Part shown: in pieces, positions 1 to 64,000 of the stretch
Numbering within the stretch: the first letter of the stretch is position 1
Layout: each line of letters opens with the position of its first letter
Assembly (NCBI GenBank): GCA_016931695.1
Contig: JAFGEI010000159.1
Coordinates: 18,608 to 82,607, forward strand
DNA from: Anaerolineae bacterium
GTDB lineage: Bacteria > Chloroflexota > Anaerolineae > B4-G1 > DUEL01
Direction of reading: 5' to 3'
DNA length: 64,000 nucleotides
Notes under the pieces: model-generated
Seen by the model: the letters and a program-made list of their open reading frames with translations, nothing else
What the model was told of the DNA's origin: nothing
Databases searched by the model: none
Translations under genes and position numbers: made by a program

Positions 1-567
1 GGCGACCATCCGGCCCTGGTTGCTTACGTCGGCCTGCACGAGCCGCAGGAGGATTTCACCAGCGAGCAGCTGCGGGCCTTTTACCGCGGACTGAAAGAGA
101 TCGCCCCCCAGGTGCCGATTTTTCACTTTAACAACGATCTCTCCCGCTTTGAGCGCAGTTTGCGCTATCCTGGCCGGGATTTCAGCGACGACATCTGCGA
201 CATCTGCGCCGTCTTTTACTATCCCTTTCGCATCGAGAACGGGCAGACGGTCTTTGAGCGGCAGGAACTGTTGGCGGTCGTTTCCGCCAACGCCGAGCTG
301 GTCCACGCCCGCGACCCCGACGCCCAGTTCTGGTTCCTGGGCCAGGCCTTTGCCGACGCCGACAACCCCCACGCCTTTCGCGCGCCGGCGCCGGAGGAGA
401 TGCTGGAGCTGGCGCGGATGGTGCTGGATGTGCCGGGGGTCGACGGGTTCCTCTGGTACCCCTACCAGCACGGCGCCTACGATTTGGTCCTGAGCGATCC
501 CGAGATGGCCTCCCAGCGCCAGGCGGTCCGGGAGGCGTACGAGCGGTACGTGGAAAGGGCCCCCTGA
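1..567 (+). CDS. hypothetical protein, 5'-truncated at window edge
   Basis: Frame 1 is open from nt 1 (GDHPALVAYVGLHEPQEDF...) through the listed 112..567 ORF to TGA 565-567. Codon usage matches neighbours. No family motif recognised. Confidence 0.5.
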   Translation, partial: GDHPALVAYVGLHEPQEDFTSEQLRAFYRGLKEIAPQVPIFHFNNDLSRFERSLRYPGRDFSDDICDICAVFYYPFRIENGQTVFERQELLAVVSANAELVHARDPDAQFWFLGQAFADADNPHAFRAPAPEEMLELARMVLDVPGVDGFLWYPYQHGAYDLVLSDPEMASQRQAVREAYERYVERAP

Positions 568-589
568 TCGATTCCGAAGGAGAAGCGAC

Positions 590-3500
590 ATGAACCGAAA
601 CCAAACGCCTGTCAAGACGCGCTATGCCAGTCTGCGCCTTGGCATAGCGCTGATTGCCCCCCTGATGTTGCTGCTCGTGCTGGGGTATCTGCTCACGGCC
701 CGGATTGCGTGGGCAAGTCCGGACACGTACTATGTTTCACCGGCCGGTCACGACGGCAACGACTGCCGCTCGGTGGCCCAGGCCTGCCGCACGGTGCAGG
801 CTGCTATCGACAGGGCCGCCGCCAACGACGAGGTCTATGTGGCGCAGGGGGCCTACACCGACGACGTCGGAACCGTCGTCTGGCTCACCAAGAGCCTGCT
901 CCTCCAGGGGGGATGGAACCTCGGCTTTACCGAAAACGACCCCGTTCTCTACCCCACCCGGCTGGACGCCCGGCAGGGCGGTCCCGTCGTCGTCCTGAGC
1001 GGGACGGTGGGCGAGGCGCCCATCACGCCGACCGTCGCGGGGTTTATCATCAGCGGCGGCGATGGCACCGGCGTCTCCGGCTGCATCGGCCTGTCCAGCG
1101 CGCCGGCCGGCGGCTGTGGGGGCGGGATCTTTGGCCGCCATGTGGCCCCTCGAATCCTGAACAATGTCATCACCGGCAACGTCGCGACGCGCTCGGGGGT
1201 CGGCTACGGCGGGGGCATCTGCCTGGAGGCCGGGGGCGTGACGGGGGTGATCAGCGGCAACATCATTGTCGGCAACGTCGCTGCCATCTCCAGCACGGGG
1301 GAAGTCACCGGCTACGGCGGGGGGATCAACCTGCTCGGGGCCCCGGCCATCGTCCAGCACAACGAAATCGTGGGCAACGTGGCGGCGATGGGGGTCGGGT
1401 TTGGCGGGGGGATCGCGATCCACCGCTGCGCTGGCACGGTTCTTTCCAACACCGTCCAGGGCAACCGGGCGGGCTTTGCCCCTGCCGAGGCCGCGTTTGG
1501 GGCTGGTGGTGGGATTTACGTCTGGCAGTCACGGCCGCCGTTCTCTCCGCAATCGACGATTGGCGGGAACCAGCTGCGCGCCAACGTCGCCAGCATCGGG
1601 GGACAGGGAGCTGGCGGGGGCATCGTCCTGTTGAACGCGGAGGCAACCATCGACGGGAACTGGATCGTATCCAACACCTCTGCCATGAGCTCGACCCGGC
1701 AGGGAGATGGCGGGGGCATCTTTGCGACCGAAAACGTCACGGCAGTGATCGCGAATAACCACATTCTCGGCAATACCTCTTCCGGCAGCGGGCGGGGGTT
1801 TGGCGGCGGGATGCAGTTGGAGGACAGCCAAGTTACCGTCGTGGATAACCGGGTCGCCGGCAACGTCGCCAGCCGGGCGGCGAGCGCCAGCCTGGCCTTT
1901 GGCGGGGGCATCAATCTCCTCCGCTGCAGCGGCGTCGTACAGGGCAACCGGGTAGAGGGGAATGCTGCTGCAATCGACCCGGTTGTCTCCGGTTACGGCG
2001 GGGGGATCAGCGTCCGCCTCCATCCGGTGGACATTGAGGGGAACATTATCGTCGGCAATACGGCCACCCGCTGGGGCGGGGGAGTGCGGGTCGACCGCGC
2101 TACGCCGGTGCGCATCTCGAACAATGTCGTCGTCGATAACGCCGCCCTGGTGCAGGGGGATGGGATCCACGTCAGCGGCAGCGGCCTGTCTCTCGCCTCG
2201 GCCTTGATTTCTCACAACACCCTGGTGCACAACAGCGACGGCACGGTCGGCGAAGGGGTTTGTGCCAGCGGCTTTGCTGCCATCTCGATGACCAACAACA
2301 TTCTGGTCAGCCACACTGTCTCCCTGGTCAACGCTGGGACGCCGCCGACCACGACCTTTGTCGCCGATTCCAACCTGCTGGTTGCCGACGAGGAAACAGC
2401 GGTCGGGCCGGTGACGGTCACGCGCCCCCTCGTCGGCGCGCCTGCGTTCGTGGACCCGGGAAACGGCGACTATCACATCCAGCTCGATTCCGCCGCCCGC
2501 GATGCGGGCACCAGTAGTTGGGTCGACGCCGATGTCGACGGCGACCCTCGACCCTGCGGCGCGGCCCCCGACGCTGGCGTCGACGAGATCCGCCTCTGGG
2601 GGGCAGAACTGGGGCCGGACCGGGTCGGCCTCGCGCCGCCGGGCCAGACGCTTTTTTACCCGCACACGCTGACCAACACCGGCAATTATACCGATACCTT
2701 TTCCCTCGCCGCCGCCAGCAGCGAGGGCTGGACGGTGAGCGTCGAGCCGTCGTTGCCGGTCGTGCTGGGCCCTGGGTCGGAGCAGGCAGTGGCGGTGACG
2801 GTGACCATTCCCGGCGATGCGCTGAGCGATACCGTCGACACGACGGCGGTGACGGCGACCTCGCAATCGGATGGGGCGGCCTATGACGTCGTCTTGGACC
2901 GCACGACGGTGCAGCGGGTGGTCGGCGTCGAGTTTGCAGCGGACGCCAGCGACAGCGGGCTTCCCGGGTCGGACGTCGATTACGTCCACTTTCTGACCAA
3001 CACCGGCAACAGTACGGACACCTTTGACGTCACCCCGGTCAGCAGCCAGGGGTGGATTGTGACCATATCGCCGTCCCCTGTCGTCCAGGTAGGGCCTGGG
3101 GCGATGCAGGTGGTCACGGTGACGGTGGGTATCCCCGGCGACGCGCTCAGCGGCACGGTCGACAGCGCTGCCGTGACCGCGCTCTCCCGGGCCGACGGGA
3201 ATACGTCCGCCAGCCTGGTGGATACGACGGTTGTCAATTTGCTCCATGCGCCGCCGGACCTGGTCCCGCTGGAAGGTTTTTCAATTGCCGATCCTGGCTG
3301 TCTCGTCGTCTTTACCCATACCCTGTTCAACAACTCGAACGTGGTCGGGAGCTTTGCCCTCGCGGCCCGCTCTCCGCACGGATGGCCCATTGCGGTTTCC
3401 GCCGCTCCGCCCGTCCCTGCTTTTGGTGCGGCGACGGTGGCGCTGTCGGTCACAGTGCCGGGAGATGCCCCGGGGGGGCTCGGCGACACGACGGTGCTCA

Positions 3501-3910
3501 CCGCCAGCGGTGCGGGGGGAATCGCCGTGGCGCTGGATACCGTTCGGGTGCGGGGCGTGGCAGGGGTCTCGCTGGCCCCCGACCATGACGTCGACGCCGT
3601 GGTGGGGGAGACGGTCCGGCTGGCCCACACCCTTGCCAACCTGGGCAATATCACCGACACTTTTGCCGTTTTTGCCGCCAGCGACCGCGGCTGGCCGGTG
3701 GTCAGCCGTCCGGCCAGCGTAATCCTGCCGGCGGGTGGTGCAGCTACTGTCTGGGTGACTATCACCGTGCCGGGGAGCACTCTCGGCTTGACCGATACGA
3801 CCGTGGTCAGCGCCGCCTCGCAGGCGCAGCCGGACGTGGTCGATACGGCGCGGGATGTGGTGGCAGTTACGTTATGCCGGCTCTATCTGCCCTTGATGAG
3901 GAGGAATTGA
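590..3910 (+). CDS. secreted/cell-surface right-handed beta-helix repeat protein with four C-terminal ~105-aa tandem Ig-like repeats
   Basis: ATG 590 follows GAAGGAG. N-terminal TM/signal segment LGIALIAPLMLLLVLGYLL. Many N-x-(I/V)-x-G-N-x-A repeats (NNVITGNVA, GNIIVGNVAA, HNEIVGNVAA, NNHILGNTS, DNRVAGNVAS). Four repeats of LTNTGN.TDTF...GW.V.V...VTV.(I/V)PGDA between about 2620 and 3880. Confidence 0.75.
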   Translation: MNRNQTPVKTRYASLRLGIALIAPLMLLLVLGYLLTARIAWASPDTYYVSPAGHDGNDCRSVAQACRTVQAAIDRAAANDEVYVAQGAYTDDVGTVVWLTKSLLLQGGWNLGFTENDPVLYPTRLDARQGGPVVVLSGTVGEAPITPTVAGFIISGGDGTGVSGCIGLSSAPAGGCGGGIFGRHVAPRILNNVITGNVATRSGVGYGGGICLEAGGVTGVISGNIIVGNVAAISSTGEVTGYGGGINLLGAPAIVQHNEIVGNVAAMGVGFGGGIAIHRCAGTVLSNTVQGNRAGFAPAEAAFGAGGGIYVWQSRPPFSPQSTIGGNQLRANVASIGGQGAGGGIVLLNAEATIDGNWIVSNTSAMSSTRQGDGGGIFATENVTAVIANNHILGNTSSGSGRGFGGGMQLEDSQVTVVDNRVAGNVASRAASASLAFGGGINLLRCSGVVQGNRVEGNAAAIDPVVSGYGGGISVRLHPVDIEGNIIVGNTATRWGGGVRVDRATPVRISNNVVVDNAALVQGDGIHVSGSGLSLASALISHNTLVHNSDGTVGEGVCASGFAAISMTNNILVSHTVSLVNAGTPPTTTFVADSNLLVADEETAVGPVTVTRPLVGAPAFVDPGNGDYHIQLDSAARDAGTSSWVDADVDGDPRPCGAAPDAGVDEIRLWGAELGPDRVGLAPPGQTLFYPHTLTNTGNYTDTFSLAAASSEGWTVSVEPSLPVVLGPGSEQAVAVTVTIPGDALSDTVDTTAVTATSQSDGAAYDVVLDRTTVQRVVGVEFAADASDSGLPGSDVDYVHFLTNTGNSTDTFDVTPVSSQGWIVTISPSPVVQVGPGAMQVVTVTVGIPGDALSGTVDSAAVTALSRADGNTSASLVDTTVVNLLHAPPDLVPLEGFSIADPGCLVVFTHTLFNNSNVVGSFALAARSPHGWPIAVSAAPPVPAFGAATVALSVTVPGDAPGGLGDTTVLTASGAGGIAVALDTVRVRGVAGVSLAPDHDVDAVVGETVRLAHTLANLGNITDTFAVFAASDRGWPVVSRPASVILPAGGAATVWVTITVPGSTLGLTDTTVVSAASQAQPDVVDTARDVVAVTLCRLYLPLMRRN

Positions 3911-4113
3911 TGAAAGACCGACCGGGTTGTCTATCTGGCCTGCTCAAGCTGGCCTTTCTCAACTGGATTTTCGACTGGCTGCAGGAGCGATTTGGGTTTG
4001 GCCGCGGACTCTCCTGTACCGGCTGTGGCTGCGGCATGATCCTGTTGATCCTGTTTATCGTCCTTTCGTGCCTGGTCATCACCGGCACGAATTGGGCTCA
4101 ATTGGGGTTCTAG
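3910..4113 (+). CDS. small Cys-rich membrane protein (hypothetical)
   Basis: ATG 3910 overlaps the upstream TGA (ATGA). MKDRPGCLSGLL...CTGCGCGMILLILFIVLSCLVITG contains one hydrophobic helix. No homology recognised. Confidence 0.35.
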   Translation: MKDRPGCLSGLLKLAFLNWIFDWLQERFGFGRGLSCTGCGCGMILLILFIVLSCLVITGTNWAQLGF

Positions 4114-4144
4114 TTACTCGAACAAGTAGGGGAGGGGAGGCGGT

Positions 4145-4702
4145 TTGGCGCAGCGCTATGTCGTGGTTGGCACGTCTGGGTCGGGCAAGACCACCCTGGC
4201 GCGGGAAATTTCCGTCGCGCTAGATATACCCCACGTGGAACTGGATGCGCTCCATTGGGGGCCTGACTGGACGCCGGTTCCCTTTGACGTTTTTCGGGCG
4301 CGCACGGCGGAAGCGTTGTCGGGAGAAGCCTGGTCGGTCGACGGCAATTACAGCAAGGTGCGCGGCCTGGTCTGGGGCCGTGCCGACACGCTGGTCTGGC
4401 TCGATTATCCCTTGCCCATCGTCCTGGCGCGGGTGGTCCGGCGCACCGTCAGCCGCTCCCTGACCGGTGAAGAGCTGTGGAGCGGCAACCGCGAGTCATT
4501 GCGCCGGGCGCTCTTTGACCGGGATTCAATTCTTCTCTGGGTGCTGCAGACGTATTGGCGACGCCGGCAGGAGTATCCGATTTTGCTGGCTCAACCCGAG
4601 TACGTTCACTTGGGTGTCGTTTGTTTGCGCTCGCCCCGCGCGGCGCGGGCCTGGCTGGCGGGCTTGCGGCCGCCTCAGACCCAGCTACCGAACTCTTCCT
4701 GA
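4145..4702 (+). CDS. P-loop NTPase, adenylate-kinase-like / AAA family
   Basis: Walker A motif VVVGTSGSGKTTLAREI near the N-terminus. Size (~185 aa) fits small nucleotide-kinase-like proteins. TTG start, so the start is uncertain. Confidence 0.6.
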   Translation: MAQRYVVVGTSGSGKTTLAREISVALDIPHVELDALHWGPDWTPVPFDVFRARTAEALSGEAWSVDGNYSKVRGLVWGRADTLVWLDYPLPIVLARVVRRTVSRSLTGEELWSGNRESLRRALFDRDSILLWVLQTYWRRRQEYPILLAQPEYVHLGVVCLRSPRAARAWLAGLRPPQTQLPNSS

Positions 4703-5049
4703 ATGCCGTGTGCCTTTTGCAGCTCTTGAAACTCGGTCACTGCTGCCTTGTGTCTGCCATTGCAAGAGTTGACGTGAATCATCCCCCCCATCATGCGATA
4801 ACCAGCCACCCGGGTGCGGATTTGTTGCACGAGTGCATCCTCCTCCAGGCTTTCGACCATATTCAGCGGGATGACCACGCCCGTCCGTCGCCAGCCAGGC
4901 TGATTCATCTCTCCTCTCTCGGCCTCGATTATCAGGCTTGCCTTGCCTGACGCGGGGTGGACGGTCCATTTCTCTTGCGGTATCTTTTCCGACAGCACCT
5001 TTTGCAGCCATTCTGCCCGCGCCTGGAGCAGGGTCAGTTCTTCACTCAT
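4675..5049 (-). CDS. hypothetical protein
   Basis: 124-aa ORF convergent with 4145..4702, with balanced composition unlike the Arg/Pro-rich shadow ORFs. No motif recognised. Confidence 0.4.
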   Translation of the reverse strand: MSEELTLLQARAEWLQKVLSEKIPQEKWTVHPASGKASLIIEAERGEMNQPGWRRTGVVIPLNMVESLEEDALVQQIRTRVAGYRMMGGMIHVNSCNGRHKAAVTEFQELQKAHGIQEEFGSWV

Positions 5050-5064
5050 TTCCGAGCCTCCTTG

Positions 5065-5754
5065 CTATGCCTCCCTGACAATACCCGTCAATTCTTGTAG
5101 CTTGCAAATCTCGTAGCGGATGGTGATCCCGGGCTCCCGCGCTTTTCCCTTCGGGTTGAACCAACACGTATCGATCCCGTATTCACTGCCCCCGCGCATG
5201 TCCGAGGTCAGGCTGTCTCCCACGATCAGCACTTTTCCCTTCTCTGGATGTCCCATCTTTTCGAATGCTGCGTCAAAAATCCGGCCGTCCGGTTTTGACG
5301 CCCCAACTTCCTCCGAGATGACCACGGCGGCAAAGTATTGCTTGATGGTCGATTTTGCCAGCCGCGAGCGCTGTACCCTGGCCAGTCCATTGGTGATGAG
5401 CACCAAACCGACCGTTCCATGCAACGATCTCACCACCTCTTCTGCTCCTTCGAAGAGGTCGGCGACCCCACCCAGGTTCTTTAGATACTGCTCGCTGAAC
5501 CGGCCGGCATCCAATGTTGCGCCGACCGCCTCGAGCAGTTGTTCGAACCGCTGTACCTTCAGGCGCTCCTGGGCAATCTTGCCCTGTTCGAAATCTAGCC
5601 ACAGCTGCCCGTTGATTTGCCGGTAGACCTCGACGTACTGCTGTTGGAAGGGATGTCCCGACTCGGTAAAAGTTTGGGCCAGAGCTTTTGTCTCGGCTCG
5701 GTCGTAATCGAACAAGGTTCCATCGGCGTCGAGCAGCAGCCACTTGTACTTCAT
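5065..5754 (-). CDS. HAD-superfamily hydrolase (YjjG/5'-nucleotidase or haloacid-dehalogenase-like subfamily IA)
   Basis: HAD motif I LLLDADGTLFD, motif II LVLITNG and motif IV LIVGDSLTSDMRGG. I chose the start at MKYKWLLLDADG (5754) over the ORF-track start 5784. Confidence 0.75.
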   Translation of the reverse strand: MKYKWLLLDADGTLFDYDRAETKALAQTFTESGHPFQQQYVEVYRQINGQLWLDFEQGKIAQERLKVQRFEQLLEAVGATLDAGRFSEQYLKNLGGVADLFEGAEEVVRSLHGTVGLVLITNGLARVQRSRLAKSTIKQYFAAVVISEEVGASKPDGRIFDAAFEKMGHPEKGKVLIVGDSLTSDMRGGSEYGIDTCWFNPKGKAREPGITIRYEICKLQELTGIVREA

Positions 5755-5899
5755 CTCCAGTATTGTAGCAAATTTTGAGTGCAATGTCCAGCCCGTGGTG
5801 GGTGCATTGCAGTCTGGGGGCAGCTTAGCGAATGGACGGGAGTTATACTCCCGTCCATTCGCTGCGTATTTGCTACGAAATCCCTGGCCCCGGCGCTGC

Positions 5900-5928
5900 T
5901 TGACATGTGTAAAGAAATTTGGTATAAT
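5900..5928 (+). promoter_or_regulatory. consensus sigma70-type promoter (TTGACA-17nt-TATAAT with TG extended -10)
   Basis: TTGACA at 5900-5905, a 17-nt spacer ending in TGG, then TATAAT at 5923-5928. It sits in a locally AT-rich island ~245 nt upstream of rpmJ. Confidence 0.55.
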
Positions 5929-6082
5929 ATATCAAATCGATATATACGTAAATCGAGATATCTGTGCGGCGGGCTTTGACGGTCCGCGCCGTGGGGTTGT
6001 ATATAGGGCGATTTGCCCTTGGAGGTGCATGTAGGGAAGCTTTTTAACCCGATGTTCCACACAAACCCAATCTGATTTTATC

Positions 6083-6144
6083 AGACCCGGTTGTTGCCGC
6101 AGCGCGTCGCGTAGATGCAGGCCAACCGGGTCTGTTGTGTTGTT
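6083..6144 (+). terminator. terminator/attenuator-like hairpin in the rpmJ leader
   Basis: AGACCCGGTTG (6083-6093) pairs perfectly with CAACCGGGTCT (6123-6133), with further inner pairs, and is followed by GTTGTGTTGTT. A competing TCTGA-TTTTA-TCAGA hairpin at 6071-6085 overlaps the left arm. Confidence 0.35.
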
Positions 6145-6171
6145 ACGCAGAGTTGTCAAGGAGGTCGAGTC

Positions 6172-6285
6172 GTGAAAGTTACACCATCTGTGAAGCGGCG
6201 TTGTCCCAAGTGCAAGATCGTCAAGCGCAAAGGTACGGTCTATGTGATCTGCAAGAATCCCAAGCACAAGCAGCGACAAGGGTAA
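6172..6285 (+). CDS. rpmJ: 50S ribosomal protein L36 (bL36), Zn-ribbon form
   Basis: GTG start 8 nt after AAGGAGG. Translation [37 protein letters not shown] matches the L36 signature (C-x2-C...C-x4-H, KHKQRQG end). Below the ORF-track length cutoff. Confidence 0.9.
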
Positions 6286-6310
6286 TTGCCAGATAAGAGG
6301 AGCGCGTAGA

Positions 6311-7438
6311 GTGAAAGGAATTGCACAACGAGAGAGCGAGGCGACGACGGATCGTCGTCGCCTGGCCATGTTGATTCGGAGCGAGTACGACTATGATCGC
6401 CCGCGACGCGATCAAGTGCGCGAGGCGGTTGTCCTGGCTGTGGGGGAAAAGGACCTGCTGGTTGACCTGGGGGCAAAACGCGATGGCTTTGTCCCTCCCC
6501 AAGACCTGGAACTGGTGGACGAGGCCTACCTGGCCGATTTGCAGGTGGGCGATCGAATACCGGTTGTGATTATGAAGGGACGTGGCCCTGAGGGAATCAG
6601 GGTTTCCCTCAATCTGGGCTTGAAGAAGCAAGACTGGCTGCGAGCCCAGGACTTTTTGGACAGCGGCGAGATCTGGGAGGGCAAAGTGACGGAATTGAAC
6701 CGCGGTGGAGTGATCGTCCCCTTTGGGCAGATCCGTGGTTTTGTCCCCAACTCCCACCTGACCTCAATCCCCAGGAACCTGAGAGGCAGCAAGCTGCACG
6801 ATGTGAAGGCCAGGCTGATGGGCAAAACGCTGTCGTTGCTCGTGATTGAGGTAGACCAGCGTCGGCGGCGTCTCATTCTATCCCAGCGCATGGCGAGCAA
6901 CCGCCTGCGCCAGCAACTGCTAAAGGAACTGCGGGAGGGCGACGTGCGAACCGGCGTTGTGGCCAGCATCGTCGATTTTGGCGCCTTTGTGGACCTCAAT
7001 GGTATGGACGGCCTGATCCACATCTCGGAATTGGACCATCAGCACGTCGATCATCCCAGCAAAGTGCTGAACGTAGGCGACGAAGTGGAGGTCTATGTGT
7101 TGAACATAGATCGGGAACGGAAACGCATTGGACTGAGCCGCAAACGGCTGATGCCTAATCCCTGGGATGTCGTGACCGAGGAGTTGAGCGTTGGCCAGGC
7201 TGTCGAAGGGAAAGTGGTGAGCGTCGTGGAATTCGGCGCCTTTGTGAACCTGGGCAAGGGGATCGAGGGTCTGGTCCACGTGTCGAACATGCCGTACGAG
7301 CAGTTCAGCCTCGTCGAGTTGGAGGTTGGGTCGCTCGTCGAGGTGCAGGTATTGTCGATCGATGACGATCGCCGGCAGATTGCGCTCAAGTTGCAAAAAA
7401 TCCTGGAGCCGGTGTCGTCCGAGCAGGCGCTGGCGTGA
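6311..7438 (+). CDS. S1 RNA-binding-domain protein (ribosomal protein S1-like, four S1 repeats)
   Basis: Four repeats of the S1/OB pattern (G..V.G.V......G..V..G....G..H.S). GTG 6311 follows AAGAGGAG. Shorter than a canonical six-domain RpsA. Confidence 0.8.
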   Translation: MKGIAQRESEATTDRRRLAMLIRSEYDYDRPRRDQVREAVVLAVGEKDLLVDLGAKRDGFVPPQDLELVDEAYLADLQVGDRIPVVIMKGRGPEGIRVSLNLGLKKQDWLRAQDFLDSGEIWEGKVTELNRGGVIVPFGQIRGFVPNSHLTSIPRNLRGSKLHDVKARLMGKTLSLLVIEVDQRRRRLILSQRMASNRLRQQLLKELREGDVRTGVVASIVDFGAFVDLNGMDGLIHISELDHQHVDHPSKVLNVGDEVEVYVLNIDRERKRIGLSRKRLMPNPWDVVTEELSVGQAVEGKVVSVVEFGAFVNLGKGIEGLVHVSNMPYEQFSLVELEVGSLVEVQVLSIDDDRRQIALKLQKILEPVSSEQALA

Positions 7439-7502
7439 AACTGTACAACCAGGTTGCGGCCATTCGCGGTCGATGAGTGATATCGGGCAAGGAGGTGAGG
7501 AC

Positions 7503-7604
7503 GTGGGATCAGATCGAAAATGGCGTAAAAGAAAGATGAAAAAGCACAAGCATCGCAAGAAGCTGAAAAGGACGCGCTGGGACCGGCGCAGGCAGAAAAA
7601 GTAG
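7503..7604 (+). CDS. small basic ribosomal protein bS22-like (AURKAIP1/COX24-domain type)
   Basis: GTG 7503 follows AAGGAGGTGAGG. The 33-aa product VGSDRKWRKRKMKKHKHRKKLKRTRWDRRRQKK resembles, from memory, mycobacterial bS22 (MGSVIKKRRKRM.KKKHRKLL..TR.QRR). It is hidden as the tail of a longer track ORF. Confidence 0.6.
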   Translation: MGSDRKWRKRKMKKHKHRKKLKRTRWDRRRQKK

Positions 7605-7666
7605 CATCTCGCAGCAGCAGTTGCAAAATCAGCGCAGCAGCGTCGGTGTTTTGAAAAAGGAGCAAG

Positions 7667-7894
7667 ATGATGGACGAACGAATACATGGAAAAATCAAGT
7701 GGTTCAACCATACCAAGCGGTATGGCTTCATCCAGCGCGATGACGGAAAACCGGATGCTTTTGTGCACCGGAACGACTTTCGCGATCAACAGGATATCTA
7801 TTGGCTAAACGAGGGAGACAGGGTGGATTTTGATGTCGTACAGGCAGCCAAGGGCCCCAGGGCTTCGGACGTCGTGGTGTTACCCGCTGCGTAA
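7667..7894 (+). CDS. cold-shock domain protein (CspA family)
   Basis: GKIKWFNHTKRYGFIQ (RNP1-like) and DAFVH (RNP2-like) motifs. About 75 aa. AAAGGAG RBS. Confidence 0.9.
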   Translation: MMDERIHGKIKWFNHTKRYGFIQRDDGKPDAFVHRNDFRDQQDIYWLNEGDRVDFDVVQAAKGPRASDVVVLPAA

Positions 7895-7905
7895 GGAGCA
7901 ATAAG

Positions 7906-8238
7906 GTGAGAGGACGGGAGGTAATCAAGCGCTACAAGGCGGGTGAGCGGGACTTTTCCCGCGTCAGCATGCACGCGGTTGACCTGGAAGGTGTCGACCT
8001 GCAAGGTGCGGATCTGAGCTGGGTCTTGTTACGACGGTCCAACTTGAGAGAAACAAATCTGGAGGGAGTCAACCTGATGGGGGGCGATCTGTTGGGGGCC
8101 GACTTGCACGAAGCGAATCTGAAGGAAGCCGACCTCCGTGGGGCAAACCTGTACGACGCAAACGTGACTACTGCACAACTTGCTCAGGCTGCGTCCATCA
8201 AGGGGGCGATCATGCCGGATGGTACGCGGCATGAGTAA
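7906..8238 (+). CDS. pentapeptide-repeat protein
   Basis: Continuous A(D/N)LxX pentads: DLQGADLSWVLLRRSNLRETNLEGVNLMGGDLLGADLHEANLKEADLRGANLYDANV. TAAGGAG RBS before GTG. Confidence 0.8.
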   Translation: MRGREVIKRYKAGERDFSRVSMHAVDLEGVDLQGADLSWVLLRRSNLRETNLEGVNLMGGDLLGADLHEANLKEADLRGANLYDANVTTAQLAQAASIKGAIMPDGTRHE

Positions 8239-8357
8239 CATGCGAGGCAATGCACTGTCGTGACGGCATCCTCCCCAGGCGCACGCTCATCCGGTAGAGT
8301 GCGGTCATCAGTACCCCTCCGACCAGCATCGCGGCAAAGTTGATCCAGGCGATCGCC

Positions 8358-9854
8358 TTACTCTTCCCATCCGGCAGTTTTCAAGGCCAGCATTGCCCCT
8401 AACAGGGCATGGCCCTGTTCCAGCCCAAACGCTTCGTCGACGAGCAGGCGGGTCACCGTCCCCTTTTGCTCAAAGCCGGGCAGGCTGGCGACCACGCGCT
8501 CAAAGTCGGCAACTTGATTGGCGGCATAGTCCATGTACCCGCCTTTGCTCGCCCCCAGGTCCCAGGCGACGTCAATCGACGGGCCTCTCTTGCCCTTTGG
8601 CGCTGCCAGCACGACCAGGTTGAAGCGGTGGGATTGAATCCCGGCCTCGCCAAACTGGTGCTCGCGGGTCTGGAACTTGAGGTAGATGCGGCCGGGGCGC
8701 ATGCACTGGACGATGCCCCCGGCCTGGCCCCAACCGTCGACCAGCAGTGCGTAAAGCTGTTGCACGTGGGGCTCGCACACCAGCAGGGTCTCGTGGATGT
8801 TTGCTCGCGTCTTGGGGCCCACCTGGGACTCGAGCTGGGGCAGGCTCGGGCCCCAGACCGGGGGAGGCTCTGGCTCGGGCTCCCGCGCTTTTTTGGCCAG
8901 ATTGTCCAGGGCGTGCACGAGCTTGCGCGCGCTCTCGCGGGTAAACGTTTCCGTGACCTCAATGTGGACTGTGCTCTCGGTGATCTTGAGCGGACCGATC
9001 CGGGAGACTGCTGCCTGGAAACGGTCGACATCTTTGTCGGAGAACATGCCCCGCTTTCGCAGCCCCTCCCAGCCAAGGACGATGATCTGCCGCCCCTTGC
9101 CGCTCCCCGGGCGCATGCCGCCCAGGCTGTAAGAGGTGGAACCCACTGCGATCCTGAGCCCAACGCCGCTCGTCCCGGCCTCGACGATATGCCCTGCTTT
9201 CTGCCAGCGCTCCATCAGGTAGCTCAGGATTTCTCGCCCGTGCTTGTCGCAGGCGCTCAGCACGGCGATAATGACCCGGGCATCTTGCGGCGTTACCTGG
9301 ATGTTGGGCAGCTTGGACAGGGGAAGTGGCGCCCGTCGCAGAAATGCCATCAAGGCCGTCTGCAACCATTCGTCATAATGATCGGCTACCATCATGACGG
9401 AGCGGATTGCGTCGTCCACTTCCACGTCGTCTAGGCCCCGGATGGGGCGGACCAGGCTGACGTGAACGCTGCCTTCGTAGATGGACAGGCGGGCAGCCAT
9501 CGTGTCGAGGTGGTTGAGCTCTAGTAGCAGCCGGTAAAAGTTGTGGATTCCTGGCGTGTTGGGTGGGGGCATCTTGAGGATAGGGGCAGAGACGACGAGG
9601 TAGTGGACCCCCGGTTGCCACTCGACCAGGCCGGCAACGCCGATGACCGAGCCTAGAAAGATGTGCCGCCAGCCGCCGCGGCTGGTCAGTTCTGCCGGGT
9701 CCATGCCGTAGCTGCGGAGCACGTCGTCGATGAGGGCGTACGCGACGTCGGGGGTCATTTTGGCTGCTTTCTTTTGCCAGGGCAAGTGTCTGGCTGTGTC
9801 AAGCGTCCGTATCCGTCCGTTGCCGCCATTTCCGCCATTCCCGTCGTTTGCCAT
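8358..9854 (-). CDS. hypothetical protein; YbjN-like N-terminal domain plus an internally duplicated uncharacterised domain
   Basis: The N-terminal ~170 aa resemble the YbjN/T3SS-chaperone-like fold family (weak call, by eye). Two ~120-aa segments share a W..AG..V...G..L...VL....I.V.W pattern. Confidence 0.45.
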   Translation of the reverse strand: MANDGNGGNGGNGRIRTLDTARHLPWQKKAAKMTPDVAYALIDDVLRSYGMDPAELTSRGGWRHIFLGSVIGVAGLVEWQPGVHYLVVSAPILKMPPPNTPGIHNFYRLLLELNHLDTMAARLSIYEGSVHVSLVRPIRGLDDVEVDDAIRSVMMVADHYDEWLQTALMAFLRRAPLPLSKLPNIQVTPQDARVIIAVLSACDKHGREILSYLMERWQKAGHIVEAGTSGVGLRIAVGSTSYSLGGMRPGSGKGRQIIVLGWEGLRKRGMFSDKDVDRFQAAVSRIGPLKITESTVHIEVTETFTRESARKLVHALDNLAKKAREPEPEPPPVWGPSLPQLESQVGPKTRANIHETLLVCEPHVQQLYALLVDGWGQAGGIVQCMRPGRIYLKFQTREHQFGEAGIQSHRFNLVVLAAPKGKRGPSIDVAWDLGASKGGYMDYAANQVADFERVVASLPGFEQKGTVTRLLVDEAFGLEQGHALLGAMLALKTAGWEE

Positions 9855-10096
9855 ATCATCCTCCTGTTCTATTTAGGGCTGGGTTGATGGTACACCAAAC
9901 CGGCTGAGGAGGCAAATTGGCTGAGTGGAGCGCGAATGGCAGGGGCGCTTTCTGACCCGTCCCGGGCTTGTCACGGGAAGCATCCCTACAGGGCGTTTGC
10001 TTTGAAATCCCAAACTGGCGCTCCACTAGCAGTACAGACAGATTTGAGTATAATTTGCTTGTAATTTCGCTTAATGGCCGCAAGGAGAAACAAGAA

Positions 10097-11302
10097 ATGG
10101 ATGAAAAAAGAGCTTGGATCTGGGTTTGTTTGGCCGTGGCGACGCTGTTCCTGACCGGGCTGGCCTGCGGACGGCAGGATGCTGGTCCGACGGCGACGCC
10201 GATCGTCTATGTCGCCACGCCGACGCCGGGCGGGGCAGGCGCGCCGCCGACGCTGGCCCCTACCACGCCGCCCGAGCCGACGTCGACCTCGGTGCCCGGC
10301 AGCTGTACCACCGCCATGCAGTTTGTCGCCGACGTCAGTATACCGGACGGAACGACCGTCGCGGCCGGGGAGACGTTCGTCAAGACCTGGCGGGTGCGCA
10401 ACAGCGGCACCTGTGACTGGAGCGGCTACCACCTGGTCTTTGATCACGGCGAGCCGATGGGTACGCTGGAACTTGTGATCCCCGACATGCCGGCCGGCGA
10501 AGAGTTCGATCTATCGATCGAGATGACGTCTCCGGGCGGGGCGGGCCACTACCGCGGCTACTGGCGCGTCGAGTCGGCTGAAGGAGCCAACCTGGGCGCG
10601 CTCTACTGCGACATTGTCGTGGCGGGTGCCGAAGGGCCGACCGAGGAGCCGACCGAAGAGGTGACCGAGGAGCCGAGCGAGGAACCGACGGAAGAACCGA
10701 CCGTGGTTGCCCCCCCTGCTAACCTGCGCCTGGAAACGTGGGGCCTGGACAGCATGACCTTTGCCTGGGACGATGCTGCCGGGGAGACGGGCTATATCTT
10801 GATGATGGGGGCGGAAAGTGCCAGCTTGCCCGCTGACACGACCTCCTACATGTGGGAGAATCCCCCCTGCGGCACGTCGGTGAACGTTACCCTCATTGCC
10901 CGGGCCGGCTCGGCCGAGATCGGACGGTTGGATTTGTTTGGCGTCAGCACTCCCCCCTGTGTGCTGCCCAACCTGGTTGTCGTCGAGGCCTACTTCCAGC
11001 CCGAAGAGGTGGAAGCGGGCCAGGTCTTTGTGGCGCGCTTTACGGTCAGCAACAACAGCCCGACCGCCACCGGCCCGTTCAGTATCGGGTGGACGTTCCA
11101 CGCCAATCTGGGCCTGGAACCATGTACCTGGCGCCACGACGGCCTGGCTCCTGGCGAGCAGGCCCAGGGCAGCTGCGAGCGCAGGACGAACGCACCGCCC
11201 GGTGGGTACCGCACCGATTTGAGGATCGACGTCAATGAGGAGGTGGGTGAGAGCGACGAGACCGACAACGCGATCAACCTGCCGCTTCGGGTTGTCGAAT
11301 AG
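10097..11302 (+). CDS. secreted (lipo)protein with NBR1/FW-like Ig domain, acidic PTEE linker, FN3-like and CARDB-like domains
   Basis: ATG 10097 follows AAGGAGA. Signal peptide MDEKRAWIWVCLAVATLFLTGLACG. FVKTWRVRNSGTCDWSGYHLVF is typical of NBR1-like domains. EEPTEEVTEEPSEEPTEEPT linker. The C-terminal ESDETDNAINL resembles CARDB ends. Confidence 0.6.
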   Translation: MDEKRAWIWVCLAVATLFLTGLACGRQDAGPTATPIVYVATPTPGGAGAPPTLAPTTPPEPTSTSVPGSCTTAMQFVADVSIPDGTTVAAGETFVKTWRVRNSGTCDWSGYHLVFDHGEPMGTLELVIPDMPAGEEFDLSIEMTSPGGAGHYRGYWRVESAEGANLGALYCDIVVAGAEGPTEEPTEEVTEEPSEEPTEEPTVVAPPANLRLETWGLDSMTFAWDDAAGETGYILMMGAESASLPADTTSYMWENPPCGTSVNVTLIARAGSAEIGRLDLFGVSTPPCVLPNLVVVEAYFQPEEVEAGQVFVARFTVSNNSPTATGPFSIGWTFHANLGLEPCTWRHDGLAPGEQAQGSCERRTNAPPGGYRTDLRIDVNEEVGESDETDNAINLPLRVVE

Positions 11303-11395
11303 CGGCTTGTTGAGACCGGGCGATTTCAGAATGCAAACAGCTTGAGCAGGCCGTCGCCGTCCTCAAAGCGCAGTGGGTGGCCCTGAGCGGCGCAA

Positions 11396-12280
11396 TCAAC
11401 TGCCGCGCGGCCCGACCAGCCCGGCCCCCACGGCCAGCCCCTGCATCTCGCGCGTGATCTCCTGGCGGCGGGCATCCTGCACTGCCATCGTCATTTCTTC
11501 GACCAGGCGCTCGGTGTTTTTCGTCGCTCCGTCCATGATCTGGTAGCGCGTGGACTGCTCGGCTGCGGCCGAGTCGAGCAGCAGGCCGTAGAGGCCCGTC
11601 GCGGCCCACTGCTCGACGATCCGTGCATAGATGCGCAGCGGGTCGGTTTCGATGATCGGCGGCGGCCAGGCTGCACCGGTCGCCGGCGCGGCTTCCAGGC
11701 GAGGGGGGATCAGGCGGGTTACCTGCGGCGCATAGCGGCCTGGGCCTTGATAGTGGTTGTGGATGATGTCGACCGCGTCCACCTCGTGGGCCTCGTACTG
11801 CATCAGCCAGCGGCGGGCCAGTTCAAAAGCCAACTGCAGCGGGGGGAGGGAGGTGGTGGGGAGCGGCGCGCTCCAGGCCGGCGGATGCCCGTCCCGGCGC
11901 AACAGGCGCGCCGCGCGGCTGCCCAAGGCCGCCAGCTCCAGCGGCCCGGCAGCGGGCTGGCTGACCAGGTAGCCCATTGCATATTCGACGACGGCCTCGT
12001 TGAAGCGGCCGCAGAGACCGCGCTCGCTGCCCACTACCATAATCACGCGCTGCGCCGGCGGGCGCGCCCGGCGCGGCCGCTGCGCTGCGCCCTGTGCCTG
12101 CAGGGTGGGCAGCAGCGGCGGCAGCATGCCGAGTAGCCGATCGCTGTAACGGCGCAGGTTGCTGGCCTGGCGCAGCGCAGCCTGCCAGCTGCCCAGCGAA
12201 ATCGTGCGCAGCGCACCGAGGATCGGTTCTACAGCACGGATATTGTCCAGGCGTTCCCGCACGCGCTCCAGGTCTTCCAC
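11396..12280 (-). CDS. atpG: N-type ATP synthase gamma subunit
   Basis: Last gene of the atpDCQRBEFAG array. N-terminal L..V..RL.NIR....I..A.R.IS helix and C-terminal ITREMQGL helix are typical of gamma. The GTG start overlaps the upstream TAG by 1 nt. Confidence 0.8.
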   Translation of the reverse strand: MEDLERVRERLDNIRAVEPILGALRTISLGSWQAALRQASNLRRYSDRLLGMLPPLLPTLQAQGAAQRPRRARPPAQRVIMVVGSERGLCGRFNEAVVEYAMGYLVSQPAAGPLELAALGSRAARLLRRDGHPPAWSAPLPTTSLPPLQLAFELARRWLMQYEAHEVDAVDIIHNHYQGPGRYAPQVTRLIPPRLEAAPATGAAWPPPIIETDPLRIYARIVEQWAATGLYGLLLDSAAAEQSTRYQIMDGATKNTERLVEEMTMAVQDARRQEITREMQGLAVGAGLVGPRGS

Positions 12281-12612
12281 TAATATACCTCCGCGCGCTC
12301 CAGCGGCCAGACAAAGACCACCGCGCTACCTAGCTGTTCCTTTCTCGACACGTTGTGTGACAGGGGTAAGGGAAACGCCTCGCTCTCTCCTGTGCTTGCC
12401 TCGACGCGAATGTGCGTATGGCAGTTTTGGCGGATGATCCCCAACACCTGGTCCACGTCTCGCTTCTTGGTGGCGATAAAGAGCGTATATTGGGCCTGGC
12501 GCAGCATGCCGCCGCGGCTCTCGGTAAACGTCGCCGTAAAGCCAGCGGTAACCAGGGCGTCCAGGACGCCATCGGCTTCGTCTCGCGAGATGACTGCCAT
12601 CACCATTTTCAT
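12280..12612 (-). CDS. PII-like signal-transduction protein of the DarA/PstA (DUF970, cyclic-di-AMP receptor) family
   Basis: MKMVMAVISRDEADGVLDALVTAGFTATFTESRGGMLRQAQYTLFIATKK...GSAVVFVWPLERAEVY parallels, from memory, B. subtilis DarA ([50 protein letters not shown]...GGATVFVLPVDEF). Its ATG overlaps the atpA stop (ATGA at 12609-12612). Confidence 0.75.
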   Translation of the reverse strand: MKMVMAVISRDEADGVLDALVTAGFTATFTESRGGMLRQAQYTLFIATKKRDVDQVLGIIRQNCHTHIRVEASTGESEAFPLPLSHNVSRKEQLGSAVVFVWPLERAEVY

Positions 12613-14300
12613 GGTTCCTTGCTCCTTTTGTTCCCGTTGCGGCGGTGCCATTGCTGGTGAAAGTCGGCGATGGCCGCCAGCAGTGACGTGTGCAGTTCGT
12701 CGGACATTTCGCACGTGCGGTCGAGTTGGTAGCAAAATGCGAGGTGGTTGCGCTCGAGGAAGGTGTACAACTCTTGCTCGTAGCGCGGCACGTCCGCCAC
12801 GTCCACGTCGTCGAGAAAGCCTTGTGTTGCCGACAGCAGCACGGCGATCTGCTGGTCCAGCGAAAGCGGCTGGTGAGCGGGCTGGCCGAGCGCGGCCTGC
12901 AGGCGCTGCCCGCGCCGGATTTGGTGCCGGGTTGCTTCGTCAACGTCCGCGCCAAAGCGGGCAAAAGCGGCAACTTCCTCGTATTGCGCCATCTCCAGGC
13001 GCAGCGGGCCTGACACGGCGCGCATGGCGTGTGTCTGCGCTGCGCCGCCGACCCGCGAGACCGAGCGGCCGACGTTGACCGCCGGTTTGATCCCCCGGTT
13101 GAAAAGCGCGCTGTCGAGCACGATCTGGCCGTCGGTGATCGAGATCAGGTTGGTGGGGATGTAGGCCGACACGTTGCCGCGCTGCGTTTCGATGATCGGC
13201 AGCGCGGTCAGCGAGCCCCCGCCAGACGCCTCGTTTAGCTTGCATGCCCGCTCCAGCAGCCGGGCGTGCAGGTAAAAGATGTCGCCAGGATAGGCCTCGC
13301 GCCCCGGCGTCCGGCGTAGCAGGAGGCTCAACTCGCGGTAGGCGTCAGCGTGCTTGGTCAGATCGTCATAGACGATCATCACGTCCCGCCCCTCCCGGGT
13401 CAGAAACTCGGCCATCGTGCAGCCGGCGTAGGGCGCCAGGTAGCGCAGCGCAGGCGGGTCGTTGGGACTGGCCATCACGACGATCGTGTGTGCCAGCGCC
13501 TCGTTGCGGCGCAGCGTTTCGATCACGGCGAGGACGGTCGATTTTTTCTGGCCGACGGCGACATAGACACATGCGACCCCGCTGTCACGCTGGCTGAGAA
13601 TGGCGTCGACAGCCATCGTCGTCTTGCCGCTCTGCCGGTCGCCGAGGATCAGCTCGCGCTGCCCGCGGCCAATCGGCACCAGCGCATCAATCACCTTGGA
13701 GCCGGTGTGCAGCGGTTCGTTGACCGGTGTACGACTGACGATGCCCGGTGCTTCTTGCTCCAGGTAGTCAAATGCAGCCGCCTCGACTGACCCGCGGTTG
13801 TCCAGGGGCCTGCCCAGCGGGTTGACCACCCGTCCCAGCAGCAGGTGGCCTACCGGCACTTGCAGGCGCTCCCCGGTGGCTACCACCAGGTCGCCGCCCT
13901 GGATGCCCTCCTCGCTGTCGAGCAAGATCACGTCGACCTGGGTGTGGTCGAGGTTGAGCACCATTCCCTGGGCGCCGGTGGGGAAAGTGACCAGCTCCTC
14001 GGTGCGCGCGCGGGGCAGGCCGGAGAGCGTCGCGACCCCCTCGCCGATGTGCTGCACCGTACCGACGTCGAGAAGGCGCACGCCTGGTTCGATCTGCTGC
14101 ACCTGGCGGCGCAGCTCGTCCGACAGGTAGTTGATGGTGAAGCGGGCGCGATGTAGACCGGGGAGCGCGGCGATGGTGCGGCTGAGGTGGCGAACCAGGT
14201 CGGCCGCCGGGAGGCGGCCCTGGCGGTCGATGCCCTCTGTCTGCTCGTGCAGCTCGCGCAGCAGCAGGGCGACGTCGGGTCGCCGGGAGCGTTCAGGCAT
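12609..14300 (-). CDS. atpA: N-type ATP synthase alpha subunit
   Basis: Walker A GDRQSGKTTMAVD and alpha-type C-terminal domain. About 60-aa N-terminal extension relative to typical alpha. The start overlaps the atpF stop by 8 nt. Confidence 0.9.
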   Translation of the reverse strand: MPERSRRPDVALLLRELHEQTEGIDRQGRLPAADLVRHLSRTIAALPGLHRARFTINYLSDELRRQVQQIEPGVRLLDVGTVQHIGEGVATLSGLPRARTEELVTFPTGAQGMVLNLDHTQVDVILLDSEEGIQGGDLVVATGERLQVPVGHLLLGRVVNPLGRPLDNRGSVEAAAFDYLEQEAPGIVSRTPVNEPLHTGSKVIDALVPIGRGQRELILGDRQSGKTTMAVDAILSQRDSGVACVYVAVGQKKSTVLAVIETLRRNEALAHTIVVMASPNDPPALRYLAPYAGCTMAEFLTREGRDVMIVYDDLTKHADAYRELSLLLRRTPGREAYPGDIFYLHARLLERACKLNEASGGGSLTALPIIETQRGNVSAYIPTNLISITDGQIVLDSALFNRGIKPAVNVGRSVSRVGGAAQTHAMRAVSGPLRLEMAQYEEVAAFARFGADVDEATRHQIRRGQRLQAALGQPAHQPLSLDQQIAVLLSATQGFLDDVDVADVPRYEQELYTFLERNHLAFCYQLDRTCEMSDELHTSLLAAIADFHQQWHRRNGNKRSKEP

Positions 14301-15075
14301 TGGCTATCCGTTCCTTGAGTGCCTGGAGCACGCTCTCGCGCAGCTCGGCCATTCGCCCGCCGATCGAGTTGTCGACGAGCATGTCGCCCAGGCGGACGCG
14401 GGCCCCGGCCACCAGCTTGGGATCGATCTCGAGCTCCAGGTTTACGTGATGATCGGCCAGCGCGGTAAAAGTCCGCGCCAGCTGGCCTTGCTGCTCCGGC
14501 GAGAGGGGGAGCACGGTGGTCACGTAGGCTATCGGGGTTCGCTCGCCCATCGAGCGGCGGAACGCCTCCACGCGCTGGATCTCGCCGCGCCCCAGCTCCC
14601 AGATTCTCTCGTTGATCTGCTCGATCAGCGCCTTGTGCAGGTCGGGGGGGACGGTGCGCGTCACCAGTTGCCCGCTGATTTCCAGTATGGCATCCAATAA
14701 CACCTGGTAAAAGCTGTCCATTTCCTGTTGTTGCAGGCGGATGGCATCGCTGTGGGCCTCGACCAGGACGCGCTCGGCCTCGGCGCGGGCGGCCTGCAAA
14801 AGATCGGCGTGCTCCAGATCCGCGTTTTTGTACGCCTGGGCCAGGATCGCATTTACTTCCTGGTCCAGGTTGGACAGGCGCGCTTCCAGCTCCTCGCGCA
14901 TGCGGATGGCCTCCAGGCGCTCTTGCTCGACCTCTTGCATGATCCGCTCCTTCTCTGCCGCCCGTTCTTGTACCTTTTTCATGACCGGACGGAAGAGGAG
15001 GTAGTACAGCAGAATGCTCAGGACGATGAAATTAAAGAGCTCGAAGAGAATTGTGGCGGCATCCAAATCCAGCAT
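14293..15075 (-). CDS. atpF: N-type ATP synthase b subunit with delta/OSCP-like C-terminal domain
   Basis: N-terminal TM helix FNFIVLSILLYYLLF followed by a long charged coiled coil. The C-terminal ~90 aa (DPKLVAGARVRLGDMLVDNSIGGRMAEL) look like the delta C-terminal domain. No separate atpH gene is present. Confidence 0.75.
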   Translation of the reverse strand: MLDLDAATILFELFNFIVLSILLYYLLFRPVMKKVQERAAEKERIMQEVEQERLEAIRMREELEARLSNLDQEVNAILAQAYKNADLEHADLLQAARAEAERVLVEAHSDAIRLQQQEMDSFYQVLLDAILEISGQLVTRTVPPDLHKALIEQINERIWELGRGEIQRVEAFRRSMGERTPIAYVTTVLPLSPEQQGQLARTFTALADHHVNLELEIDPKLVAGARVRLGDMLVDNSIGGRMAELRESVLQALKERIANA

Positions 15076-15084
15076 CGCTGACCC

Positions 15085-15357
15085 CTAGAAGAAACGGTCG
15101 AGCAGCGGGTTGGCAAAGATGAGGATCAGGATAATCAGCAGCACGTAAATTGCCGTCGATTCGAGCAGGGCCATGGCAATCAGCAGCGTCGTGCGCAGGT
15201 TGCCGGCGACCTCGGGCTGGCGTGTCATGCCCTCCAGCGCCCGCACCACTGCCCGTCCCTCGGCCAGGGCCGGGGTAATCGTTCCCACGACAATGCTGAC
15301 GCCAGCGACGAGGATGGTTACGATGGTGACCAAAGTGCCTGGGTCCATTTCTGTCAT
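15085..15357 (-). CDS. atpE: N-type ATP synthase c subunit (ion-binding E33 / E66-S67-T68 / Y71)
   Basis: 90-aa two-helix hairpin with an RQPE loop. Helix 2 LLESTAIYVLL matches the Ilyobacter Na+-site pattern ESTxIY. The start is taken at MTEMDPG (15357); the longer track ORF runs into the palindromic element. Confidence 0.85.
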   Translation of the reverse strand: MTEMDPGTLVTIVTILVAGVSIVVGTITPALAEGRAVVRALEGMTRQPEVAGNLRTTLLIAMALLESTAIYVLLIILILIFANPLLDRFF

Positions 15358-15390
15358 TCTGTTAACTCCCTTCTGGTATGTTCGATTTTT

Positions 15391-15543
15391 GTAACTGCTC
15401 AGCCGGTCGCCCCTGGACGCCCTCCCGAGCCCGGAAAGGGGAAGGATGTGGGTGTCACGGGCGGCAAAGCCGCCCGTGACACCCACATTTTCCCTCCTTC
15501 TCCAGCGCGGCAGGGCATCCGGGCAGGCGGCCTGAGCAGTTAC
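15391..15543. mobile_element. 153-bp palindromic MITE-like element flanked by 8-bp direct repeats (CGATTTTT)
   Basis: The 12-nt ends GTAACTGCTCAG / CTGAGCAGTTAC are perfect inverted repeats. The central 20-bp stem ATGTGGGTGTCACGGGCGGC-AAA-GCCGCCCGTGACACCCACAT (15446-15488) is also perfect, and the arms between are ~65% complementary. CGATTTTT occurs directly at 15383-15390 and 15544-15551. Removing the element and one repeat leaves a ~40-nt atpB-atpE spacer. Confidence 0.5.
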
Positions 15544-15558
15544 CGATTTTTAGCAACT

Positions 15559-16230
15559 TTACTGTTCGTCCCGTTCAACCGCCTTGATGGCAGCGGCGAT
15601 ATATACCGCGGCGAGCGCGGTGAAAATATAGGCTTGCAGGAGGCCGGTGAACATGCTAAAGCCGACCAGCGGCAACGGCACCAGGAGCGGTACCAGGGCA
15701 AAGATGACCGCGACAATCATCTCTGTGCTGATGATATTGCCAAAAAGGCGCAAGGTGAGTGACAGGGTACGACTCAGCTGGCCAATGATCTCTAGGGGCA
15801 GAACATAGATTGGCGAGGCCAGCTCTTTCAGATAGCCGCGCAGCCCGTACGAGCGGATGCCGAAATAGTGAACGGAGAAAAAGACGGCCAGGGCCAAGGC
15901 CAGCGGCGTGTTGATGTCACGCGTCGGTGAGACGAGAAAGGGGATGACGCCGACGAGGTTGGCCGCGGCAATAAAGATGGCCATGGCGCCGAGAAAGGGC
16001 AGGTAGGTGGCAGCGGGACGGTTCATCACGCTGGAGACGAGATCGTTCAGGAAATCAGCCAGCATCTCGAGCGCCATTGGCCGCCGGCGGCCAACGATCG
16101 CTGCTACGACGACGATCAGCGCCATCATCGCCCACGTCGAGACGACCGTGTCCCGCACCGGGATGCCGAAAAGGGTAAAGGCTACTTGTGGGAAAATGTC
16201 GTCCACGAGAACTCTCCTGAACCGAACCAT
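15559..16230 (-). CDS. atpB: N-type ATP synthase a subunit
   Basis: Polytopic membrane protein with the a-subunit signature LSLTLRLFGNIISTEM (conserved stator Arg). The start is estimated at MVRFRR (16230); the upstream part of the 301-aa ORF is Pro/Arg/Gly-rich and overlaps atpR. Confidence 0.75.
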   Translation of the reverse strand: MVRFRRVLVDDIFPQVAFTLFGIPVRDTVVSTWAMMALIVVVAAIVGRRRPMALEMLADFLNDLVSSVMNRPAATYLPFLGAMAIFIAAANLVGVIPFLVSPTRDINTPLALALAVFFSVHYFGIRSYGLRGYLKELASPIYVLPLEIIGQLSRTLSLTLRLFGNIISTEMIVAVIFALVPLLVPLPLVGFSMFTGLLQAYIFTALAAVYIAAAIKAVERDEQ

Positions 16231-16472
16231 GCGACGCCAAGCGAACGGGCCAGCCACAGGCCCAGGAAGGCGGACAGCCCCGGCAGGATGCCGCGCTGCA
16301 GCGCCAGGCTCAGCACCAGGGCGGCCAGTCCCCAGCGCAGCACGGCTCCGCCCCACACTAGGGCCCTGGCGCGCCAGTGGCCTGTCTGCGGGTCCAGCCG
16401 CCGGACAGTCCAGGCCAGGTGCAGCAGGTTGGCCGCGCCAGCGGCCAGTCCTACCCATAGCCATACGATCAC
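16182..16472 (-). CDS. atpR: N-ATPase AtpR subunit (small membrane protein)
   Basis: 96-aa protein with 2-3 TM helices in the position diagnostic of N-ATPase operons (between atpQ and atpB). 4-nt overlap with atpQ. Confidence 0.6.
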   Translation of the reverse strand: MIVWLWVGLAAGAANLLHLAWTVRRLDPQTGHWRARALVWGGAVLRWGLAALVLSLALQRGILPGLSAFLGLWLARSLGVAWFGSGEFSWTTFSHK

Positions 16473-16733
16473 TGCAGCTCGTCTTCCTCCTCTTTCTTTG
16501 CCTCCGTCAGCGCCTGGTCTCGCTGCGCGACGCGGTGAATAAAGCGGCCAATGTTGTAAAAGCCGATGCCGATGCCGCCCATCAGCAGCCCAATGGTGAA
16601 AATGTACCGCGTCCCGAGCCAGCGGTCAACGTAGTAGCCCAGCAGCACGCCGCCAAAGATGGGCAGGGCCAGGTCCCAGCCGAGCGACATGGCCGACAGC
16701 CCTTCGCGTAGCAAAAAGCCCCACGTGTTGGTC

Positions 16734-16753
<20 letters not shown>
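16469..16753 (-). CDS. atpQ: AtpQ / AtpI(AtpZ)-like small membrane subunit
   Basis: LGWDLALPIFGGVLLGYYVDRWLGT...GLLMGGIGIGFYN is the typical two-helix AtpZ/AtpI-family pattern. Lies between atpC and atpR. Confidence 0.7.
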
Positions 16754-18531
<1,778 letters not shown>

Positions 18532-18576
18532 TCATCGCTCAGTCCATTGCCCCTGGATGAGCAGCGATCTTGACCG

Positions 18577-18640
18577 GTAACTGCTCAGGCAAGTCGCCTG
18601 GATGCCGCCCTCAATGTTGGAGGGGGGGAAAATTGTCGCC
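18577..18640 (+). repeat. partial copy of the GTAACTGCTCAGG-type repeat
   Basis: GTAACTGCTCAGGCAAGTCGCCTGGATGCCGCCCTC...GGAGGGGGGGAAAATTGTCGCC aligns with one arm of the 15391-15543 element (GTAACTGCTCAGGCCGCCTGCCCGGATGCCCTGCC...GGAGAAGGAGGGAAAATGTGGGTG). Confidence 0.35.
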
Positions 18641-18704
18641 TTGATCGTATAACAGAAAGCCCGTCAGCGTTTCACATCTGGCGAGCGATTTTTGTCCTGC
18701 TGCC

Positions 18705-18782
18705 GTAACTGCTCGGGCTGCCGCCTGAAAGCTCCCCCTTTCCGTGCTTGAGAAGGCGTCGGGGGGGCTGCCGGGCAGTTGC
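18705..18782 (+). repeat. short palindromic relative of the GTAACTGCTC element
   Basis: GTAACTGCTCGGGCTGCC at 18705 and its imperfect inverse GGCTGCCGGGCAGTTGC ending at 18782. CGATTTTT occurs 11 nt upstream (18686-18693). Confidence 0.3.
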
Positions 18783-18959
18783 CCGCGACCATCGTCGGCT
18801 TTGGCCCGGCAGGCAGCGAGTGCAGTGGCCGGCGCAGTGATGTAGCCGCTGGAAGTATAGCCGAAAGCGACAAAAAAGTCAAAGTGAGGGCCAATTTTGA
18901 GTGCATGTCAAGCTCCGGTGGGACGGACACGCCGGTGATGTGCGAAGGAAAAGAGATTT

Positions 18960-18977
18960 ATAGTCCCTATGGACTAT
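18960..18977. promoter_or_regulatory. 18-bp palindromic operator candidate ATAGTCC-CTAT-GGACTAT
   Basis: Perfect 7-bp inverted repeat. Further ATAGTC (18990-18995) and CTATAGAC (19004-19011) half-sites lie just upstream of, or overlap, the predicted -35 of the 19067 gene. Confidence 0.35.
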
Positions 18978-19006
18978 TATCCGCAAAAGATAGTCGTTTT
19001 GTGCTA

Positions 19007-19035
19007 TAGACAGCGGCGGGCGATTGGGGGATAAT
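19007..19035 (+). promoter_or_regulatory. putative promoter of the Wood-Ljungdahl cluster leader gene
   Basis: TAGACA (19007-19012), a 17-nt spacer, then GATAAT (19030-19035). This is ~30 nt upstream of ATG 19067. Confidence 0.4.
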
Positions 19036-19066
19036 AACTCCGGTCGATAGCTGACCGGCGGTCAGT

Positions 19067-20188
19067 ATGCATTCTTGTCGAGTTTTTATTCTCACTAGCC
19101 ACCCGCTCTTTGCCGAAAGCGTCGAGACCCTGTTGCAGGAACAACCGGGTCTTGAGGTCATTGGGGTGGGTGAGGTATCCCCCGAAACCCTGCTCAGCAT
19201 CCAAGAGACGGTTCCCGACGTTGTCGTGTTGGGTGCCTCGGGTGAAGACCAGGGTATGTTGGTCTCCCACATCTTTACCGAATTATCCGGCATCAAGGTT
19301 GTCGGTCTCAACTTGGACGATAACCGCATCCATATCTATTATCAGCAGACAAAAGTGGGGCGCCAGGTCGAAGACCTGGTCGAGGCCATCCGCCAGCCGC
19401 TCGAATGGGGCGGGCATCGACCGGCAACGATGCACATCTTTGCCTTGATCCAGGGCCGATATGGCCAGCGGGTCGTCGAAAATATCCGCAATCATGGGCC
19501 ACAGGGCTGGGCGATCGAATCGTGGCGGCCGCCAGACTTGCCAGCGGTGCTTGACGATCCAGAGTATTATTTGCCACCCCGCGTTCCGCCATCTGACCTG
19601 ATCCTTTCTCTTGGCGAGAGCCCTTCGGCTGCGCAGCTGCTGCCCGACATTGCCCGCCGGGCCGGCGCCCATGCGGCGATTGCCCCGGTCGACCATAGCG
19701 CGTGGTTGCCGGAGGGGTTGATCCGCCAGTTGCAAGAGTGCCTTGGTCGGATGGGGATCGCTGCGGCTTTTCCGCGCCCTTTTTGTTCCCTTACCGAGGA
19801 TGGCTACAACCTGCGCCACCAGCGCGTCGCGTATGCCAACCCGTGGATTTCCGAGTTTGCCCGTCACTTTGGCCGCCCGGTTTTCCGGGTGAGCTGCCAG
19901 GACGACACGATTCAAGAGGTGGTAATCGAACGGGATTCGGCCTGTGGCTGTGCTCGCTTTGTCGCCGACCGCCTGGTCGGTACTCCGGTCAGCGAGGCGG
20001 TTTTTCAGGCCGGAATGTTTCACCACCACTATCCCTGCCTGGCCGGGGTGGCGCAGGAGCGCAGCCTGGGGGATTCCTTGCTCCACCTGGCCGGGCAGTT
20101 GACGCGCCAGGCGGTCGAGGTTGAAATTGCTCCCCTGTTGCCCCGCGCGGCTTATCTGGTTCCCGAGGGGCGCAGCGAATTGCCGTAG
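19067..20188 (+). CDS. pseudo-receiver domain protein fused to a Cys/His-rich domain (possibly DUF166/COG1810-like)
   Basis: The N-terminus RVFILTSHPLFAESVETLL...PDVVVLGASGED follows the NarL-type REC pattern but lacks the acidic pocket (DD replaced by TS) and the phospho-acceptor Asp (replaced by G). The C-terminal half has PFCSL, SACGCARF and HHHYPCLAG motifs. The DUF166 assignment is tentative. Confidence 0.45.
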   Translation: MHSCRVFILTSHPLFAESVETLLQEQPGLEVIGVGEVSPETLLSIQETVPDVVVLGASGEDQGMLVSHIFTELSGIKVVGLNLDDNRIHIYYQQTKVGRQVEDLVEAIRQPLEWGGHRPATMHIFALIQGRYGQRVVENIRNHGPQGWAIESWRPPDLPAVLDDPEYYLPPRVPPSDLILSLGESPSAAQLLPDIARRAGAHAAIAPVDHSAWLPEGLIRQLQECLGRMGIAAAFPRPFCSLTEDGYNLRHQRVAYANPWISEFARHFGRPVFRVSCQDDTIQEVVIERDSACGCARFVADRLVGTPVSEAVFQAGMFHHHYPCLAGVAQERSLGDSLLHLAGQLTRQAVEVEIAPLLPRAAYLVPEGRSELP

Positions 20189-20248
20189 GCGCCCTGTGTT
20201 GCGTGCTAAAGGATTTGATTCACTTATCAAAAAAAGGAGGTTTCACAA

Positions 20249-22036
<1,788 letters not shown>

Positions 22037-22127
22037 GTTGGTTAGCCGTCAGGCACGTTGTTGAAAACGAGTCGGCAGTAAATGCGGAATTGTCTGCTGC
22101 CTGCCAGGTCACATATCGAAGGAGGTA

Positions 22128-22469
22128 ATGGTAATGGAGAAGGTGGTACTTGACGTACCGACCCTCTGGGCGGATCATCACGTGCTCAAGGTGCGCGAGG
22201 CGCTGCTTCCGCTGGAGGGGGTGAAGGATGTATATGCCAGTTCGGCCTGGAAAAAGGTCTTGGTCTCTTATGATCCCGGAAAGGTCAATGTGGCGGCGCT
22301 TGAAAAGGCGCTGGCTGACGCCAACTATCCGGTCGGCGAGGGCAAAATGCCCATGTTGGTGCAGCCCACCGAAAAGCGCCGCGATCCGGCCTGGGCGGAG
22401 ATGGCCTATCGGGTCACCGAGACCAACAGGGTCGATCTCGAGATGTCGGGCGAGTTCCGACGATACTAA
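22128..22469 (+). CDS. HMA (heavy-metal-associated)-fold-like small protein lacking the CxxC site
   Basis: A beta-alpha-beta-beta-alpha-beta pattern VVLDVPTLWADHHVLKVREALLPLEGVKDVYASSAWKKVLVSYDPGKVNVAALEKALADANY, with W-A-D-H-H where HMA domains carry M-x-C-x-x-C. The start may be 22134. Confidence 0.45.
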   Translation: MVMEKVVLDVPTLWADHHVLKVREALLPLEGVKDVYASSAWKKVLVSYDPGKVNVAALEKALADANYPVGEGKMPMLVQPTEKRRDPAWAEMAYRVTETNRVDLEMSGEFRRY

Positions 22470-22484
22470 TGAGGAGTCTGAGAT

Positions 22485-24479
22485 ATGGCAAAGAAAGAAC
22501 GAACACCTGAAGAGTCCAGCCGGGACGAGGCTGCGATTCGTCTGCTAGAACATGCCTGTGCCATCGAGGTGGAAACCGCTTTTACCCGCGCCGACGCGAT
22601 CGCTGCCTGCAATATCGGCAGCCAAGGCTTGTGCTGCAAGAATTGCTCTATGGGCCCGTGCCGGCTGGTTGGCAAGACCGTGCGCGGCGTCTGCGGCGCC
22701 ACGATAGCAACGGTTGCCGCGCGCAACTTTGCCCGCGCCGTGGCGGCAGGTGCGTCGGCTCACTCGGACCATGGCCGTGGCCTGGCGTACACGCTGTTGG
22801 AGGCGGCTGAGGGCAAGGCGCCGGACTATGTGGTGCGCGATCCGGTCAAGCTAAACGAGATGGCGCGCTACCTGGGCGTCAAGACTGCTGATCGCAGTAT
22901 TGAAGAGATTGCCAAGGACGTCGCGCTGGCGTCGCTGACCGAGTTCGGCAAAGTAGAAGGCACAGTGTCCTACTTGAAGCGCGCGCCGGTCAAGCGCCAG
23001 AAAATCTGGCAAGAGCAAGGTATCGAGCCCCGCAGCATCGACCGGGAAATCGTCGAGATGCTGCACCGCACCCACATCGGCAACGACCAGGACGCCGAGC
23101 ACATCCTGGACCAGGCCCTGCGCTGTGCCCTGGGCGATGGATGGGGTGGGTCGATGCTGGCCACGGATCTGAGCGACGTGCTCTTTGGCACGCCCGCTCC
23201 CGTACGTTCCGGGGCAAACCTGGGCATCCTGAACAACAACAAGGTCAACATTGTCGTTCACGGTCACGAGCCGACGCTCTCCGAGATGATTGTAGCGGCC
23301 TCGCTGGACCCCGAGCTGATCGAGTACGCCAGGAGCAAGGGCGCTGATGGCATCCAGTTGTCCGGCATTTGCTGCACGGCCAACGAAACGCTGATGCGCC
23401 AGGGGGTGCCGCTGGCAGGGAACTTTTTGCAGCAAGAGCTGGCAATCCTCACCGGCGCGGTCGAAGCGATGGTGGTGGACATCCAGTGCATCATGCAGGG
23501 CATCGTGCCCGTGGCGGAAAGGTACCACACCGAGATCATTACCACCTCGCCCAAGGTCAAGATCACCGGCGCGACGCACATCGAGTTCGAGGAGCACCGG
23601 GCGCTCGAGATCGCCAAGGAGATTGTCCGCCGGGCCATCGATCACTTCCCGGAACGCGGGGAGATGATCGTGCCAGACGTACAGGCATCGGTGGTGCCGG
23701 GCTTTTCCCACGAGTACATCACCTACGCGTTGGGCGGCTTCTATCGCGGCTCGCTGCGCCCTCTGAACGACGCCATTGCTGCGGGCCGCATCCGCGGCGT
23801 GGTGGCCAATATCGGCTGCAACAACGCCCGTGTCTGCCACGACGAGTTGTTCCGCTACGTGGCTACCGAGTTCCTCAAGAATGACGTGCTGTTGGTCGAG
23901 ACCGGATGCGGGGCCATCGCCAGCGCCAAGCAAGGCTACATGACCCCCGAAGCGGCGCTGGAAGTCGCCGGCCCCGGCCTGCGCGAGGTCTGCGAGACGG
24001 TGGGCATCCCGCCGGTGCTGCACCTGGGCTCGTGCGTCGACAACTCGCGTATCCTGACGGTGCTGGCGCAGATGGCGACAGAGGGCGGCCTGGGCCAGGA
24101 TATTGCGGACATCCCCGCTGTCGGTATGGCGCCCGAGTGGATGAGCGAAAAGGCGATTTCGATTGCCACTTACTGCGTGGCTTCCGGGGCATATGTCATC
24201 ATGGGCGGCAGTACCGGCCCCGTTTCGGGCAGCGAAGAAGTGCTGCATATCCTGAGCGAGGTCTGGGAGAGCAAGATCGGCGGTCGGCTCGAGTTTGTGG
24301 TCGAAGGCGAAGAGATTGTGCGCCGCTCGTTGGAGCACATCGACAAGAAACGCGCTGCGTTGGGCCTGCCCGAGTACGATGCGTCCAAGTGGGGCAAGAG
24401 TGGCGACTGGCGCATGCCGGAATTGCTCGAGTTGCCCTTTGAGAAGCAGATCGAAGCGGTCTATGGCGTGAATCGCTGA
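22485..24479 (+). CDS. cooS: anaerobic Ni-Fe carbon-monoxide dehydrogenase catalytic subunit
   Basis: N-terminal B/D-cluster cysteines (CNIGSQGLCCKNCSMGPCR, GVCGA). C-cluster-region motifs (HGHEP, GICCTANE, GCNNAR, LGSCVDNSR). 664 aa. Confidence 0.95.
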   Translation: MAKKERTPEESSRDEAAIRLLEHACAIEVETAFTRADAIAACNIGSQGLCCKNCSMGPCRLVGKTVRGVCGATIATVAARNFARAVAAGASAHSDHGRGLAYTLLEAAEGKAPDYVVRDPVKLNEMARYLGVKTADRSIEEIAKDVALASLTEFGKVEGTVSYLKRAPVKRQKIWQEQGIEPRSIDREIVEMLHRTHIGNDQDAEHILDQALRCALGDGWGGSMLATDLSDVLFGTPAPVRSGANLGILNNNKVNIVVHGHEPTLSEMIVAASLDPELIEYARSKGADGIQLSGICCTANETLMRQGVPLAGNFLQQELAILTGAVEAMVVDIQCIMQGIVPVAERYHTEIITTSPKVKITGATHIEFEEHRALEIAKEIVRRAIDHFPERGEMIVPDVQASVVPGFSHEYITYALGGFYRGSLRPLNDAIAAGRIRGVVANIGCNNARVCHDELFRYVATEFLKNDVLLVETGCGAIASAKQGYMTPEAALEVAGPGLREVCETVGIPPVLHLGSCVDNSRILTVLAQMATEGGLGQDIADIPAVGMAPEWMSEKAISIATYCVASGAYVIMGGSTGPVSGSEEVLHILSEVWESKIGGRLEFVVEGEEIVRRSLEHIDKKRAALGLPEYDASKWGKSGDWRMPELLELPFEKQIEAVYGVNR

Positions 24480-24506
24480 TCGCGATAGCAATTCAAGAAA
24501 GAGAGG

Positions 24507-26783
24507 TTGAACGATATGTCACGATATATAGCTACACGAGCGATCCGCGGCTCCAACGCCCTCGTCGCCGAAGCTGAAGCCCTGTTGAAGCAAGCAGTCG
24601 AGGAGAAGGGGGCCGACACACCTGTCGCGTTCCCCAACACGGCCTATTTCCTGCCGGTGACGTTTGGCATGCTCGCCCACGAGGTGAATACCCTGGGCGA
24701 CCTGGAGTTTTCGCTGGCGCACGCCAAGAAACTGCTGCATCCTCTGCCGGAGGACAACCTGTGGGTGCCCTACCTGGGCGAGACCCTCGACTCGGGCATG
24801 GCCACGCTCCTGGCGGCCGAAGCGATCGAGGGCGTCCGCTTTGCCTATGGCGAGGAGCCGACGCTTTATCCCGGTTTGGAACTGGCGGGGAGCACGAGTT
24901 ATCCCCAGCTGAACGGCACAGGCCACCTCAACGGCCCCATCGACGACATCCAGCTCCGCTCCTGGGGTATCCAGCTGGTAGACGGCCGTATGCCCGGCTT
25001 TGCCGCACTCGTCGGCGCGGCGCACTCGAACGAGGCCGCCGTCGCCATCGTCCGCGAGTTGCAGCGGCGCAACATCCTCACTTTCCTCTGCGGCAACACC
25101 AACGGCCGTTCGGTCATCGACCAGCTGCACGAGGAAGGGGTAGAGATGGGCTATGATACCTATATCGTCCCCTTTGGCACGGACACCATCTCGGCCATCT
25201 ACCCCCTGGGCTTTGCCACCCGCTCGGCACTGACCTTTGGCGGCCTCAAGGCCGGCCAGTGGCGCGACATTCTCATCTACAACAAGTTCCGCGTCTTTGC
25301 CTTTGTCCTGGCCTTGGGCGAGGTCGACGATCTCAAGTACGCCGCGGCAGCGGGGGCCATTTCCTACGGCTTCCCGACCATCGCCGACACGGTCATCCCC
25401 GAGATTCTGCCCACCGGCGTCACCCGCTACGAACACGTCATCTCGATGCCGTGGAACGAGATCGAGGCCGAGACCGAGGAGGAACGGGCGGCCAAGATGG
25501 TACAGCGGGCGATCGAGGTGCGCGGGGTCAAGGTCAAGATCACCGAGGTGCCGGTCCCGGTGGCCTACGGCTCCGCCTTTGAGGGCGAGGTTGTGCGCCG
25601 CGCCGACATGCGGGCCGAGTTTGGCGGCAAGAACAGCCGCGCCTTCGAGTATCTGCTCATGGCGCCTATGGATGAGGTCGAAGACGGCAAGATCGAGCTC
25701 ATCGGCCCCGGCCTCGACACGCTCGATGAAGGCGGGTCGATGGACTTGGCTCTCGTCGTCGAGGTAGCCGGGCGCAAGATGCAGGAAGACTTTGAGCCGG
25801 TCCTGGAGCGGCAGTTTCACTACTTTATCAACGGCGCTTCCGGCATCCAGCACATCGGCCAGCGCGACATCACCTGGATCCGCATCTCCAAGGCCGCGGC
25901 GGAAAAAGGCTTTGACCTCAAGCACTTTGGCGACATTCTCTATGCTCGCTTCCACGCCGACTTTGGCGCGATCGTCGACAAGCTCCAGATCAAGATCATC
26001 ACCGACCCGGACCTGCACGCCGAGTGGCTGGCCAAGGCCCGCGAGGCCTACGATTTTCGTAACCGCCGCTTGGCCGACCTGACCGACGATGCAGTGGACA
26101 CGTTCTACTCGTGCATTCTTTGCCAGTCGTTTGCCCCCACCCACGTCTGCGTGGTCAGCCCGCAGCGGTTGGGGCTCTGCGGCGCCTACAACTGGCTCGA
26201 CTGCAAGGCTTCTTACGAGATCAACCCCACGGGGCCGAATCAGCCGATTCAGAAAGGCCAGTGCCTTGACGACGATAAAGGCTACTTTGCCGGCGTCAAC
26301 GAGTATGCCAAGATGGCCTCGCAGGGCACGGTGGAAGAGGTGACCATGTACTCGATCATGGAGAACCCCATGACCGCCTGCGGCTGTTTCGAGTGCATCG
26401 TTATGGTCATCCCCGAGGCCAACGGCGTGATGGTCGTCAGCCGTGAGGACCCGAGCATGACCCCGGCCGGTATGACGTTTTCCACCCTGGCCGGCATCGC
26501 CGGCGGCGGCCTGCAGACCCCGGGTATCATGGGCGTGGGCAAGTTTTACCTGACCAGCCCCAAGTTCGTCTCGGCCGACGGTGGGTTCAAGCGGATTGTT
26601 TGGATGTCGTCCTTCCTCAAGGAGACGATGGCCGAGGAATTCAAGCAGGTCGCCGAGCGCGAGGGCGACCCCGACCTGATCGCCAAGATCGCGGACGAAA
26701 CGATCTGCACCGACGTCGAGGGGTTGCTGGCGTATCTGGAGAGCGTCGGACATCCCGCCTTGACCATGGACATGATGTTCTAA
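24507..26783 (+). CDS. acsB: CO-methylating acetyl-CoA synthase (ACS alpha / CdhC-type)
   Basis: A-cluster motifs CILCQSFAPTHVCVVSPQRLGLCGA and MTACGCFECI (Cys-Gly-Cys). 758 aa, directly after cooS. The start may be ATG 24516. Confidence 0.95.
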   Translation: MNDMSRYIATRAIRGSNALVAEAEALLKQAVEEKGADTPVAFPNTAYFLPVTFGMLAHEVNTLGDLEFSLAHAKKLLHPLPEDNLWVPYLGETLDSGMATLLAAEAIEGVRFAYGEEPTLYPGLELAGSTSYPQLNGTGHLNGPIDDIQLRSWGIQLVDGRMPGFAALVGAAHSNEAAVAIVRELQRRNILTFLCGNTNGRSVIDQLHEEGVEMGYDTYIVPFGTDTISAIYPLGFATRSALTFGGLKAGQWRDILIYNKFRVFAFVLALGEVDDLKYAAAAGAISYGFPTIADTVIPEILPTGVTRYEHVISMPWNEIEAETEEERAAKMVQRAIEVRGVKVKITEVPVPVAYGSAFEGEVVRRADMRAEFGGKNSRAFEYLLMAPMDEVEDGKIELIGPGLDTLDEGGSMDLALVVEVAGRKMQEDFEPVLERQFHYFINGASGIQHIGQRDITWIRISKAAAEKGFDLKHFGDILYARFHADFGAIVDKLQIKIITDPDLHAEWLAKAREAYDFRNRRLADLTDDAVDTFYSCILCQSFAPTHVCVVSPQRLGLCGAYNWLDCKASYEINPTGPNQPIQKGQCLDDDKGYFAGVNEYAKMASQGTVEEVTMYSIMENPMTACGCFECIVMVIPEANGVMVVSREDPSMTPAGMTFSTLAGIAGGGLQTPGIMGVGKFYLTSPKFVSADGGFKRIVWMSSFLKETMAEEFKQVAEREGDPDLIAKIADETICTDVEGLLAYLESVGHPALTMDMMF

Positions 26784-26794
26784 GTGTGTTTCGC

Positions 26795-26833
26795 TTCACC
26801 CTCCCGCAGGTTTCAGCCCTGCGGGAGGGTGAA
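26795..26833 (+). other. 16-bp perfect intercistronic stem-loop (acsB-acsD spacer)
   Basis: TTCACCCTCCCGCAGG - TTTCAGC - CCTGCGGGAGGGTGAA. No downstream T-tract, so it is more likely an mRNA processing or stability element than a terminator. Confidence 0.4.
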
Positions 26834-26866
26834 AGGTAACACGTTTGATTAAGGAGGTAATTTCCT

Positions 26867-27829
26867 ATGACTGTAGAAATCCCTGTGGAGAAATGGTCGG
26901 GGAAAGTAATCGAAGTGGCTCTCGGAGCAACGGCGGAGGAAGGCGGCACGCGCACGCATGCGGTGACGGTGGGCGGACAGACAACTCTTCCCTTCCTGCA
27001 CTTTGAGGGCGCAATCCCCTACCCGCCGCGCATTGCGATCGAGATTTCTGATCAGCGCCCTGGCGACTGGTCGCCGCTTTTGCTTGAGGCCTGGGGAGAC
27101 GTGGTAAAGGACCCGGCGGCGTGGGCCAAGGCAGCCGAAGAAGCCGGTGCGGAGTTGATTCTCTTGCAGCTCAGCCTGACCAAGGATGGCGATACCCCGG
27201 TCACGGTGGCGGATGCCCAGGCGGTGACCCGCCAGGTGCTGGATGCCACCGGGCTGCCGCTCATCGTCTTTGGTCCGGGGCAGGTCGATGCGGACAACGA
27301 GCTGCTGGTGGCGGTCGCCGAGGAGGCGTCAGGCGAGCGGCTCTTGCTGGGCATTTGCGAGGAAAAGAACTATCGCACCATCGTTGCTGCCGCGCTGGCC
27401 CATAATCACCTGGTCACTGCGCGCACGGCAATGGACGTCAACCTGGCCAAGCAGCTGAACATTCTCATCTCGGACATGGGCCTGCCGCTCAACCGTATTG
27501 TGATGGACCCCACCTCGGCGGCCCTGGGGTATGGGATGGAGTATGGCTACTCGGTGATGGAGCGGCTGCGCATCGCGGCCCTGCAGGGTGACAAGATGAC
27601 CCAGTTGCCGATGCTGGTGACTGTCGGCTATGAGGCCTGGCGACAAAAAGAGTCCAAGGTCGGCGTGGGTGTGCCGGAAGCCTGGGGCGAGTGGGAGGAG
27701 CGTGCCATTCTCTGGGAAACGCTCACGACGACGACTTTGATCGAGTCGGGCGCCGATATTGTCATCATGCGCCATCCTGAAGCGGTCCGCCGCGCCAGGG
27801 TGTTCATCGATCGGTTGATGGGGAAATAG
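26867..27829 (+). CDS. acsD: corrinoid iron-sulfur protein small subunit (CdhD/AcsD)
   Basis: ~320-aa TIM-barrel-type protein between acsB and acsC. The MTVEIPVEKWSGKV N-terminus and overall pattern are typical of AcsD. The context is decisive. Confidence 0.85.
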   Translation: MTVEIPVEKWSGKVIEVALGATAEEGGTRTHAVTVGGQTTLPFLHFEGAIPYPPRIAIEISDQRPGDWSPLLLEAWGDVVKDPAAWAKAAEEAGAELILLQLSLTKDGDTPVTVADAQAVTRQVLDATGLPLIVFGPGQVDADNELLVAVAEEASGERLLLGICEEKNYRTIVAAALAHNHLVTARTAMDVNLAKQLNILISDMGLPLNRIVMDPTSAALGYGMEYGYSVMERLRIAALQGDKMTQLPMLVTVGYEAWRQKESKVGVGVPEAWGEWEERAILWETLTTTTLIESGADIVIMRHPEAVRRARVFIDRLMGK

Positions 27830-27840
27830 GAGGAGAAGCG

Positions 27841-29187
27841 ATGGCACTGACAGGGCTTCAGATTTACAAGTTGTTGCCGCAGACCAACTGCAAGGAGTGT
27901 GGCTATCCGACCTGCCTGGCCTTTGCCATGAAGCTGGCGGCCAAGCAGGCGGAACTGGCCGATTGCCCTTACGTCTCGGAAGAGGCCAAGGCGCAACTGG
28001 CCGCGGCAGCCGCGCCGCCGGTTCGCCTGGTGACTGTCGAAGGCCCAGGGCACAAGATCGAGGTGGGTAACGAGACCGTTCTCTTCCGCCACGAAAAGAC
28101 CTTTTTTCATCAACCGGGCCTCTTTGTGCGTGTGAAGGATACGACCCCGGTTGCAGAGATCAAGGCCGCGGTCGAAGCGGCGATGGGCTATGCCGTGGAG
28201 TATGTCGGTATGAGCCTGCACCTCGATGGGGTTGCCGTCGAGGCGGCCTCGGGTGACGCCGCGACGTTCAAAGCGGCCGTTGCTGCCGTGCTGGAAGTGA
28301 CGGATCGGGCACTGATTCTCATGGCTGCGGACGCCGCACTGCTCGAAACCGGCCTGTCTGCTACGAACGGCACCCGCCCGCTGCTCTACGCCGCCACTGC
28401 CGAGAACTGGGAGCCGGTCGCTGCGTTGGCCAAGGCCAAGAACTCGCCCCTCGTTGTGCGGGCCGATTCGCTGGACGAGATGGCTGAGCTGACTGAAAAG
28501 ATCAAGGGCGCTGGCGTGCAGGACATGGTACTCGATCCTGCCGTGCGGGGCCTGGCGGATACGCTGGTGACACTGACCCAGCTGCGCCGCCTGGCGCTCA
28601 AAAAGAACTTTCGCCCGTTGGGCTTTCCGCTCATCACTTTCCCGGGCGAAGTGGCGGAAGACTTGCTGGACGAGGCAGCTTTTGCCTCGCAGCACATTGC
28701 CAAGTATGGCGGCTTTATCGTCTTGGATCGCTTCACGCCGGCTTCGGCCTATGCACTGCTGGCGCTGCGGGCCAACATCTATACCAATCCGCAGGAACCG
28801 ATCAAGGTACAACCGGGTATCTATGAGATCAACGATCCCAAGCCAGCATCGCCGCTCATGGTCACCACCAACTTTTCCATCACCTACTTCTCGGTGGCCA
28901 ACGAGGTCGATGGCAGCGGGGTTCCCGGTTGGCTGTTGGTCGCTGACGCGGAGGGGATGAGTGTGCTCACCGCCTGGGCTGCTGGCAAGTTTGACGCCGA
29001 GCGCATTGCCAAGGCGGTCAAATCGACGGGAATCGAGGACAAGATCAGCCACAAAAAACTGGTCATCCCGGGCCACGTTTCCGTGCTCTTGGGTGAGCTG
29101 GAGGAGGAACTGCCGGGTTGGGAGATCCTGGTCGGGCCGCGCGAGGCGGTTGACCTGGCGGGCTTTCTCAAGCTGTGGAACGCGTAA
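27841..29187 (+). CDS. acsC: corrinoid iron-sulfur protein large subunit (CdhE/AcsC)
   Basis: N-terminal [4Fe-4S] motif LPQTNCKECGYPTCLAFAMKLA...CPYV. 448 aa. Confidence 0.9.
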   Translation: MALTGLQIYKLLPQTNCKECGYPTCLAFAMKLAAKQAELADCPYVSEEAKAQLAAAAAPPVRLVTVEGPGHKIEVGNETVLFRHEKTFFHQPGLFVRVKDTTPVAEIKAAVEAAMGYAVEYVGMSLHLDGVAVEAASGDAATFKAAVAAVLEVTDRALILMAADAALLETGLSATNGTRPLLYAATAENWEPVAALAKAKNSPLVVRADSLDEMAELTEKIKGAGVQDMVLDPAVRGLADTLVTLTQLRRLALKKNFRPLGFPLITFPGEVAEDLLDEAAFASQHIAKYGGFIVLDRFTPASAYALLALRANIYTNPQEPIKVQPGIYEINDPKPASPLMVTTNFSITYFSVANEVDGSGVPGWLLVADAEGMSVLTAWAAGKFDAERIAKAVKSTGIEDKISHKKLVIPGHVSVLLGELEEELPGWEILVGPREAVDLAGFLKLWNA

Positions 29188-29193
29188 CAAGTT

Positions 29194-29243
29194 GTTTCAG
29201 GTTTCAGGTTTGAGGTTGTCTCACCTGAAACCTGAAACCTTTT
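29194..29243 (+). terminator. 16-bp perfect hairpin plus T-run after acsC (partial terminator/attenuator candidate)
   Basis: GTTTCAGGTTTCAGGT (29194-29209), a 13-nt loop, ACCTGAAACCTGAAAC (29223-29238), then CTTTT. The left arm and the start of the loop contain three tandem heptamers: GTTTCAG, GTTTCAG, GTTTGAG. Confidence 0.45.
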
Positions 29244-29253
29244 AACTTTAAGG

Positions 29254-31173
29254 ATGACAACGTACAAAGTTCGTTTTTTGCCGCAAGACGTTACAGTGGA
29301 GGTGCCCGAGGGCACGCTCTTGGGTGAAGCTGCTCGCCTGGCGGGCATTGACGTACAGATGCCTTGCGGGGGACAAGGGCGCTGCGGGCGATGCGCCGTC
29401 ATCGTCAAGGAGGGGAACGTCCACCGCCGCCCTACGCAACGTCTCTCGCCCGACGACGTCGCCATTGGCCTGGCCCTGGCCTGCCAGGCGACGGTCGTGG
29501 AGGACGTCGTCGTCTCGATCCCGCCCCAGGAAAAGATCGAGCGCAAGATCCGGGAGGGCAAGCGGGCGGCCAGGGTCGAGCTGCCCTTTCCCTACGACAG
29601 CCACGACCAGCCGCTGCGCAAGGTCGCGGTTACGTTGGACCTGCCCTCGCTCCACGATCAGACGGACGACTGGTCGCGCCTGCAGCGGGAATTGGCCCGT
29701 CGCTACGCCATGCGCGACGTCGAGGTCTCGCTGACCGTGCTGCGCAAGCTGGGCCGCGTGCTGCGGGATGGCGAGTGGACGGTCACCGTGGTGCTCGAGA
29801 CGGACGCCTGGGACCGTCCCAACGGGCCGCCGCGCATCATCGACGTGCTCCCTGGCGAGCGGTTGGAGAACCTCTGGGCCGCCGCCATCGACATTGGCAC
29901 GACGAGCAATGTTGTCTGGCTGGTCGACCTGCTCGGCGGGAGGGTGATGGCCCAGGCCGTCGACTATAACGGCCAGATCGCCCGTGGCGAGGACGTGATC
30001 TCGCGCATCATCTATGCTTCCAAGGGGGATGGGCTGCAGGATTTGCAGCGCTTGGTGATCGAGACCCTCAACCGGCTTTTGCAGCAGGCCGCCGACGAAC
30101 GCAATATCCCGCCCGAAGAGATCTACAAGGTCGTCGTGGCCGGCAACAGCACCATGCTTCACCTCTTTGCCGCGATTTCCCCCGAACCGATCCGCTTGAT
30201 GCCGTTTATCACCACTGTCAACCAGCTGCCGACCTTTCCCGCGCGCGAGATCGGCCTGCGGGTTTGTCCCGAGGCGACAGTTGACTGCTTGCCGGGTATC
30301 GCCTCCTACGTCGGTGCCGACATTACCGCCGGGGTCATTAGCTCCGGCATGTGCAACATGGCCCAGGAGCTGATTCTCTTTGTCGACATCGGCACCAACG
30401 GCGAGATCGTTCTGGGCGACTGTAGCTGGCTCATCTCTTGTGCCTGCTCGGCCGGCCCGGCTTTCGAGGGCGCCGGCGTGGTGCACGGGATGCGGGCGAC
30501 GGCGGGGGCCATCGAGGAGGTGTGGGTCAATGCCGAGACGTACGAGGCAACCTACCGCGTGATCGGCGGCGAAAAGCCGCGTGGAATCTGTGGCTCGGGG
30601 CTGATTGGGCTGCTGGCGGACATGTTTATCACCGGTGTGATGGACAAGAGCGGCAACATCAACCTGAATCTGCCGACAAAGCGTGTGCGCCAGGGGGAAC
30701 ACGGTCCCGAGTACGTGGTTGCCTGGGCGGACGAGTCGGCGACAGGTGAGGATATCGTGATCACCGGGGTCGACGTCGACAACTTGATGCGGGCCAAGGC
30801 GGCGGTTTACGCCGGCTTTTCCGTGCTGGCGCGCAGCGTGGGTCTGACGATCAACGACGTGGGCCAGGTGCTCATCGGCGGTGCCTTTGGCCAGTACATC
30901 AACGTCGAAAAGGCGATCCAGATTGGCATGCTGCCCGATCGGCCGTACGATCGCTTTCAATTCCTGGGCAATACCTCGGTGCGCGGGGCCTACATGGCGC
31001 TGCTGGCGCGCGAGATGCGCCACCGGGTGACGGAAGTGGGCCAGATGATGACCTACCTGGAGCTGTCGGCCGACAACACCTTTTTCGACGAGTTCAACGC
31101 GGCCATGTTCTTGCCCCACACGGACCTGGACCAGTTCCCCTCGATGAAAGAGTTTTTGGAGGGAGCGGGATGA
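29254..31173 (+). CDS. acsV: reductive activator of corrinoid enzymes (RACo; 2Fe-2S ferredoxin + ASKHA/DUF4445 ATPase)
   Basis: N-terminal plant-type ferredoxin CGGQGRCGRCAV. ASKHA phosphate-1 motif AAIDIGTTS and VDIGTNGEI. 639 aa. Confidence 0.85.
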   Translation: MTTYKVRFLPQDVTVEVPEGTLLGEAARLAGIDVQMPCGGQGRCGRCAVIVKEGNVHRRPTQRLSPDDVAIGLALACQATVVEDVVVSIPPQEKIERKIREGKRAARVELPFPYDSHDQPLRKVAVTLDLPSLHDQTDDWSRLQRELARRYAMRDVEVSLTVLRKLGRVLRDGEWTVTVVLETDAWDRPNGPPRIIDVLPGERLENLWAAAIDIGTTSNVVWLVDLLGGRVMAQAVDYNGQIARGEDVISRIIYASKGDGLQDLQRLVIETLNRLLQQAADERNIPPEEIYKVVVAGNSTMLHLFAAISPEPIRLMPFITTVNQLPTFPAREIGLRVCPEATVDCLPGIASYVGADITAGVISSGMCNMAQELILFVDIGTNGEIVLGDCSWLISCACSAGPAFEGAGVVHGMRATAGAIEEVWVNAETYEATYRVIGGEKPRGICGSGLIGLLADMFITGVMDKSGNINLNLPTKRVRQGEHGPEYVVAWADESATGEDIVITGVDVDNLMRAKAAVYAGFSVLARSVGLTINDVGQVLIGGAFGQYINVEKAIQIGMLPDRPYDRFQFLGNTSVRGAYMALLAREMRHRVTEVGQMMTYLELSADNTFFDEFNAAMFLPHTDLDQFPSMKEFLEGAG

Positions 31174-32087
31174 TTGCCTTGACCAGCCTGCACCTTCTCC
31201 TGACCTACCAGTGCAATTACGAGTGCGATCACTGTTTTGTCTGGGGCAGTCCCTTGCAGGATGGCGTGATGACCATGGCCCAGGTCCGCGACATCTACCG
31301 GCAGGGGCAGGAACTGGGCACGGTTACGTCGATCTATCTCGAGGGCGGCGAGCCGTTTCTCTACTACCCCATTATGGTGTGGGCTGCCCGGGAAGCGGCT
31401 GAGCGCGGTTTCCAGGTCGGCGTGTTGTCCAACAATTACTGGGCGACGACGGTCGAGGACGCGATGGAATGGCTGCGCCCCTTTGCCGGGATTGTGCACG
31501 ACCTTTCCATCTCGACCGATCTCTTTCACTCCGATGCGGTGATGGACGATCACGCCCGTAATGCCCTGGCGGCGGCCGAACAGCTCGGCATTCCCGTGGG
31601 CACGCTGATTTGCGACGTGCCGGAGGGGGTGGCGGGATACCCGGCCCAGGAGAAGGGGGCGCCCGTCGAAAGCGGCGCCATCATGTTCAAGGGGCGCGCG
31701 GCGGTCAAGCTGGTCGATGGCGTGGCGCGCCGGCCCTGGTCGGCGTTCGACGCGTGTCCCTATGAAACACTGGACGACCCGGGGCGGGTGCACGTCGATC
31801 CGCTGGGCTACCTCCATCTTTGCCAGGGGATCAACATGGGTAACTTGTTCGAGCGGCCGCTGGCCGAGCTGGTAGCTGCCTACGACCCCCAGGCGCACCC
31901 GGTCGTCGGCCCACTGTTGCGGGGAGGCCCGGCGGCGCTGGTGGCGGCGTACGACCTCCCACATGGGGACGCATACGTCGACGCATGTCACCTCTGCTAT
32001 ACGGCGCGGCTGGCGTTGCGCGAACGGTTTCCCCAGGTGTTGGGGCCAGACCAGATGTATGGAGATTTCCGGGAGGAGCTGCGTTGA
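31170..32087 (+). CDS. radical SAM protein of unknown function embedded in the acs operon
   Basis: CxxxCxxC motif in LLLTYQCNYECDHCFVW, GGEPF SAM-binding motif, and additional C-terminal cysteines (ACPYE, HLCQG, DACHLCY). ATGA overlap with acsV and TTGA overlap with cooC. Confidence 0.8.
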   Translation: MIALTSLHLLLTYQCNYECDHCFVWGSPLQDGVMTMAQVRDIYRQGQELGTVTSIYLEGGEPFLYYPIMVWAAREAAERGFQVGVLSNNYWATTVEDAMEWLRPFAGIVHDLSISTDLFHSDAVMDDHARNALAAAEQLGIPVGTLICDVPEGVAGYPAQEKGAPVESGAIMFKGRAAVKLVDGVARRPWSAFDACPYETLDDPGRVHVDPLGYLHLCQGINMGNLFERPLAELVAAYDPQAHPVVGPLLRGGPAALVAAYDLPHGDAYVDACHLCYTARLALRERFPQVLGPDQMYGDFREELR

Positions 32088-32860
32088 CGACAATCGCTTT
32101 GGCGGGTAAAGGCGGCACGGGCAAGACGACCATTGCGGCACTCTTGATTCGCTACCTGTTGGAGGAGCGGGACGGGGCCATTTTGGCCATCGACGCCGAT
32201 CCGGCCAGCAATCTCAACATGGTGCTGGGGGTCGAGATTGGCCAAACGGTGGGCGATATCCGTGAAGACATGCTCGACATTGTCCAATCCAGCAGCGCGA
32301 TGGCCGGGTCGATGCCCGGCGGGATGAGCAAGCAAGACTATCTCGACTACCAGGTCCAGATGGCGTTGGTGGAGGGCGACCGGGTCGACATGCTCTCGAT
32401 GGGCCGCCCCGAGGGGCCTGGCTGCTATTGCGCCGCCAACCAGATGCTGCGGGTGATCATCGACCGGCTGGGTAAACAGTACGATTACGTCGTCATCGAT
32501 AACGAGGCCGGAATGGAACACCTGAGCCGCCGCACGACCCGTGACGTCGATACGCTGCTCCTGGTCACCGATCCTACCCAGCGGGGACTGGTCGCCGCCG
32601 AGCAAATGGCCAGGATGGTGCCGGGCCTCGAGATCGGCGTTGCCCGCATGTACCTGGTGATCAATCGGCTGCGGGGAGAGCTACCTGCCCCGTTGGCCAC
32701 GACGGTTGAGCGCACCGGATTGCCCCTGATCAAGACGGTACCGGAGGATTCTTCCCTGGCCGAGTTCGAGTTTGCAGGGCGTCCGCTGTTGGATCTGCCC
32801 CTGGATATCCCTGCCTATCGAGCGGTGCACGAGATCGCTGAACGAATCCTAAATCATTGA
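32084..32860 (+). CDS. cooC: CODH/ACS nickel-insertion accessory ATPase
   Basis: Deviant Walker A ALAGKGGTGKTT and the Ni-binding CxC motif GPGCYCAAN. TTG start after GGGAGGAG; the longer track ORF is an out-of-context extension. Confidence 0.85.
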   Translation: MTTIALAGKGGTGKTTIAALLIRYLLEERDGAILAIDADPASNLNMVLGVEIGQTVGDIREDMLDIVQSSSAMAGSMPGGMSKQDYLDYQVQMALVEGDRVDMLSMGRPEGPGCYCAANQMLRVIIDRLGKQYDYVVIDNEAGMEHLSRRTTRDVDTLLLVTDPTQRGLVAAEQMARMVPGLEIGVARMYLVINRLRGELPAPLATTVERTGLPLIKTVPEDSSLAEFEFAGRPLLDLPLDIPAYRAVHEIAERILNH

Positions 32861-32889
32861 GCATCCATTTCATTTAGGAGGTAATCAGA

Positions 32890-33813
32890 ATGTATATCAT
32901 TGCCGAGAATATCCACATCATATCGCCCAAGATCAAGCAGGCGATTGCCGACCGGGACGCCGGGTTCTTTCAGGATTTGGCGGTTCGCCTGGTGGACGCT
33001 GGAGCCGACGCCGTTGATCTGAATGTTGGCCCCCAGAAAAAACACGGCCACGAGATCTTGCCCTGGCTGGTCGAGGTTGTCGAAGCGGTCGTCGACGTGC
33101 CCCTGGTTTTCGACACGACCAACTTGAAGGCCATCGAGGCGGCCTGCGAGACGGTCTCCAAGGCCCAGCCGATCGTCAATTCGACCGACGCGCGGGCAGA
33201 GCGGCTGGAGACGGTGCCGCCCCTGGCCAAGAAATATGGCACCAAGCTGGTCGCCCTGACGATGGCGGAGGGCATGATCCCCGTCGGCGCTGACGAGCGG
33301 GTGAGCATCGCCCTCGAGAGGTTGATCCCCTACATGCTCGAGATCGATTTCCCGATCGACGACTTGATCATCGATCCGTTGGTGCTGACCGTTTCCGGCT
33401 GCCAGGAGTACTGCCCTGAATGCATCGACGCGGTGCGCACGCTCAAGTTTGCCTGGGACCCGCCCCCATTGACCAACGGCGGCTTGTCCAACGTCTCGAA
33501 CGCCGTCCCGAACGAGATGCGCCCGCTGCTCGACCGCACCTACATGGTCATGTTGATGGGCGCTGCGATCGACATGGTCATCGCCAACCCGCTGGATACC
33601 GAGTTGATGGAATGGATTCGCGTGGTGGAGGAACGGGACGAGAGCAGCGCCCTCAACCGCCTGCTTGTCAAGCTGCACGATCGGGTTGCTGCAATGGAAG
33701 AGCTCCAGCCGGAGGATGTCGACATGTCCGATCCGGAGCAGGAGGCGATCTGGAAGACGGTGCAGGTCTTGCTGAACAAGGTTATTTACACCGATCAGTA
33801 CCTGCGCCTGTAA
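32890..33813 (+). CDS. acsE: methyltetrahydrofolate:corrinoid/iron-sulfur protein methyltransferase (pterin-binding)
   Basis: MYIIAENIHIISPKIKQAI, DLNVGP and a pterin-binding TIM-barrel pattern. Position between cooC and folD. Confidence 0.8.
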   Translation: MYIIAENIHIISPKIKQAIADRDAGFFQDLAVRLVDAGADAVDLNVGPQKKHGHEILPWLVEVVEAVVDVPLVFDTTNLKAIEAACETVSKAQPIVNSTDARAERLETVPPLAKKYGTKLVALTMAEGMIPVGADERVSIALERLIPYMLEIDFPIDDLIIDPLVLTVSGCQEYCPECIDAVRTLKFAWDPPPLTNGGLSNVSNAVPNEMRPLLDRTYMVMLMGAAIDMVIANPLDTELMEWIRVVEERDESSALNRLLVKLHDRVAAMEELQPEDVDMSDPEQEAIWKTVQVLLNKVIYTDQYLRL

Positions 33814-33822
33814 GGAGGGAAA

Positions 33823-34707
33823 ATGACTGCACAGTTGATTGATGGTGACGCGACTTCGAAAACGATTCAACAAGAGATTCAGGATCAAGTGGAGCAATTG
33901 CGTGCCGACCACGGCATCGTGCCGGGCCTGGCGACAGTTTTGGTGGGCGAGGACCCTGCCTCCCAGTTCTATGTCCGCTCCAAGCAAAAGCGCTGTGCCG
34001 AGGTCGGCATTCGCTCCTTTGGTCACAAACTGGACGCGGATGCCACTCAAGAAGAAGTGGAGGGGTTGGTGGCGGAGCTCAACGCCAATCCCGAGGTGCA
34101 TGGCATCCTGGTACAGCTGCCCATGCCCCGCCATATCGACGAGGAAAGCGTGTTGGCCAAGATCAGCCTGGGCAAGGACGTCGACGGCTTTCATCCGGTC
34201 AACATTGGCCGCCTGGCGATGAAGGGGCGCGAGCCGATGTTTGTCCCTTGCACCCCCGCTGGCTGCATCGAGCTGTTGGACCGCTATGGGGTCGAGATTG
34301 GGGGTAAGGAAGCCGTGGTTCTCGGCCGCAGCAACATTGTCGGTTTGCCGGTGGCGATGCTCCTGCTGCACCGCAACGCCACCATTACCATTTGCCACTC
34401 GCGCACCGCGGACCTGCCGGCCACCTGCCGCCGCGCCGACATTCTTATCGCCGCTGTTGGCCGGCCCGAGATGGTCAAGGGAAGCTGGATCAAGCCGGGA
34501 GCGGTGGTCATTGACGTCGGCATTAACCGCGTCGACGATCCTTCTGCCAAGCGCGGCTATCGTCTGGTGGGCGACGTGGCCTTTGAAGAGGCCAGGGAAA
34601 TCGCTGGATACATCACCCCCGTCCCTGGCGGTGTGGGCCCGATGACGATTGCCATGCTGCTGAACAATACGCTCACCTCGGCCAAACGGGCAGCCGGGTT
34701 GATTTAG
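33823..34707 (+). CDS. folD: bifunctional methylene-THF dehydrogenase / methenyl-THF cyclohydrolase
   Basis: [36 protein letters not shown] and [14 protein letters not shown] motifs. Confidence 0.95.
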
Positions 34708-34798
34708 CCGGCTGGCGCTGATCGCAAATCGCCTGTCGCCAACTGCATGCCGCGGGGACAATGGGCGATTTGCGACGCGTGTTGTCCGATACAGGCAG

Positions 34799-35209
34799 AT
34801 GATGATGCGAACGACAATTTCGTCGAACAAGGTGCGCAGCAAATTTGTCCAGGATGTTCAGGACATTAGCGGCCAAGACCTGCTGAGCTGTAATCAGTGT
34901 GGCAAGTGCAGTGCCGGATGCCCGGTGGCGGGGACGATGGACTTGCTCCCCAGCCAGGTCGTCCGCATGGCCCAGCTGGGCATGGAGGAGGTCCTCTCCA
35001 GCCGGACAATTTGGACTTGTGCTTCTTGCCTGACCTGCGTCACTCGTTGTCCAAAAGGCGTTGATCTCCCGCGGATGATGGAGGCGCTGCGAGAAATCTC
35101 GCTGCGCGCGGGCGTGTCCAAGATTGACTTGAACAGCTTGCCGCCGGAGCTGTTGCGAGAGTTGCCACAGCTGGCCATCGTCGGCGGTTTTCGCAAGTAT
35201 ATCAAGTAG
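34799..35209 (+). CDS. hdrC: heterodisulfide reductase subunit C-like (2x[4Fe-4S])
   Basis: CNQCGKCSAGCPV and CASCLTCVTRCPKGV ferredoxin motifs. 136 aa. Followed by an HdrB-like gene. Confidence 0.8.
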   Translation: MMMRTTISSNKVRSKFVQDVQDISGQDLLSCNQCGKCSAGCPVAGTMDLLPSQVVRMAQLGMEEVLSSRTIWTCASCLTCVTRCPKGVDLPRMMEALREISLRAGVSKIDLNSLPPELLRELPQLAIVGGFRKYIK

Positions 35210-35263
35210 GTAGGGCGGCAGTGGCGCGAATGGCGTCGGGCCATTCGTGTTGTGGAGATGTTT

Positions 35264-36121
35264 ATGGGCATACCGTATTATCCTGGATGTACGCTTTCGA
35301 CCAAGGCCGGGGGCTATGACCGCTCTGGCCGGGCGGTCGCTGCCGCTTTGGGGATGGATCTGGTCGAGCTACCCAACTGGCAGTGTTGCGGGGCGACGTT
35401 CCCGCTGGCGACCGATAACAGCCTGGCCTTGATCGCCCCGACGCGGGTGCTTTACGAGGCGGAACAGGCTGGCGAGCAGGTGGCGACGTTGTGCGCCATT
35501 TGCTATCACGTTCTCAAACGGACGCAGACGACCCTGGCCAAAGACACCGAGATGCTGGAGCGCATCAATTGGTTCACCGAGCAGGACTATGAAGGGCGGG
35601 TCGAGGTGGTCCACTTTCTCCAGCTCTTGCGCGACCAGTTGGGCTGGGAGGCGTTGGCTGAGCGGGTGGTTCGTCCTTTGACGGGGTTGCGGGCTGCCCC
35701 TTACTATGGCTGCCTGCTGCTGCGCCCTTACAACGAAATCGGCCTCGACGATCCCGAAGCGCCTTTGATCTTGCACGACCTGCTCCGCGCCTTGGGCGCC
35801 GAGCCGGTCGATTTTCCGTACAACATTGAATGCTGCGGCTCCTACCTGACGGTCAGGGAGCCAGAAATATCAGAGGGCTTGTCGCGCGAGATTGTCGCTT
35901 CCTCGCGCGAGCACGGCGCCCAGGTCTTGGTCACTGCCTGTCCGCTTTGCCAGTTCAACCTGGAGTATCCGCAGCGCGCGACTGGTTTTGGGCGCACCGG
36001 CAACGAAACCCCCATCCTCTACTTTACGCAGCTGATGGCGGTCGCCTTGGGTCTGCCGGAAGAGGACTGGGGGATGGAGGACCACTATGTGGACCCGCGC
36101 CCGTTGTTTGAAACGGCGTGA
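35264..36121 (+). CDS. hdrB: heterodisulfide reductase subunit B-like (two CCG domains)
   Basis: PYYPGCT...NWQCCGATF and APYYGCLLLRP...NIECCGSYL CCG-domain motifs. The start is chosen at ATG 35264 (GGAG 6 nt upstream). Confidence 0.8.
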   Translation: MGIPYYPGCTLSTKAGGYDRSGRAVAAALGMDLVELPNWQCCGATFPLATDNSLALIAPTRVLYEAEQAGEQVATLCAICYHVLKRTQTTLAKDTEMLERINWFTEQDYEGRVEVVHFLQLLRDQLGWEALAERVVRPLTGLRAAPYYGCLLLRPYNEIGLDDPEAPLILHDLLRALGAEPVDFPYNIECCGSYLTVREPEISEGLSREIVASSREHGAQVLVTACPLCQFNLEYPQRATGFGRTGNETPILYFTQLMAVALGLPEEDWGMEDHYVDPRPLFETA

Positions 36122-36153
36122 GCAATTTGCGGCCACTTGTCGAGAGGTAAGCC

Positions 36154-37305
36154 ATGCAGTATAAACTGTTTATCCCCGGCCCCTGCGAGGTCGACGAGGC
36201 CGTCTTGTCGGCGATGGCGCAACAGACCCGCCCGCATTATGGCGCCGAGTGGCTGGAGGTCCATCGGGAGGTATCGAGCCTCCTGCGGCAGATCTTTGAA
36301 ACTGAGAACGACATATTCTTGGTGCCGGGTGCTGGCTCAGCGCTGCTCGACATGGCCTTGGGCAGTATGCTGGCGACAGGGGAGACGGTTATCGTCGGGG
36401 ACAATGGTTTTTTCGGCTCTCGCTTGCAGGCGATGGCCAGGGGCTATGGGTTGCGGGTCGTTTCGTTGCTTGCGGAGCATGGCCATCCGCTCGATCCCGA
36501 CGACTTGCGGCGCTTGTTAGCCCGCGAGCCGGCGGCGCGGGCAGTCGCGGTGATTCACCACGAGACGGCGACGACGGTACTCAACCCCCTCCAGGAGCTG
36601 GCAGCCGTGACCCACGAAGCGGGGCTGCCCATCATTGTCGACGCGATCTCTTCCCTGGGCGGGGTCTCTCTCCCGGTGGATGCGTGGGGGATTGACGTCT
36701 GCGTCTCGGTCGCCAACAAGTGCCTGGAATGTCCGCCGGGAGTGGCCTTTATCTCGGTGGGGCCCCGTGCATGGGAGTGGGTGGACGGCCACGAGAACCA
36801 GCATCACGGCTGGTATCTGGACCTGCGGACTTGGCGCCAGTACGCGACCGAGTGGGCCGACTGGCACCCGTCCCCGGTCACGATGCCGACCAACAACATC
36901 TTGGGGCTGCGCGTCAGCCTGCGCAACATCGTCGGCAAGGGGCTGGAGAATCACTTTGCCCACTTTCGGCAGGCGGCTCACGCGGTGCGGCAGGGGCTGG
37001 GGGCGATGGGTTTTGCGCAGATGGTCGCCGAGCCGTACGCTTCCCCCATCGCCACGGCGTTCAAGGCCCGGCCCGAGTTTGCGGTCAAGGAGCTGATCGA
37101 CTACCTGGCTCAATCGCAGGGGATACTGGTTTCCGGCGGGCTGGGCCCGCTGGCGGGCAGGGTCTTTCGCGTCGGGCACATGGGCAAGGCGGCGACGCCG
37201 CCCTACATCAAAGAGTTCTTGTCCGCTGTCGCCTTGTTTATGCGCCAACGCGGCTTCGAGTTCTCGGAGGCGGATGTCTACTCCGGCCTGGTGGAGAAGG
37301 TATGA
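36154..37305 (+). CDS. class V pyridoxal-phosphate aminotransferase (serine-pyruvate/alanine-glyoxylate type)
   Basis: LFIPGPCEV N-terminus, DAISSLGG, and a 'SVANKCL' PLP-Lys region. 383 aa. The stop overlaps the hdrA ATG (ATGA). Confidence 0.75.
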   Translation: MQYKLFIPGPCEVDEAVLSAMAQQTRPHYGAEWLEVHREVSSLLRQIFETENDIFLVPGAGSALLDMALGSMLATGETVIVGDNGFFGSRLQAMARGYGLRVVSLLAEHGHPLDPDDLRRLLAREPAARAVAVIHHETATTVLNPLQELAAVTHEAGLPIIVDAISSLGGVSLPVDAWGIDVCVSVANKCLECPPGVAFISVGPRAWEWVDGHENQHHGWYLDLRTWRQYATEWADWHPSPVTMPTNNILGLRVSLRNIVGKGLENHFAHFRQAAHAVRQGLGAMGFAQMVAEPYASPIATAFKARPEFAVKELIDYLAQSQGILVSGGLGPLAGRVFRVGHMGKAATPPYIKEFLSAVALFMRQRGFEFSEADVYSGLVEKV

Positions 37306-39026
37306 GCAGGATTGGCGTATTTGTCTGCCATTGTGGCATCAATATCGCGGCGACGGTTGACGTCGAGCGGGTTGCCAGGGAGTTGGGGCAGGATGCCAAT
37401 GTCGTCTTTGCCACCGACTACAAGTACATGTGCTCCGATCCGGGCCAGCAGTTGATCAAAGACGCCATTGCCGAGCACGACCTGGACGGCGTCGTCGTCG
37501 CCGCCTGCTCGCCGTCGATGCACGAACGCACTTTTCGCCAGGCAGCCGGCGATGCCGGAGTCAATCCTTACCGCTGCGAAATGGCCAATATCCGCGAGCA
37601 GTGTTCCTGGGTCCACCAGCGGGAGCCTGAGCAGGCTACCGAGAAGGCGTCCGAAATCGTGCGCACGCTGGTCGCAAAAGTGCAGCAGGACGAAGAACTG
37701 GCCCCTTCCTACTTCCCCTTGACCCGCCGCGCGCTCGTGATCGGCGGGGGAATTTCTGGCCTGGAGGCGGCCCTGGGCATTGCGCGTTCGGGCTATCCGG
37801 TTGTCCTGGTGGAGCGCCAGGATCACCTGGGCGGCAAGATGGCCCGCCTGTCAGGAACCTATCTCAACTTTGAGGCGGCGCCGGGGCTGCTGCAGCGGCG
37901 CGTCGAGCAGGTCCTGAGCCACCCCCATATCGAGGTCATGTTGCAGGCGCAGGTTACTGGCCTCGATGGGTATGTAGGCAATTTCCAGGCCTGGGTTGCA
38001 GACGTTTCAGCGCGGGAGGCCGGCGAGCCGCCCGCGGAACCGAGGCGCATCGACGTCGGCGCCATTGTCGTCGCCACGGGATGGGACCCGTATCCCCTCA
38101 ATCGCCTGCCCGAGTATGGCGGCGGCAAGATTCTGGACGTGGTCGACGGCCTGACTTTTGAGCAGATGCTGCAGCCGGGCGCCGAGATTCGCCGTCCCTC
38201 CGATGGGCGGGTGCCGCAGGAAGTGGTTTTCGTCCAATGTGCAGGCTCCCGTGACCCTGAACGCGGTGTCTCGTACTGCTCCAAGGTCTGTTGTATGTAC
38301 GTTGCCAAGCAGGCGATGTTGTTCAAGCAGCGCGTGCCAGAGGGGCAGGCGTATGTCTTTTACATCGACATTCGCTCGGCCGGAAAGGGGTACGACGAGT
38401 TTGTCCAGCAGGCGATGGAAGCGTATGATGTGCTGTACCTGCGGGGCAAGGTGAGCAAGATCTTTGCCCGCGGCGACCGGGTGGTGGTCTGGGGTGCCGA
38501 TACGCTGGTTGGCCGGCCGGTAGAAGTGGAGGCGGACCTGGTCGTGCTGGCGACGCCAATGCTGCCCGGGTCAGGTGCCTTGACCCTGGCGCAGACCCTG
38601 CACATCAGCGCGGATGGCTATGGGTTTTACAACGAAGCGCATCCCAAGCTGCGTCCGGTCGAAAGCCTGACTGCCGGCGTCTATCTGGCCGGCGCCGGGC
38701 AGGGGCCCAAGGATATTCCGGAGGCAGTGTCGCAGGCGGGTGGGGCGGTGGCCAAGGTGCTCCAGCTTTTTGCTCAGGAGACGATGGTGCAGGACCCGAC
38801 AGTCGCTTACGTGGTGGAGGATATCTGTTCCTTTTGCGGTGTCTGTGTGCCTGCCTGCCCGTACGAGGCGCGGGAGCTCGATCCCCTGCGCAGGGTGGCT
38901 ACGGTGAACGCCGCGCTCTGTCAGACCTGCGGAGCGTGTGTCGTTGCCTGCCCCAACAAGGCCAGCCGCATCCATAATTGGGAACCGGGCCAGGTGCTGG
39001 CCATGGCGGATTTGTTGGTCAAGTGA
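37302..39026 (+). CDS. hdrA: heterodisulfide reductase subunit A (canonical single-module HdrA)
   Basis: N-terminal domain RIGVFVCHCGINIAATVD, FAD fold ALVIGGGISGLEAAL, VFVQCAGSRD...YCSKVCCMY, and C-terminal CSFCGVCVPACPY / CQTCGACVVACPN. The 768-aa track ORF includes a non-coding-frame extension across the aminotransferase gene. Confidence 0.9.
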   Translation: MSRIGVFVCHCGINIAATVDVERVARELGQDANVVFATDYKYMCSDPGQQLIKDAIAEHDLDGVVVAACSPSMHERTFRQAAGDAGVNPYRCEMANIREQCSWVHQREPEQATEKASEIVRTLVAKVQQDEELAPSYFPLTRRALVIGGGISGLEAALGIARSGYPVVLVERQDHLGGKMARLSGTYLNFEAAPGLLQRRVEQVLSHPHIEVMLQAQVTGLDGYVGNFQAWVADVSAREAGEPPAEPRRIDVGAIVVATGWDPYPLNRLPEYGGGKILDVVDGLTFEQMLQPGAEIRRPSDGRVPQEVVFVQCAGSRDPERGVSYCSKVCCMYVAKQAMLFKQRVPEGQAYVFYIDIRSAGKGYDEFVQQAMEAYDVLYLRGKVSKIFARGDRVVVWGADTLVGRPVEVEADLVVLATPMLPGSGALTLAQTLHISADGYGFYNEAHPKLRPVESLTAGVYLAGAGQGPKDIPEAVSQAGGAVAKVLQLFAQETMVQDPTVAYVVEDICSFCGVCVPACPYEARELDPLRRVATVNAALCQTCGACVVACPNKASRIHNWEPGQVLAMADLLVK

Positions 39027-39051
39027 CCCGGCCTGCTTGCCTGGCCGGGTC
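39025..39051 (+). terminator. stem-loop immediately after the hdrA stop
   Basis: GACCCGGCC - 9-nt loop - GGCCGGGTC. Only a weak U-tract follows (GTTATG). Confidence 0.3.
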
Positions 39052-39092
39052 GTTATGCACGCTCGTCGGCAACTATTGAGAGGGAGGTTTCA

Positions 39093-39665
39093 ATGGCGGA
39101 TGTTTGGGATCAAATCGCGCGCTATCGCAAGGTAAAAGTTTTGGCTGATGGTTCTCGCCTGCTGCTGCGACCGCTGCAGGAGGCGGACGAAGAAGCCCTG
39201 GTCGAGCTGTTTGCCCGCGCGTCGCGTGAGGATATCGAGTGGTTCCGCAGCGATGCGGCCGACCCCAATGTCGTGCGGCGATGGGTCGACCATCTCGATT
39301 ATCGGCGCGTTTTCCCCTTGATCGCCTTGGTTGGCGACCAGTTGGTGGGTGATGCGACGCTCCATTTTGGTGAGCACTATCACCGCCACCTGGCGTGGGT
39401 GCGCATCTTTTTGGACAAGCAGTACCGGCGGCAGGGAATTGGCACGTTGATGATGCACAGCATGATCGAAATTTCCCAGTTGATCGGCCTGCAGCAGTTG
39501 TACGGTGAGGTGGTCATCAACCAGGCGCACGTCATCCGCGGCTTTCAGGATATGGGCTTTCGACACGAGGTGACCCTGCAGGATTATTTTATCACCAGCA
39601 AGGGCGATCTGTTGGACATGGCGATCCTGGTGCTGCGGATGGTCGATCACACAGGGCAGTTTTAG
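39093..39665 (+). CDS. GNAT-family N-acetyltransferase
   Basis: Acetyl-CoA-binding motif QYRRQGIGTLMM and LRPLQEADEEALVELF N-terminal pattern. 190 aa. Confidence 0.75.
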   Translation: MADVWDQIARYRKVKVLADGSRLLLRPLQEADEEALVELFARASREDIEWFRSDAADPNVVRRWVDHLDYRRVFPLIALVGDQLVGDATLHFGEHYHRHLAWVRIFLDKQYRRQGIGTLMMHSMIEISQLIGLQQLYGEVVINQAHVIRGFQDMGFRHEVTLQDYFITSKGDLLDMAILVLRMVDHTGQF

Positions 39666-39682
39666 GCTGCCAGGAGGTGTCA

Positions 39683-40258
39683 ATGGGTGCGAGCCGGGAC
39701 CTGTCGTTCGCCGAGATGGTTCAGGAACAGAGTGGGGAGCCGGTCCAGCGCTGCTACTTTTGCCAAAAGTGTACCGCTGGCTGCCCGGTCGCCTACGCGA
39801 TGGACGTGAAACCGGCCCAGCTTTTGCGCTTGATTCAACTGGGAGAGAAGGAGGCGGTGCTGGGCAGTTCCGCCATTTGGCTTTGTGTGAACTGCCAAAC
39901 GTGCGGGGCGCGCTGTCCCAACCAGATTTACCTGGCGGGGATGTATGACGCCCTGCGGCAAATGGCGCTGGGCGAGGGATATGCGCCGGAGCCTTCTGTC
40001 TATGCCCTTCACCGCTCGTTCCTCGACAGCATCAAGATGTGGGGCCGCGTGCACGAGTTGACAATGTTGATGGAGTACAAGATGCGCTTGTTGCCCAAGC
40101 CAGCTATCTTTTTTGACGGGCTGGTTTCGGACTTGATGATGGGCGGGGGCCTGATTGCCAAGGGCAAGATATCGTTCGTTCCGGAACGGGTCAAGCGCCT
40201 GAAGGAAGTACGCCGGCTTTACGAGACGAATAGTCCTGGCACGGAGGTGGAGCCGTGA
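39683..40258 (+). CDS. hdrC: heterodisulfide reductase subunit C-like
   Basis: CYFCQKCTAGCPV and CVNCQTCGARCPN. ATG 39683 lies 5 nt after CAGGAGG. Confidence 0.8.
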   Translation: MGASRDLSFAEMVQEQSGEPVQRCYFCQKCTAGCPVAYAMDVKPAQLLRLIQLGEKEAVLGSSAIWLCVNCQTCGARCPNQIYLAGMYDALRQMALGEGYAPEPSVYALHRSFLDSIKMWGRVHELTMLMEYKMRLLPKPAIFFDGLVSDLMMGGGLIAKGKISFVPERVKRLKEVRRLYETNSPGTEVEP

Positions 40259-41097
40259 AGTACGCCTACTATCCTGGTTGCACCATCGAGACCACGGCGG
40301 TCGAGTTCGGCCGTTCCACCAATGCGGTCTGCGAGGCGTTGGGCATCGAATTGGTCGAGATCGAGGACTGGAACTGCTGCGGCGCGTCTTCGGCACACAG
40401 TCTCGACCACGAACTCTCCCTGCGCCTCCCGGCGCGGAACGTTGTCCTGGCCCAAGAGATCGGGGGCGACATTGTTGCCCCGTGCCCGGCCTGCTACCAA
40501 AACGTCCTCGCCGCCGACAACCGTCTGCGGGAGGACGAGGCCTGGCGGCGGCAGATGGAAGAGGTCGTTGGGGCAGCCTACACCGGGCAGGGACGCCCGC
40601 GCCACTTGTTGGAAGTGCTCAGCGAGCCTGAGGCCTTGGCTGCGGTCCGCGCCCGGGTCAAGCGCCCCTTGGCAGGGCTCAAGGTTGCTTCTTACTATGG
40701 CTGCGTGCTTGTCCGCCCGCCAGAGATCACCGGGTGGGACGACCCGGAGCACCCAGTGCGGATGGACGTACTGATGGCTGCCCTGGGGGCCGAAGCGGTC
40801 GATTGGTCTTATAAGGTTGACTGCTGCGGCGCCAGCCTGACCTTGAGCCGCAGTGAAATCGTCGTTCACCTGTCTACCCGCCTGGCCGAAGCGGCGGTGG
40901 AGGCGGGGGCGGACGTGGTTGCTGCGGCCTGTGGCATCTGCCAGATCAATCTCGACACGCGCCAGAAGCATATTCCTGCTCTCTATTTTACCGAGTTGAT
41001 GGCCCTCGCCTTTGACTTGCCCAACCTGGATCGATTGTTCAAGAAACACGGGGTCGATCCCCGCCCGGTGCTGCGGCGGCGCGGGTTGTTTGCGTAG
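40255..41097 (+). CDS. hdrB: heterodisulfide reductase subunit B-like
   Basis: YYPGCT...DWNCCGASS and SYYGCVLVRP...KVDCCGASL CCG motifs. The GTG start overlaps the hdrC TGA. Confidence 0.8.
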   Translation: MKYAYYPGCTIETTAVEFGRSTNAVCEALGIELVEIEDWNCCGASSAHSLDHELSLRLPARNVVLAQEIGGDIVAPCPACYQNVLAADNRLREDEAWRRQMEEVVGAAYTGQGRPRHLLEVLSEPEALAAVRARVKRPLAGLKVASYYGCVLVRPPEITGWDDPEHPVRMDVLMAALGAEAVDWSYKVDCCGASLTLSRSEIVVHLSTRLAEAAVEAGADVVAAACGICQINLDTRQKHIPALYFTELMALAFDLPNLDRLFKKHGVDPRPVLRRRGLFA

Positions 41098-41105
41098 GGG
41101 GATGT

Positions 41106-44100
41106 ATGACAAACGAGAAGCAAGTCTCTGAGCAAAACAAGGCGGTCCTGGTTGTCGGCGCGGGTATCAGCGGCATGCAGTCGGCGCTGCTGCTGGCGGA
41201 AGCCGGCTATCCTGTCCATTTGCTGGACGCAGCCCCGGCGATTGGCGGTGCCTTTCACCTGCTGGACCGCACCTTCCCTACCGACTCGTGTGGCATCTGT
41301 CACATGCTGCCGGGACGGGCGGCCTACTGCCCGACCATTGAGTGCGACTTGCACCCCAACATCGACATCCTGCCCTATGCCGAGGTGATTGGCCTGGAAG
41401 GAGAACCGGGCGCCTTTACCGTGCGGGTGCGGCACAAGCCGCGCTATGTCTCGGTCGAGCGCTGTATCGACTGCGCCCGCTGCGCCGGGGTCTGCCCGGA
41501 GGAGCGCTCCAGCCAGTACGAGGGCACGCTGCACATGGAGCGGGCAATTTACCGCCCGCCGCTGCGGGGGGTGCCGGGCACCTATGTGATCGACATGGAT
41601 GTCTGCACTCGCTGCGGCAAGTGCATTGAGGTTTGCCCCACCGATGCCATCGACCTGGACATGGCGCCTGTCGAGAGCACGCTGCAGGTGGGGGCGGTGA
41701 TCCTCAGCCCCGGCTTTGAGCCCTTTGACGCCCGGCTCAAGGGCGAGTTCGGGTTTGGTCACTATGACAATGTCCTCTCCAGCGTCCAGCTCGAGCGCAT
41801 GATCAGCTTTGCCGGCTCCACCAGCGCCCACGTCCTGCGCCCGTCCGACGGCGCTACGCCCCGCCGCGTCGCTTTTATCCACTGCGTCGGCTCGCGGGAC
41901 GTGTCAATTGGTAAGGGCTACTGCTCTTCCGTCTGCTGCATGTACGCTGCCAAGCAGGTCAAGGTGCTCAAGAGCCTGGAGCCGGATGTCGACGTGACGG
42001 TCTTTTTTATGGACATCCGCGCGCACGGCAAGGATTTTGACGCCTACTTTGACCAGGTCGAGGCGCTGCCGGGGGTGACCTATCGCCGCAGCATGGTCTC
42101 GGCGGTTCACCAACTCCAGCAAAGCCGCAATCTCTTGTTGACCTATGTGGCGGAGGACGGCAGCCCGGTCGAGGCAGAGTTCGACATGGTCGTGCTGGTG
42201 GTTGGATTTGGCGCACCGGAAGGCGTCCAGGCGCTGGGCGAGACGCTGGGCGTCGCGCTGAACGAGTACGGATTTGGCCGGACAGGGTACTTTGCGCCCG
42301 ACCGCAGCTCGCGCCCCGGCATCTTTTTGGCCGGTTCGTTCCGCGAGCCGAAGGACATTCCCGAGACGGTGGTGGAAGCTTCGGCGGTGGCGGGCAGCGC
42401 AGCCCGCCTGTTGAACGGCGGGTCGCAGTCCCCCCTGGCCTCGCCGGAGGCGGAGGAGCGCGACGTGTCGGAGGAATGGCCGCGGGTCGGCGTCTTTATC
42501 GGCGACTGCGCCGGCACCCTGGCCGAAACGGTCGATCTGGAGGCGGTGGCAGCGCACGCCCGGGGGCTGCGCCACGTCGCCCTGGCGCAGATCGTCGCTG
42601 ACGGGTTTGCTGCCGCCGGGCTGGCTGCCGTTGCCCGGACAGTGCAGGAGGAAAAGATCAACCGCGTCGTCGTCGCTGGACCGGTGGACCTGCGCCTGTC
42701 GGACGCTTTGCGGGCCATGATGGCCGAGGCTGCCCTCAACGCCAACCTGCTGGAGGTCGTGAATTTGGGCGGCGAGGTTGCCTGGCCCCACGCCGGCAAC
42801 GGTGCCGCGACGACCAAGGCCATGCGCCTGGTCGAAATGGCGGTGGCGGGCGCGATCTACCGCCAGCCCTTCCGCCCGCCGGCAGAACCGTTGGACCAGC
42901 GCGTGCTGGTGATCGGCGGTGGGCTGGCAGGGATGACCGCTGCCCTGGCCGCGGCCGAGATGGGCCACCCGGTCGACCTGGTGGAGCGCGATGATGTTCT
43001 TGGTGGACAGCTGCGTCACCTGCGCTTTGTGCTGGGCGGCAGCGATCCCCAGGCGGCGTTGACGGCGCTGCTGGAGCAGGTGCGGGATCAGCCTCGCATC
43101 CGTGTCCGGTTGCAGACCGCGGTGCAGGGGGTGACGGGACGGCTGGGCCAGTTCCAGGCTGCGCTGGCCCCCGTCGACGGCGAGCCGGAAGAAGAGACCT
43201 ACGGCGCGGTGATTGTCGCCACTGGCGGGCGGGAGGTTACGCCGGCCGAGTACCTGTACGGCCAGGACGAGCGGGTGCTCACCCAGCGCGAGCTGGAACA
43301 GCGGATGGCGGACTTGGATCCTCAGTCCATCGTCATGATCCAATGCGTCGGCTCCCGCGAGCCGGAGCGGCCCTATTGCAGCCGCATCTGCTGTACCAAG
43401 GCGGTGACCAACGCGCTGGCGGTCAAGGAGCGCAATCCCGCGGCCCGCGTCTATGTGCTGTACCGCGAGATTCGCACGTACGGGTTCCGCGAGGATGCCT
43501 ACCGCCAGGCGCGGGAAAAGGGCGTGATCTTTATGCGCTACGACCTCGATCACAAGCCGGAGGTCGAGGCGCTGGAAGAAGGCCTGCGGGTCCGGCTGGT
43601 CGAACCGATCAGCGGCCGCAAAGTGACCTTGCTAAGCGATCTCGTCGTGCTCAGCAATGGCATCGCGGCCAACGACAACCGGGCCCTGGCCGAGAGCATG
43701 GGGTTGGAGCTGGACGACTATGGCTTTTTCCGCGAGGAGCATGTCAAGATGCGCCCGCTCGACCTGGGCCAGCGCGGCATCTTTGTCGCCGGCCTGGCCC
43801 ACTCGCCGCGGGCAGCAGACGAGACCATCGCCATGGCCCAGGGCGCGGCGATGCGGGCGGTATGCCTGCTGGCGCCCGCCCGCGTCGAGGCGCAGCGGAC
43901 CGTGGCGCGGGTCAACCCTCGCCTCTGCTCCACCTGCGGTCTCTGCGTCGAGGCCTGCCCCTACGGGGCGCGCCGCTTGGGCCCCGATGACGCTTACGCC
44001 GAGGTCCTGGAGACGGTCTGCCAGGGCTGTGGGGTCTGCCTGATGGTCTGCCCTAACGGCGCTACCGAGCAGGTGGGCTTTGCCATGCGCCGGGTGTATG

Positions 44101-44126
44101 ACATGCTCGACGCGGCGGTGTCTTAG
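41106..44126 (+). CDS. double-module HdrA-like flavoprotein (1006 aa)
   Basis: Two FAD folds (VLVVGAGISGMQSAL; VLVIGGGLAGMTAAL). Two HdrA signatures (AFIHCVGSRD..YCSSVCCMY; VMIQCVGSREPERPYCSRICC). A degenerate N-domain linker (RVGVFIGDCAG). C-terminal CSTCGLCVEACPY / CQGCGVCLMVCPN. Confidence 0.8.
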   Translation: MTNEKQVSEQNKAVLVVGAGISGMQSALLLAEAGYPVHLLDAAPAIGGAFHLLDRTFPTDSCGICHMLPGRAAYCPTIECDLHPNIDILPYAEVIGLEGEPGAFTVRVRHKPRYVSVERCIDCARCAGVCPEERSSQYEGTLHMERAIYRPPLRGVPGTYVIDMDVCTRCGKCIEVCPTDAIDLDMAPVESTLQVGAVILSPGFEPFDARLKGEFGFGHYDNVLSSVQLERMISFAGSTSAHVLRPSDGATPRRVAFIHCVGSRDVSIGKGYCSSVCCMYAAKQVKVLKSLEPDVDVTVFFMDIRAHGKDFDAYFDQVEALPGVTYRRSMVSAVHQLQQSRNLLLTYVAEDGSPVEAEFDMVVLVVGFGAPEGVQALGETLGVALNEYGFGRTGYFAPDRSSRPGIFLAGSFREPKDIPETVVEASAVAGSAARLLNGGSQSPLASPEAEERDVSEEWPRVGVFIGDCAGTLAETVDLEAVAAHARGLRHVALAQIVADGFAAAGLAAVARTVQEEKINRVVVAGPVDLRLSDALRAMMAEAALNANLLEVVNLGGEVAWPHAGNGAATTKAMRLVEMAVAGAIYRQPFRPPAEPLDQRVLVIGGGLAGMTAALAAAEMGHPVDLVERDDVLGGQLRHLRFVLGGSDPQAALTALLEQVRDQPRIRVRLQTAVQGVTGRLGQFQAALAPVDGEPEEETYGAVIVATGGREVTPAEYLYGQDERVLTQRELEQRMADLDPQSIVMIQCVGSREPERPYCSRICCTKAVTNALAVKERNPAARVYVLYREIRTYGFREDAYRQAREKGVIFMRYDLDHKPEVEALEEGLRVRLVEPISGRKVTLLSDLVVLSNGIAANDNRALAESMGLELDDYGFFREEHVKMRPLDLGQRGIFVAGLAHSPRAADETIAMAQGAAMRAVCLLAPARVEAQRTVARVNPRLCSTCGLCVEACPYGARRLGPDDAYAEVLETVCQGCGVCLMVCPNGATEQVGFAMRRVYDMLDAAVS

Positions 44127-44135
44127 GAGGCGCGC

Positions 44136-45452
44136 ATGAGCTCTGACAAGCCAGCGGCGTTGATCATTGGGGCGGGAATTGCCGGCATCCAGGCTGCGTT
44201 GGATATCGCGGACGCTGGCTACCCGGTCTATCTCGTCGAGCGAGAGCCCAGTGTCGGCGGTCGCATGGCGCAGCTGGACAAGACTTTTCCTACCCTGGAT
44301 TGCTCTTCTTGCATCCTCACGCCCAAGATGGTCGACGTGGGGCAGCATCCCAACATTCGTTTGATGACCTACGCCGAGGTTGTTTCCGTGAGTGGGGAAA
44401 AGGGGGCTTTCCGCGCCTTGGTGCGCAAAAAACCCCGTTACGTGGACGAGGAAAAGTGTACCGGCTGCGGGGCCTGCGCCGAGGCCTGCCGCATGCACGG
44501 GCGGATCATCGATACCTTCAACCAGGGGCTGGGAATGCGGGCTTCGATCTATGTGCCCTTCCCGCAGGCGGTTCCGCTGATCTATACCGTGGACCCCGAG
44601 GCCTGCCTCTACCTGACCCGTGGCAAGTGTGGTAATACCTTCAAGTGTAAGGATGCCTGTCCGGCTGACGCCATCGACTTTGAGCAGAAGGAAAAGTTGG
44701 TCGAGCTCGACGTGGCGACGGTCATTGTCGCCACGGGATTCGACCTGGTCGATCCGGCAACCAAGCCCGAGTTTGGGTATGGCGTCTATCCGAACGTCCT
44801 CACCGGGCTCGAGTTCGAGCGACTGTCGTCCGCCTCCGGCCCGACGGCAGGCAAGATCGTGCTCGATGGTAAGGAACCGGAGGACGTCGTGTTCATTCAC
44901 TGCGTCGGCTCGCGCGATCCGCACGGCGGGATTCCCTACTGCTCCCGCATTTGTTGCATGTACACGGCCAAGCACGCTCACCTGGTGCGGGACCGGCTGC
45001 CCGATGCCCGCATCACTGTCTTTTACATCGACATGCGCGCTTTTGGCAAGGGCTATGAAGAGTTTTACGACCGGGTCAAGCACGAAGGTGTGCTCTACCG
45101 GCGCGGTGAACCGTCCGAGGTCTACCGGCGCGGGGAAAAACTGGTCGTCCGTGCGGAGGATACGCTGCTCCGCCGTACGGTTGAGGTGGAGGCGGACATG
45201 GTGGTGCTGGCGACGGCGGTCGTGCCGCGTGCTGACGAGGCCCAGCTTGCCGAGTCGTTGAGCCTGGAGCGGTCGCCGGAGGGCTTTTTCCGGGAGGCAC
45301 ATCCCAAGATCCGTCCCGTCGAAAGCAGCCGTGCGGGTTTCTTTTTGGCTGGCTGCTGCCAGGGCCCCAAGGATATTCCGGATACCGTCGCCCAGGCCAA
45401 GGCTGCAGCAGCATCGGCGATGGTCGTCTTGGCCGCAGCGAACCGCGCCTAG
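44136..45452 (+). CDS. short HdrA-like flavoprotein (FAD module only, 438 aa)
   Basis: ALIIGAGIAGIQAAL, CTGCGACAEAC, and VFIHCVGSRDPHGGIPYCSRICCMY. It lacks both the N-terminal domain and the C-terminal ferredoxin domain. Confidence 0.8.
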   Translation: MSSDKPAALIIGAGIAGIQAALDIADAGYPVYLVEREPSVGGRMAQLDKTFPTLDCSSCILTPKMVDVGQHPNIRLMTYAEVVSVSGEKGAFRALVRKKPRYVDEEKCTGCGACAEACRMHGRIIDTFNQGLGMRASIYVPFPQAVPLIYTVDPEACLYLTRGKCGNTFKCKDACPADAIDFEQKEKLVELDVATVIVATGFDLVDPATKPEFGYGVYPNVLTGLEFERLSSASGPTAGKIVLDGKEPEDVVFIHCVGSRDPHGGIPYCSRICCMYTAKHAHLVRDRLPDARITVFYIDMRAFGKGYEEFYDRVKHEGVLYRRGEPSEVYRRGEKLVVRAEDTLLRRTVEVEADMVVLATAVVPRADEAQLAESLSLERSPEGFFREAHPKIRPVESSRAGFFLAGCCQGPKDIPDTVAQAKAAAASAMVVLAAANRA

Positions 45453-45480
45453 CGCGGAACCGCCATCCACAGGAGGCGAA

Positions 45481-46626
45481 ATGCAGGATATTCAGCAGTT
45501 TGCGAACGAGATCGGCCTTGATCTGGACCTGTTGGCCTGTATCCAGTGTGGCAAGTGCAGCGGTGGCTGTCCGGTTTCCATCACCACTGCCCTCAACATT
45601 CGCTTTCTCGTCTACGAGAGCCTGTTGGATGCGCTGCCGGAACTGGTGCACATGGAGGAGTTGTGGGATTGCACCTGCTGCTTTACCTGCGTCGAGCGCT
45701 GTCCCAAGGACGTGCGCCCGGCAGAGCTGATCATTACCCTGCGCAACCAGTTGGTCGAGAGCGGCAAGATTCCGGGCACGATTGGCGAGGCGCTGATGGG
45801 TATTTTCCGCCAGGGCAATCCGCTGGGGCTTGCGCGCGAAGATCGGGCGCTGTGGGCGGAGGGGCTCGACGTCAAGCCGGCGCGGGAAGGCTGCGACACG
45901 CTGCTGTTCACCTGCTGTTACTCGGCCTACGACGTCCAGTCCCAGCCAGCGACAAAGGCCCTGGTGCGCATCCTCCACGCCGCAGGGGTCGACCTGGGCT
46001 ACCTGGGCACGGAGGAGACGTGCTGTGGCAACGAAGTGAAGCGGGTCGGGGAAAAAGCCATGTTCGACGAAATGCTGGTCGAGGAGGGGAAGGCGCTCTT
46101 GGAGAGCGTCGGCGCCCGCTGTATCGTGACCACTTCTCCCCACTGCTACAATACCTTCAAGAACGAGTATGGCCTGGAAGGAATCGAGGTGCTGCACTAT
46201 ACCCAGGTCCTCGCCCGGCTGCTGGAGGAAGGCCAGTTAAAGCTTTCCGTGCCGGTGGAGAAAACTGTCACCTATCACGATCCCTGCTTCCTGGGCAAGC
46301 AGAACAAGGTCTTTGACGAACCGCGGGCAGTGCTGCGGGCGATCCCAGGGCTGAATTTCGTCGAGATGGACCGCATCCGCGAGCGCAGTCTCTGCTGCGA
46401 GGGAGGCGGCGGGCGGATGTGGTTCGAGGGCACAAACACCGAGGATCGCCTGGCATTCCAGCGGGTGCAGGAGGCGGTCGACACGGGGGCCGAGGTCCTT
46501 GCAGTCGCCTGTCCGTTCTGCCTGGCCATGCTCGCCGACGCGGCGAAGGTGAAGGGGCTGGAGGAGCAGCTCAAGGTGATGGACATTTCCGAGCTGGTGG
46601 TGCAGGCATTGGGAGATGGCGGGTAG
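45481..46626 (+). CDS. HdrD-like Fe-S protein (HdrC-type ferredoxin fused to two CCG domains)
   Basis: CIQCGKCSGGCPV, CTCCFTCVERCPKDV, then CCG motifs (FTCCYSAY, ETCCGNE, YHDPCFLGK, SLCCEGGGG). ATG 45481 follows ACAGGAGG. Confidence 0.8.
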   Translation: MQDIQQFANEIGLDLDLLACIQCGKCSGGCPVSITTALNIRFLVYESLLDALPELVHMEELWDCTCCFTCVERCPKDVRPAELIITLRNQLVESGKIPGTIGEALMGIFRQGNPLGLAREDRALWAEGLDVKPAREGCDTLLFTCCYSAYDVQSQPATKALVRILHAAGVDLGYLGTEETCCGNEVKRVGEKAMFDEMLVEEGKALLESVGARCIVTTSPHCYNTFKNEYGLEGIEVLHYTQVLARLLEEGQLKLSVPVEKTVTYHDPCFLGKQNKVFDEPRAVLRAIPGLNFVEMDRIRERSLCCEGGGGRMWFEGTNTEDRLAFQRVQEAVDTGAEVLAVACPFCLAMLADAAKVKGLEEQLKVMDISELVVQALGDGG

Positions 46627-46634
46627 GGGAAAAG

Positions 46635-48335
46635 ATGATGAGTGAGAAGTCAAAACCGCGCATCGGCGTCTATGTTTGCCACTGCGGCACCAACATTGCT
46701 GCGACGGTCGACGTGGAAGCGGTGGCCGAGTATGCCCAGAACCTGCCGGGCGTCGTGCAGGCGCGGCACTATACCTACATGTGCTCGGATCCGGGACAGA
46801 CGCTGATCAAGGAGGACTGCCGGGCATTGGGCTTGAACCGCGTCGTCGTGGCTTCTTGCTCTCCACGCATGCACGAACCGACCTTTCGCGCTGCGGCCCA
46901 GGAGGGCGGGGTCAATTCCTATCGCACCGAGATGGCCAATATCCGCGAGCAGTGCTCCTGGGTCCACCACGACAAGGAGGCGGCCACGCGCAAGGCCAAG
47001 GTGCTGGTCGCTTCGGCGGTGGCCAAGGTGACCCATCTCGAACCGCTGGAGGAGCGGGAGGCGGGCGTGCATCCGGGGACGCTCGTTATCGGCGGCGGCG
47101 TGGCCGGGCTGTCTGCCGCGCTGGACGTCGCGGAGGCTGGCTTTCCGGCCTATATCGTCGAAAAGAGCGATCGCCTGGGCGGGCACGTGGCCGAACTGGG
47201 ACACACCTTTCCCGACCTGGAGCCGACGGCGGACTGGCTGGCGCCGCTGATTCGCCGGGTGGAGGAGCACCCCGCGATCACGGTCATGCTCGACGCGCAG
47301 GTGGAAGAGGTGGCGGGCTTTGTCGGCAATTTTGAGGTTACTGTCTTGCAGGGCGGGCAGGCGCAGCAGATTGACGTGGGGACGATCGTTATCGCCACCG
47401 GCTACCAGCTTTTCGACCCCAGCCGCAAGCCCGAGTTCGGTTATGGCCGCTACCCGGGCGTGCTCACGACCTGGGAATTGGAGCAGCGGCTGGCCACGGG
47501 CGACCTGGTCGTGGCGGGCCGGGCGCCGCAGGACGTTGCCTTTATCAAGTGTGTTGGCTCCCGCGACATTCAACTGGGCAACCCCTACTGCTCGCGCGTC
47601 TGCTGCATGGTCGCGGCCAAGCAGGCCCAGATGGTGCGCCAGGCGCTGCCCGAGACGCGGGTCACCGTGTTCTACATCGACGTGCGCGCTTTTGGCAAGC
47701 GCGGCGAAGAGTTTTACGATGAGGCGCGCGAGGCCGGCGTGCGCTACCGCCGCGGCAACGTCTCCGAGGTCTATCGCCGGGGCGAGCGGCTGGTGCTGCG
47801 GGTGGAGGACACGTTCTTGCGCCGCACGGTGGAGCACGAAACGGACATGGTGGTGCTGGCGGTGGGGATGGAGCCGCGTGACGACACGGGCGTGATCTCG
47901 GCGCTGCTCAAGCTGCCGCGCTCTGCCGACGGCTTTTTCCTCGAGGCGCATCCCAAGTTGGGGCCGGTGGATACGACGACGAACGGGGTCTTTTTGGCCG
48001 GCTGCTGCCAGGCCCCCAAGGATATTCCTGATACCGTGGCCCAGGCCAAGGCGGCAGCCTCGTCGGCGCTGATCCCGTTGATTCGGGGGACGGTGCCGGT
48101 CATCTCGGAGACGGCAATTGTGGATGCCGAGCTCTGCGCCGGCTGTGGGATGTGTGTCGATGTCTGTCCCTACGGCGCGCCGGCGCTCGACCCGCTGTGG
48201 GGTGTCTCGCGCATCAATGCCGTGTTGTGTAAGGGGTGCGGCGCCTGTGCCGTGACCTGTCCGTCCAAGGCGATTTGCCTGCAGCAGTTTACGCCGGAAC
48301 AGATCATGGCCCAGGTCGACGTACTGACGGTCTAG
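46635..48335 (+). CDS. hdrA: heterodisulfide reductase subunit A (canonical)
   Basis: RIGVYVCHCGTNIAATVD, LVIGGGVAGLSAAL, AFIKCVGSRD..YCSRVCCMV, CAGCGMCVDVCPY / CKGCGACAVTCPS. The start is at ATG 46635, after the upstream stop at 46626. Confidence 0.9.
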   Translation: MMSEKSKPRIGVYVCHCGTNIAATVDVEAVAEYAQNLPGVVQARHYTYMCSDPGQTLIKEDCRALGLNRVVVASCSPRMHEPTFRAAAQEGGVNSYRTEMANIREQCSWVHHDKEAATRKAKVLVASAVAKVTHLEPLEEREAGVHPGTLVIGGGVAGLSAALDVAEAGFPAYIVEKSDRLGGHVAELGHTFPDLEPTADWLAPLIRRVEEHPAITVMLDAQVEEVAGFVGNFEVTVLQGGQAQQIDVGTIVIATGYQLFDPSRKPEFGYGRYPGVLTTWELEQRLATGDLVVAGRAPQDVAFIKCVGSRDIQLGNPYCSRVCCMVAAKQAQMVRQALPETRVTVFYIDVRAFGKRGEEFYDEAREAGVRYRRGNVSEVYRRGERLVLRVEDTFLRRTVEHETDMVVLAVGMEPRDDTGVISALLKLPRSADGFFLEAHPKLGPVDTTTNGVFLAGCCQAPKDIPDTVAQAKAAASSALIPLIRGTVPVISETAIVDAELCAGCGMCVDVCPYGAPALDPLWGVSRINAVLCKGCGACAVTCPSKAICLQQFTPEQIMAQVDVLTV

Positions 48336-48380
48336 AATTTTCTCGGTATACTCGTGTAATTTGACGTGGAGGGAAACAGC

Positions 48381-48809
48381 ATGAGCGATGAGTCGTTCGA
48401 GCCCAAGATCGTTGCTTTCCTGTGCAACTGGTGCACCTATACCGGCGCTGACCTGGCTGGCACGTCGCGCATTCAGTATCCGCCCAACGTGCGGATCATC
48501 CGCCTGATGTGTTCGGGTTCGGTGGACCCCACCTACGTGCTCAAGGCGCTCCTGGATGGCGCGGACGGAGTGTTGATCGGCGGCTGTCACCCCGGTGACT
48601 GCCACTACCAGTCGGGCAACTACAAGGCCCGGCGGCGGATCATTGCCTTGAAAGAGATTGTCAAGCAGGCCGGGCTGGACGAGGAACGGGTCTGGCTGCG
48701 CTGGGTATCGGCCTCGGAGGGGCAGCGCTTTGCCGACGTGGTGACCCAGATGGTCGGGGCCTTGAAAGAGAAGGGCCCCAATCCGCTGCGGCAGGAGTGG
48801 GCGGTATAG
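48381..48809 (+). CDS. mvhD: MvhD-like [2Fe-2S] electron-transfer protein (copy 1, all-Cys)
   Basis: PKIVAFLCNWCTYTGADLAG, YPPNVRIIRLMCSGSVD, and DGVLIGGCHPGDCHY. Confidence 0.9.
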   Translation: MSDESFEPKIVAFLCNWCTYTGADLAGTSRIQYPPNVRIIRLMCSGSVDPTYVLKALLDGADGVLIGGCHPGDCHYQSGNYKARRRIIALKEIVKQAGLDEERVWLRWVSASEGQRFADVVTQMVGALKEKGPNPLRQEWAV

Positions 48810-48831
48810 CAAAACTCGCCGAGAGGGAGAT

Positions 48832-49950
48832 ATGATGAGAACTGTAATTCCAGTTGAGAACAATGATGTGCTGGGCGCCGCGCGCGGTTTTCTCAAGCAG
48901 TTATTGGAAAAAGAGATCGTGGAGGCCGTCCTGGCGCCGATGGAGACGCCGTCGGGCTCTGTGACTCCTGCCCTGGTCGCGGACCCCGCGCTGCTGGACG
49001 CCGCCAACCCGTTCGCCCCGGTGATGGGGCTGAACGCGGCGCGGGTGGTTGGCCCGGTCTCGGCGCGCGAGCCGCGCGGCCGGATCGCGGCGGTCCTGCG
49101 CCCCTGCGAGATGCGGGCCCTGGTCGAGCTGGTCAAGCTGCAGCAGGCGGCGCTGGAGGATCTGGTGACTATCGTCGTCGATTGTCCTGGCACCTACCGC
49201 GTGACCGATTACGATGCCATGCGCGCGAACGGCGGCGTGAACCAGGACGACCTGCTGGCGGCAATGCAATCGGGCGAGGCGGCGCCGCGAGAGGGCTATG
49301 TCTTCCGCGACGGCTGTCAGATGTGCGAAAAGCCGCACGCCGAAGGGGCGGACATCACCTTCGAGCTGTTTGGGGCAAATCTCAGCGCGGGGATTCCCCT
49401 CTCGCTGCCCGACGAACTGGCGGAAAAGCTGGGGCTGGCACCGGCCGATGGGCCGGGCGGCCGAGCCGAGGTCGTCGAGAAGGTGGCGGCGGCGCGGCGG
49501 CAGGCGCGGGACACCCGCTTTTCCGAGATTCGCCAGCGTTTGGCGAATGAGGGGATCGCCGGGGTTTTTGCCTCTTGCATCCGCTGTCACAATTGTATGA
49601 CTACCTGCCCGATCTGCTATTGCAAAACTTGCCTCTTCAAGTCGCCCATTTTTGACCACGATCCGGCCCAGTACCTGAACTGGGCGCAGCGCAAGGGCGC
49701 CTATCGCCTGCCGGCCGATACGACGATCTTTCATCTGACGCGCTTGAACCACATGGTTCTCTCTTGTATTGGCTGTGGCGTCTGCAGCGACGCCTGCCCG
49801 GCGGACTTGCCGGTGGCGCGGGTGTTCCGCGCCGTGGGCCAGGATCTGCAGGCGCTCTTTGAGTACGAGCCTGGCCGGAGCGTCGACGATCCACTGCCGC
49901 TCATCACCTTCCGCGAGGATGAGTGGACAGGTGTCGGAGAAGAACGATAG
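48832..49950 (+). CDS. Fe-S oxidoreductase subunit, FrhB/AsrA(HydB)-like with C-terminal 2x[4Fe-4S]
   Basis: AVLRPCEMRALVEL (FrhB-like PC-motif), CIRCHNCMTTCPICYC and CIGCGVCSDACPADL. The family assignment is approximate. Confidence 0.45.
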   Translation: MMRTVIPVENNDVLGAARGFLKQLLEKEIVEAVLAPMETPSGSVTPALVADPALLDAANPFAPVMGLNAARVVGPVSAREPRGRIAAVLRPCEMRALVELVKLQQAALEDLVTIVVDCPGTYRVTDYDAMRANGGVNQDDLLAAMQSGEAAPREGYVFRDGCQMCEKPHAEGADITFELFGANLSAGIPLSLPDELAEKLGLAPADGPGGRAEVVEKVAAARRQARDTRFSEIRQRLANEGIAGVFASCIRCHNCMTTCPICYCKTCLFKSPIFDHDPAQYLNWAQRKGAYRLPADTTIFHLTRLNHMVLSCIGCGVCSDACPADLPVARVFRAVGQDLQALFEYEPGRSVDDPLPLITFREDEWTGVGEER

Positions 49951-49958
49951 GAGGATGT

Positions 49959-50660
49959 ATGGCAACTGAAACTCGAGTCGCTGACAACAAGATGATCCCG
50001 ATCTATATCATGGGGAAGCAGTATCTCGTTCCCCCCGCACTGACGATCATGAAAGCGATGGAGTATGCCGGCTACAAGCTGATCCGGGGGGTGGGCTGCC
50101 GCGGCGGGTTCTGCGGCGCGTGCGGCACTGCGTATCGCATTCAGGGCGATCCCAAGCTCTACTTTGGCCTGGCCTGCCAGACGGTGGTGCAGCCGGGAAT
50201 GTACCTGGCCCAACTGCCGTTTTTCCCCGCCCGGCGCGAGACGTATGACATCAGCCAGCTGGAGCCGACGGCGACGACGTTGTTCAGCCTGTACCCCGAA
50301 GTCCTGCGCTGCCTGGGCTGTGGCGCCTGCACCAAGGCTTGCCCGCAGGAAATTGACGTGCGCGACTATATGGCCGCGGCGATGCGCGGCGACCTGGCCA
50401 AGCTGGCGGACACGTCGTTTGACTGCATTATGTGCGGCCTCTGCGCGGCGCGATGCCCGGCAGAGGAGGCGCAGTATAACATCGCCATCCTTGCCCGGCG
50501 CCTGTACGGCCGCTATCTTGCCCCCCGCTCCGAGCATCTGGAAAGGCGGCTGGAAGAGATCGAGACGGGCAAGTTTACGGTCGACCTGGAAGAGTTAAAG
50601 GGGTTGGGTGAAGAGGAACTCAAGGTGCGGTACAAGGCGCGGGACATTGAACCCAAGTGA
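49959..50660 (+). CDS. succinate dehydrogenase/fumarate reductase iron-sulfur subunit-like protein
   Basis: 2Fe-2S-type CRGGFCGACG, then CLGCGACTKACP and CIMCGLCAARCP. ATG 49959 follows TAGGAGGA. Confidence 0.6.
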   Translation: MATETRVADNKMIPIYIMGKQYLVPPALTIMKAMEYAGYKLIRGVGCRGGFCGACGTAYRIQGDPKLYFGLACQTVVQPGMYLAQLPFFPARRETYDISQLEPTATTLFSLYPEVLRCLGCGACTKACPQEIDVRDYMAAAMRGDLAKLADTSFDCIMCGLCAARCPAEEAQYNIAILARRLYGRYLAPRSEHLERRLEEIETGKFTVDLEELKGLGEEELKVRYKARDIEPK

Positions 50661-50673
50661 GAGGAGTGGTAGA

Positions 50674-52281
50674 ATGAGTGGCTATCCGCCTGAAATGCAA
50701 GAATCGATTCGCTCTGTCGAGGCCACCCGCGCCCGGCGAGTGGGCGAGACCTTTCCCGCCATGAGTATGGAACAGCGCGAGAAAATCCTCAGCGGCTTTC
50801 ACCCGGACTATCGGGAAGAAACCTTTCACGCCGTGCGCGTCGGTGTCAGCAAGGGGCAGCGCATGCCGGTTGAGCTGGCCCGCGTGGTGGAAGCGCGACC
50901 ACACGTTGGCGCGGATTTCGACCTGAGCGCTCCGGTTGCCGAGACGGACGTGTTGGTGATCGGCGGGGGCGGCGGCGGGGCCTCGGCTGCCCTCCTGGCC
51001 CAGGAGAGCGGGGCCAGGGTCATCTTGGTGACCAAGCTCCGCTTCGGCGATGCCAACACGGTGATGGCCCAAGGCGGCATCCAGGCTGCCGACCGGCCGG
51101 AAGACAGCCCGTCGATTCACTACCTGGACGTGATTGGGGGCGGGCACTTTACCAACGTCCCCGACCTGGTCGAAGCGCTGGTTACGGATGCGCCATGTGT
51201 CATCAAGTGGCTCGAGGACCTGGGTATGATGTTTGATAAAGAGCCCGATGGCACGATGATGGAAGAGCACGGCGGCGGCACCAGCCGCAAGCGGATGCAC
51301 TCGGCGCGGGATTATTCGGGGGCCGAGATCATGCGCACGCTGCGGGACGAGGTGCGCAACCGGGAAGAGCATATTGCCGTCGTCGAGTTCTCGCCTGCCG
51401 TGGAGCTGGTGCTGGACGACCAGGGCCGGATTGCCGGGGCAGTGGTGGTGAACCTAGAGACCGGCGTGTACGGTTACATCAAGGCCAAGGCGGTGGTTTT
51501 GGCCACCGGCGGCGGCGGCCGGCTGCATTATCAGGACTTTCCCACGACCAACCACTATGGCGCGACGGCTGACGGCGTGGTCCTGGCCTATCGCGTTGGC
51601 GCACCGTTGGGCTACCTGGAATCGATGCAGTACCATCCCACTGGCGCGGCTTTTCCGGAACAAATCTTGGGCCTGCTGGTCACGGAAAAGGTGCGCGGGT
51701 TGGGGGCTCAACCGGTCAACAAACGCGGCGAGCAATTTGTCTACCCCCTGGAGCCGCGCGACGTGGAGGCGGCGGCGCTGATCCGCGAGTGTTCGGAGCG
51801 CGGCAATGGCGTCGTGACCCTGACTGGCCAGCCTGGCGTGTGGCTTGATTCGCCAATGATCGACATGATTCACGGTCCCGGCACGATTCAGCGTGCTTTG
51901 CCGGCGATGGTGCGCCAGTTTGCCCGCTTTGACATCGACATTGCCCAGGAACCGATCTTGGTCTACCCCACGCTGCACTATCAGAACGGCGGCGTGCGGC
52001 TGAAGGCTGACGCCTCGACCGACATACCGGGCCTTTTTATTGCCGGCGAGGTGAGCGGCGGAGTTCACGGGCACAACCGGTTGATGGGCAACAGCTTGCT
52101 GGAGATCACTGTCTTTGGCCGGCGAGCGGGCCGTACCGCCGCTCACTATGCCGGGCAGGTGATGCTGGCCGCGCCGAACCTGGCGCACGTCGCAGCCTGG
52201 AACCGGGAGATGGAGGCGGCCGGAATCGACACCGACGTCATCTCCCCCATCCTGCTGCCTGATTACGTTCATCGGGAATAG
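50674..52281 (+). CDS. FAD-binding flavoprotein of the succinate dehydrogenase/fumarate reductase/L-aspartate oxidase family
   Basis: DVLVIGGGGGGASAALLA, NTVMAQGGIQAA (no His at the covalent-FAD position), MQYHPTG, TEKVRGLGA, and IPGLFIAGEVSGGVHGHNRL. About 90-aa N-terminal extension. Confidence 0.7.
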   Translation: MSGYPPEMQESIRSVEATRARRVGETFPAMSMEQREKILSGFHPDYREETFHAVRVGVSKGQRMPVELARVVEARPHVGADFDLSAPVAETDVLVIGGGGGGASAALLAQESGARVILVTKLRFGDANTVMAQGGIQAADRPEDSPSIHYLDVIGGGHFTNVPDLVEALVTDAPCVIKWLEDLGMMFDKEPDGTMMEEHGGGTSRKRMHSARDYSGAEIMRTLRDEVRNREEHIAVVEFSPAVELVLDDQGRIAGAVVVNLETGVYGYIKAKAVVLATGGGGRLHYQDFPTTNHYGATADGVVLAYRVGAPLGYLESMQYHPTGAAFPEQILGLLVTEKVRGLGAQPVNKRGEQFVYPLEPRDVEAAALIRECSERGNGVVTLTGQPGVWLDSPMIDMIHGPGTIQRALPAMVRQFARFDIDIAQEPILVYPTLHYQNGGVRLKADASTDIPGLFIAGEVSGGVHGHNRLMGNSLLEITVFGRRAGRTAAHYAGQVMLAAPNLAHVAAWNREMEAAGIDTDVISPILLPDYVHRE

Positions 52282-52379
52282 GGGGAAGAGCCGGCCCGGC
52301 TAGCTGAAAGATGCGAGATCTGCCGCATTAACTGTACCCAAAAACGGGTATGGTGCTTGAGGAAATAGCGAGGGATTTT

Positions 52380-55300
52380 ATGCCATTCGGAACAAGACAA
52401 GACTCGGTGGGGAATGTGCTGGTCGTTGGCGGCGGCGTGGGGGGCATGCGGGCGGCAATGGACCTGGCCGAGGCGGGGCTAAAAGTTTACCTGATCGAAA
52501 ACCTGCCCTGGTTGGGGGGACGGGTCGCCCAGCTGGGATACATGTTCCCGACCCACGACTGCGTTCTGTGCCGCGGTTCGTCGGATCACGGCTATGGTTG
52601 CACCCGGCCGGCGATCTCTCCCGCCTTTCTCGATTTCAACCGTCATCCCAACATCGAGATCATGGCCAATACAGACCTGATCAAAGCCGAAGGGCAGGCG
52701 GGGGATTTTACCGTTACCGTCCGCCATCGCCCGACACACGTCGATAACGCGCGCTGCATCAACTGCAGCCTCTGTACGGCGGTCTGCCCGGTCGATCTAC
52801 CCAGCCCCTTTGAGGCCGGTCTGGCAGCGCGAAAGGCGGTCTACAAGATGGCCCCCCGCGCGCTGCCGGATTCCTACGTGGTCGACAAGGTGCCGCGCTG
52901 TGATACCTGCCGCCGCTGCGAATCTATCTGCCCTACCGGGGCGATTGACCTGGATGAGGAACCCTACGAAGTCGATCTGTCTGTTGGGGCAATTATCCTC
53001 TCGGTTGGCTACACCCTCTCCGATCCTGGCGAGTACGAGGAGCTGGGCTACGGTCGCTACCCGAACGTCATTCACTCTATGCAGTACGAGCGGCTCGTCA
53101 GCCGCTCCGGGCCGACGGAGGGCGTCGTTCTGCGGCCTTCGGATGGCAAGCTGCCGAAGCGTATCGCGTGGCTGCAGTGTATTGGTTCCCGCGACGAAAA
53201 GTATCCCTACTGCTCCTCCATCTGCTGCATGTACTCGACCAAAGAGGCTATCCTGGCGAAGGAGCGCATTGAGGGTGTGCATTGCCAGGTCTTTATCATG
53301 GACGAACGGGCCTTTAACAAGGAGTTTAACGCCTATTACGAGCAGGCGCGGACCCACTACGAGGTGGAGTATACGCGCTGTCGCATTCAGCAGGTGCTCC
53401 AAGACCCCAAGACCCACGATCTCATCCTGCGCTATCCTGACGAGGGCGGCGTGGTCAAGGAAGAGCGCTTTGACATCGTGGTGTTGTCCGTTGGCTCGCG
53501 CCCGCCGTCGACTGCCGAGGAGCTGGCCCAGGTGCTGGGCATCGAGCTGAATCCGTACGGCTTTTGCGAGACGGACCCCTTTGCCCCGCTACAGACCAGC
53601 GAGCCGGGCATCTATGTCTGTGGCACCTTTTCTTCGCCCAAAGAGATCGCCGAGACCATCCTCGACGCGGCTGGCGCGGCCGGCGACGTGATGCGGCTGA
53701 TGCGCCGCCACCTTGGTGCTGCCCCCTCCAGCCGCGAGCATCCCTTTCTCTGGCAACCGAACGGCATGGTTCCCGAGCGGGACGTGAGCGGAGAGCCGCT
53801 GCGGATCGGCGTCTTTCTCTGCCGCTGTCGCCCGACGCTGGACGGCATCGTCCAGGTTGACGAACTGGACCGGTTTGCCCAGGGGTTGGAGGACGTGGTG
53901 CACGTACAGCCGCTCGACTATGGCTGCTTCGAGGCGGGCCTGGAGGCAATTCGCACGGCGATTGAGGACCTGCGCCTCAACCGCGTGGTGATCGGCGCCT
54001 GCAGCCACCGCACCCACGAACCGCTCTTTCAGCGCACGGTGCGGGAAGCGGCGCTGAATCCGTACCTGCTGGAGATGGTCAACTTGCGCGAGCAGTGTGC
54101 GTGGGTTCACGTTGGCGATCCGGATCGAGCGACTCGCAAAGCGCAAGAGATGATCCGCATGGCAGTTGCGCGGGTTCGCGTCGCCCAGCCGGTACACAAG
54201 CTGGCTGTCCAAACCGAGCCCTCAGCCCTGGTCATCGGCGGGGGGGTGTCGGGGATGACCGCCGCCCTCTCTATCGCCGATGCCGGCTACAACGTCTTTT
54301 TGGTGGAGCGGGATGCAGAGCTGGGGGGCAACTTGCGTCACGTTTACTACACTGCCAGCGGGCAGAATCCGCAGCGGCTGTTGCGTGATTTGGTGAACCG
54401 GGTCATCGGGCACGAACGAGTGCAGGTCTTTACCCGCACCAAAGTCGTTTCTCACGACGGGTATGTGGGGGCGTTTCGCTCCTTGCTGCGCCGGCAGCCG
54501 CGCGACAACCAGGACCCGGTTGAGGTAGAGATTTCCCACGCGGTGACGGTCGTGGCGACGGGCGGGCAGGAATGGCGCGGCGATGTCTACCTGCTCGGTC
54601 AAGACCCGCGCGTCGTCACGACGTTGGAACTGGAAGACACCATCGCCCATCGCCCCGAACAAATTGTCGGCATGAAGCAGGCGGTCTTTATCCAGTGCGT
54701 GCGCCCGCCGAGCGAGGTCGAGTACTGCAGCCGCATCTGTTGCACCAATACCATCAAGAACGCGATCCGGATCAAGATGCTCAATCCCGACTGCCAGGTT
54801 GTGGTTCTCTACAAGGATATTATCACCTATGGCTTCCGCGAGGCGTATTATACCGAAGCCCGCCGACGGGGGGTGCTCTTTATGCGCTACGACGACGAGC
54901 ACTTGCCCGGCATTCGCCAGGAGGACGGGCAGCTGCGGCTCGTCGCCTGGGATGCGGTCCTGGGACAAGATGTCCTGTTCCAGCCCGACCTGGTGGTCCT
55001 GAGCATGGCAATCGAGCCTTCCGCGGGGATCGAGGAGCTGGCGCAGGTGTTGGGGGTGCCGCTTTCTGTCGAGGGCTTTTTTATGGAGGCCCATCTCAAG
55101 ATGCGGCCAATGGACTTTGTGAAGGAGGGGCTCTTTTTCTGCGGCATCGCCCATTACCCCAAGTTCCTGGACGAGTGTATCACCAATGCCCAGGCAACTG
55201 CCGGGCGGGCGCTCACGATTCTGACCAAGGATCGCCTCTATGTGGGCGGCGTCGTGGCCGAGGTGGACCAGTCGCTCTGTGTCGGCTGCCTGACCTGCGT

Positions 55301-55508
55301 GCGCACCTGTCCCTTTGAGATTCCCAAGGTGCGGTATTCGGACGTGGGAGTGGGCAAGATCAAGGGCGCGGCCTACATCGAGCCGGCCTTGTGCCAGGGC
55401 TGCGGGACGTGCGTGGCCGAGTGCCCGGCCAAGGCGATCCAGTTGGCGACGTATCGCGACGAGCAGATTATGGCCCAGCCGCTGGGGAGTTGGGTAAAAG
55501 ATGCGTGA
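52380..55508 (+). CDS. double-module HdrA-like flavoprotein (~1042-1052 aa)
   Basis: VLVVGGGVGGMRAAM and ALVIGGGVSGMTAAL FAD folds. AWLQCIGSRD..YCSSICCMY and VFIQCVRPPSEVEYCSRICC. Central RIGVFLCRCRPTLDG. C-terminal CVGCLTCVRTCPF / CQGCGTCVAECPA. The start is either 52380 (AGGGA upstream) or 52350. Confidence 0.8.
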   Translation: MPFGTRQDSVGNVLVVGGGVGGMRAAMDLAEAGLKVYLIENLPWLGGRVAQLGYMFPTHDCVLCRGSSDHGYGCTRPAISPAFLDFNRHPNIEIMANTDLIKAEGQAGDFTVTVRHRPTHVDNARCINCSLCTAVCPVDLPSPFEAGLAARKAVYKMAPRALPDSYVVDKVPRCDTCRRCESICPTGAIDLDEEPYEVDLSVGAIILSVGYTLSDPGEYEELGYGRYPNVIHSMQYERLVSRSGPTEGVVLRPSDGKLPKRIAWLQCIGSRDEKYPYCSSICCMYSTKEAILAKERIEGVHCQVFIMDERAFNKEFNAYYEQARTHYEVEYTRCRIQQVLQDPKTHDLILRYPDEGGVVKEERFDIVVLSVGSRPPSTAEELAQVLGIELNPYGFCETDPFAPLQTSEPGIYVCGTFSSPKEIAETILDAAGAAGDVMRLMRRHLGAAPSSREHPFLWQPNGMVPERDVSGEPLRIGVFLCRCRPTLDGIVQVDELDRFAQGLEDVVHVQPLDYGCFEAGLEAIRTAIEDLRLNRVVIGACSHRTHEPLFQRTVREAALNPYLLEMVNLREQCAWVHVGDPDRATRKAQEMIRMAVARVRVAQPVHKLAVQTEPSALVIGGGVSGMTAALSIADAGYNVFLVERDAELGGNLRHVYYTASGQNPQRLLRDLVNRVIGHERVQVFTRTKVVSHDGYVGAFRSLLRRQPRDNQDPVEVEISHAVTVVATGGQEWRGDVYLLGQDPRVVTTLELEDTIAHRPEQIVGMKQAVFIQCVRPPSEVEYCSRICCTNTIKNAIRIKMLNPDCQVVVLYKDIITYGFREAYYTEARRRGVLFMRYDDEHLPGIRQEDGQLRLVAWDAVLGQDVLFQPDLVVLSMAIEPSAGIEELAQVLGVPLSVEGFFMEAHLKMRPMDFVKEGLFFCGIAHYPKFLDECITNAQATAGRALTILTKDRLYVGGVVAEVDQSLCVGCLTCVRTCPFEIPKVRYSDVGVGKIKGAAYIEPALCQGCGTCVAECPAKAIQLATYRDEQIMAQPLGSWVKDA

Positions 55509-55968
55509 GGAGGGGAGCTTGACTGACGCAGGAAATAACGGCCAGGGGGAATTTGAGCCCGAGATCACGGCATTTACCTGTATCTACTGTGGCTACATGG
55601 CAGCAGATACCGCCGGCGCGCTGCGGCTCAAGTATCCGCCCAACGTGAAACTGGTACGCATGCCGTGCACTGGCAAGGTCGATGTGCGTTACATCTTGCA
55701 GGCCTTTGAACAGGGCGCGGACGGCGTCTATATCGTCGCTTGCCCAATTGGCAACTGTCACCATATTCATGGCAATGAGCGTGCAGTGGCGCGCGTCAAG
55801 TACACCAAAAGGCTCCTGGACGAGGTGGGGGTTGGAGGGGATCGGCTAGAGATTCTCTTTGCTTCGGGTGGAATGGGGGCGACCTTTGCTGAATCCGCTC
55901 ACGCGATGGTGGAGCGGGTCAAGCAGATAGGGCCGAATCCATTGAAGCTGGCGCCCGGAGCCGGGTAA
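55501..55968 (+). CDS. mvhD: MvhD-like protein (copy 2, all-Cys)
   Basis: PEITAFTCIYCGYMAADTAG, YPPNVKLVRMPCTGKVD, and DGVYIVACPIGNCHH. The start overlaps the upstream stop by 8 nt. Confidence 0.85.
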   Translation: MREEGSLTDAGNNGQGEFEPEITAFTCIYCGYMAADTAGALRLKYPPNVKLVRMPCTGKVDVRYILQAFEQGADGVYIVACPIGNCHHIHGNERAVARVKYTKRLLDEVGVGGDRLEILFASGGMGATFAESAHAMVERVKQIGPNPLKLAPGAG

Positions 55969-56006
55969 CTGGACGCTTCTGACTGGCCAGGAGGCTGGGG
56001 GGGGGT

Positions 56007-59000
56007 ATGAGAGACGACGTGACTCAGCAAGAAAAAGTTGTCGGTGCTGCGATGGTCGTCGGCGGCGGAATCGCCGGCATTCAGGCGTCCCTCGACCTGG
56101 CCGAGGCGGGCTTCAAGGTCTACCTGGTGGAGCTTCAGTCGGCGATTGGCGGCCACATGGCGCAGTTGGACAAGACCTTCCCCACCAACGATTGCTCGAT
56201 GTGCATCATCAGCCCCAAGCTGGTCGAGACGGGGCGCCATCGCAATGTCGAGCTGCTGGTTGACAGCGAGGTCATTGGCGTGCGGGGAGAAGCGGGGAAT
56301 TTTTCCGTTCGCCTGCGCACCAGGCCCCGCTACATCGACCTGGACAGGTGCACCGGCTGCGGCGAGTGCGCCGAGGCTTGCCCGGTAGTGATTCCAAACT
56401 ATTTTGACCAGGGGTTGGCAGACCAGCGCGCGGTGTACAAGCTCTACCCCCAGGCGGTTCCAAATGCCTACGCTATCGAAAAACTCGGCATCGCTCCTTG
56501 CCGCGATGCCTGCCCAACCGGCCAGCGCGTACAGGGTTATATCGCATTGATCCGCGAAGGACGGTATCACGATGCACTGCGCGTGATCAAGGAGGATAAT
56601 CCGTTTCCCGGTATCTGTGGACGAATCTGTAACCACCGCTGTGAGGATGCTTGCAACCGGCGCAAACTCGACGAGGCAATCAACATCCGCGCCCTGAAGC
56701 GGTTTGTCACCGACACGGTCTATGCCGAACCGCGAATGCCCCCGCAGCCGGCGGAGCGAAAATATGCCGAGCGCGTAGCCGTGATCGGCGCGGGCCCCTG
56801 TGGACTGACTGCCGCTCAAGACTTGTGTCAGCTGGGTTATGGGGTCGCTGTTTTTGAAGCGCTCCCCGTGGCTGGTGGAATGTTGCGGGTGGGTGTGCCC
56901 GAGTATCGCCTGCCAGCCTCGATTGTCGACCGGGAAGTGCAGGATATTGTCGATCTGGGGGTCGAGCTGCGGCTGAATACTTTTGTCGATAACCTGGACG
57001 ACATCTTTGACGAGGGCTTTCATGCGGTCTTGATTGCAGTTGGTGCGCACGAGGGAATTCGACCGCCTATTCCAGGGGCAGATTTAAATGGCGTTTTGAT
57101 TAACACCACCTTTTTGCGTGACGTCCGCCTGGGGAACCTGCCGTCTTTGGGCGAACGGGTGGCCGTCGTTGGGGCGGGGGACGTTGCGATGGACGTGGCG
57201 CGCACGGCTGTGCGCATGGGGGCGGAGGTTCACGTCTATTATCGCCGCACTCGCGGGGAGGCGACGGCGGGCGCGGAAGAACTGCGGCACGCAGAAGAGG
57301 AAGGCGTCAACTTTCATTTCCAGACCACTCCAATCGAGATTGTCGGCGACGAGGAGAGGTGTGTGGTGGGGATGAAGTGTGTTCGTACTGAGCAGGGGCT
57401 TGTTGACGAAACAGGCCGGAGTCGGCCTGTACAGCTGCCTGGCTCGGAGCATTTTGTTCCTTGTGACACGGTGATCTTTTCTATCGGTCAACGGGCTGGC
57501 CTGGCTTTTATCCCCGAAAGCGCCGGCGTCGGCATCACCGGCCAAGCCACGATTGCGGTCAATCCCAACACCCTGGCGGCAACCCGTTCGGGGGTCTTTG
57601 CCGCTGGAGACGCCACTACCGGTACTTCTTTTGTCATCGAAGCTGTGGCGGCGGGACATCGGGCGGCCGAGTCGATCGATCGCTATTTGCAGGGAAAAGA
57701 GATGGAGCCGCCGCCCAAGCCCCAGCTGCCGGTCGTAGAGTTGAATCGCCTCGAAATTGAGGAGCGAGTAAAGAGCGGCCAGGTTTGTGTTCAACCCCGC
57801 GTGCCAATGGACGAACTGCCGGTCGATCAGCGCTCGCAAACCTTTGAGGAAGTAGTTGCCGGTTACACTCACGAGCAGGCGCAGGCCGAGGCGGCGCGCT
57901 GCCTGGCGTGCGGCATCTGTTCCGAGTGCCTGAGCTGCGTATATGCCTGCCAGGCCGAGGCAATCGATCACGACATGGTAGAGCAGGTGCAGGACTTGAA
58001 CGTCGGGGCAATCCTCCTCGCCCCGGGCTTTGCGCCCTACGACGCCGCCCGTTCGGAGGAGTATGGCTGGGGGCGCTATGCTAACGTCGTGACCTCCCTC
58101 CAGTTCGAGCGGCTGCTCAGCGCCTCCGGCCCAACCCACGGTCACGTCAGGCGCCCGTCCGATGGGGCGACGCCGCGGCGAATTGCCTTTCTCCAGTGCG
58201 TCGGCTCGCGGGATCAAGAACACAATTATTGCTCCTCCGTCTGTTGCATGTACGCGACCAAGGAGGCGATCCTGGCCTGCGAGCACGAGCCGGATACCCG
58301 TATCTCGGTCTTTATGATGGACATGCGCTCCTTCAGCAAGGGCTATGAAGAATACTACCGCCGCGCGCGAGAGCGGTACGGCGTTCGCTACATTCGCTCG
58401 CGCGTCTCGGCGATCGTGGAGGACCCCCAGAGCAGGGATCTGCGGATTCGCTATGTCGACGAGGAGAACGCCGCCGCGCCGATCGTCGAAGAGACCTTTG
58501 ACATGGTCGTGCTGGCGGTGGGGATGGAGATTCCGGAGGCCGTGCGCGACCTGGGCCGCCGGTTGGGAATCGAGCTGGACGGCAATGGCTTTTGCCGCAC
58601 CTTGCCCTTCGCCCCGCTGCAGACCAGCCGCCCCGGCATATATGCGCTGGGCCCCTTCCGCGAGCCGAAGGATATCCCCGAATCGGTCGTGGAGGCAAGC
58701 GGGGCGGCGGGCGTGGCGGGCGCGTTGTTGGCGCCCGCCCGCTGGACGCTGGCCGATGTGCCACCCGACATTCCCGAGCGGGACGTGACGGGGGAGGAGC
58801 CGCGCATCGGCGTCTTTGTCTGTCACTGCGGTTCCAACATTGCCGGCGCGTTGGATGTACCCAAGGTGGCCGAGTACGCCGCCACACTGCCAGGAGTTGT
58901 GCATGCCGAGAGCAATCTCTACACCTGCTCCCAGGATACGGTTGCCCACATCACCGAGGTGACGCGGGAGCAGGGCCTCAACCGCGTCGTCGTCGCTTCT

Positions 59001-60512
59001 TGCAGTCCCTTGACCCACGAACCACTTTTCCAGGACGCCATCCGCGAAGCAGGATTGAACCCCAACTTGTTCGAGATGGCCAACATCCGCAATCAATGCT
59101 CCTGGGTCCATCCCGATAACTGGGATGTTGCCACTGAGAAAGCGCAGGACCTGGTGCGCATGGCCGTGGCCAAGGCGGCGCAGCTGGAACCGCTGTACAA
59201 GACGACAGTAAAGGTCGAAAAAGCAGCGCTGATCGTTGGCGGCGGCGCTGCGGGGATGACCGCCGCGCTGACGCTGGCGCAGCAGGGCTTTCCCGTCCAT
59301 CTGGTCGAGCGGGAGAATCGCTTGGGTGGCAACTTGCTGCAGCTGCGCCATTATCTCCAGGAAGCGACGGGCGAGGGAGAGCGAATCTGGCTCGATCCCC
59401 AGGCCTATGCCCAAGAGTTGGTGCGGCAGGTCGAAGCGGAACCGCTGGTTACGGTCCACCTGAATACCCATCTGGTGGATACCGGCGGCTTTTTGGGCCA
59501 CTTTACCTCGCGTCTCCAGGGCCCCGATGGGGAACTGGAAATTTCCCACGGCGCGGCGATCATCGCCACCGGCGGGCAGGAGTATCGCGGCCCCGAGTAT
59601 GGCTATGGCAGCGATTCGCGCATCGTCACCCAACAAGAGTTCGAGCATCTGTTGAGCGCGAGGCAGGACTTGCCCGACTCGGTGGCGATGATCCAGTGTG
59701 TGGGACCGGCGGAAGCGTTTTGTTCCCGCATCTGTTGTACCACGGCGCTCAAAAACGCACTGATGCTCAAGCGGCACAAGCCGGAGGCGCAGGTGGTTGT
59801 CCTCTACCGGGACGTGCGCACCTTTGGTTTCAAGGAGCGGGTCTACCAGGAGGCGCGGCGGGCTGGGGTGTTGTTCGTCCGCTTCGAGTTTGACCGCAAG
59901 CCCGAGGTGCAAATTGGCGACGACGGGCTGCGAGTCGCGGTCTGGGAGCACAGCCTGGGACAAGAAGTCATTCTGCGGCCCGACATGCTCGTCTTGAGCA
60001 TGCCGGTGGTGCCTTCCGAAGGAGCGCAGGAATTGGCAAGCCGGCTCAGGATTCCGGTCGACCTGGACGGCTTTTTCCTCGAGGCCCACGTCAAGCTGCG
60101 ACCGGTCGATTTCTCTTCCGACGGCTTTTTCCTGGCTGGCATGGCTCACTATCCCAAGTTTCTCGACGAAGCGGTAGCCCAGGCCCAGGCGGCTGCGGCC
60201 CGCGCGGCGACGATCTTGAGCCGGGATGAGCTGGAGGTCGGCGGCATTGTCGCCCAGGTCGATGAGGAGAGATGCGTCGGCTGCCTGACCTGTGTGCGTA
60301 TTTGCCCCTACCACGCGCCCCGGGTCCAGGCCGACTTGCCGGGAGTGGGGTCGATTATGGGTGCGGCCTACATCGAGCCGGCCCAGTGTCACGGCTGTGG
60401 CATCTGTGTCGCAGAGTGTCCGGCCAAGGCAATCCAGCTGCTCCATTACCGGAGCGAGCAGATGGAGGCCAAGATCGCCGCGCTGATGCTGCCATCGCCG
60501 ATCTGTAGTTGA
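56007..60512 (+). CDS. giant HdrA-GltD-HdrA fusion flavoprotein (HdrL-type, 1501 aa)
   Basis: HdrA FAD module (AMVVGGGIAGIQASL). Inserted NADPH-dependent glutamate-synthase small-subunit-like unit (CRDACPTGQRVQGYI..EDNPFPGICGRICNHRCEDAC, VAVIGAGPCGLTAA, VAVVGAGDVAMD). AFLQCVGSRD..YCSSVCCMY. Second N-domain RIGVFVCHCGSNIAGALD and second FAD module ALIVGGGAAGMTAAL. C-terminal CVGCLTCVRICPY / CHGCGICVAECPA. Confidence 0.85.
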   Translation: MRDDVTQQEKVVGAAMVVGGGIAGIQASLDLAEAGFKVYLVELQSAIGGHMAQLDKTFPTNDCSMCIISPKLVETGRHRNVELLVDSEVIGVRGEAGNFSVRLRTRPRYIDLDRCTGCGECAEACPVVIPNYFDQGLADQRAVYKLYPQAVPNAYAIEKLGIAPCRDACPTGQRVQGYIALIREGRYHDALRVIKEDNPFPGICGRICNHRCEDACNRRKLDEAINIRALKRFVTDTVYAEPRMPPQPAERKYAERVAVIGAGPCGLTAAQDLCQLGYGVAVFEALPVAGGMLRVGVPEYRLPASIVDREVQDIVDLGVELRLNTFVDNLDDIFDEGFHAVLIAVGAHEGIRPPIPGADLNGVLINTTFLRDVRLGNLPSLGERVAVVGAGDVAMDVARTAVRMGAEVHVYYRRTRGEATAGAEELRHAEEEGVNFHFQTTPIEIVGDEERCVVGMKCVRTEQGLVDETGRSRPVQLPGSEHFVPCDTVIFSIGQRAGLAFIPESAGVGITGQATIAVNPNTLAATRSGVFAAGDATTGTSFVIEAVAAGHRAAESIDRYLQGKEMEPPPKPQLPVVELNRLEIEERVKSGQVCVQPRVPMDELPVDQRSQTFEEVVAGYTHEQAQAEAARCLACGICSECLSCVYACQAEAIDHDMVEQVQDLNVGAILLAPGFAPYDAARSEEYGWGRYANVVTSLQFERLLSASGPTHGHVRRPSDGATPRRIAFLQCVGSRDQEHNYCSSVCCMYATKEAILACEHEPDTRISVFMMDMRSFSKGYEEYYRRARERYGVRYIRSRVSAIVEDPQSRDLRIRYVDEENAAAPIVEETFDMVVLAVGMEIPEAVRDLGRRLGIELDGNGFCRTLPFAPLQTSRPGIYALGPFREPKDIPESVVEASGAAGVAGALLAPARWTLADVPPDIPERDVTGEEPRIGVFVCHCGSNIAGALDVPKVAEYAATLPGVVHAESNLYTCSQDTVAHITEVTREQGLNRVVVASCSPLTHEPLFQDAIREAGLNPNLFEMANIRNQCSWVHPDNWDVATEKAQDLVRMAVAKAAQLEPLYKTTVKVEKAALIVGGGAAGMTAALTLAQQGFPVHLVERENRLGGNLLQLRHYLQEATGEGERIWLDPQAYAQELVRQVEAEPLVTVHLNTHLVDTGGFLGHFTSRLQGPDGELEISHGAAIIATGGQEYRGPEYGYGSDSRIVTQQEFEHLLSARQDLPDSVAMIQCVGPAEAFCSRICCTTALKNALMLKRHKPEAQVVVLYRDVRTFGFKERVYQEARRAGVLFVRFEFDRKPEVQIGDDGLRVAVWEHSLGQEVILRPDMLVLSMPVVPSEGAQELASRLRIPVDLDGFFLEAHVKLRPVDFSSDGFFLAGMAHYPKFLDEAVAQAQAAAARAATILSRDELEVGGIVAQVDEERCVGCLTCVRICPYHAPRVQADLPGVGSIMGAAYIEPAQCHGCGICVAECPAKAIQLLHYRSEQMEAKIAALMLPSPICS

Positions 60513-60533
60513 GCGCTTGCGGGTGAGGTCGAT

Positions 60534-60959
60534 ATGAATGATCTGACGTACGAGCCCAAAATTCTCGCCTTTTGCTGCCGTCACTGCGCCTACGCGGCGG
60601 CCGACCTGGCCGGGGCGATGCGCCTGCGCTACCCGCCCAACGTGCGCGTTGTCGAGGTGCCCTGCACTGGCCGGGTTGACGTGGTCGAGGTGTTGCACGC
60701 TTTTGAGCGGGGCATCGACGGCGTCGTCGTCGCCGGCTGACTGGAGGGCGAGTGTCATTACCTGGAAGGTAATACAAATGCCCGGCGCAGGATCGAGTAT
60801 CTGGCCCACATTCTGGACCAGGTTGGATTGGGCGGCGAGCGAGTGCGGATGGTCAATCTCTCCGCTGCCATGGCGGTCCATTTCGTTGCCATGGTGGAAG
60901 AAATGACCGAGACTTTGTCGAACTTGGGCCCGAACCCCCTTTGTGAAGCGGGGGAGTAA
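60534..60959 (+). CDS. mvhD: MvhD-like protein (copy 3), predicted selenoprotein with UGA-Sec at 60738-60740
   Basis: The 68-aa track ORF stops at TGA exactly where copies 1 and 2 have Cys (DGVLIGGC-HPGDCHY and DGVYIVAC-PIGNCHH versus DGVVVAG[TGA]LEGECHY). The same frame stays open for 72 more codons with an MvhD-like sequence (CHYLEGNTNARRRIEYLAHILDQVGLGGERVRMVNLSA) to TAA 60957-60959. Confidence 0.75.
60753..60776 (+). other. putative bacterial SECIS hairpin
   Basis: Starts 12 nt after the UGA. UGU-(bulged C)-AUUACC / loop UGGAA / GGUAAU-ACA gives a 9-bp stem with a GG-containing apical loop. A possible 3-bp lower stem is GGC(60747-49)/GCC(60780-82). Confidence 0.5.
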
Positions 60960-61042
60960 AGAATTTGGCCGGCCGGGCGGAGGGTCGAATTGGCCGCTAA
61001 AATCGAGTCTGCCCGAGCCCATGAATAAAAACGGAGGTTGCA

Positions 61043-61720
61043 ATGATTGTCGGCGAACAGAAACCGCTGGAAGAGATCGTCGGGTTGTTGGGCGATGCCC
61101 GCAAGGTACTGGTGCTGGGCTGCGGCACGTGTGTGACCGTTTGCTTTGCCGGAGGGGAAAAGGAGGTCGGCATCCTGGCCTCGATGCTGCGAATGAAAAG
61201 CAAGTTGGCCGGCCACCCGATGGAGGTCGACGAGGCGACCGTCCAGCGGCAGTGTGAATGGGAATACATCGACCCGTTGCGGGAGCGGCTGTCCCAGTAC
61301 GACGCCGTGCTCAGCCTGGCTTGTGGCATTGGCGTGCAGGCGATGAACGAGCGCTTCCCCAAGCACTTGACCCTACCGGGAATCAACACCACCTCTCTCA
61401 GCCTGCCGACAGAACAGGGGGTGTGGGAAGAGCGCTGCCAGGCCTGCGGCGATTGCATCCTGGGCATCACGTTTGGCATCTGCCCGATCACCCGCTGTTC
61501 CAAGCAGCTCTTGAACGGGCCCTGCGGCGGGTCTCAGCGCGGGGTCTGCGAGATCAACCCCGATATCCCTTGTGCCTGGCAGCTGATCTGGGAGCGCGCG
61601 GTCGCGCTGGGGCAGGTAGAGCGCTTGCTGGAGATTCAGGCGGCCAAGGATTGGTCGCGTAGCCGAGATGGCGGGCCGCGCAAGATCGTGCGCGAGGACC
61701 TGCAGCTCGAGACAGCTTAG
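61043..61720 (+). CDS. metV: methylene-THF reductase-associated zinc-ribbon/Fe-S subunit MetV (MTHFR C-terminal-domain protein)
   Basis: VLVLGCGTCVTVCFAGG, CQACGDCILG..GICPITRCSKQLLNGPCGG and CAWQLIWERA are typical of MetV as in the Moorella metVF pair. ACGGAGG RBS. Confidence 0.85.
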   Translation: MIVGEQKPLEEIVGLLGDARKVLVLGCGTCVTVCFAGGEKEVGILASMLRMKSKLAGHPMEVDEATVQRQCEWEYIDPLRERLSQYDAVLSLACGIGVQAMNERFPKHLTLPGINTTSLSLPTEQGVWEERCQACGDCILGITFGICPITRCSKQLLNGPCGGSQRGVCEINPDIPCAWQLIWERAVALGQVERLLEIQAAKDWSRSRDGGPRKIVREDLQLETA

Positions 61721-61735
61721 CGAGGTGGGCGAACG

Positions 61736-62719
61736 ATGACAGAGCGAACAAACGGTTATAAATCGGGCAGCAACCTGGAAAAAATTCTGCGCGCCGGGCA
61801 CTTTGCTGTGACCGGGGAGTTGGGGCCGCCGCAGAGCGCTGACGGCGAAGAAATTCGCCACAAGGCCCGGCTGCTCAAGGGCGTGGTCGATGCGGTGAAC
61901 ATTACCGACAACCAGACCGCCATCGTGCGCATGTCCAGTATCGGCTCTGGCGTGCTGGCCATCGACGAGGGGCTGGAGCCAATCGTGCAGATGACCTGCC
62001 GTGATCGCAACCGGCTGGCGATCCAGGCGGACCTGTTGGGAGCCTACGCCCTGGGCATGCGCAACCTGCTTTGCCTGACCGGTGATCACCAGAGTTTTGG
62101 CAATCATCCGACGGCCAAGAACGTCCACGATCTGGACTCGGTGCAGCTGGTGCACATGGTCAAGAACATGCGGGACGAGGCCTGCTTCCAGTGCGGTGAT
62201 GCGATCAAGGGCACGGCGCCGCGCATGCTCATCGGCGCGGCGGTCAACCCCTTTGCCGATCCCTTCGAATTTCGTCCCTATCGGCTGGCAAAAAAGGTCG
62301 CCGCCGGGGCGGATTTTGTCCAGACCCAGCTCATTTACGACATCCCCCGCTTTCGCGAGTATATGGCCAAGGTCGTCGACATGGGTCTGCACGAAAAGGT
62401 CTATATCCTGGCTGGAGTGGGCCCCATCAAATCCTCCGGGGCGGCGCGCTACATGCGCGACAAGGTGCCGGGGATGATCGTCCGTGACGAGTACGTCGAA
62501 CGCATGAACGCAGTGGTCGCCGATATTCCAAAGGAAGAGAAAAAAGCGCGCCGTGATACCTGGGCTCAAGAGGGCATCCAAATCTGTGTCGAGCAGATTC
62601 AAGAAATCCGCGAGATCGAAGGAGTTGCCGGAGTGCACATCATGGCGATTGAGTGGGAGGAGGCGGTGCGGTCGATTGTCGAAGGGACGGGGCTGTTCCC
62701 CCGTCCAGCAGTGGAGTAG
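61736..62719 (+). CDS. metF: methylenetetrahydrofolate reductase
   Basis: FAVTGELGPP, AVNITDNQTAIVRMSS, LLCLTGDH, and FVQTQLIYD. 327 aa, directly after metV. Confidence 0.9.
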   Translation: MTERTNGYKSGSNLEKILRAGHFAVTGELGPPQSADGEEIRHKARLLKGVVDAVNITDNQTAIVRMSSIGSGVLAIDEGLEPIVQMTCRDRNRLAIQADLLGAYALGMRNLLCLTGDHQSFGNHPTAKNVHDLDSVQLVHMVKNMRDEACFQCGDAIKGTAPRMLIGAAVNPFADPFEFRPYRLAKKVAAGADFVQTQLIYDIPRFREYMAKVVDMGLHEKVYILAGVGPIKSSGAARYMRDKVPGMIVRDEYVERMNAVVADIPKEEKKARRDTWAQEGIQICVEQIQEIREIEGVAGVHIMAIEWEEAVRSIVEGTGLFPRPAVE

Positions 62720-62723
62720 GGAT

Positions 62724-63938
62724 ATGGCGATTACGTTGCATACAGACCTGGCCAAGTTTATCCGCGAGGAATGCGGCGAGAACGTCTACCTTTGCTACCA
62801 GTGTGAACGTTGCTCCTCTGGTTGCCCGACCGCGGCGGCGATGCGTTATCGCCCGGCCCAGATGATGCGCCTGGCCCAGTTCGGCCTGACCGACCAGATT
62901 GAGATGGATGCCAGCATCTGGCGCTGCCTTGGCTGCGATACCTGCACCGCTCACTGCCCACATAACCTGAGCGTCCGCCGCCTGGTGGAGGTCATGCGGC
63001 AGAAGGTGATGCAGGAGCGATACCTGGCCGGCGGCAATGGCATGTTGGGCGATGACGAGGCGCTGCAAAAGGGCATGCGGGCTCTCGGCATGCTGGGTTC
63101 TCGCATCGACGCGTACCACAACGTCTCGGGTGAGGATAACGCGTCGCGCCTGTCGTGGACAGAGAACCTGGCGGAAAAGCCGGAGGGATTGGTCGGCGAT
63201 ACGGGGGCAGAGATGGCCTACTTTGTCGGCTGCGTCTCGGCCATGTTCCCCATGAGCTATGGGATTCCCCAGGGCTTTGCAGCAGTGCTGGGAAAAGCCC
63301 AGGTCCGCTTCACAACCCTCGGCGGCGACGAATGGTGCTGCGGTTTCCCGCAGATGATGGCGGGACAGCTCGAGCAGGCAAAGGAGTCGATCTATCACAA
63401 CGTCGAGCGGATGGAGGCGCTGGGGGTGCCGCGCCTGGTGACGACTTGCCCGTCTTGTTATCACATGTGGCACCACGTCTATCCCGAGATTATGGGCCGT
63501 GACCTTGCCTTTGAGGTGGTCCACGCCGTACAAGTGCTGCGCGACCTGGCGGTGGAAGAGCGCCTCTCCTTTGGAGAGGCCAAGCGCCCGGAGATTGTCA
63601 CCTATCACGACCCTTGCGACCTGGGCCGCAAGGCGGGGATCTATGACGAGCCGCGCGAGGTGCTGCAGCGCATCCCGGGCTATACGTTCGTCGAGATGCA
63701 GCAGTCGAGGGAGCATGCCCTCTGCTGCGGCGGCGGCGGCGATCTGGAGACCTTTGACCCCGACCTGGTGCAGGATGTAGCAGCGCGGCGTATCGCCCAG
63801 GCGGTAGAGATTGGCGCGTCGGTGCTGGTGTCGGCCTGTCCCCAGTGTGTCAGGACCCTGTCCAAAGCAGCGCGGGCTGAACGGGTGCGCGTGCGGGTGA
63901 TGGACCTGACCCAATTCGTTGAAATGGCGCTGGTGTGA
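62724..63938 (+). CDS. HdrD-like Fe-S protein (ferredoxin + two CCG domains)
   Basis: CYQCERCSSGCPT and CLGCDTCTAHCPH, then YFVGCVSAMF, EWCCGFP, YHDPCDLGRKAG and ALCCGGGGD. The start is ATG 62724, not the track start 62553. Confidence 0.8.
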   Translation: MAITLHTDLAKFIREECGENVYLCYQCERCSSGCPTAAAMRYRPAQMMRLAQFGLTDQIEMDASIWRCLGCDTCTAHCPHNLSVRRLVEVMRQKVMQERYLAGGNGMLGDDEALQKGMRALGMLGSRIDAYHNVSGEDNASRLSWTENLAEKPEGLVGDTGAEMAYFVGCVSAMFPMSYGIPQGFAAVLGKAQVRFTTLGGDEWCCGFPQMMAGQLEQAKESIYHNVERMEALGVPRLVTTCPSCYHMWHHVYPEIMGRDLAFEVVHAVQVLRDLAVEERLSFGEAKRPEIVTYHDPCDLGRKAGIYDEPREVLQRIPGYTFVEMQQSREHALCCGGGGDLETFDPDLVQDVAARRIAQAVEIGASVLVSACPQCVRTLSKAARAERVRVRVMDLTQFVEMALV

Positions 63939-63946
63939 GGTAAAAG

Positions 63947-64000
63947 ATGAGTGGCTTGCAAAAGATTGCAGTTACCGGAAAGGGTGGGGTGGGCAAGACG
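63947..64000 (+). CDS. CooC/MinD-type P-loop ATPase, 3'-truncated at window edge
   Basis: MSGLQKIAVTGKGGVGKT carries a deviant Walker A like cooC at 32084. Only 18 codons are visible. Confidence 0.5.
   Translation, partial: MSGLQKIAVTGKGGVGKT

What the first reader, a model, noticed from the sequence alone, without database searches (positions are those of the whole stretch)
12280..12612. DarA/PstA-like PII protein (c-di-AMP receptor family) inserted between atpA and atpG of an N-ATPase operon
The canonical N-ATPase order is atpD-C-Q-R-B-E-F-A-G. Here a 110-aa PII-like gene with clear DarA-like N- and C-terminal signatures sits between A and G. It is overlapped at both ends (ATGA with the atpA stop; its TAG shares one nucleotide with the atpG GTG), so it is made stoichiometrically with the enzyme. 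c-di-AMP signalling is known to control K+ and osmolyte transport. A receptor hard-wired into an ion-pumping ATPase operon suggests direct second-messenger control of the pump, which I am not aware of being described.
Basis: partly seen in the sequence, partly recalled or inferred. Interest (0 to 1): 0.65.

Follow-up and report, generated by a model that had tools for sequence, protein, structure and literature searches.

The report
PII-like regulator inside rotary ATPase operon
A small signalling protein of the DarA/PstA (PII-like) family is built into the operon of a sodium-type rotary ATPase throughout the bacterial class Anaerolineae, which suggests a previously undescribed nucleotide-sensing regulator of the pump, although its ligand pocket has changed and the ligand may not be c-di-AMP.

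Summary
Window 12280-12612 (minus strand) encodes a 110-aa PF06153 (DarA/PstA) protein. It overlaps the atpA stop (ATGA) and the atpG start (TAGTG) in an atpD-C-Q-R-B-E-F-A-[PII]-G operon. The gene is not a one-off insertion. All 80 genome loci found with it (Anaerolineae MAGs) have it between atpA and atpG. In an independent search with the gamma subunit, 65 of 70 informative metagenome loci have it. The five exceptions lie in a sub-clade with duplicated atpA, and the two examined look like atpA1/atpA2 recombinants or assembly collapses. It is under purifying selection (dN/dS 0.15, like atpA). The "c-di-AMP receptor" reading is only partly supported. The fold and first-nucleotide pocket are kept. 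However, the two side chains shown by mutagenesis to matter in PstA are replaced subfamily-wide: Phe36 becomes Met/Val, and Asn41 becomes Gln in most and is Asn in none of 125. Arg33, Arg38 and Gln39 are fixed instead. A canonical DarA-like paralogue (GGFL..N intact) follows atpG of a second ATPase operon in the same genomes. My best reading is a nucleotide-sensing regulatory subunit of the ATPase. I found no description of this in the searchable literature. I rate it a new variant of a known kind, interest about 0.68.

The parts
12280..12612 (-). PII-like gene, DarA/PstA family (PF06153), divergent ATPase-embedded subfamily; 110 aa; T-loop ESRGGMLRQAQ
12609..14300 (-). atpA (alpha subunit, 563 aa, with about 50-aa N-terminal extension); its TGA overlaps the PII ATG
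   Evidence: ATGA overlap conserved in most of 77 loci
11396..12280 (-). atpG (gamma subunit, 294 aa, GTG start sharing one base with the PII TAG)
14293..15075 (-). atpF: long b subunit with a delta-like C-terminal domain (OSCP profile positions 104-171 only); no separate atpH
15085..15357 (-). atpE (c subunit, 90 aa) with Glu in both helices plus Ser/Thr/Tyr (N-ATPase-type Na+ ligand set)
   Evidence: ligand positions assigned from my recollection of the I. tartaricus c subunit
15559..16206 (-). atpB (a subunit); likely GTG start at 16206 behind AGGAGA
16182..16472 (-). AtpR/AtpI-like small membrane protein; three hydrophobic segments by eye; Arg46 and Arg76 are the only invariant residues
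16469..16753 (-). atpQ (PF09527 ATPase_gene1, 55 bits)
16734..17108 (-). atpC (epsilon, 124 aa)
17101..18516 (-). atpD (beta subunit, 471 aa), first gene of the operon
18854..18882 (-). promoter-like site TTGACT-17-TATACT upstream of atpD (consensus match only)

Best explanation
The gene encodes a PII-fold protein, presumably a trimer, of the DarA/PstA family. It belongs to a distinct subfamily that is a dedicated accessory or regulatory component of an N-type (AtpQ, AtpR-like, delta-less, two-Glu c-ring) rotary ATPase of Anaerolineae. It is co-translated with the alpha subunit. Three protomers per three alpha would give one trimer per F1. Inferred mechanism: like other PII-family proteins encoded next to their targets (GlnK-AmtB, PII-NrtC, PotN-PotABCD), it binds an adenine nucleotide in its inter-subunit clefts. 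Depending on ligand state, it docks on the ATPase and gates ATP hydrolysis and ion pumping. The ligand pocket has been remodelled relative to c-di-AMP-binding PstA, so the ligand may be ATP/ADP/AMP, or c-di-AMP bound in a different way. Shown: family, fold, operon position, coupling signals, class-wide conservation, purifying selection, pocket substitutions, and a canonical paralogue on a second ATPase operon. Inferred: trimer, direct binding to the ATPase, ligand identity, direction of regulation.
For: PF06153 hit and PstA/DarA-like fold. 80/80 genome loci and 65/70 informative gamma-anchored metagenome loci carry the gene between atpA and atpG. Its start overlaps the atpA stop in 68 of 77 loci (the 4-nt ATGA form is the median); the median gap to atpG is 9 nt. 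dN/dS is 0.15, against 0.17 for atpA, 0.23 for atpG and 0.19 for atpF. T28, G35 and W102 are invariant; L37, G95, Q39, F100, R38 and R33 are nearly invariant. A canonical DarA-like paralogue sits 14-138 nt after atpG of a second operon type (ACT-atpDCQBEFAG-DarA) in 5 of 5 close relatives looked up, and right after a type-1 atpG in L128. Both types occur in the same assemblies: JAFGFI01 (L044 and L168), and ENN99 locus tags (P0098 and P0305). PII-family proteins regulating transport ATPases are a known precedent (PMC10945777).
Against: There is no direct evidence of a physical interaction with the ATPase. Operon membership alone does not prove the target. No transcript evidence was obtained: the only metatranscriptome of the study gave only short matches at 90-99% likeness piled on conserved alpha/beta stretches and nothing over the PII gene, gamma or Fo genes. 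A few related contigs lack the gene, although the two examined look like recombinants between duplicated atpA copies. The ligand is unknown. The long loop (residues 65-94), which moves on ligand binding in PstA, is hypervariable here.
Confidence: 0.5

Rival explanations
1. One reading: it is a bona fide c-di-AMP receptor, and c-di-AMP directly controls the ion-pumping ATPase through it.
For: Family membership. Several PstA c-di-AMP contacts are kept: A27, T28, G34-G35, L37, G95, F100. Met can pack against adenine, and Gln can replace Asn as an H-bond partner. Canonical DarA-like paralogues in Anaerolineae suggest c-di-AMP signalling exists in the class. c-di-AMP governs K+/osmolyte homeostasis (PMC10636490), which fits a Na+-type pump.
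Against: Both side chains validated by mutagenesis are replaced. F36 is aromatic in only 2 of 125, and position 36 tolerates M/V/A/I/L. N41 is never Asn. Arg26 and the C-terminal His108 contact are also not kept. The protein scores 56.5 against a cutoff of 140 on the DarA equivalog model, whereas the canonical paralogues score 72-111 bits on PF06153 against 58 here. No diadenylate cyclase motif or c-di-AMP riboswitch was found in the sequence held, but that is uninformative.
Confidence: 0.22
2. It is a PII-like signal protein whose target lies elsewhere (an ion transporter, a metabolic enzyme or a transcription factor). It rides in the ATPase operon only so that its level tracks that of the ATPase.
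For: The first reported PstA target is a transcription factor, GlnR, not a membrane complex (PMC13484208). DarA's partner is unknown. Canonical paralogues are followed by varied genes: Nuo/Mrp-like, a permease-Usp fusion, H+-PPase.
Against: The position is internal, between two F1 genes, with a conserved ATGA overlap to atpA. It is kept over a whole class and in both arrangements of duplicated atpA. That is unusual for a mere passenger. A second paralogue is tied to a second ATPase operon.
Confidence: 0.17
3. It is a structural or assembly subunit that no longer signals. For example, it could cap the alpha3beta3 crown, where the delta N-terminal domain is missing, or chaperone F1 assembly.
For: The b subunit carries only the C-terminal half of delta (OSCP positions 104-171), and alpha has an N-terminal extension of about 50 aa. 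A trimer would match the three-fold symmetry of F1. Position 36 is relaxed, as expected if the second nucleotide site were lost.
Against: Classical N-ATPases lack delta without having this protein. Contigs without the gene keep the alpha extension (L081). The first-nucleotide pocket residues (A27, T28, G95, F100) and the Gly-Gly turn remain nearly invariant, which suggests a ligand is still bound.
Confidence: 0.1
4. It is a chance ORF or a decaying remnant.
For: None beyond its small size.
Against: 125 unique intact orthologues, dN/dS 0.15, a confident PII fold, and its own Shine-Dalgarno sequence.
Confidence: 0.01

Closest known systems
[quoted passage not shown]
   Same: Same Pfam family and fold. 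Short structured T-loop with a Gly-Gly turn. Long variable loop in place of the Walker-A-like B-loop of canonical PII. T28, A27, G95 and F100 pocket residues are kept.
   Different: About 27-31% identity. F36 becomes M/V. N41 is mostly Q and never N. R26 and H108 are not kept. R33, R38, Q39 and W102 are newly fixed. It lies below the DarA equivalog cutoff. It is embedded in an ATPase operon rather than standing alone.
Canonical DarA-like paralogue of Anaerolineae (type-2 operon: ACT-atpDCQBEFAG-DarA)
   Same: Same class of organisms, same family, also attached to a D-first, delta-less F/N-type ATPase operon.
   Different: It lies after atpG rather than between atpA and atpG. It keeps GGFL, N41 and mostly R26 (PF06153 72-111 bits). 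Its operon lacks the AtpR-like gene and has a Gln (not Glu) in helix 1 of subunit c.
PII-family regulators encoded with their transport targets: GlnK-AmtB, PII-NrtBCD, PotN-PotABCD, SbtB-SbtA
   Same: A small trimeric nucleotide sensor encoded beside a membrane transporter or transport ATPase and regulating it by direct binding (PMC10945777; PMC8654305, listed).
   Different: None of these targets is a rotary F/N-type ATPase. Those proteins belong to other PII subfamilies with known ligands.
N-ATPase (Dibrova et al. 2010), atpDCQRBEFAG
   Same: Gene order, AtpQ, a small two-Arg membrane protein, no atpH with a long b subunit, a two-Glu c subunit, and co-occurrence with other rotary ATPases in related genomes.
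   Different: The canonical operon has no gene between atpA and atpG. Here alpha and beta score as canonical F1 and fall below the NCBIfam alternate-F1F0 cutoffs. The small membrane protein matches AtpI (PF03899) at least as well as AtpR.
Small protein inhibitors of F-ATPase hydrolysis (epsilon C-terminal domain, zeta, IF1, cyanobacterial AtpTheta)
   Same: The proposed role is the same: preventing wasteful ATP hydrolysis according to energy state. AtpTheta is cited in PMC10117731; the others are from my own knowledge.
   Different: These are unrelated folds and not nucleotide-sensing PII proteins. The functional parallel is hypothetical.

Membership tests
PF06153 / DarA-PstA PII-like family | Sequence match to the family model above the curated cutoff | tested here: met
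   58 bits against GA 27, residues 1-106
PF06153 / DarA-PstA PII-like family | PII ferredoxin-like fold with a short T-loop and a long loop before the last strands | tested here: met
   AF2 pLDDT 82; top Foldseek hits 4rww, 3m05, 4d3h, 4rle
c-di-AMP receptor DarA (NCBIfam NF058593 equivalog) | Score above the equivalog cutoff | tested here: not met
   56.5 bits against a cutoff of 140
c-di-AMP receptor DarA/PstA | GGFL T-loop with Phe36 stacking the second adenine, and Asn41 binding the ribose (both validated by mutagenesis) | tested here: not met
   M36 and Q41 in the window protein. In 125 orthologues F36 occurs 2 times and N41 never. Other family representatives keep F in 89/99 and N in 81/99
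c-di-AMP receptor DarA/PstA | Binds c-di-AMP | not testable with these tools
   Needs DRaCALA or ITC
c-di-AMP receptor DarA/PstA | Host genome encodes a diadenylate cyclase | tested here: inconclusive
   No DAC motif in the 1.17 Mb of window plus genome loci scanned, and no ydaO riboswitch in 145 kb. Only operon neighbourhoods were held, so this is uninformative. Canonical DarA-like paralogues in the class are an indirect hint
N-ATPase (Dibrova 2010) | atpD-C-Q-R-B-E-F-A-G gene order | tested here: met
   one extra gene lies between A and G
N-ATPase | AtpR: three-TM protein with conserved Arg in two helices | tested here: inconclusive
   R46 and R76 are the only invariant residues in 23 orthologues. 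PF12966 scores 22.9 bits, below GA 26. 15/23 members match AtpR and 21/23 match AtpI PF03899
N-ATPase | No delta gene; long b subunit with a delta-like C-terminus | tested here: met
   260-aa b subunit with an OSCP hit at residues 182-248; the best NCBIfam hit is alt_F1F0_F0_B
N-ATPase | c subunit with a full Na+ ligand set including Glu in both helices | tested here: met
   E33 in 101/103, E66 in 103/103, S/T67 in 103/103, T68 in 94/103, Y71 in 103/103. Ligand positions were assigned by aligning to the I. tartaricus c subunit from memory
N-ATPase | Subunits cluster apart from canonical F-type (NCBIfam 'alternate F1F0' models) | tested here: not met
   alpha scores 635, below 750.5; beta scores 603, below 752. 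Both pass the canonical atpA and atpD equivalogs
N-ATPase | Present as an additional copy beside another rotary ATPase | tested here: inconclusive
   Not testable for the window's own genome: only one operon lies in the 64 kb. It is met in related assemblies: JAFGFI01 has L044 and L168, ENN99 has both, and L080 has two operons in tandem

The most novel reading that the evidence does not exclude
DarA-family PII-like proteins are dedicated regulators of rotary ATPases. In Anaerolineae two paralogues each serve one of two ATPase operons: a canonical, probably c-di-AMP-binding one after atpG, and a pocket-remodelled one between atpA and atpG. By extension, the F1Fo ATPase would be a conserved target of DarA/PstA. 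In Firmicutes that partner 'has escaped identification despite extensive efforts' (PMC10636490).
Probability: 0.15. Interest if true: 0.88.

Novelty: new variant of a known kind. Interest (0 to 1): 0.68.

Why it matters
PII-family proteins are among the most widespread signal processors, and several are known to plug or throttle transporters. None has been tied to a rotary ATPase. N-type ATPases themselves have no known regulator and an uncertain physiological role.

A class-wide, translationally coupled PII-like gene inside such an operon, plus a second paralogue on a second ATPase operon, gives a concrete and testable candidate. It could link cellular nucleotide or second-messenger state directly to ATP-driven ion pumping.

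It also offers a natural experiment on how a c-di-AMP pocket is rewired. A canonical and a remodelled paralogue sit in the same genome. Finally, it gives a new lead on the long-unresolved question of what DarA/PstA proteins act on.

Tried and rejected
- **Diadenylate cyclase motif.** A regex for the GTRHR-type motif over six-frame translations of the window and the 80 genome loci (1.17 Mb) gave only junk-frame matches. This is uninformative, because only operon neighbourhoods were held.
- **Rfam.** A scan of the window and four loci (145 kb) for a c-di-AMP riboswitch or anything else found nothing.
- **Transcription.** The source is a sediment metagenome. The single metatranscriptome of that study gave only short matches at 90-99% likeness piled on conserved alpha/beta stretches and nothing over the PII gene, gamma or Fo genes. 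No expression evidence was obtained.
- **Literature.** Ten full-text searches (N-ATPase+PII; DarA targets; atpR/atpQ; Anaerolineae+ATP synthase; DUF970/PF06153/YaaQ; PII-like+ATP synthase operon; DAC+Chloroflexi; COG3870; PotN; c-di-AMP+PII-like+ATP synthase) found no paper describing this association. The Selim & Alva 2024 review of PII-like proteins is not held.
- **Dispensability from secondary loss.** I considered this reading for the 5 PII-less contigs and weakened it. All five lie nearest the duplicated-atpA sub-clade. L081 and L096, the two examined, carry an atpA that is A1-like at the 5' end and A2-like at the 3' end. So these are recombination deletions or assembly collapses.
- **Gene fusions.** I looked for fusions of the PII domain with ATPase subunits and found none. 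P0173 is a chimera with an unrelated lyase-like sequence.
- **'Sole ATP synthase' idea.** I rejected it. Related assemblies hold a second F/N-type operon, and some also hold V-type genes.
- **Complex modelling.** Modelling the PII-ATPase complex was not possible with the single-chain predictor.

Full report
**Observation.** On the minus strand, an ATG at 12612 opens a 110-codon frame that ends with TAG at 12282-12280. The ATG overlaps the TGA of the upstream alpha-subunit gene (ATGA). The final G of the TAG is the first base of the GTG of the gamma-subunit gene. AAGGAG and GGAGG lie 9 and 7 nt upstream of the two starts. The longer 151-aa ORF from an upstream TTG is not the gene: all orthologues begin at MKMVMAV. 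The product matches Pfam PF06153 (CdAMP_rec) at 58 bits against a cutoff of 27, over its whole length. Its best PDB sequence matches are L. monocytogenes and S. aureus PstA and B. subtilis DarA. An AlphaFold2 model (pLDDT 82; beta-alpha-beta-beta-alpha-beta core, disordered loop 71-89) finds PstA and DarA first and canonical PII proteins next.

**The operon.** The genes read atpD (17101-18516), atpC, atpQ (PF09527, 55 bits), a 96-aa membrane protein, atpB, atpE, atpF, atpA, the PII-like gene and atpG. This is the N-ATPase order of Dibrova et al. (PMC2881411) with one extra gene.
- N-ATPase hallmarks that are met:
  - There is no atpH, and the 260-aa b subunit has a C-terminus matching only the C-terminal half of delta.
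  - The c subunit has Glu in both helices plus Ser/Thr/Tyr, conserved in 101-103 of 103 homologues.
- The small membrane protein is ambiguous. Its only invariant residues are two arginines in the second and third hydrophobic segments, the AtpR hallmark. However, its orthologues match the AtpI model (21/23) at least as often as the AtpR model (15/23).
- Alpha and beta pass the canonical F1 equivalog models and fall below the 'alternate F1F0' cutoffs.

I therefore call the enzyme N-type rather than a textbook N-ATPase. The window also carries a Wood-Ljungdahl gene cluster next door and comes from a sediment metagenome.

**Distribution.** A protein search returned 213 relatives, all PF06153. The few carrying an organism label are Chloroflexota or Anaerolineae MAGs.
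- Scanning one genome per species with the subfamily alignment gave 80 loci, labelled Anaerolineae, Anaerolineales, Thermoflexales, Brevefilum, Pelolinea and similar, apart from one Methanosarcinales-labelled bin (L054). In every one where the flanks are present, the gene lies between atpA and atpG of the same operon.
- To remove the ascertainment bias, I searched metagenome contigs with the gamma subunit instead. Of the 80 closest gamma relatives, 70 had enough upstream sequence, and 65 of those carry the gene.
- The five that lack it are all nearest to a sub-clade in which atpA is duplicated (A1-PII-A2-G or A1-A2-PII-G; the copies share 82-88% DNA identity). L081 and L096, the two examined, have an atpA that is A1-like at the 5' end and A2-like at the 3' end. 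L081's gamma is identical in amino-acid sequence (shared DNA 97.6% identical) to that of a PII-bearing contig. These are recombination deletions or assembly collapses, so they are weak evidence for dispensability.
- The gene's start overlaps the atpA stop in 68 of 77 loci (the 4-nt ATGA form is the median). The median gap to atpG is 9 nt.
- Pairwise dN/dS is 0.15, compared with 0.17 for atpA, 0.23 for atpG and 0.19 for atpF.

**Is it a c-di-AMP receptor?** Choi et al. (PMC4475381) list the PstA contacts: the G26-A27 peptide, T28, the main chain of G34-G35-F36-L37, the F36 ring stacking the second adenine, N41, G47, G94, T97, F99 and H108. F36A and especially N41A (Kd 140 uM) weaken binding.
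- In 125 unique, context-verified orthologues, several contacts are nearly invariant: A27, T28, G34, G35, L37, G95 and F100.
- Position 36 is M93/V22/A5/I2/F2/L1.
- Position 41 is Q109/K8/R4/W3/Y1 and is never Asn.
- T97 is Val. The positions equivalent to R26 and H108 are not kept.
- R33, R38, Q39 and W102 are fixed instead.
- Among the 150 best cluster representatives from a 1.84-billion-protein library, 43 have this T-loop (E[ST]RGG[MV]LRQ[AS]Q). The other 99 keep F36 (89/99) and N41 (81/99).
- The protein scores 56.5 against a cutoff of 140 on NCBI's DarA equivalog.

So the adenosine pocket shared with all PII proteins is conserved. The part specific to the second nucleotide of c-di-AMP has been rebuilt. 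c-di-AMP binding is possible but not predicted. ATP/ADP/AMP are equally plausible. As an ungapped positional coincidence, R38-Q39 match the nucleotide- and 2-oxoglutarate-binding R38-Q39 of canonical GlnB. That comparison is from my own recollection of the E. coli GlnB sequence and is not a test.

**A second paralogue on a second ATPase.** Three loci had another PF06153 gene nearby, with GGFL, N41 and mostly R26 intact and much higher family scores of 72-111 bits.
- Searching with one of them returned about 100 clusters at 65-92% identity; the handful carrying an organism label are Chloroflexi/Chloroflexota or Anaerolineae.
- In 5 of 5 look-ups, the gene lies 14-138 nt after atpG of a different operon: ACT-domain gene, atpD, C, Q, B, E, F (b+OSCP), A, G, DarA-like. 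That operon has no AtpR-like gene and has Gln rather than Glu in helix 1 of subunit c.
- A more distant relative (42% identity) stands alone.
- Both operon types occur in the same assemblies: JAFGFI01 (L044 and L168), and the ENN99 locus tags of P0098 and P0305. L080 has two operons in tandem. L164-L166 also show V-type genes upstream.

So the DarA family is attached to rotary ATPases twice over in this class, once in canonical form and once in remodelled form. This strengthens the inference that the ATPase is the target. It also suggests that c-di-AMP signalling exists in the class, while making it less likely that the window's paralogue reads the same signal in the same way.

**Mechanism.** By analogy with PII-family proteins encoded beside their targets (GlnK-AmtB, PII-NrtC, PotN-PotABCD; PMC10945777), I propose a presumably trimeric nucleotide sensor that docks on the ATPase and gates ATP hydrolysis and ion pumping. 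Coupling to atpA (three copies per enzyme) would give one trimer per F1.
- Shown: family, fold, position, coupling signals, conservation, selection and pocket changes.
- Inferred: trimer, binding to the enzyme, ligand and sign of regulation.
- Rivals: a true c-di-AMP receptor (0.22), a passenger with another target (0.17), a non-signalling structural or assembly subunit (0.10), and a spurious ORF (0.01).

**Novelty.** Ten full-text searches found no description of a PII-like or DarA-family gene in an ATP synthase or N-ATPase operon. A 2023 review states that DarA's partner has escaped identification (PMC10636490). A 2026 preprint names GlnR as the first PstA target in S. aureus (PMC13484208). 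One relevant review is not held, so prior mention cannot be excluded. I rate it a new variant of a known kind (a PII-type regulator wired to a transport machine, here a rotary ATPase), with interest 0.68.

Noticed in passing
L162-L168 (e.g. L164:2413-10330): A second operon type, ACT-domain gene-atpD-C-Q-B-E-F-A-G, is followed 14-138 nt later by a canonical DarA-like gene (GGFL..N intact). It is found in the same assemblies as the window-type operon.
   Followed up: partly
L014, L016, L036, L037, L082, L094, L101, L121-L123, L142: A sub-clade has two atpA paralogues in one operon, either flanking the PII gene (A1-PII-A2-G) or both before it. In the five loci examined, both copies are intact with a Walker A motif and share 82-88% DNA identity. 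This raises the possibility of mixed alpha hexamers and ongoing gene conversion.
   Followed up: partly
L081, L088, L089, L096, L114: These contigs lack the PII gene. In L081 and L096, the two examined, atpA looks like an A1/A2 hybrid. This is a recombination deletion or a short-read assembly collapse.
   Followed up: partly
window 20249-32860 (+), continuing to 63938: A Wood-Ljungdahl cluster (formate-THF ligase, CODH, ACS, CdhD, RACo, CooC-like ATPase) is followed by several Hdr/Mvh-like Fe-S flavoproteins. The organism looks like an anaerobe with the acetyl-CoA pathway.
   Followed up: partly
window 12609-14300 and 14293-15075 (-): The alpha subunit has an N-terminal extension of about 50 aa. 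The b subunit carries only the C-terminal half of delta, so what occupies the F1 crown is unclear.
   Followed up: no
L080:11928-19312: Two D-first ATPase operons lie in tandem. The second has no AtpR-like gene and no PF06153 gene, and is preceded by an ACT-domain gene.
   Followed up: partly
L164:1-1754, L165:1-1754, L166:1-202: V-type ATPase genes (A/B-like subunit in L164 and L165, and ATP-synt_D in all three) lie just upstream of the type-2 operon, and Nuo/Mrp-like antiporter genes lie downstream. Up to three rotary ATPases may occur per genome.
   Followed up: no
representatives P0145, P0150, P0152 and others: About 40 cluster representatives of 206-260 aa contain two tandem PF06153 domains, mostly with GGFL..N.
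   Followed up: no
L054: A contig binned as a Methanosarcinales archaeon (coverage 0.26) carries the Anaerolineae-type operon. It is probably a binning contaminant.
   Followed up: no
window 8358-9854 (-): A 498-aa ORF with high GC3 (0.79) has no Pfam match.
   Followed up: no
L128:2606-8055: A canonical DarA-like gene directly after a type-1 atpG is followed by a DedA/VTT protein, an amino-acid-permease-Usp fusion and an H+/Na+ pyrophosphatase. This is an ion-homeostasis neighbourhood.
   Followed up: no

Follow-up and report, generated by a model that had tools for sequence, protein, structure and literature searches.

In the solved HdrA systems of methanogens (5ODC, 7BKB, 8RVU; with Mvh, Fdh or Elp arms), each protomer of a symmetric dimer carries all four HdrA domains, MvhD or ElpC serves as the connector, and an FdhB/ElpB-like subunit can feed in electrons without FdhA. 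A divided arrangement is set out by Chadwick 2022 (PMC9012536), where Cys197 and the N-terminal domain (N-domain) are complementary in tandem and fused HdrA, including that of Moorella, an NfnB insertion is described, and a half-decorated pair is already proposed for ANME and Moorella; the Moorella HdrA holds two FAD, according to Buckel & Thauer 2018 (PMC5861303). In BamE of the Geobacter metallireducens class II benzoyl-CoA reductase, studied by cryo-EM (2026 preprint, bioRxiv 10.64898/2026.04.10.717634), the HdrA dimer is fused into one protein, one of its FAD bifurcates and the other is structural, and the MvhD-like adaptor BamF is a partner. The half-decorated design is now visible in this structure, and Lys280 of BamE is the parallel to the lysine of the bifurcating FAD. 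Marine Anaerolineae, according to Sewell 2017 (PMC5736913), carry hdrABC-mvhD-metVF clusters.

We analysed a window of 64,000 nucleotides from an Anaerolineae bacterium (Chloroflexota). Its stretch 37302-60512 makes up the redox half of an operon for the Wood-Ljungdahl pathway, ~45 kb long with 33 genes on a single strand (19067-63938); comparison with related genomes shows this operon to be old and conserved in anaerobic Anaerolineae. The system is unusually dense, yet other microbes are already known to have this design. The window proteins share all four domain types and the cluster ligands with methanogen HdrA, and differ from it in splitting these domains between two types of module.

Gene content of the redox half

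Six HdrA-family genes on the forward strand hold nine TrxR-like FAD modules, and three of these genes are two-module fusions (Table 1). A previous sequence-only reading had arrived at the same counts; its sizes of 1006 and 1501 aa for two of the fusions were also right, and the third, put at ~1045 aa, has 1052.

Table 1. Coordinates of the HdrA genes and their neighbours in the window
Feature	Position	Strand	Basis
HdrC1	34799-35209	+	Pfam Fer4_8
HdrB1	35252-36121	+	Pfam CCG
Class-V aminotransferase	36154-37305	+	Pfam Aminotran_5, NCBIfam
A1, type II HdrA, 574 aa	37302-39026	+	domain content, cysteine alignment
GNAT acetyltransferase	39093-39665	+	
HdrC2	39677-40258	+	
HdrB2	40255-41097	+	
D1, fused type I (aa 1-455) then type II (aa 456-1006), 1006 aa	41106-44126	+	
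S, type I HdrA, 438 aa	44136-45452	+	domain content, cysteine alignment
HdrCB1, HdrC-HdrB fusion, HdrD-like	45481-46626	+	Pfam Fer4_8 + 2x CCG
A2, type II HdrA, 566 aa	46635-48335	+	
MvhD1	48366-48809	+	PF02662, 181.5 bits
FdhB/ElpB-like Fe-S protein	48832-49950	+	PDB phmmer
SdhB/TfrB-like Fe-S protein	49959-50660	+	
SdhA/TfrA-like flavoprotein	50674-52281	+	
D2, fused type I (aa 1-478) then type II (aa 479-1052), 1052 aa	52350-55508	+	
MvhD2	55501-55968	+	PF02662, 144.5 bits
HdrL, type I (aa 1-925, NfnB/GltD-like insert) then type II (aa 926-1501), 1501 aa	56007-60512	+	
MvhD3, predicted Sec	60534-60959	+	PF02662, 157.1 bits, with TGA read as residue
MetV	61043-61720	+	Pfam DUF5981
MetF	61736-62719	+	Pfam MTHFR
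HdrCB2, HdrD-like	62724-63938	+	

The stop codon of the aminotransferase gene overlaps the start of A1 by 4 nt. At the other end, HdrL, MvhD3, MetV, MetF and HdrCB2 follow one another with no more than 82 nt between neighbours, and bring together the genes that characterise MetFV-HdrABC-MvhD clusters (metV, metF, a two-FAD HdrA, mvhD and hdrBC or its fusion). The FdhB/ElpB-like protein had no Pfam match at 1e-5; phmmer against the PDB returned 9t1s_M (E 1.1e-23) and 8rvu_E (E 5.6e-19 over aa 14-340), and its Atlas score was 0.97.

All three MvhD proteins, the number given by the earlier reading, scored above the PF02662 cut-off of 22.3 bits. The GCxxGxCH motif of MvhD3 has an in-frame TGA (60738-60740), predicted to encode Sec, where its first Cys would be. 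Searches with NiFe large-subunit and molybdopterin families gave no match on the contig of the window and matched only contigs C216, C168 and C173, in agreement with the earlier observation that an MvhA/G or FDH catalytic subunit is missing from the window. The genome-wide search for partners recovered one FDH adjoining MvhD-HdrA and a group-3b-like hydrogenase, and no MvhAG. None of the 7 MvhD copies in the genome adjoins an MvhAG-type hydrogenase, while one is next to a Sec-FDH and one next to an FdhB-like protein. These data fit the idea, already voiced from the sequence, that MvhD is a general adaptor, a role established before for Fdh, Elp and BamF (10.64898/2026.04.10.717634).

Two complementary types of HdrA module

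The GxGxxG motif and the four-Cys C..(G)..C-x3-CC cluster motif of the HdrA superfamily (the [4Fe-4S] site C386, C399, C403 and C404 in 5ODC numbering) were kept in 9/9 modules, which bears out the claim that they are genuine HdrA and not oxidoreductases missing these signatures. In phmmer searches of the PDB, D2 and HdrL matched 5odc_A with E values of 1.5e-169 and 4.9e-189, and none of the six window proteins reached the NCBIfam HdrA/HdrA2 cut-offs (best, 948.5 bits vs 1100). All four features of a canonical symmetric HdrA, that is, N-domain, Cys197, inserted ferredoxin (Fd) domain and C-terminal Fd, occurred together in none of the nine modules. The three canonical HdrAs of the genome lie on other contigs and have Sec at position 197.

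Type I modules (S and the first modules of the fusions, D1-N, D2-N and HdrL-N) have the Cys197 motif and the inserted Fd domain, and type II modules (A1, A2, D1-C, D2-C and HdrL-C) have the reverse set, N-domain plus C-terminal Fd. When 16 modules were aligned, with the Cys197 position taken from 5ODC, the Cys197 motif was present in 7/7 type I and 0/6 type II modules, and N-domain plus C-terminal Fd in 6/6 type II and 0/7 type I modules. This complementarity, the mark of asymmetric HdrA, was found for S with A2, within D1, D2 and HdrL, and for A1 with a type I gene on contig C95. The two types do not figure in the sequence-only reading. A1 and A2, which it had called canonical, have neither the inserted Fd domain nor the Cys197 motif; A1 consists of an N-domain, such a TrxR module and a C-terminal Fd. 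The supposedly FAD-only S turned out to have the TrxR cluster, the inserted 2x[4Fe-4S] Fd and Cys197 (Cys56/Cys59 motif), without N-domain or C-terminal Fd.

As had been proposed, all three fusions have a copy of the HdrA N-domain between their modules (aa 483-654 of D2 align to residues 3-174 of 5ODC HdrA), and the CHCG, FLCRCRP and FIGDCAG strings were all found. The different states of decay attributed to these linkers apply to D1 only: 4 of the 5 Cys are lost from its N-domain, which has diverged strongly (27-36% identity to other N-domains, very long branch). The N-domain of D2 keeps 5/5 Cys, with CRC in place of CHC, that of HdrL keeps its Cys too, and among the 120 closest D1 homologues 86 have kept them. 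For D2, AF2 gave a mediocre model (pLDDT 69.1, pTM 0.66).

The lysine that we take to mark the bifurcating FAD (CCxxxxK, Lys409 by count in the 5ODC alignment) was kept in 7/7 type I and 5/6 type II modules; only D1-C has Thr at this FAD-N5 position. Because it is kept in nearly all modules of both types, sequence alone cannot assign the bifurcating FAD. The second FAD module of BamE has Gln at the Lys position, whereas D2-C and HdrL-C keep Lys.

In the first module of HdrL, an NfnB/GltD-like NAD(P)H-FAD insert of ~470 aa (aa 161-632, nt 56487-57902, boundaries set by us) interrupts the inserted Fd domain; it has Pfam matches to Fer4_20 (aa 163-239) and Pyr_redox_2 (aa 256-550), an NCBIfam PRK12771 score of 532.5 bits against a cut-off of 516, and a PDB match to NfnB (4ylf_B, E 3.9e-86). 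With the MvhD3 start 22 nt downstream, this is an HdrL-type arrangement. HdrL of Desulfobacterium autotrophicum HRM2 (Strittmatter 2009, PMC2702500) is likewise a fusion of HdrA with a glutamate synthase small subunit (NfnB-like), with an NAD(P)H site and an MvhD gene after it, and ANME-1 HdrA9-11 (PMC9012536) also bear an NfnB insert within HdrA. The insert within the ferredoxin domain and selenoproteins in the system are common to these and to HdrL here. In contrast to HRM2, Sec is in MvhD and not in HdrL, and the gene adjoins metVF, not dsr or fdh genes; unlike either known form as described, a full type II module follows the insert-bearing one.

Proposed pairing of the modules and alternative readings

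Since the two types are complementary, one I+II pair restores a single one of the two electron paths that the canonical HdrA homodimer has, and would correspond to one half-decorated HdrA dimer. We think it likely, from the observed domain and cysteine content, conservation and phylogeny and from a modelled S-A2 interface, that the operon encodes five asymmetric HdrA-type bifurcation cores of this kind, and not nine equivalent HdrAs; the identity of the bifurcating FAD, the substrates and the direction in which electrons flow are what we infer. Type I would supply Cys197 (Cys194/197 loop) and the inserted Fd domain as low-potential exit, and probably the bifurcating FAD. The pair would be split in S+A2 and in A1 plus the C95 gene, and fused, in the order I to II, in D1, D2 and HdrL.

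Phylogenetic analysis placed the type II halves of the fusions and the type II module of contig C155 in one clade (100/100) and the type I halves in a separate one (100/99). A1 and the C95 gene, its closest relative, were sisters (100/100), and a single origin of type II was rejected (AU p=0.034). Genes of the A1 and C95 types are neighbours in genome G011 and, twice, in G013 (sister family), with type I preceding type II. The gene order of the operon recurs in many Anaerolineae MAGs, with orthologues 60-85% identical: among the 22 longest related loci, D2-MvhD-HdrL adjacency was seen in 20 and FdhB-like/SdhB-like/SdhA-like genes directly upstream of D2 in 16; MetV-MetF lie downstream of HdrL-MvhD in 13/22 related loci, the others ending at contig ends. 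As to the distribution of the fused form, the best 150 cluster representatives (50% identity) include 111 of 900-1200 aa and 31 of more than 1200 aa, and by a strict regex the Cys197 motif occurred near the N-terminus only in at least 67 and at least 25 of these, respectively.

The model of the S + A2 complex gave an ipSAE of 0.92 (three runs: 0.93, 0.92 and 0.92), whereas none of 3 controls exceeded 0.00; in calibration, the mark was reached by 116/157 solved complexes and 2/215 mismatched pairs. The runs shared at least 88% of contacts, partner pLDDT was 91, and the modelled interface joins A2 17-20, 47-56, 75 and 79-80 (N-domain Cys motifs) to S 55-66 (DC56SSC59 loop). This score speaks for a fit at fold level and not for binding, and may stem from likeness to the solved HdrA homodimers (5ODC, 7BKB, 8RVU); other type II modules could score alike, and it is no proof of A2 as the partner of S.

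QmoA and QmoB are HdrA-like, and the modules could in principle be Qmo-like, non-bifurcating FAD/Fe-S relays, separate or homodimeric and without one-to-one pairing, that wire dehydrogenases to a common pool, with the losses due to streamlining. Such relays would agree with the unequal genome totals (7 type I vs 6 type II modules; two type I genes adjoin one type II on C155), with A1 and its proposed partner being on different contigs and with the missing composite cluster of D1. We consider them unlikely, because the losses are exactly complementary in 13/13 non-canonical modules, the order is I then II whether split or fused (reversed in 1 of the best 150 representatives), and the S-A2 model brings the Cys197 loop and the N-domain Cys residues together; moreover, the composite cluster requires Cys197 in trans (Chadwick 2022, PMC9012536) and fused BamE works as one bifurcating unit (10.64898/2026.04.10.717634).

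The extreme local amplification seen by the sequence-only reading, with fusions as tandem copies, did not withstand comparison. A recent, lineage-specific multiplication of one HdrA, whose copies fused while the internal N-domain decayed as a useless linker, would suit the nine modules within 23 kb on one strand and the eroded, long-branched D1 N-domain. It is very improbable given that module cores are only 27-56% identical and the halves of each fusion 28-32%, that these halves fall into two deeply separated clades with 100% support each, that the synteny and its orthologues are conserved in other genomes, and that the N-domain Cys persist in D2, HdrL and most close D1 homologues. An assembly or binning artefact, with HdrA paralogues from several organisms collapsed or chimeric, can practically be dismissed: the MAG has 236 contigs, an estimated contamination of 4.3%, recurrent HdrA motifs and many short cross-joins with metagenome contigs on the region, but independent MAGs show the same orthologue order on long contigs, among them a complete chromosome record (L054), and stretches of the region are matched without a single difference by contigs of run X1, possibly the source of the DNA.

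Under the five-core reading, genes were assigned to units by adjacency alone. Unit 1 would be HdrC1B1-A1, and unit 2 HdrC2B2-D1, whose low-potential branch is probably disabled or rerouted, as the D1 N-domain cluster is lost; D1 retains Cys194/197 nevertheless, which the pair model leaves unexplained. S-HdrCB1-A2-MvhD1 would form unit 3, the FdhB-like and SdhAB-like proteins with D2-MvhD2 unit 4, and HdrL(NfnB-like)-MvhD3(Sec)-MetVF-HdrCB2 unit 5, a putative Moorella-type NAD(P)H-dependent methylene-THF reductase co-reducing a low-potential carrier. Donors and acceptors, left open by the earlier reading, are so only in part, since gene context points to NAD(P)H through the HdrL insert and to methylene-THF through MetVF, as well as to an SdhAB-like flavoprotein and an input arm of FdhB type.

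ANME HdrA3/4, 5/6 and 12/13 and the MetFV-HdrABC-MvhD system of Moorella thermoacetica likewise separate Cys197 from N-domain/C-terminal Fd in tandem or fused genes, with MvhD, HdrBC or HdrD and MetFV in association and two FAD per fused HdrA. The present system differs in its bacterial host phylum, Chloroflexota, in the five probable cores of a single operon, and in module order: the N-domain module comes first and the Cys197 module second in HdrA3/4, the reverse of what this operon and at least 92 of the best 150 representatives show. Features compared by description with BamE agree in one chain with two TrxR-FAD modules, an inserted Fd as low-potential exit, a C-terminal Fd and a Cys pair near the N-terminus of module 1 (Cys59-Cys62 in BamE, Cys71/74 in D2). 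Its partners BamF (MvhD-like, Sec) and BamD (HdrBC fusion) have counterparts at HdrL in Sec-MvhD3 and HdrCB2, whereas MetVF, the NfnB-like insert and FdhB-/SdhAB-like proteins stand here in place of BamBC and BamGHI.

We propose tentatively, and with some doubt, two further points taken jointly: that the homodimer was split into the same complementary I/II pair by at least two independent events in a single lineage, and that FdhB-like/SdhAB-like/D2/MvhD2 is an undescribed bifurcating enzyme. The old clade pair would now be fused (D1, D2, HdrL), A1/C95 would have a younger, separate origin, and S/A2 may represent a third. In the enzyme, whose unit is kept in those 16/22 loci, the high-potential arm would be a fumarate-reductase-like flavoprotein and not HdrBC.

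Implications for HdrA systems in Chloroflexi

If the splitting into types I and II did occur repeatedly, a single-path asymmetric bifurcation core would have been repeatedly selected for. On the five-core reading, most 'HdrA' genes in Wood-Ljungdahl-bearing Chloroflexi would be half-enzymes, to be read in pairs, and the counting of Hdr copies in metabolic reconstructions of MAGs would change: the present operon would count as five cores, rather than nine or 'six HdrA'. Split and fused versions linked in one bacterial operon would offer natural controls for which FAD bifurcates and for the role of the N-domain cluster, which D1 is without. This operon could also serve in the search for the acceptor used by the Moorella-type methylene-THF reductase. 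All in all, three to five distinct bifurcation units would be tied to one carbon-fixation operon.

Two complementary HdrA modules

The window holds six HdrA-family genes with the sizes first read from the sequence, except that the fusion put at ~1045 aa has 1052 aa (Table). HdrA or HdrA2 was the nearest NCBIfam family for all six proteins, none of which reached the curated cut-off, and a PDB sequence search matched the HdrA of 5ODC to the two-module fusions D2 (E 1.5e-169) and HdrL (E 4.9e-189). The HdrA cysteine signature on which the sequence-only reading had relied was found throughout: GxGxxG and the four-cysteine TrxR-cluster motif are kept in all nine modules. D2 aligned to 5ODC HdrA at aa 23-403 (residues 146-515), 483-654 (residues 3-174) and 867-1045 (residues 474-647), the second of these stretches bearing out the proposal that the inter-module linker is a copy of the N-terminal domain.

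When the nine modules were aligned with another seven HdrA modules from this genome, two complementary kinds were distinguished. Type I modules (S; D1-N, D2-N and HdrL-N, the first modules of the fusions; C155a, C155b and C95, on other contigs) carry the Cys194/197 motif and an inserted 2x[4Fe-4S] ferredoxin domain, and have neither the N-terminal domain nor the C-terminal ferredoxin domain; type II modules (A1, A2, the second modules D1-C, D2-C and HdrL-C, and C155_II) show the converse pattern. In this alignment A1 and A2, previously taken as canonical, are both type II, and S, previously called FAD-only, belongs to type I and has three clusters. The true canonical HdrAs of the genome are two copies on contig C168 and one, fused to MvhD, on contig C110. 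Each has a single in-frame TGA exactly at position 197 (DCSIU or DCSAU; counted from the 5ODC alignment as the second Cys of FPTNDCSIC), whereas all seven type I modules have Cys there. A split set was also seen on the 6-kb contig C155: beside a pyruvate:ferredoxin-oxidoreductase gamma-like gene and an MvhD, it holds two type I genes in tandem (65% identical) and one type II gene, a 2:1 ratio.

Coordinates of the features discussed. Positions are those of the window unless an extracted locus (L) is named; L062 is G000:C168:19000-38900 and L066 is G000:C216:1-10000, G000 being the source genome.
Feature	Position	Strand	Remark
DUF166 protein	19067-20188		head of the Wood-Ljungdahl operon, before Fhs
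Class-V aminotransferase	36154-37305		stop overlaps A1 start by 4 nt
A1	37302		type II
GNAT acetyltransferase	39093-39665
D1	41106		fusion, 1006 aa
S	44136		type I
A2	46635		type II
D2	52350		fusion, 1052 aa
HdrL	56007		fusion, 1501 aa
MvhD3	60534-60959		in-frame TGA at 60738-60740
Canonical HdrA, C168	L062:8645-10642	minus	in-frame TGA at 197
Canonical HdrA, C168	L062:16768-18786	minus	in-frame TGA at 197
Canonical HdrA-MvhD fusion, C110	L063:7682-10321	minus	in-frame TGA at 197
GcvH-like/lipoate ligase/HdrCB-like set, C168	L062:~12218-16047	minus
[NiFe]-hydrogenase locus, C216	L066
Second DUF166 protein	L065:9769-10620		two genes downstream of type I gene C95
HdrL-like gene in D1 position	L033:4-2463
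HdrL-like gene in D1 position	L053:1-1665
HdrL-like gene in D1 position	L005:1-2640
HdrL-like gene in D1 position	L070:5291-9715

A complex of S with A2 (aa 8-566) was modelled from alignments of each window protein with 11 orthologues. The ipSAE was 0.92 (runs 0.93, 0.92 and 0.92), the best of three controls giving 0.00; at least 88% of contacts were common to the runs, and partner pLDDT was 91. In calibration the mark was reached by 116 of 157 solved complexes versus 2 of 215 mismatched pairs. The modelled interface includes A2 residues 17-20, 47-56, 75 and 79-80, where the N-domain Cys motifs lie, together with S residues 55-66 (DC56SSC59), and this predicted geometry is that of a composite N-domain/Cys197' cluster. 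Because solved HdrA homodimers exist, the score may reflect likeness to them, and the model supports a fit of two folds, not binding. An AF2 model of D2 built with 15 orthologues (pLDDT 69.1, pTM 0.66) matched single HdrA chains in the PDB by Foldseek (8rvy_A, E 5e-42), with no fused-HdrA entry among the matches.

The suggestion that the fusion linkers stand in different states of decay held for a D1 sub-lineage and failed for D2 and HdrL. All five N-domain cysteines are kept in A1, A2, HdrL-C and D2-C (with CRC replacing CHC in D2-C); four of the five are lost from D1-C, and the D1 N-domain is the most diverged (27-36% identity). A homologue search with D1 scored 8000 candidates, of which 7923 had E <= 1e-20; the best 120 of them, close Chloroflexi homologues, served for a cysteine census. 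The first four N-domain positions were CCCC in 86 of these, and at most one of the four was kept in 30, all within the 34 closest; by this census the decay is real only in the D1 sub-lineage. Cys194/197 and both TrxR motifs were present in all 120. The second module of D1 also has Thr at the Lys position and no N-domain cluster, and the low-potential branch is probably absent or rerouted in this protein.

In the type I module of HdrL, an NfnB/GltD-like insert separates the two cluster motifs that the inserted ferredoxin domain carries (Pfam Fer4_20 at aa 163-239, Pyr_redox_2 at aa 256-550; boundaries set at aa 161-632). In MvhD3 the in-frame TGA falls on the first Cys of GCxxGxCH, where MvhD1 and MvhD2 have Cys, and MvhD3 is likely a selenoprotein whose gene is cut in two by ORF callers.

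Conservation and origins of the module pairs

The view of these genes as an extreme local amplification did not stand for a recent event, since identity is 27-56% among the window modules (323 core columns) and 28-32% between the halves of each fusion, while orthologues from other MAGs share 60-85% identity and keep the same order. Relatives of D2 were found at 61 loci, all in MAGs of Chloroflexota that carry the label Anaerolineae, Thermoflexales or Anaerolineales, with best-segment identities mostly of 59-80% (46% at L052). Synteny was counted in the 22 longest related loci. D2, MvhD and HdrL are adjacent in 20 of them, an FdhB-like/SdhB-like/SdhA-like trio lies directly upstream of D2 in 16, and MetV-MetF follows HdrL-MvhD in 13, some of the others stopping at a contig edge; D1 lies upstream of S in 7, with an HdrL-like gene there instead in 3. 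In some relatives a second HdrL-like gene with an NfnB-type insert, 48-55% identical to HdrL, occupies the D1 position, upstream of S or of HdrCB-A2 (Table).

In a tree of the 16 modules (IQ-TREE, LG+C20), C155_II, HdrL-C, D1-C and D2-C formed a clade (100/100), as did C155a, C155b, HdrL-N, D1-N and D2-N (100/99), and A1 (type II) was sister to C95 (type I; 100/100, 52% identity). Both fusion-half clades and the A1/C95 pair held at 100 in a 53-row tree with 37 orthologues added. A sister relation of S and A2, at 89/93 in the smaller tree, was lost in the larger one, where A2 moved to the type II clade (87/92). The tree of the N-domain and C-terminal ferredoxin was poorly resolved, with A1 and A2 together at 82/88. 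Monophyly of type II, a group defined by architecture before tree building, appeared in none of 200 bootstrap trees and gave p=0.034 in the AU test (log-likelihood difference 39.6); on these grounds, at least two independent origins of the complementary pairs are supported, and S/A2 may be a third.

Orthologues of A1 occur in nine of ten same-family genomes (74-82% identical) and those of C95 in all ten (70-81%). In the sister family, a C95-type gene lies directly upstream of an A1-type gene, in genome G011 and, at two loci, in G013. From the sisterhood and this adjacency, the partner that A1 lacks in the window is most likely C95, on the contig of that name.

The operon and electron partners across the genome

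The source MAG comprises 3.87 Mb in 236 contigs (GC ~63%), with 93% completeness and 4.3% contamination. Pfam scans over 43 chosen ORFs delineated one co-directional array at 19067-63938, in the order DUF166, Fhs, AcsA, AcsB, AcsD, AcsC, RACo, radical-SAM protein, CooC, AcsE, FolD, HdrC1, HdrB1, class-V aminotransferase, A1, GNAT, HdrC2, HdrB2, D1, S, HdrCB1, A2, MvhD1, a 372-aa protein, SdhB-like protein, SdhA/TfrA-like protein, D2, MvhD2, HdrL, MvhD3, MetV, MetF and HdrCB2. All intergenic gaps are below 100 nt except that between Fhs and AcsA (448 nt). Both the aminotransferase and the acetyltransferase are embedded among the Hdr genes of this redox operon. No RNA data set was listed as containing 52350-56350, and two metatranscriptome runs compared with 41000-60960 yielded only fragments of 45-100 nt with 90-95% likeness, from conserved motifs of other organisms.

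As first read, the window has no MvhA/G or FDH catalytic subunit, the NiFe large-subunit and molybdopterin-oxidoreductase families having no match on its contig, C208. Partner loci on other contigs were annotated by strand-wise Pfam scan. The genome has seven MvhD matches and a single [NiFe]-hydrogenase locus (HycI protease and large, small, NAD/FAD-binding and Fer4_22 subunits), which we class by this predicted subunit set as group-3b-like, not Mvh-type; next come genes for a CBS-domain protein, for an HdrCB-like protein and for a pyridine-nucleotide-disulfide oxidoreductase that has a dimerisation domain. A search of the genome, 93% complete, found no [FeFe] hydrogenase. On C168, genes for GcvH-like, LplA/B-like lipoate ligase and HdrCB-like proteins lie between two MvhD-HdrA sets, a layout that may parallel the sHdr systems of sulfur oxidisers, which are linked to a lipoate-binding protein. 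Each of the three molybdopterin enzymes has an in-frame TGA, and one, on C168, adjoins MvhD, a canonical Sec-HdrA and HdrBC, the Fdh-MvhD-HdrABC arrangement described for marine Chloroflexi by Sewell et al. (PMC5736913).

The 372-aa protein is FdhB/ElpB-like (PDB 9t1s_M, E 1.1e-23; 8rvu_E, E 5.6e-19; Atlas score 0.97). In methanogens, ElpB and ElpC, an MvhD homologue, feed HdrA without FdhA. F420 is an unlikely donor for the FdhB-like protein, because the 93% complete genome gave no match to CofD or CofH.

A proposed electron path and its relation to known systems

Following Chadwick 2022 (PMC9012536) and the BamE structure (10.64898/2026.04.10.717634), we infer a path in which electrons would reach a bifurcating FAD; in BamE, according to that report, this FAD sits in the first, Cys-pair-bearing module. 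The TrxR cluster would be the exit of the high-potential electron towards HdrBC, HdrD-like subunits or some other acceptor arm. Ferredoxin, needed by the CODH/ACS encoded in the same operon, would receive the low-potential electron by way of both the composite N-domain cluster and the inserted ferredoxin domain. The gene content of HdrL-MvhD3-MetVF-HdrCB2 matches the Moorella enzyme as described in PMC5736913 and PMC5861303, and the HdrL unit has an explicit NAD(P)H module in addition. Likeness to Moorella HdrA, BamE and ANME HdrA is here likeness to the papers' descriptions, not to sequences.

Several of these elements are already in print: HdrL (PMC2702500), complementary tandem or fused HdrAs and the NfnB insertion (PMC9012536), MvhD as a universal connector (10.64898/2026.04.10.717634 among others) and, in marine Anaerolineae, hdr-mvhD-metVF clusters (PMC5736913). 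The words 'convergent' and 'gene duplication' are absent from the main text of Chadwick 2022 (PMC9012536). The fused I->II proteins make up a large family: a search of 1.84 billion cluster representatives yielded 2337 proteins at E <= 1e-30, and among the best 150 of these, 111 are of 900-1200 aa and 31 are HdrL-sized. Our literature search found no described counterpart of the FdhB-like/SdhAB-like/fused-HdrA unit. What is added here is the density of five cores in one Wood-Ljungdahl operon, evidence that the asymmetric pair arose repeatedly, a partner gene most likely displaced to another contig, and the conserved unit of FdhB-like, SdhAB-like and fused HdrA proteins.

Follow-up and report, generated by a model that had tools for sequence, protein, structure and literature searches.

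A putative cytoplasmic fumarate reductase embedded in an Hdr-type gene cluster of an Anaerolineae bacterium

The window, a stretch of 64,000 nucleotides, belongs to the metagenome-assembled genome of an uncultured Anaerolineae bacterium. Between positions 48366 and 55968 all genes lie on the plus strand in the order given by the sequence-only reading, i.e., mvhD, an FrhB-like gene, SdhB-like and SdhA-like genes, a double hdrA and a second mvhD (Table 1). The intergenic gaps in this region range from -8 to +68 bp and none of them contains a terminator-like site. No SdhC/D-type gene was found among the neighbours, which all encode Hdr-type soluble proteins, in agreement with the initial remark that a membrane anchor gene is missing. 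The functional unit probably reaches upstream to position 34799. The locus has no fewer than five HdrA-type genes, two of them tandem HdrAs and one an HdrL, as well as genes for three CCG proteins, and forms part of a Wood-Ljungdahl gene island.

Table 1. Genes of the Hdr-type cluster and their supporting features.
Feature	Position	Strand	Basis or remark
HdrC_a, HdrC-like 2x[4Fe-4S] protein	34799..35209	+	probable reductase partner
HdrB_a, HdrB-like CCG-domain protein	35252..36121	+	PF02754 (CCG), E 4e-19
HdrA_a, HdrA-like flavoprotein	37302..39026 (start approximate)	+	Pyr_redox_2 and Fer4 domains
Second HdrC-like (39677-40258) and HdrB-like (40255-41097) pair	39677..41097	+	CCG, E 9e-24
HdrA2x_1, tandem (double) HdrA, 1006 aa	41106..44126	+	two FAD/Pyr_redox_2 units and Fer4
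Short HdrA-like protein, 438 aa	44136..45452	+	FAD-binding N-terminus and one Fer4
HdrD-like protein (Fer4 dicluster and two CCG)	45331..46626 (start uncertain)	+	PF02754, E 4e-32; Fer4_8
HdrA_c, HdrA-like protein	46650..48335 (start approximate)	+	Pyr_redox_2 and Fer4
MvhD1, MvhD/FlxD-type [2Fe-2S] protein	48366..48809	+	PF02662, E 7e-54
FdhB/FrhB-like (distantly FlxC-like) Fe-S adaptor, 372 aa	48832..49950	+	marginal PF04432; two Cys4 motifs
SdhB-like Fe-S subunit, 233 aa	49959..50660	+	Cys motifs
SdhA/FrdA-like flavoprotein, 535 aa	50674 (probable start)..52281	+	PF00890, E 2e-71
Second tandem HdrA, 1052 aa	52350..55508	+	two FAD-binding N-termini; HdrA2 model, 813 bits, three stretches
MvhD2	55501..55968	+	PF02662, E 2e-42; overlaps tandem HdrA stop by 8 bp

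The conserved partners of the SdhBA pair are the upstream genes, i.e., the HdrC, HdrB and HdrA paralogues, MvhD and the FdhB-like protein. On tblastn maps, HdrC_a orthologues lie directly 5' of HdrB_a and in many genomes directly 5' of SdhB-SdhA, and the order HdrC_a-HdrB_a-SdhB-SdhA recurs at nine loci. Synteny extends to HdrA_a in two operons that join fumarase, Hdr and Sdh genes, to the second HdrC/HdrB pair at six loci and to HdrA_c at four; HdrA2x_1 directly precedes MvhD1 at nine. Of the HdrA partners, the short HdrA-like protein is conserved best across phyla, Clostridia included, and MvhD1 lies immediately 5' of the FdhB-like gene in the Anaerolineae loci mapped in detail. The second tandem HdrA follows the SdhA-like gene only in the present window and at two other loci (L001 and L040), whereas in the other Anaerolineae loci mapped the SdhA-like gene is the last of the Hdr cluster. 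The sandwich between MvhD and HdrA genes described earlier is therefore conserved on its upstream side only: the downstream tandem HdrA and MvhD2 are a lineage-specific flank leading into an HdrL-MetVF module, and this HdrA may belong to either the fumarate or the MetVF module.

The SdhA-like flavoprotein is predicted to be the catalytic subunit, with non-covalently bound FAD. As read initially, a D-A-N-T stretch aligns to R-S-H-T of E. coli SdhA/FrdA, with Asn at the histidyl-FAD position, and the HPTG and R-G-x-G motifs are present as H321-P322-T323-G324 and R341-G-L-G344 (numbering of the 535-aa protein). The FAD-binding GxGxxG starts near residue 93, leaving the N-terminal extension of ~90 aa already noticed; it is conserved and confidently folded. 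The C-terminal SdhA domain (PF02910) is absent according to Pfam. Both in an alignment of seven sequences with the E. coli references and in 37 family members, H321/P322/T323, E338, R341, R362-D363, H435 and R469 are invariant, which answers the question raised earlier about the catalytic His and Arg residues, and the complete fumarate-binding and catalytic residue set of SdhA/FrdA is kept. The AF2 model (pLDDT 93.4) has E. coli FrdA as its best PDB match (1kf6_A, E 4.5e-37), followed by other fumarate reductases.

In a tree built with a quick method and SH-aLRT support only, the flavoprotein falls in a separate, well-supported clade that differs from every characterised fumarate reductase. 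This placement rejects an assignment to classical SdhA/FrdA, to methanogen TfrA, where the score also falls short (333 bits against a cut-off of 718) and the protein lies outside the verified clade, and to NadB (TIGR00551, 276 bits against 452.75). Where NadB has its specific Glu, the protein has Gly. The sequence-only reading had kept in reserve an L-aspartate oxidase with neighbours that are not co-conserved; instead, the protein lies outside NadB and its neighbours are strongly co-conserved. A true NadB is encoded elsewhere, and since these two are the only PF00890 genes in the 93%-complete genome, it contains no classical Sdh/Frd.

The SdhB-like protein combines a C-x4-C-x2-C...C 2Fe-2S motif with two CxxCxxCxxxCP motifs and is predicted to bind one [2Fe-2S] and two [4Fe-4S] clusters; neither a 3Fe-4S motif nor a CCG domain was found in it. 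Its gene adjoins that of the N-extended flavoprotein wherever the neighbouring DNA was readable. A search for fusions returned only SdhA fusions, including natural SdhB-SdhA proteins (P0125, P0274, P0277), and one FlxA fusion. The best NCBIfam matches of flavoprotein and SdhB-like subunit are TfrA and TfrB, respectively. Among solved structures, the FdhB-like protein comes closest to the FdhB chains 9t1s_M, 8rvu_E and 7bkb_E from Hdr supercomplexes, with E values from 1e-23 (9t1s_M) to 6e-17; the match extends over almost the full length of the protein, e.g., to residues 20-358 of 8rvu_E (E 6e-19). In a survey of 121 genomes of the class, the SdhA-like gene occurs in 45 and the FdhB-like gene in 40, all 40 of which also carry the SdhA-like gene; the two lie at most 8 kb apart in 28 sampled genomes.

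The flavoprotein clade is spread over many phyla of bacteria and archaea, with abundant members in gut Clostridia and in rTCA autotrophs (Nitrospira, Leptospirillum), and is usually found in operons with HdrA/HdrBC/MvhD. Class I fumarase is a very frequent neighbour, malate dehydrogenase (Mdh) or 2-oxoglutarate:ferredoxin oxidoreductase (OGOR) an occasional one. Other Anaerolineae families have one operon running from FumA-alpha and FumA-beta over HdrC, HdrB, HdrA genes, MvhD and the FdhB-like gene to SdhB and SdhA (five cases, three of them each spread over two mapped loci). In cultured Blautia faecis a clade member is encoded within Mdh-HdrBCA-MvhD-FlxCBA-SdhBA-FumAB, and OGOR genes adjoin the clade in Aminicenantes, Thermoplasmata and others (eight loci). 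The only class I fumarase of the present genome (alpha and beta) shares strand and contig with the cluster and lies 12.6 kb downstream of it. Given the conserved fumarase/Mdh/OGOR linkage and the complete set of site residues, fumarate is most likely the substrate, which the sequence-only reading had left open between fumarate and another enoate or acid. No FlxA (NAD-binding)/FlxB NADH module is adjacent to the cluster; FlxCBA-like genes are present on another contig. HdrL lies directly 5' of MvhD-FdhB-like-SdhBA at four loci and of MvhD-FdhB-like alone at a fifth. In the present lineage it lies downstream, beside MetVF, and may serve MetVF instead.

On balance, we favour the reading that SdhAB is a cytoplasmic, anchor-less fumarate reductase acting as terminal high-potential module of an Hdr-type, possibly bifurcating complex, and that it probably serves to generate reduced ferredoxin in the course of succinate formation. 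The complex, encoded from ~34.8 to 52.3 kb, would comprise HdrC/HdrB pairs, several HdrA paralogues, MvhD and the FdhB-like adaptor, together with SdhA carrying non-covalent FAD and SdhB carrying one 2Fe-2S and two 4Fe-4S clusters. NAD(P)H would enter via HdrL, an NfnB/GltD-like HdrA fusion, and its electrons would pass through the FdhB-like protein and MvhD to an HdrA flavin, which would split the pair. The downhill electron may travel via HdrC/HdrB, or directly from MvhD and the FdhB-like protein, so that either HdrB or the latter two would be the immediate donor to SdhB, and from there to the FAD of SdhA and fumarate (+30 mV). The linked fumarase would supply this fumarate by dehydration of malate, succinate being the product. 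The uphill electron would reduce ferredoxin, which in this Wood-Ljungdahl organism would supply CODH/ACS and 2-oxoacid:ferredoxin oxidoreductases. Of the earlier proposal of a Tfr-like soluble reductase wired to HdrA/MvhD, the parts that can be read from the genes thus stand, while electron bifurcation is what we infer.

Several observations also fit a two-step logic of the TfrAB type, in which oxidation of a thiol (perhaps a small thiol or a DsrC-like protein) at an HdrB-like CCG protein supplies SdhAB with electrons, and a separate Hdr/HdrA reaction re-reduces the disulfide. Fumarate would then drive bifurcation only indirectly, and HdrA and SdhA would not be joined by an unbroken Fe-S chain. 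The common HdrC-HdrB-SdhB-SdhA order resembles a split TfrB (in which SdhB-like and CCG domains share one chain), the Tfr models and the three CCG proteins fit, and a DsrC-like carrier is permitted by the Endoriftia model (PMC11636981). Yet the flavoprotein lies outside the verified TfrA clade, no thiol carrier gene is seen in the cluster, and some loci (such as L091 and L079, both on short contigs) combine SdhBA and HdrA-MvhD without an HdrB match. Synthesis of CoM or CoB is also not known from bacteria of this class, and we regard this logic as rather unlikely. It is improbable, too, that the enzyme acts on another dicarboxylate, reducing a 2-enoate such as mesaconate or oxidising L-aspartate or a similar compound, with the supposed fumarase as matching hydratase. 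The clade is distinct from all characterised fumarate reductases, no function is known for its conserved N-terminal extension, mesaconate is a further substrate that class I fumarases can hydrate, and the operon hydratases of most Anaerolineae are divergent paralogues only 30-37% identical to the fumarase of this genome. However, the fumarate-site residues are invariant, the NadB-type Glu is absent while a separate NadB is present, the genome holds no other candidate fumarate reductase, and the Mdh/OGOR linkage fits a sequence from oxaloacetate via malate, fumarate, succinate and succinyl-CoA to 2-oxoglutarate. Moreover, the succinate producer Pseudoclostridium thermosuccinogenes has the operon as a proposed fumarate reductase (PMC7282089).

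The gene order of this lineage could further suggest that SdhAB is part of the Hdr-linked methylene-THF reductase machine HdrL-MvhD-MetVF, either with fumarate as co-acceptor or with SdhAB as an additional exit for electrons. No second acceptor is known for the Moorella version of this complex. Here and at L001 and L040 the SdhA-like gene is directly followed by tandem HdrA, MvhD2, HdrL, MvhD(Sec), MetV and MetF, all on the same strand and closely spaced, and SdhA-like genes are enriched in genomes with AcsB (39/74 versus 6/47 without). We nevertheless consider this very unlikely: most Anaerolineae SdhAB clusters lie on another contig than acs or far away, in most the SdhA-like gene closes the Hdr cluster and MetF is not found near it, 35 sampled AcsB genomes lack an SdhA-like gene, and the loci of gut Clostridia, Nitrospira and Leptospirillum show no acs/metF in the ~20 kb mapped around them. 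Sdh/Frd chemistry is reversible and Hdr-type modules can run both ways, so a soluble succinate dehydrogenase lifting electrons onto NAD(P)+ by confurcation with reduced ferredoxin is conceivable, though highly improbable. With standard potentials of +30 mV for succinate and ~-450 mV for ferredoxin, the average (~-210 mV) lies too high for NAD(P)+ (-320 mV) to be reduced, and the fumarase/Mdh/OGOR linkage and the physiology of P. thermosuccinogenes (PMC7282089) indicate a reductive branch.

A Hdr/Flx-coupled, possibly bifurcating fumarate reductase as favoured here has already been proposed in print (PMC7282089, PMC6315080, PMC8542988); the literature searched contained no biochemical demonstration for any clade member. 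TfrAB of Methanobacteriales (NF004900 / NF004898) is likewise soluble, with non-covalent FAD, no membrane anchor, a full second 4Fe-4S motif in the Fe-S subunit and a functional link to HdrB-type CCG chemistry. The TfrA model, however, matches only over positions 5-409 of 546, the window flavoprotein having an N-terminal extension and no C-terminal domain, verified TfrA of Methanobrevibacter thaueri (850 bits) forms a separate clade, and the CCG domains reside on separate HdrB-like proteins rather than on the Fe-S subunit. The methanogen FdhAB-MvhD-HdrABC supercomplexes (7bkb, 8rvu, 9t1s) share the FdhB-type protein beside MvhD and HdrA, but the cluster lacks an FdhA catalytic subunit and has SdhAB as neighbouring catalytic module; F420 biosynthesis genes (CofE, CofG) were not found in the 93%-complete genome. 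Hydrogenobacter thermophilus has a five-subunit fumarate reductase (Miura et al. 2008, cited in PMC13147460) that is described as soluble, with FrdA/FrdB-like subunits, NADH as donor and a place in a quinone-independent reductive TCA branch, yet is reported there as NADH-dependent without ferredoxin coupling.

Going by the published descriptions, similar clusters are the predicted rTCA clusters with Hdr-Flx, KorABCD and 'TfrAB' of tubeworm symbionts and Thioflavicoccus (PMC6315080, PMC11636981), the fumarate reductase with Mvh-Hdr proposed for Cloacimonadota (PMC8542988) and a related predicted cluster in Bipolaricaulia (bioRxiv 10.1101/2023.11.26.568696). These place a soluble AB-type fumarate reductase amid Hdr-type genes, with proposed flavin-based bifurcation to fumarate and ferredoxin and an OGOR linkage that recurs in relatives of the window's protein, whereas the window cluster itself has neither OGOR nor ATP-citrate lyase and its carbon-fixation setting is the Wood-Ljungdahl pathway instead of the rTCA cycle. 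The transcribed 'succinate operon' of P. thermosuccinogenes consists of a fumarate hydratase, FlxABCD-HdrABC and a two-subunit fumarate reductase (PMC7282089, which for this operon cites the preprint of Koendjbiharie & van Kranenburg 2019). Compared to it, the present cluster lacks adjacent FlxA or FlxB, has at least five HdrA-type genes in a Wood-Ljungdahl setting, and carries at the FlxC position the FdhB-like protein, whose identity to Blautia FlxC is just 23%. Both nevertheless combine a soluble fumarate reductase pair with HdrA, HdrB, HdrC, an MvhD/FlxD-type protein and class I fumarase; in the equivalent Blautia faecis operon, used for sequence comparison, the flavoprotein is 56% identical, falls in the clade of the window's protein and shares its N-terminal extension, and the same coupling of fumarate to ferredoxin reduction is proposed.

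Six consecutive genes on the + strand, for MvhD, an FdhB/FrhB-like Fe-S protein, SdhB-like, SdhA-like, tandem HdrA and a second MvhD, make up the locus, exactly in the order described by the sequence-only reading, and its interpretation as a soluble, possibly electron-bifurcating reductase is supported at the level of sequence. The intergenic distances at 48366-55968 range from -8 to +68 bp. No terminator-like sites lie within these gaps according to a promoter/terminator scan whose counts equal the shuffle expectation; the promoter-like matches at 48324 and 50647 do not reach significance. The window, part of an uncultured Anaerolineae (Chloroflexota) genome with a GC content of ~62% in this stretch, is a long island of genes all on one strand, and here as well as in relatives HdrA, HdrB/HdrC and a MvhD/FlxD-type protein form a same-strand cluster with SdhBA. 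Among the Hdr genes lie one for a class V aminotransferase and one for a GNAT acetyltransferase (window 36154-37305 and 39093-39665), and a GNAT homologue again adjoins the Hdr cluster in two homologous loci (L014, L018).

Genes at the candidate fumarate reductase locus and in its surroundings (window coordinates unless C208, the contig of the window, is named; L033 is a mapped locus; the HdrD-like gene was assigned by Pfam)
Feature	Position	Strand	Remark
MvhD	48366-48809	+	PF02662, E 7e-54
FdhB/FrhB-like Fe-S protein	48832-49950	+	near full-length match to FdhB of Hdr supercomplexes
SdhB-like protein	49959-50660	+	start probable
SdhA-like flavoprotein	50674-52281	+	PF00890, E 2e-71
Tandem HdrA	52350-55508	+	1052 aa
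Second MvhD	55501-55968	+	E 2e-42
fhs, cooS, acsB, acsD, acsC, RACo, cooC, acsE, folD	20-34.7 kb	same strand	
Hdr supercluster: 2 HdrC/HdrB pairs, HdrA_a, tandem HdrA, short HdrA, HdrD-like, HdrA_c	34.8-48.3 kb	same strand	
HdrL, third MvhD, MetV/MetF, another HdrD-like	after 55968	same strand	HdrL: 1501 aa, NfnB/GltD-like + HdrA units
CooC-like ATPase, Peptidase_C39-like, class I fumarase alpha + beta, H+-pyrophosphatase	C208:82555-88300 (L033:1555-7300)	same strand	just past the window

The traits that had been read from the flavoprotein itself were recovered upon alignment with E. coli SdhA and FrdA. Both the HPTG and the R-G-x-G motif (R-G-L-G here) are kept, and D-A-N-T pairs with R-S-H-T of the E. 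coli proteins (A-N-T for S-H-T), placing Asn at the histidyl-FAD position. The FAD fingerprint begins near residue 93, and the ~90 residues in front of it, already noticed as an N-terminal extension, are conserved in the family alignment with near-invariant R19, H43-P44-D45, G57 and G61. The residues that bind or protonate fumarate (H321-P322-T323, T337-E338, R362-D363, H435 and R469) do not vary when the protein is aligned with SdhA, FrdA and NadB of E. coli, and the same positions are invariant in 37 family members from many phyla, the exception being T337, which is Ser in one homologous protein (P0130). At the position of the NadB-specific Glu, the SdhA-like protein has Gly. It has no match to the C-terminal domain PF02910. 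The AlphaFold2 model (pLDDT 93.4 and pTM 0.92 over the whole model) assigns two helices plus one small sheet to the N-terminal extension with high confidence, and in structure comparison it comes closest to E. coli FrdA (1kf6_A, E 4.5e-37), mycobacterial SdhA and fumarate reductases of the flavocytochrome c3 type. By these comparisons, the active site is shown to be of the fumarate type and the FAD to be bound non-covalently. Residues P525, P529 and Y531 in the C-terminal tail (52246-52266) are near-invariant across phyla. This tail and the N-terminal extension (50674-50943) may be docking surfaces for Fe-S or Hdr partners.

The identity of the flavoprotein was weighed against several known enzymes. 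A maximum likelihood tree of 106 sequences (quick search, SH-aLRT support) splits the N-extended family, together with short forms of ~400 aa, from three groups at 100 SH-aLRT: the clade of verified TfrA, the clade of E. coli SdhA/FrdA and the NadB clade. The SdhA-like protein clusters with Blautia, Thermoplasmata, Cloacimonadales and other members (support 98). The short forms, which carry neither the N-terminal extension nor the C-terminal domain, constitute a subclade (98) within the same major clade and include the homologues P0156, P0161 and P0179 among others, as well as a Thermoleophilia locus (L116). Methanogen TfrAB is suggested by the NCBIfam models, of which TfrA matches best, yet the score of 332.6 bits lies below the cut-off of 718 and the match covers only model positions 5-409 of 546; true TfrA controls reach 850 (Methanobrevibacter thaueri) and 887 bits. 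This partial match, in combination with the separate clade, led us to reject that identity, and a TfrB-like Fe-S subunit is rejected as well, since SdhB-like has no CCG domain and CCG proteins are encoded by separate genes.

A classical quinone-linked SdhA/FrdA, i.e., complex II, is contradicted by Asn in place of His, the missing PF02910 domain and a clade separate from E. coli SdhA/FrdA. Partners of this type are also missing: there is no SdhC/D-type gene among the neighbours, in agreement with the earlier remark on the membrane anchor, and both motifs of the B subunit are full Cys4 and not of the 3Fe-4S type. L-aspartate oxidase is rejected because the protein scores 276 bits on the NadB model TIGR00551 (cut-off 452.75), falls outside the clade (100 SH-aLRT) formed by E. 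coli NadB and the NadB of this genome, and is paired with an Fe-S subunit rather than being stand-alone. The 93%-complete genome contains two PF00890 genes, one for SdhA-like and one for a full-length NadB scoring above the cut-off of the NadB model, and the same search found no alternative fumarate reductase in it. Similarity to APS reductase AprA is marginal (E 2e-4 to 1jnr/2fja vs E 1e-50 to 1e-68 for Sdh/Frd chains), which also disposes of a Qmo-like reading.

The SdhB-like protein features an SdhB-type 2Fe-2S motif followed by two CxxCxxCxxxCP motifs. Since both of the latter are complete, two 4Fe-4S clusters and no 3Fe-4S cluster are predicted. Its gene adjoins the flavoprotein gene wherever the neighbourhood of a mapped locus could be inspected, and natural SdhB-SdhA fusions exist. 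A search for fusions of SdhB-like to HdrB, MvhD or FdhB-like yielded SdhA fusions and one FlxA fusion only, the search being word-based and prone to miss distant TfrB-type fusions. On one metagenome contig, P0275 (521 aa) joins an SdhB-like domain, with 56% identity to the SdhB-like protein of the window, to a FAD/NAD-binding domain of the FlxA type; it could be a true fusion or a frameshifted gene pair. The FdhB-like protein aligns nearly end to end with the FdhB that docks on MvhD/HdrA in methanogen supercomplexes (8rvu_E, 7bkb_E, 9t1s_M) and is distant from clostridial FlxC (23% identity). F420 as a donor via this protein is unlikely, as searches of the 93%-complete genome for the F420 biosynthesis genes CofE and CofG had no success; a role as electron-transfer adaptor is therefore more likely for this protein than one as F420 site. 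Two FdhB-like paralogues, ~31% and ~46% identical to the window copy, flank SdhB-like in two Anaerolineae genomes (L014:11234-14166 and L041:1200-4200).

Linkage of SdhBA with Hdr and MvhD genes recurs both within the class and in other phyla. Among 121 Anaerolineae genomes, 45 (31 of 86 genera) contain the SdhA-like gene, most matches being 64-84% identical, and the FdhB-like gene occurs in 40, all within these 45. The two genes are at most 8 kb apart in 28 of the 45 genomes (hand count from coordinates); most of the others are fragmented assemblies, and many ‘different contig’ cases in this count stem from fragmented MAGs. AcsB is encoded in 74 of the 121 genomes, including 39 of the 45, and the module is thus enriched in Wood-Ljungdahl genomes; it is not required by the Wood-Ljungdahl pathway, nor does it usually lie next to its genes. 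A recurring operon, apparent from maps of 25 loci, reads FumA-alpha, FumA-beta, HdrC, HdrB, short HdrA, HdrA, (HdrC, HdrB, tandem HdrA), MvhD, FdhB-like, SdhB, SdhA, with SdhA-like usually as its last gene; the fumarase is located inside the operon in L038, L039, L042, L107 (Blautia faecis, outside the class) and others. HdrL immediately precedes MvhD and FdhB-like in five genomes, in four of which SdhB and SdhA are directly next. The downstream flank of tandem HdrA, second MvhD, HdrL and MetVF is present only in the window, L001 and L040. Consequently, the upstream genes are the conserved partners and the HdrA/MvhD ‘sandwich’ is a trait of this lineage. The functional unit originally envisaged holds for its Hdr/MvhD linkage, but probably extends upstream and loses its downstream flank as a general element.

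Outside Anaerolineae, a scan of one genome per species found full-length members 47-64% identical to SdhA-like in Bacillota (including cultured Blautia faecis), Bacteroidota, Spirochaetota, Aminicenantes, Cloacimonadales, Thermodesulfobacteriota, Planctomycetota, Nitrospira, Leptospirillum and Pseudomonadota, and among archaea in Thermoplasmata, Bathyarchaeota, Theionarchaea and Desulfurococcales. The majority neighbourhood is HdrB-HdrC-HdrA-MvhD-(Flx/FdhB-like)-SdhB-SdhA, often followed by fumarase, or with 2-oxoglutarate:ferredoxin oxidoreductase genes before or after it. The operon of B. faecis comprises Mdh, HdrB, HdrC, HdrA, MvhD, FlxC, FlxB, FlxA, SdhB, SdhA, FumA-alpha and FumA-beta. 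A proteobacterial subclade of the N-extended family has the order SdhB-SdhA-NuoF-like (Complex1_51K + NADH_4Fe-4S) without Hdr genes, as in L119 (Variovorax davisae), L111 (Kingella), L112 (Cardiobacteriaceae) and L005/L006 (P0126); this set is predicted to be a three-subunit soluble NADH:fumarate reductase, also in an aerobic soil genus. Such neighbourhood patterns across phyla would be difficult to account for if the enzyme did not act on fumarate in a reductive TCA branch, served by interchangeable electron-input modules. The substrate, initially given as fumarate or another enoate or acid, is thereby narrowed by residue set and gene linkage to fumarate as the most likely one.

In the genome of the window, a two-subunit class I fumarate hydratase is encoded on the same strand 12.6 kb downstream (C208:84098-85600) and is the sole PF05681 match. 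FlxA/FlxB homologues are absent from the window, their best matches being on contigs C168 and C216. A FlxC-FlxB-FlxA-like set (C168:38685-41349) and a FlxB-FlxA-like set (C216:4009-5847), 30-44% identical to their B. faecis counterparts, lie away from the fumarate reductase cluster and could offer NAD(P)H another point of entry. Blautia Mdh as query gave no tblastn match at 1e-10 in this genome.

We propose that SdhBA and the Hdr, MvhD and FdhB-like proteins would form one complex, which NAD(P)H would enter either through HdrL or through a Flx module encoded apart from the cluster. Within the window, the candidate entry point is HdrL with its NfnB/GltD-like domain in place of FlxA/FlxB. The HdrA flavin would bifurcate the electron pair, sending one electron through HdrC/HdrB, or through MvhD and FdhB-like, to SdhB and fumarate, and the other to ferredoxin. 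HdrB as the contact of SdhB is favoured by the precedent of TfrB and by the order HdrC-HdrB-SdhB-SdhA, which occurs frequently, and the adaptor route by the MvhD-FdhB-like-SdhB order in Anaerolineae. With standard potentials of -320 mV for NADH, +30 mV for fumarate and about -450 to -500 mV for ferredoxin, NADH compared to the mean of the two acceptors is favourable. That the fumarate reductase module is a physical part of a HdrL-MvhD-MetVF machine in this Anaerolineae lineage seems very improbable to us; if it were true, the reduction of methylene-THF, fumarate and ferredoxin would all be coupled to NAD(P)H oxidation in a single supercomplex, and fumarate would be the long-sought extra acceptor of Hdr-type methylene-THF reductase. 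If bifurcation at HdrA towards SdhBA operates as proposed, fumarate would be a further high-potential acceptor, besides heterodisulfide and crotonyl-CoA, that drives flavin-based bifurcation on an Hdr scaffold. The reductive TCA branch would then supply anaerobes without quinones with additional reduced ferredoxin, hence energy or CO2-reducing power. The clade was encountered in Anaerolineae, gut Clostridia, Thermoplasmata, Bathyarchaeota, Aminicenantes, Cloacimonadota, Nitrospirota and others, and given this wide spread it may account for many ‘orphan’ Hdr complexes of bacteria. Taken together, enzymes of this class are a worthwhile biochemical target.

An operon of the same architecture, named ‘succinate operon’, has been described in the succinate-producing Pseudoclostridium thermosuccinogenes (PMC7282089, with reference to a 2019 preprint), where Flx-Hdr is assumed to couple fumarate reduction to that of ferredoxin (PMC7282089). 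It also appears as Hdr-Flx/KorABCD/‘TfrAB’ clusters in tubeworm symbionts and Thioflavicoccus (PMC6315080), with co-expression (PMC11636981). Further descriptions concern Cloacimonadota, where it accompanies Mvh-Hdr (PMC8542988), and Bipolaricaulia (bioRxiv 10.1101/2023.11.26.568696). For Nitrospirota, a ‘putative soluble fumarate reductase A/B’ is listed in a survey of rTCA autotrophs (PMC13147460). The literature searched yielded neither a purification or assay of such a reductase nor an Anaerolineae-specific description of the module. Unlike TfrAB of methanogens, in which the Fe-S subunit TfrB is fused to two CCG domains, the Fe-S subunit of the window has no fused CCG domains. The locus shares with the ‘succinate operon’ type the N-extended clade, an Fe-S subunit with one 2Fe-2S and two CxxCxxCxxxCP motifs, the Hdr/MvhD cluster and a linked fumarase, but differs from it in the absence of an adjacent NAD(P)H-oxidising FlxA/FlxB module. 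It is a fresh example of an enzyme type already predicted in print, to which it adds a Flx-less variant with an FdhB-like adaptor in a Wood-Ljungdahl context.
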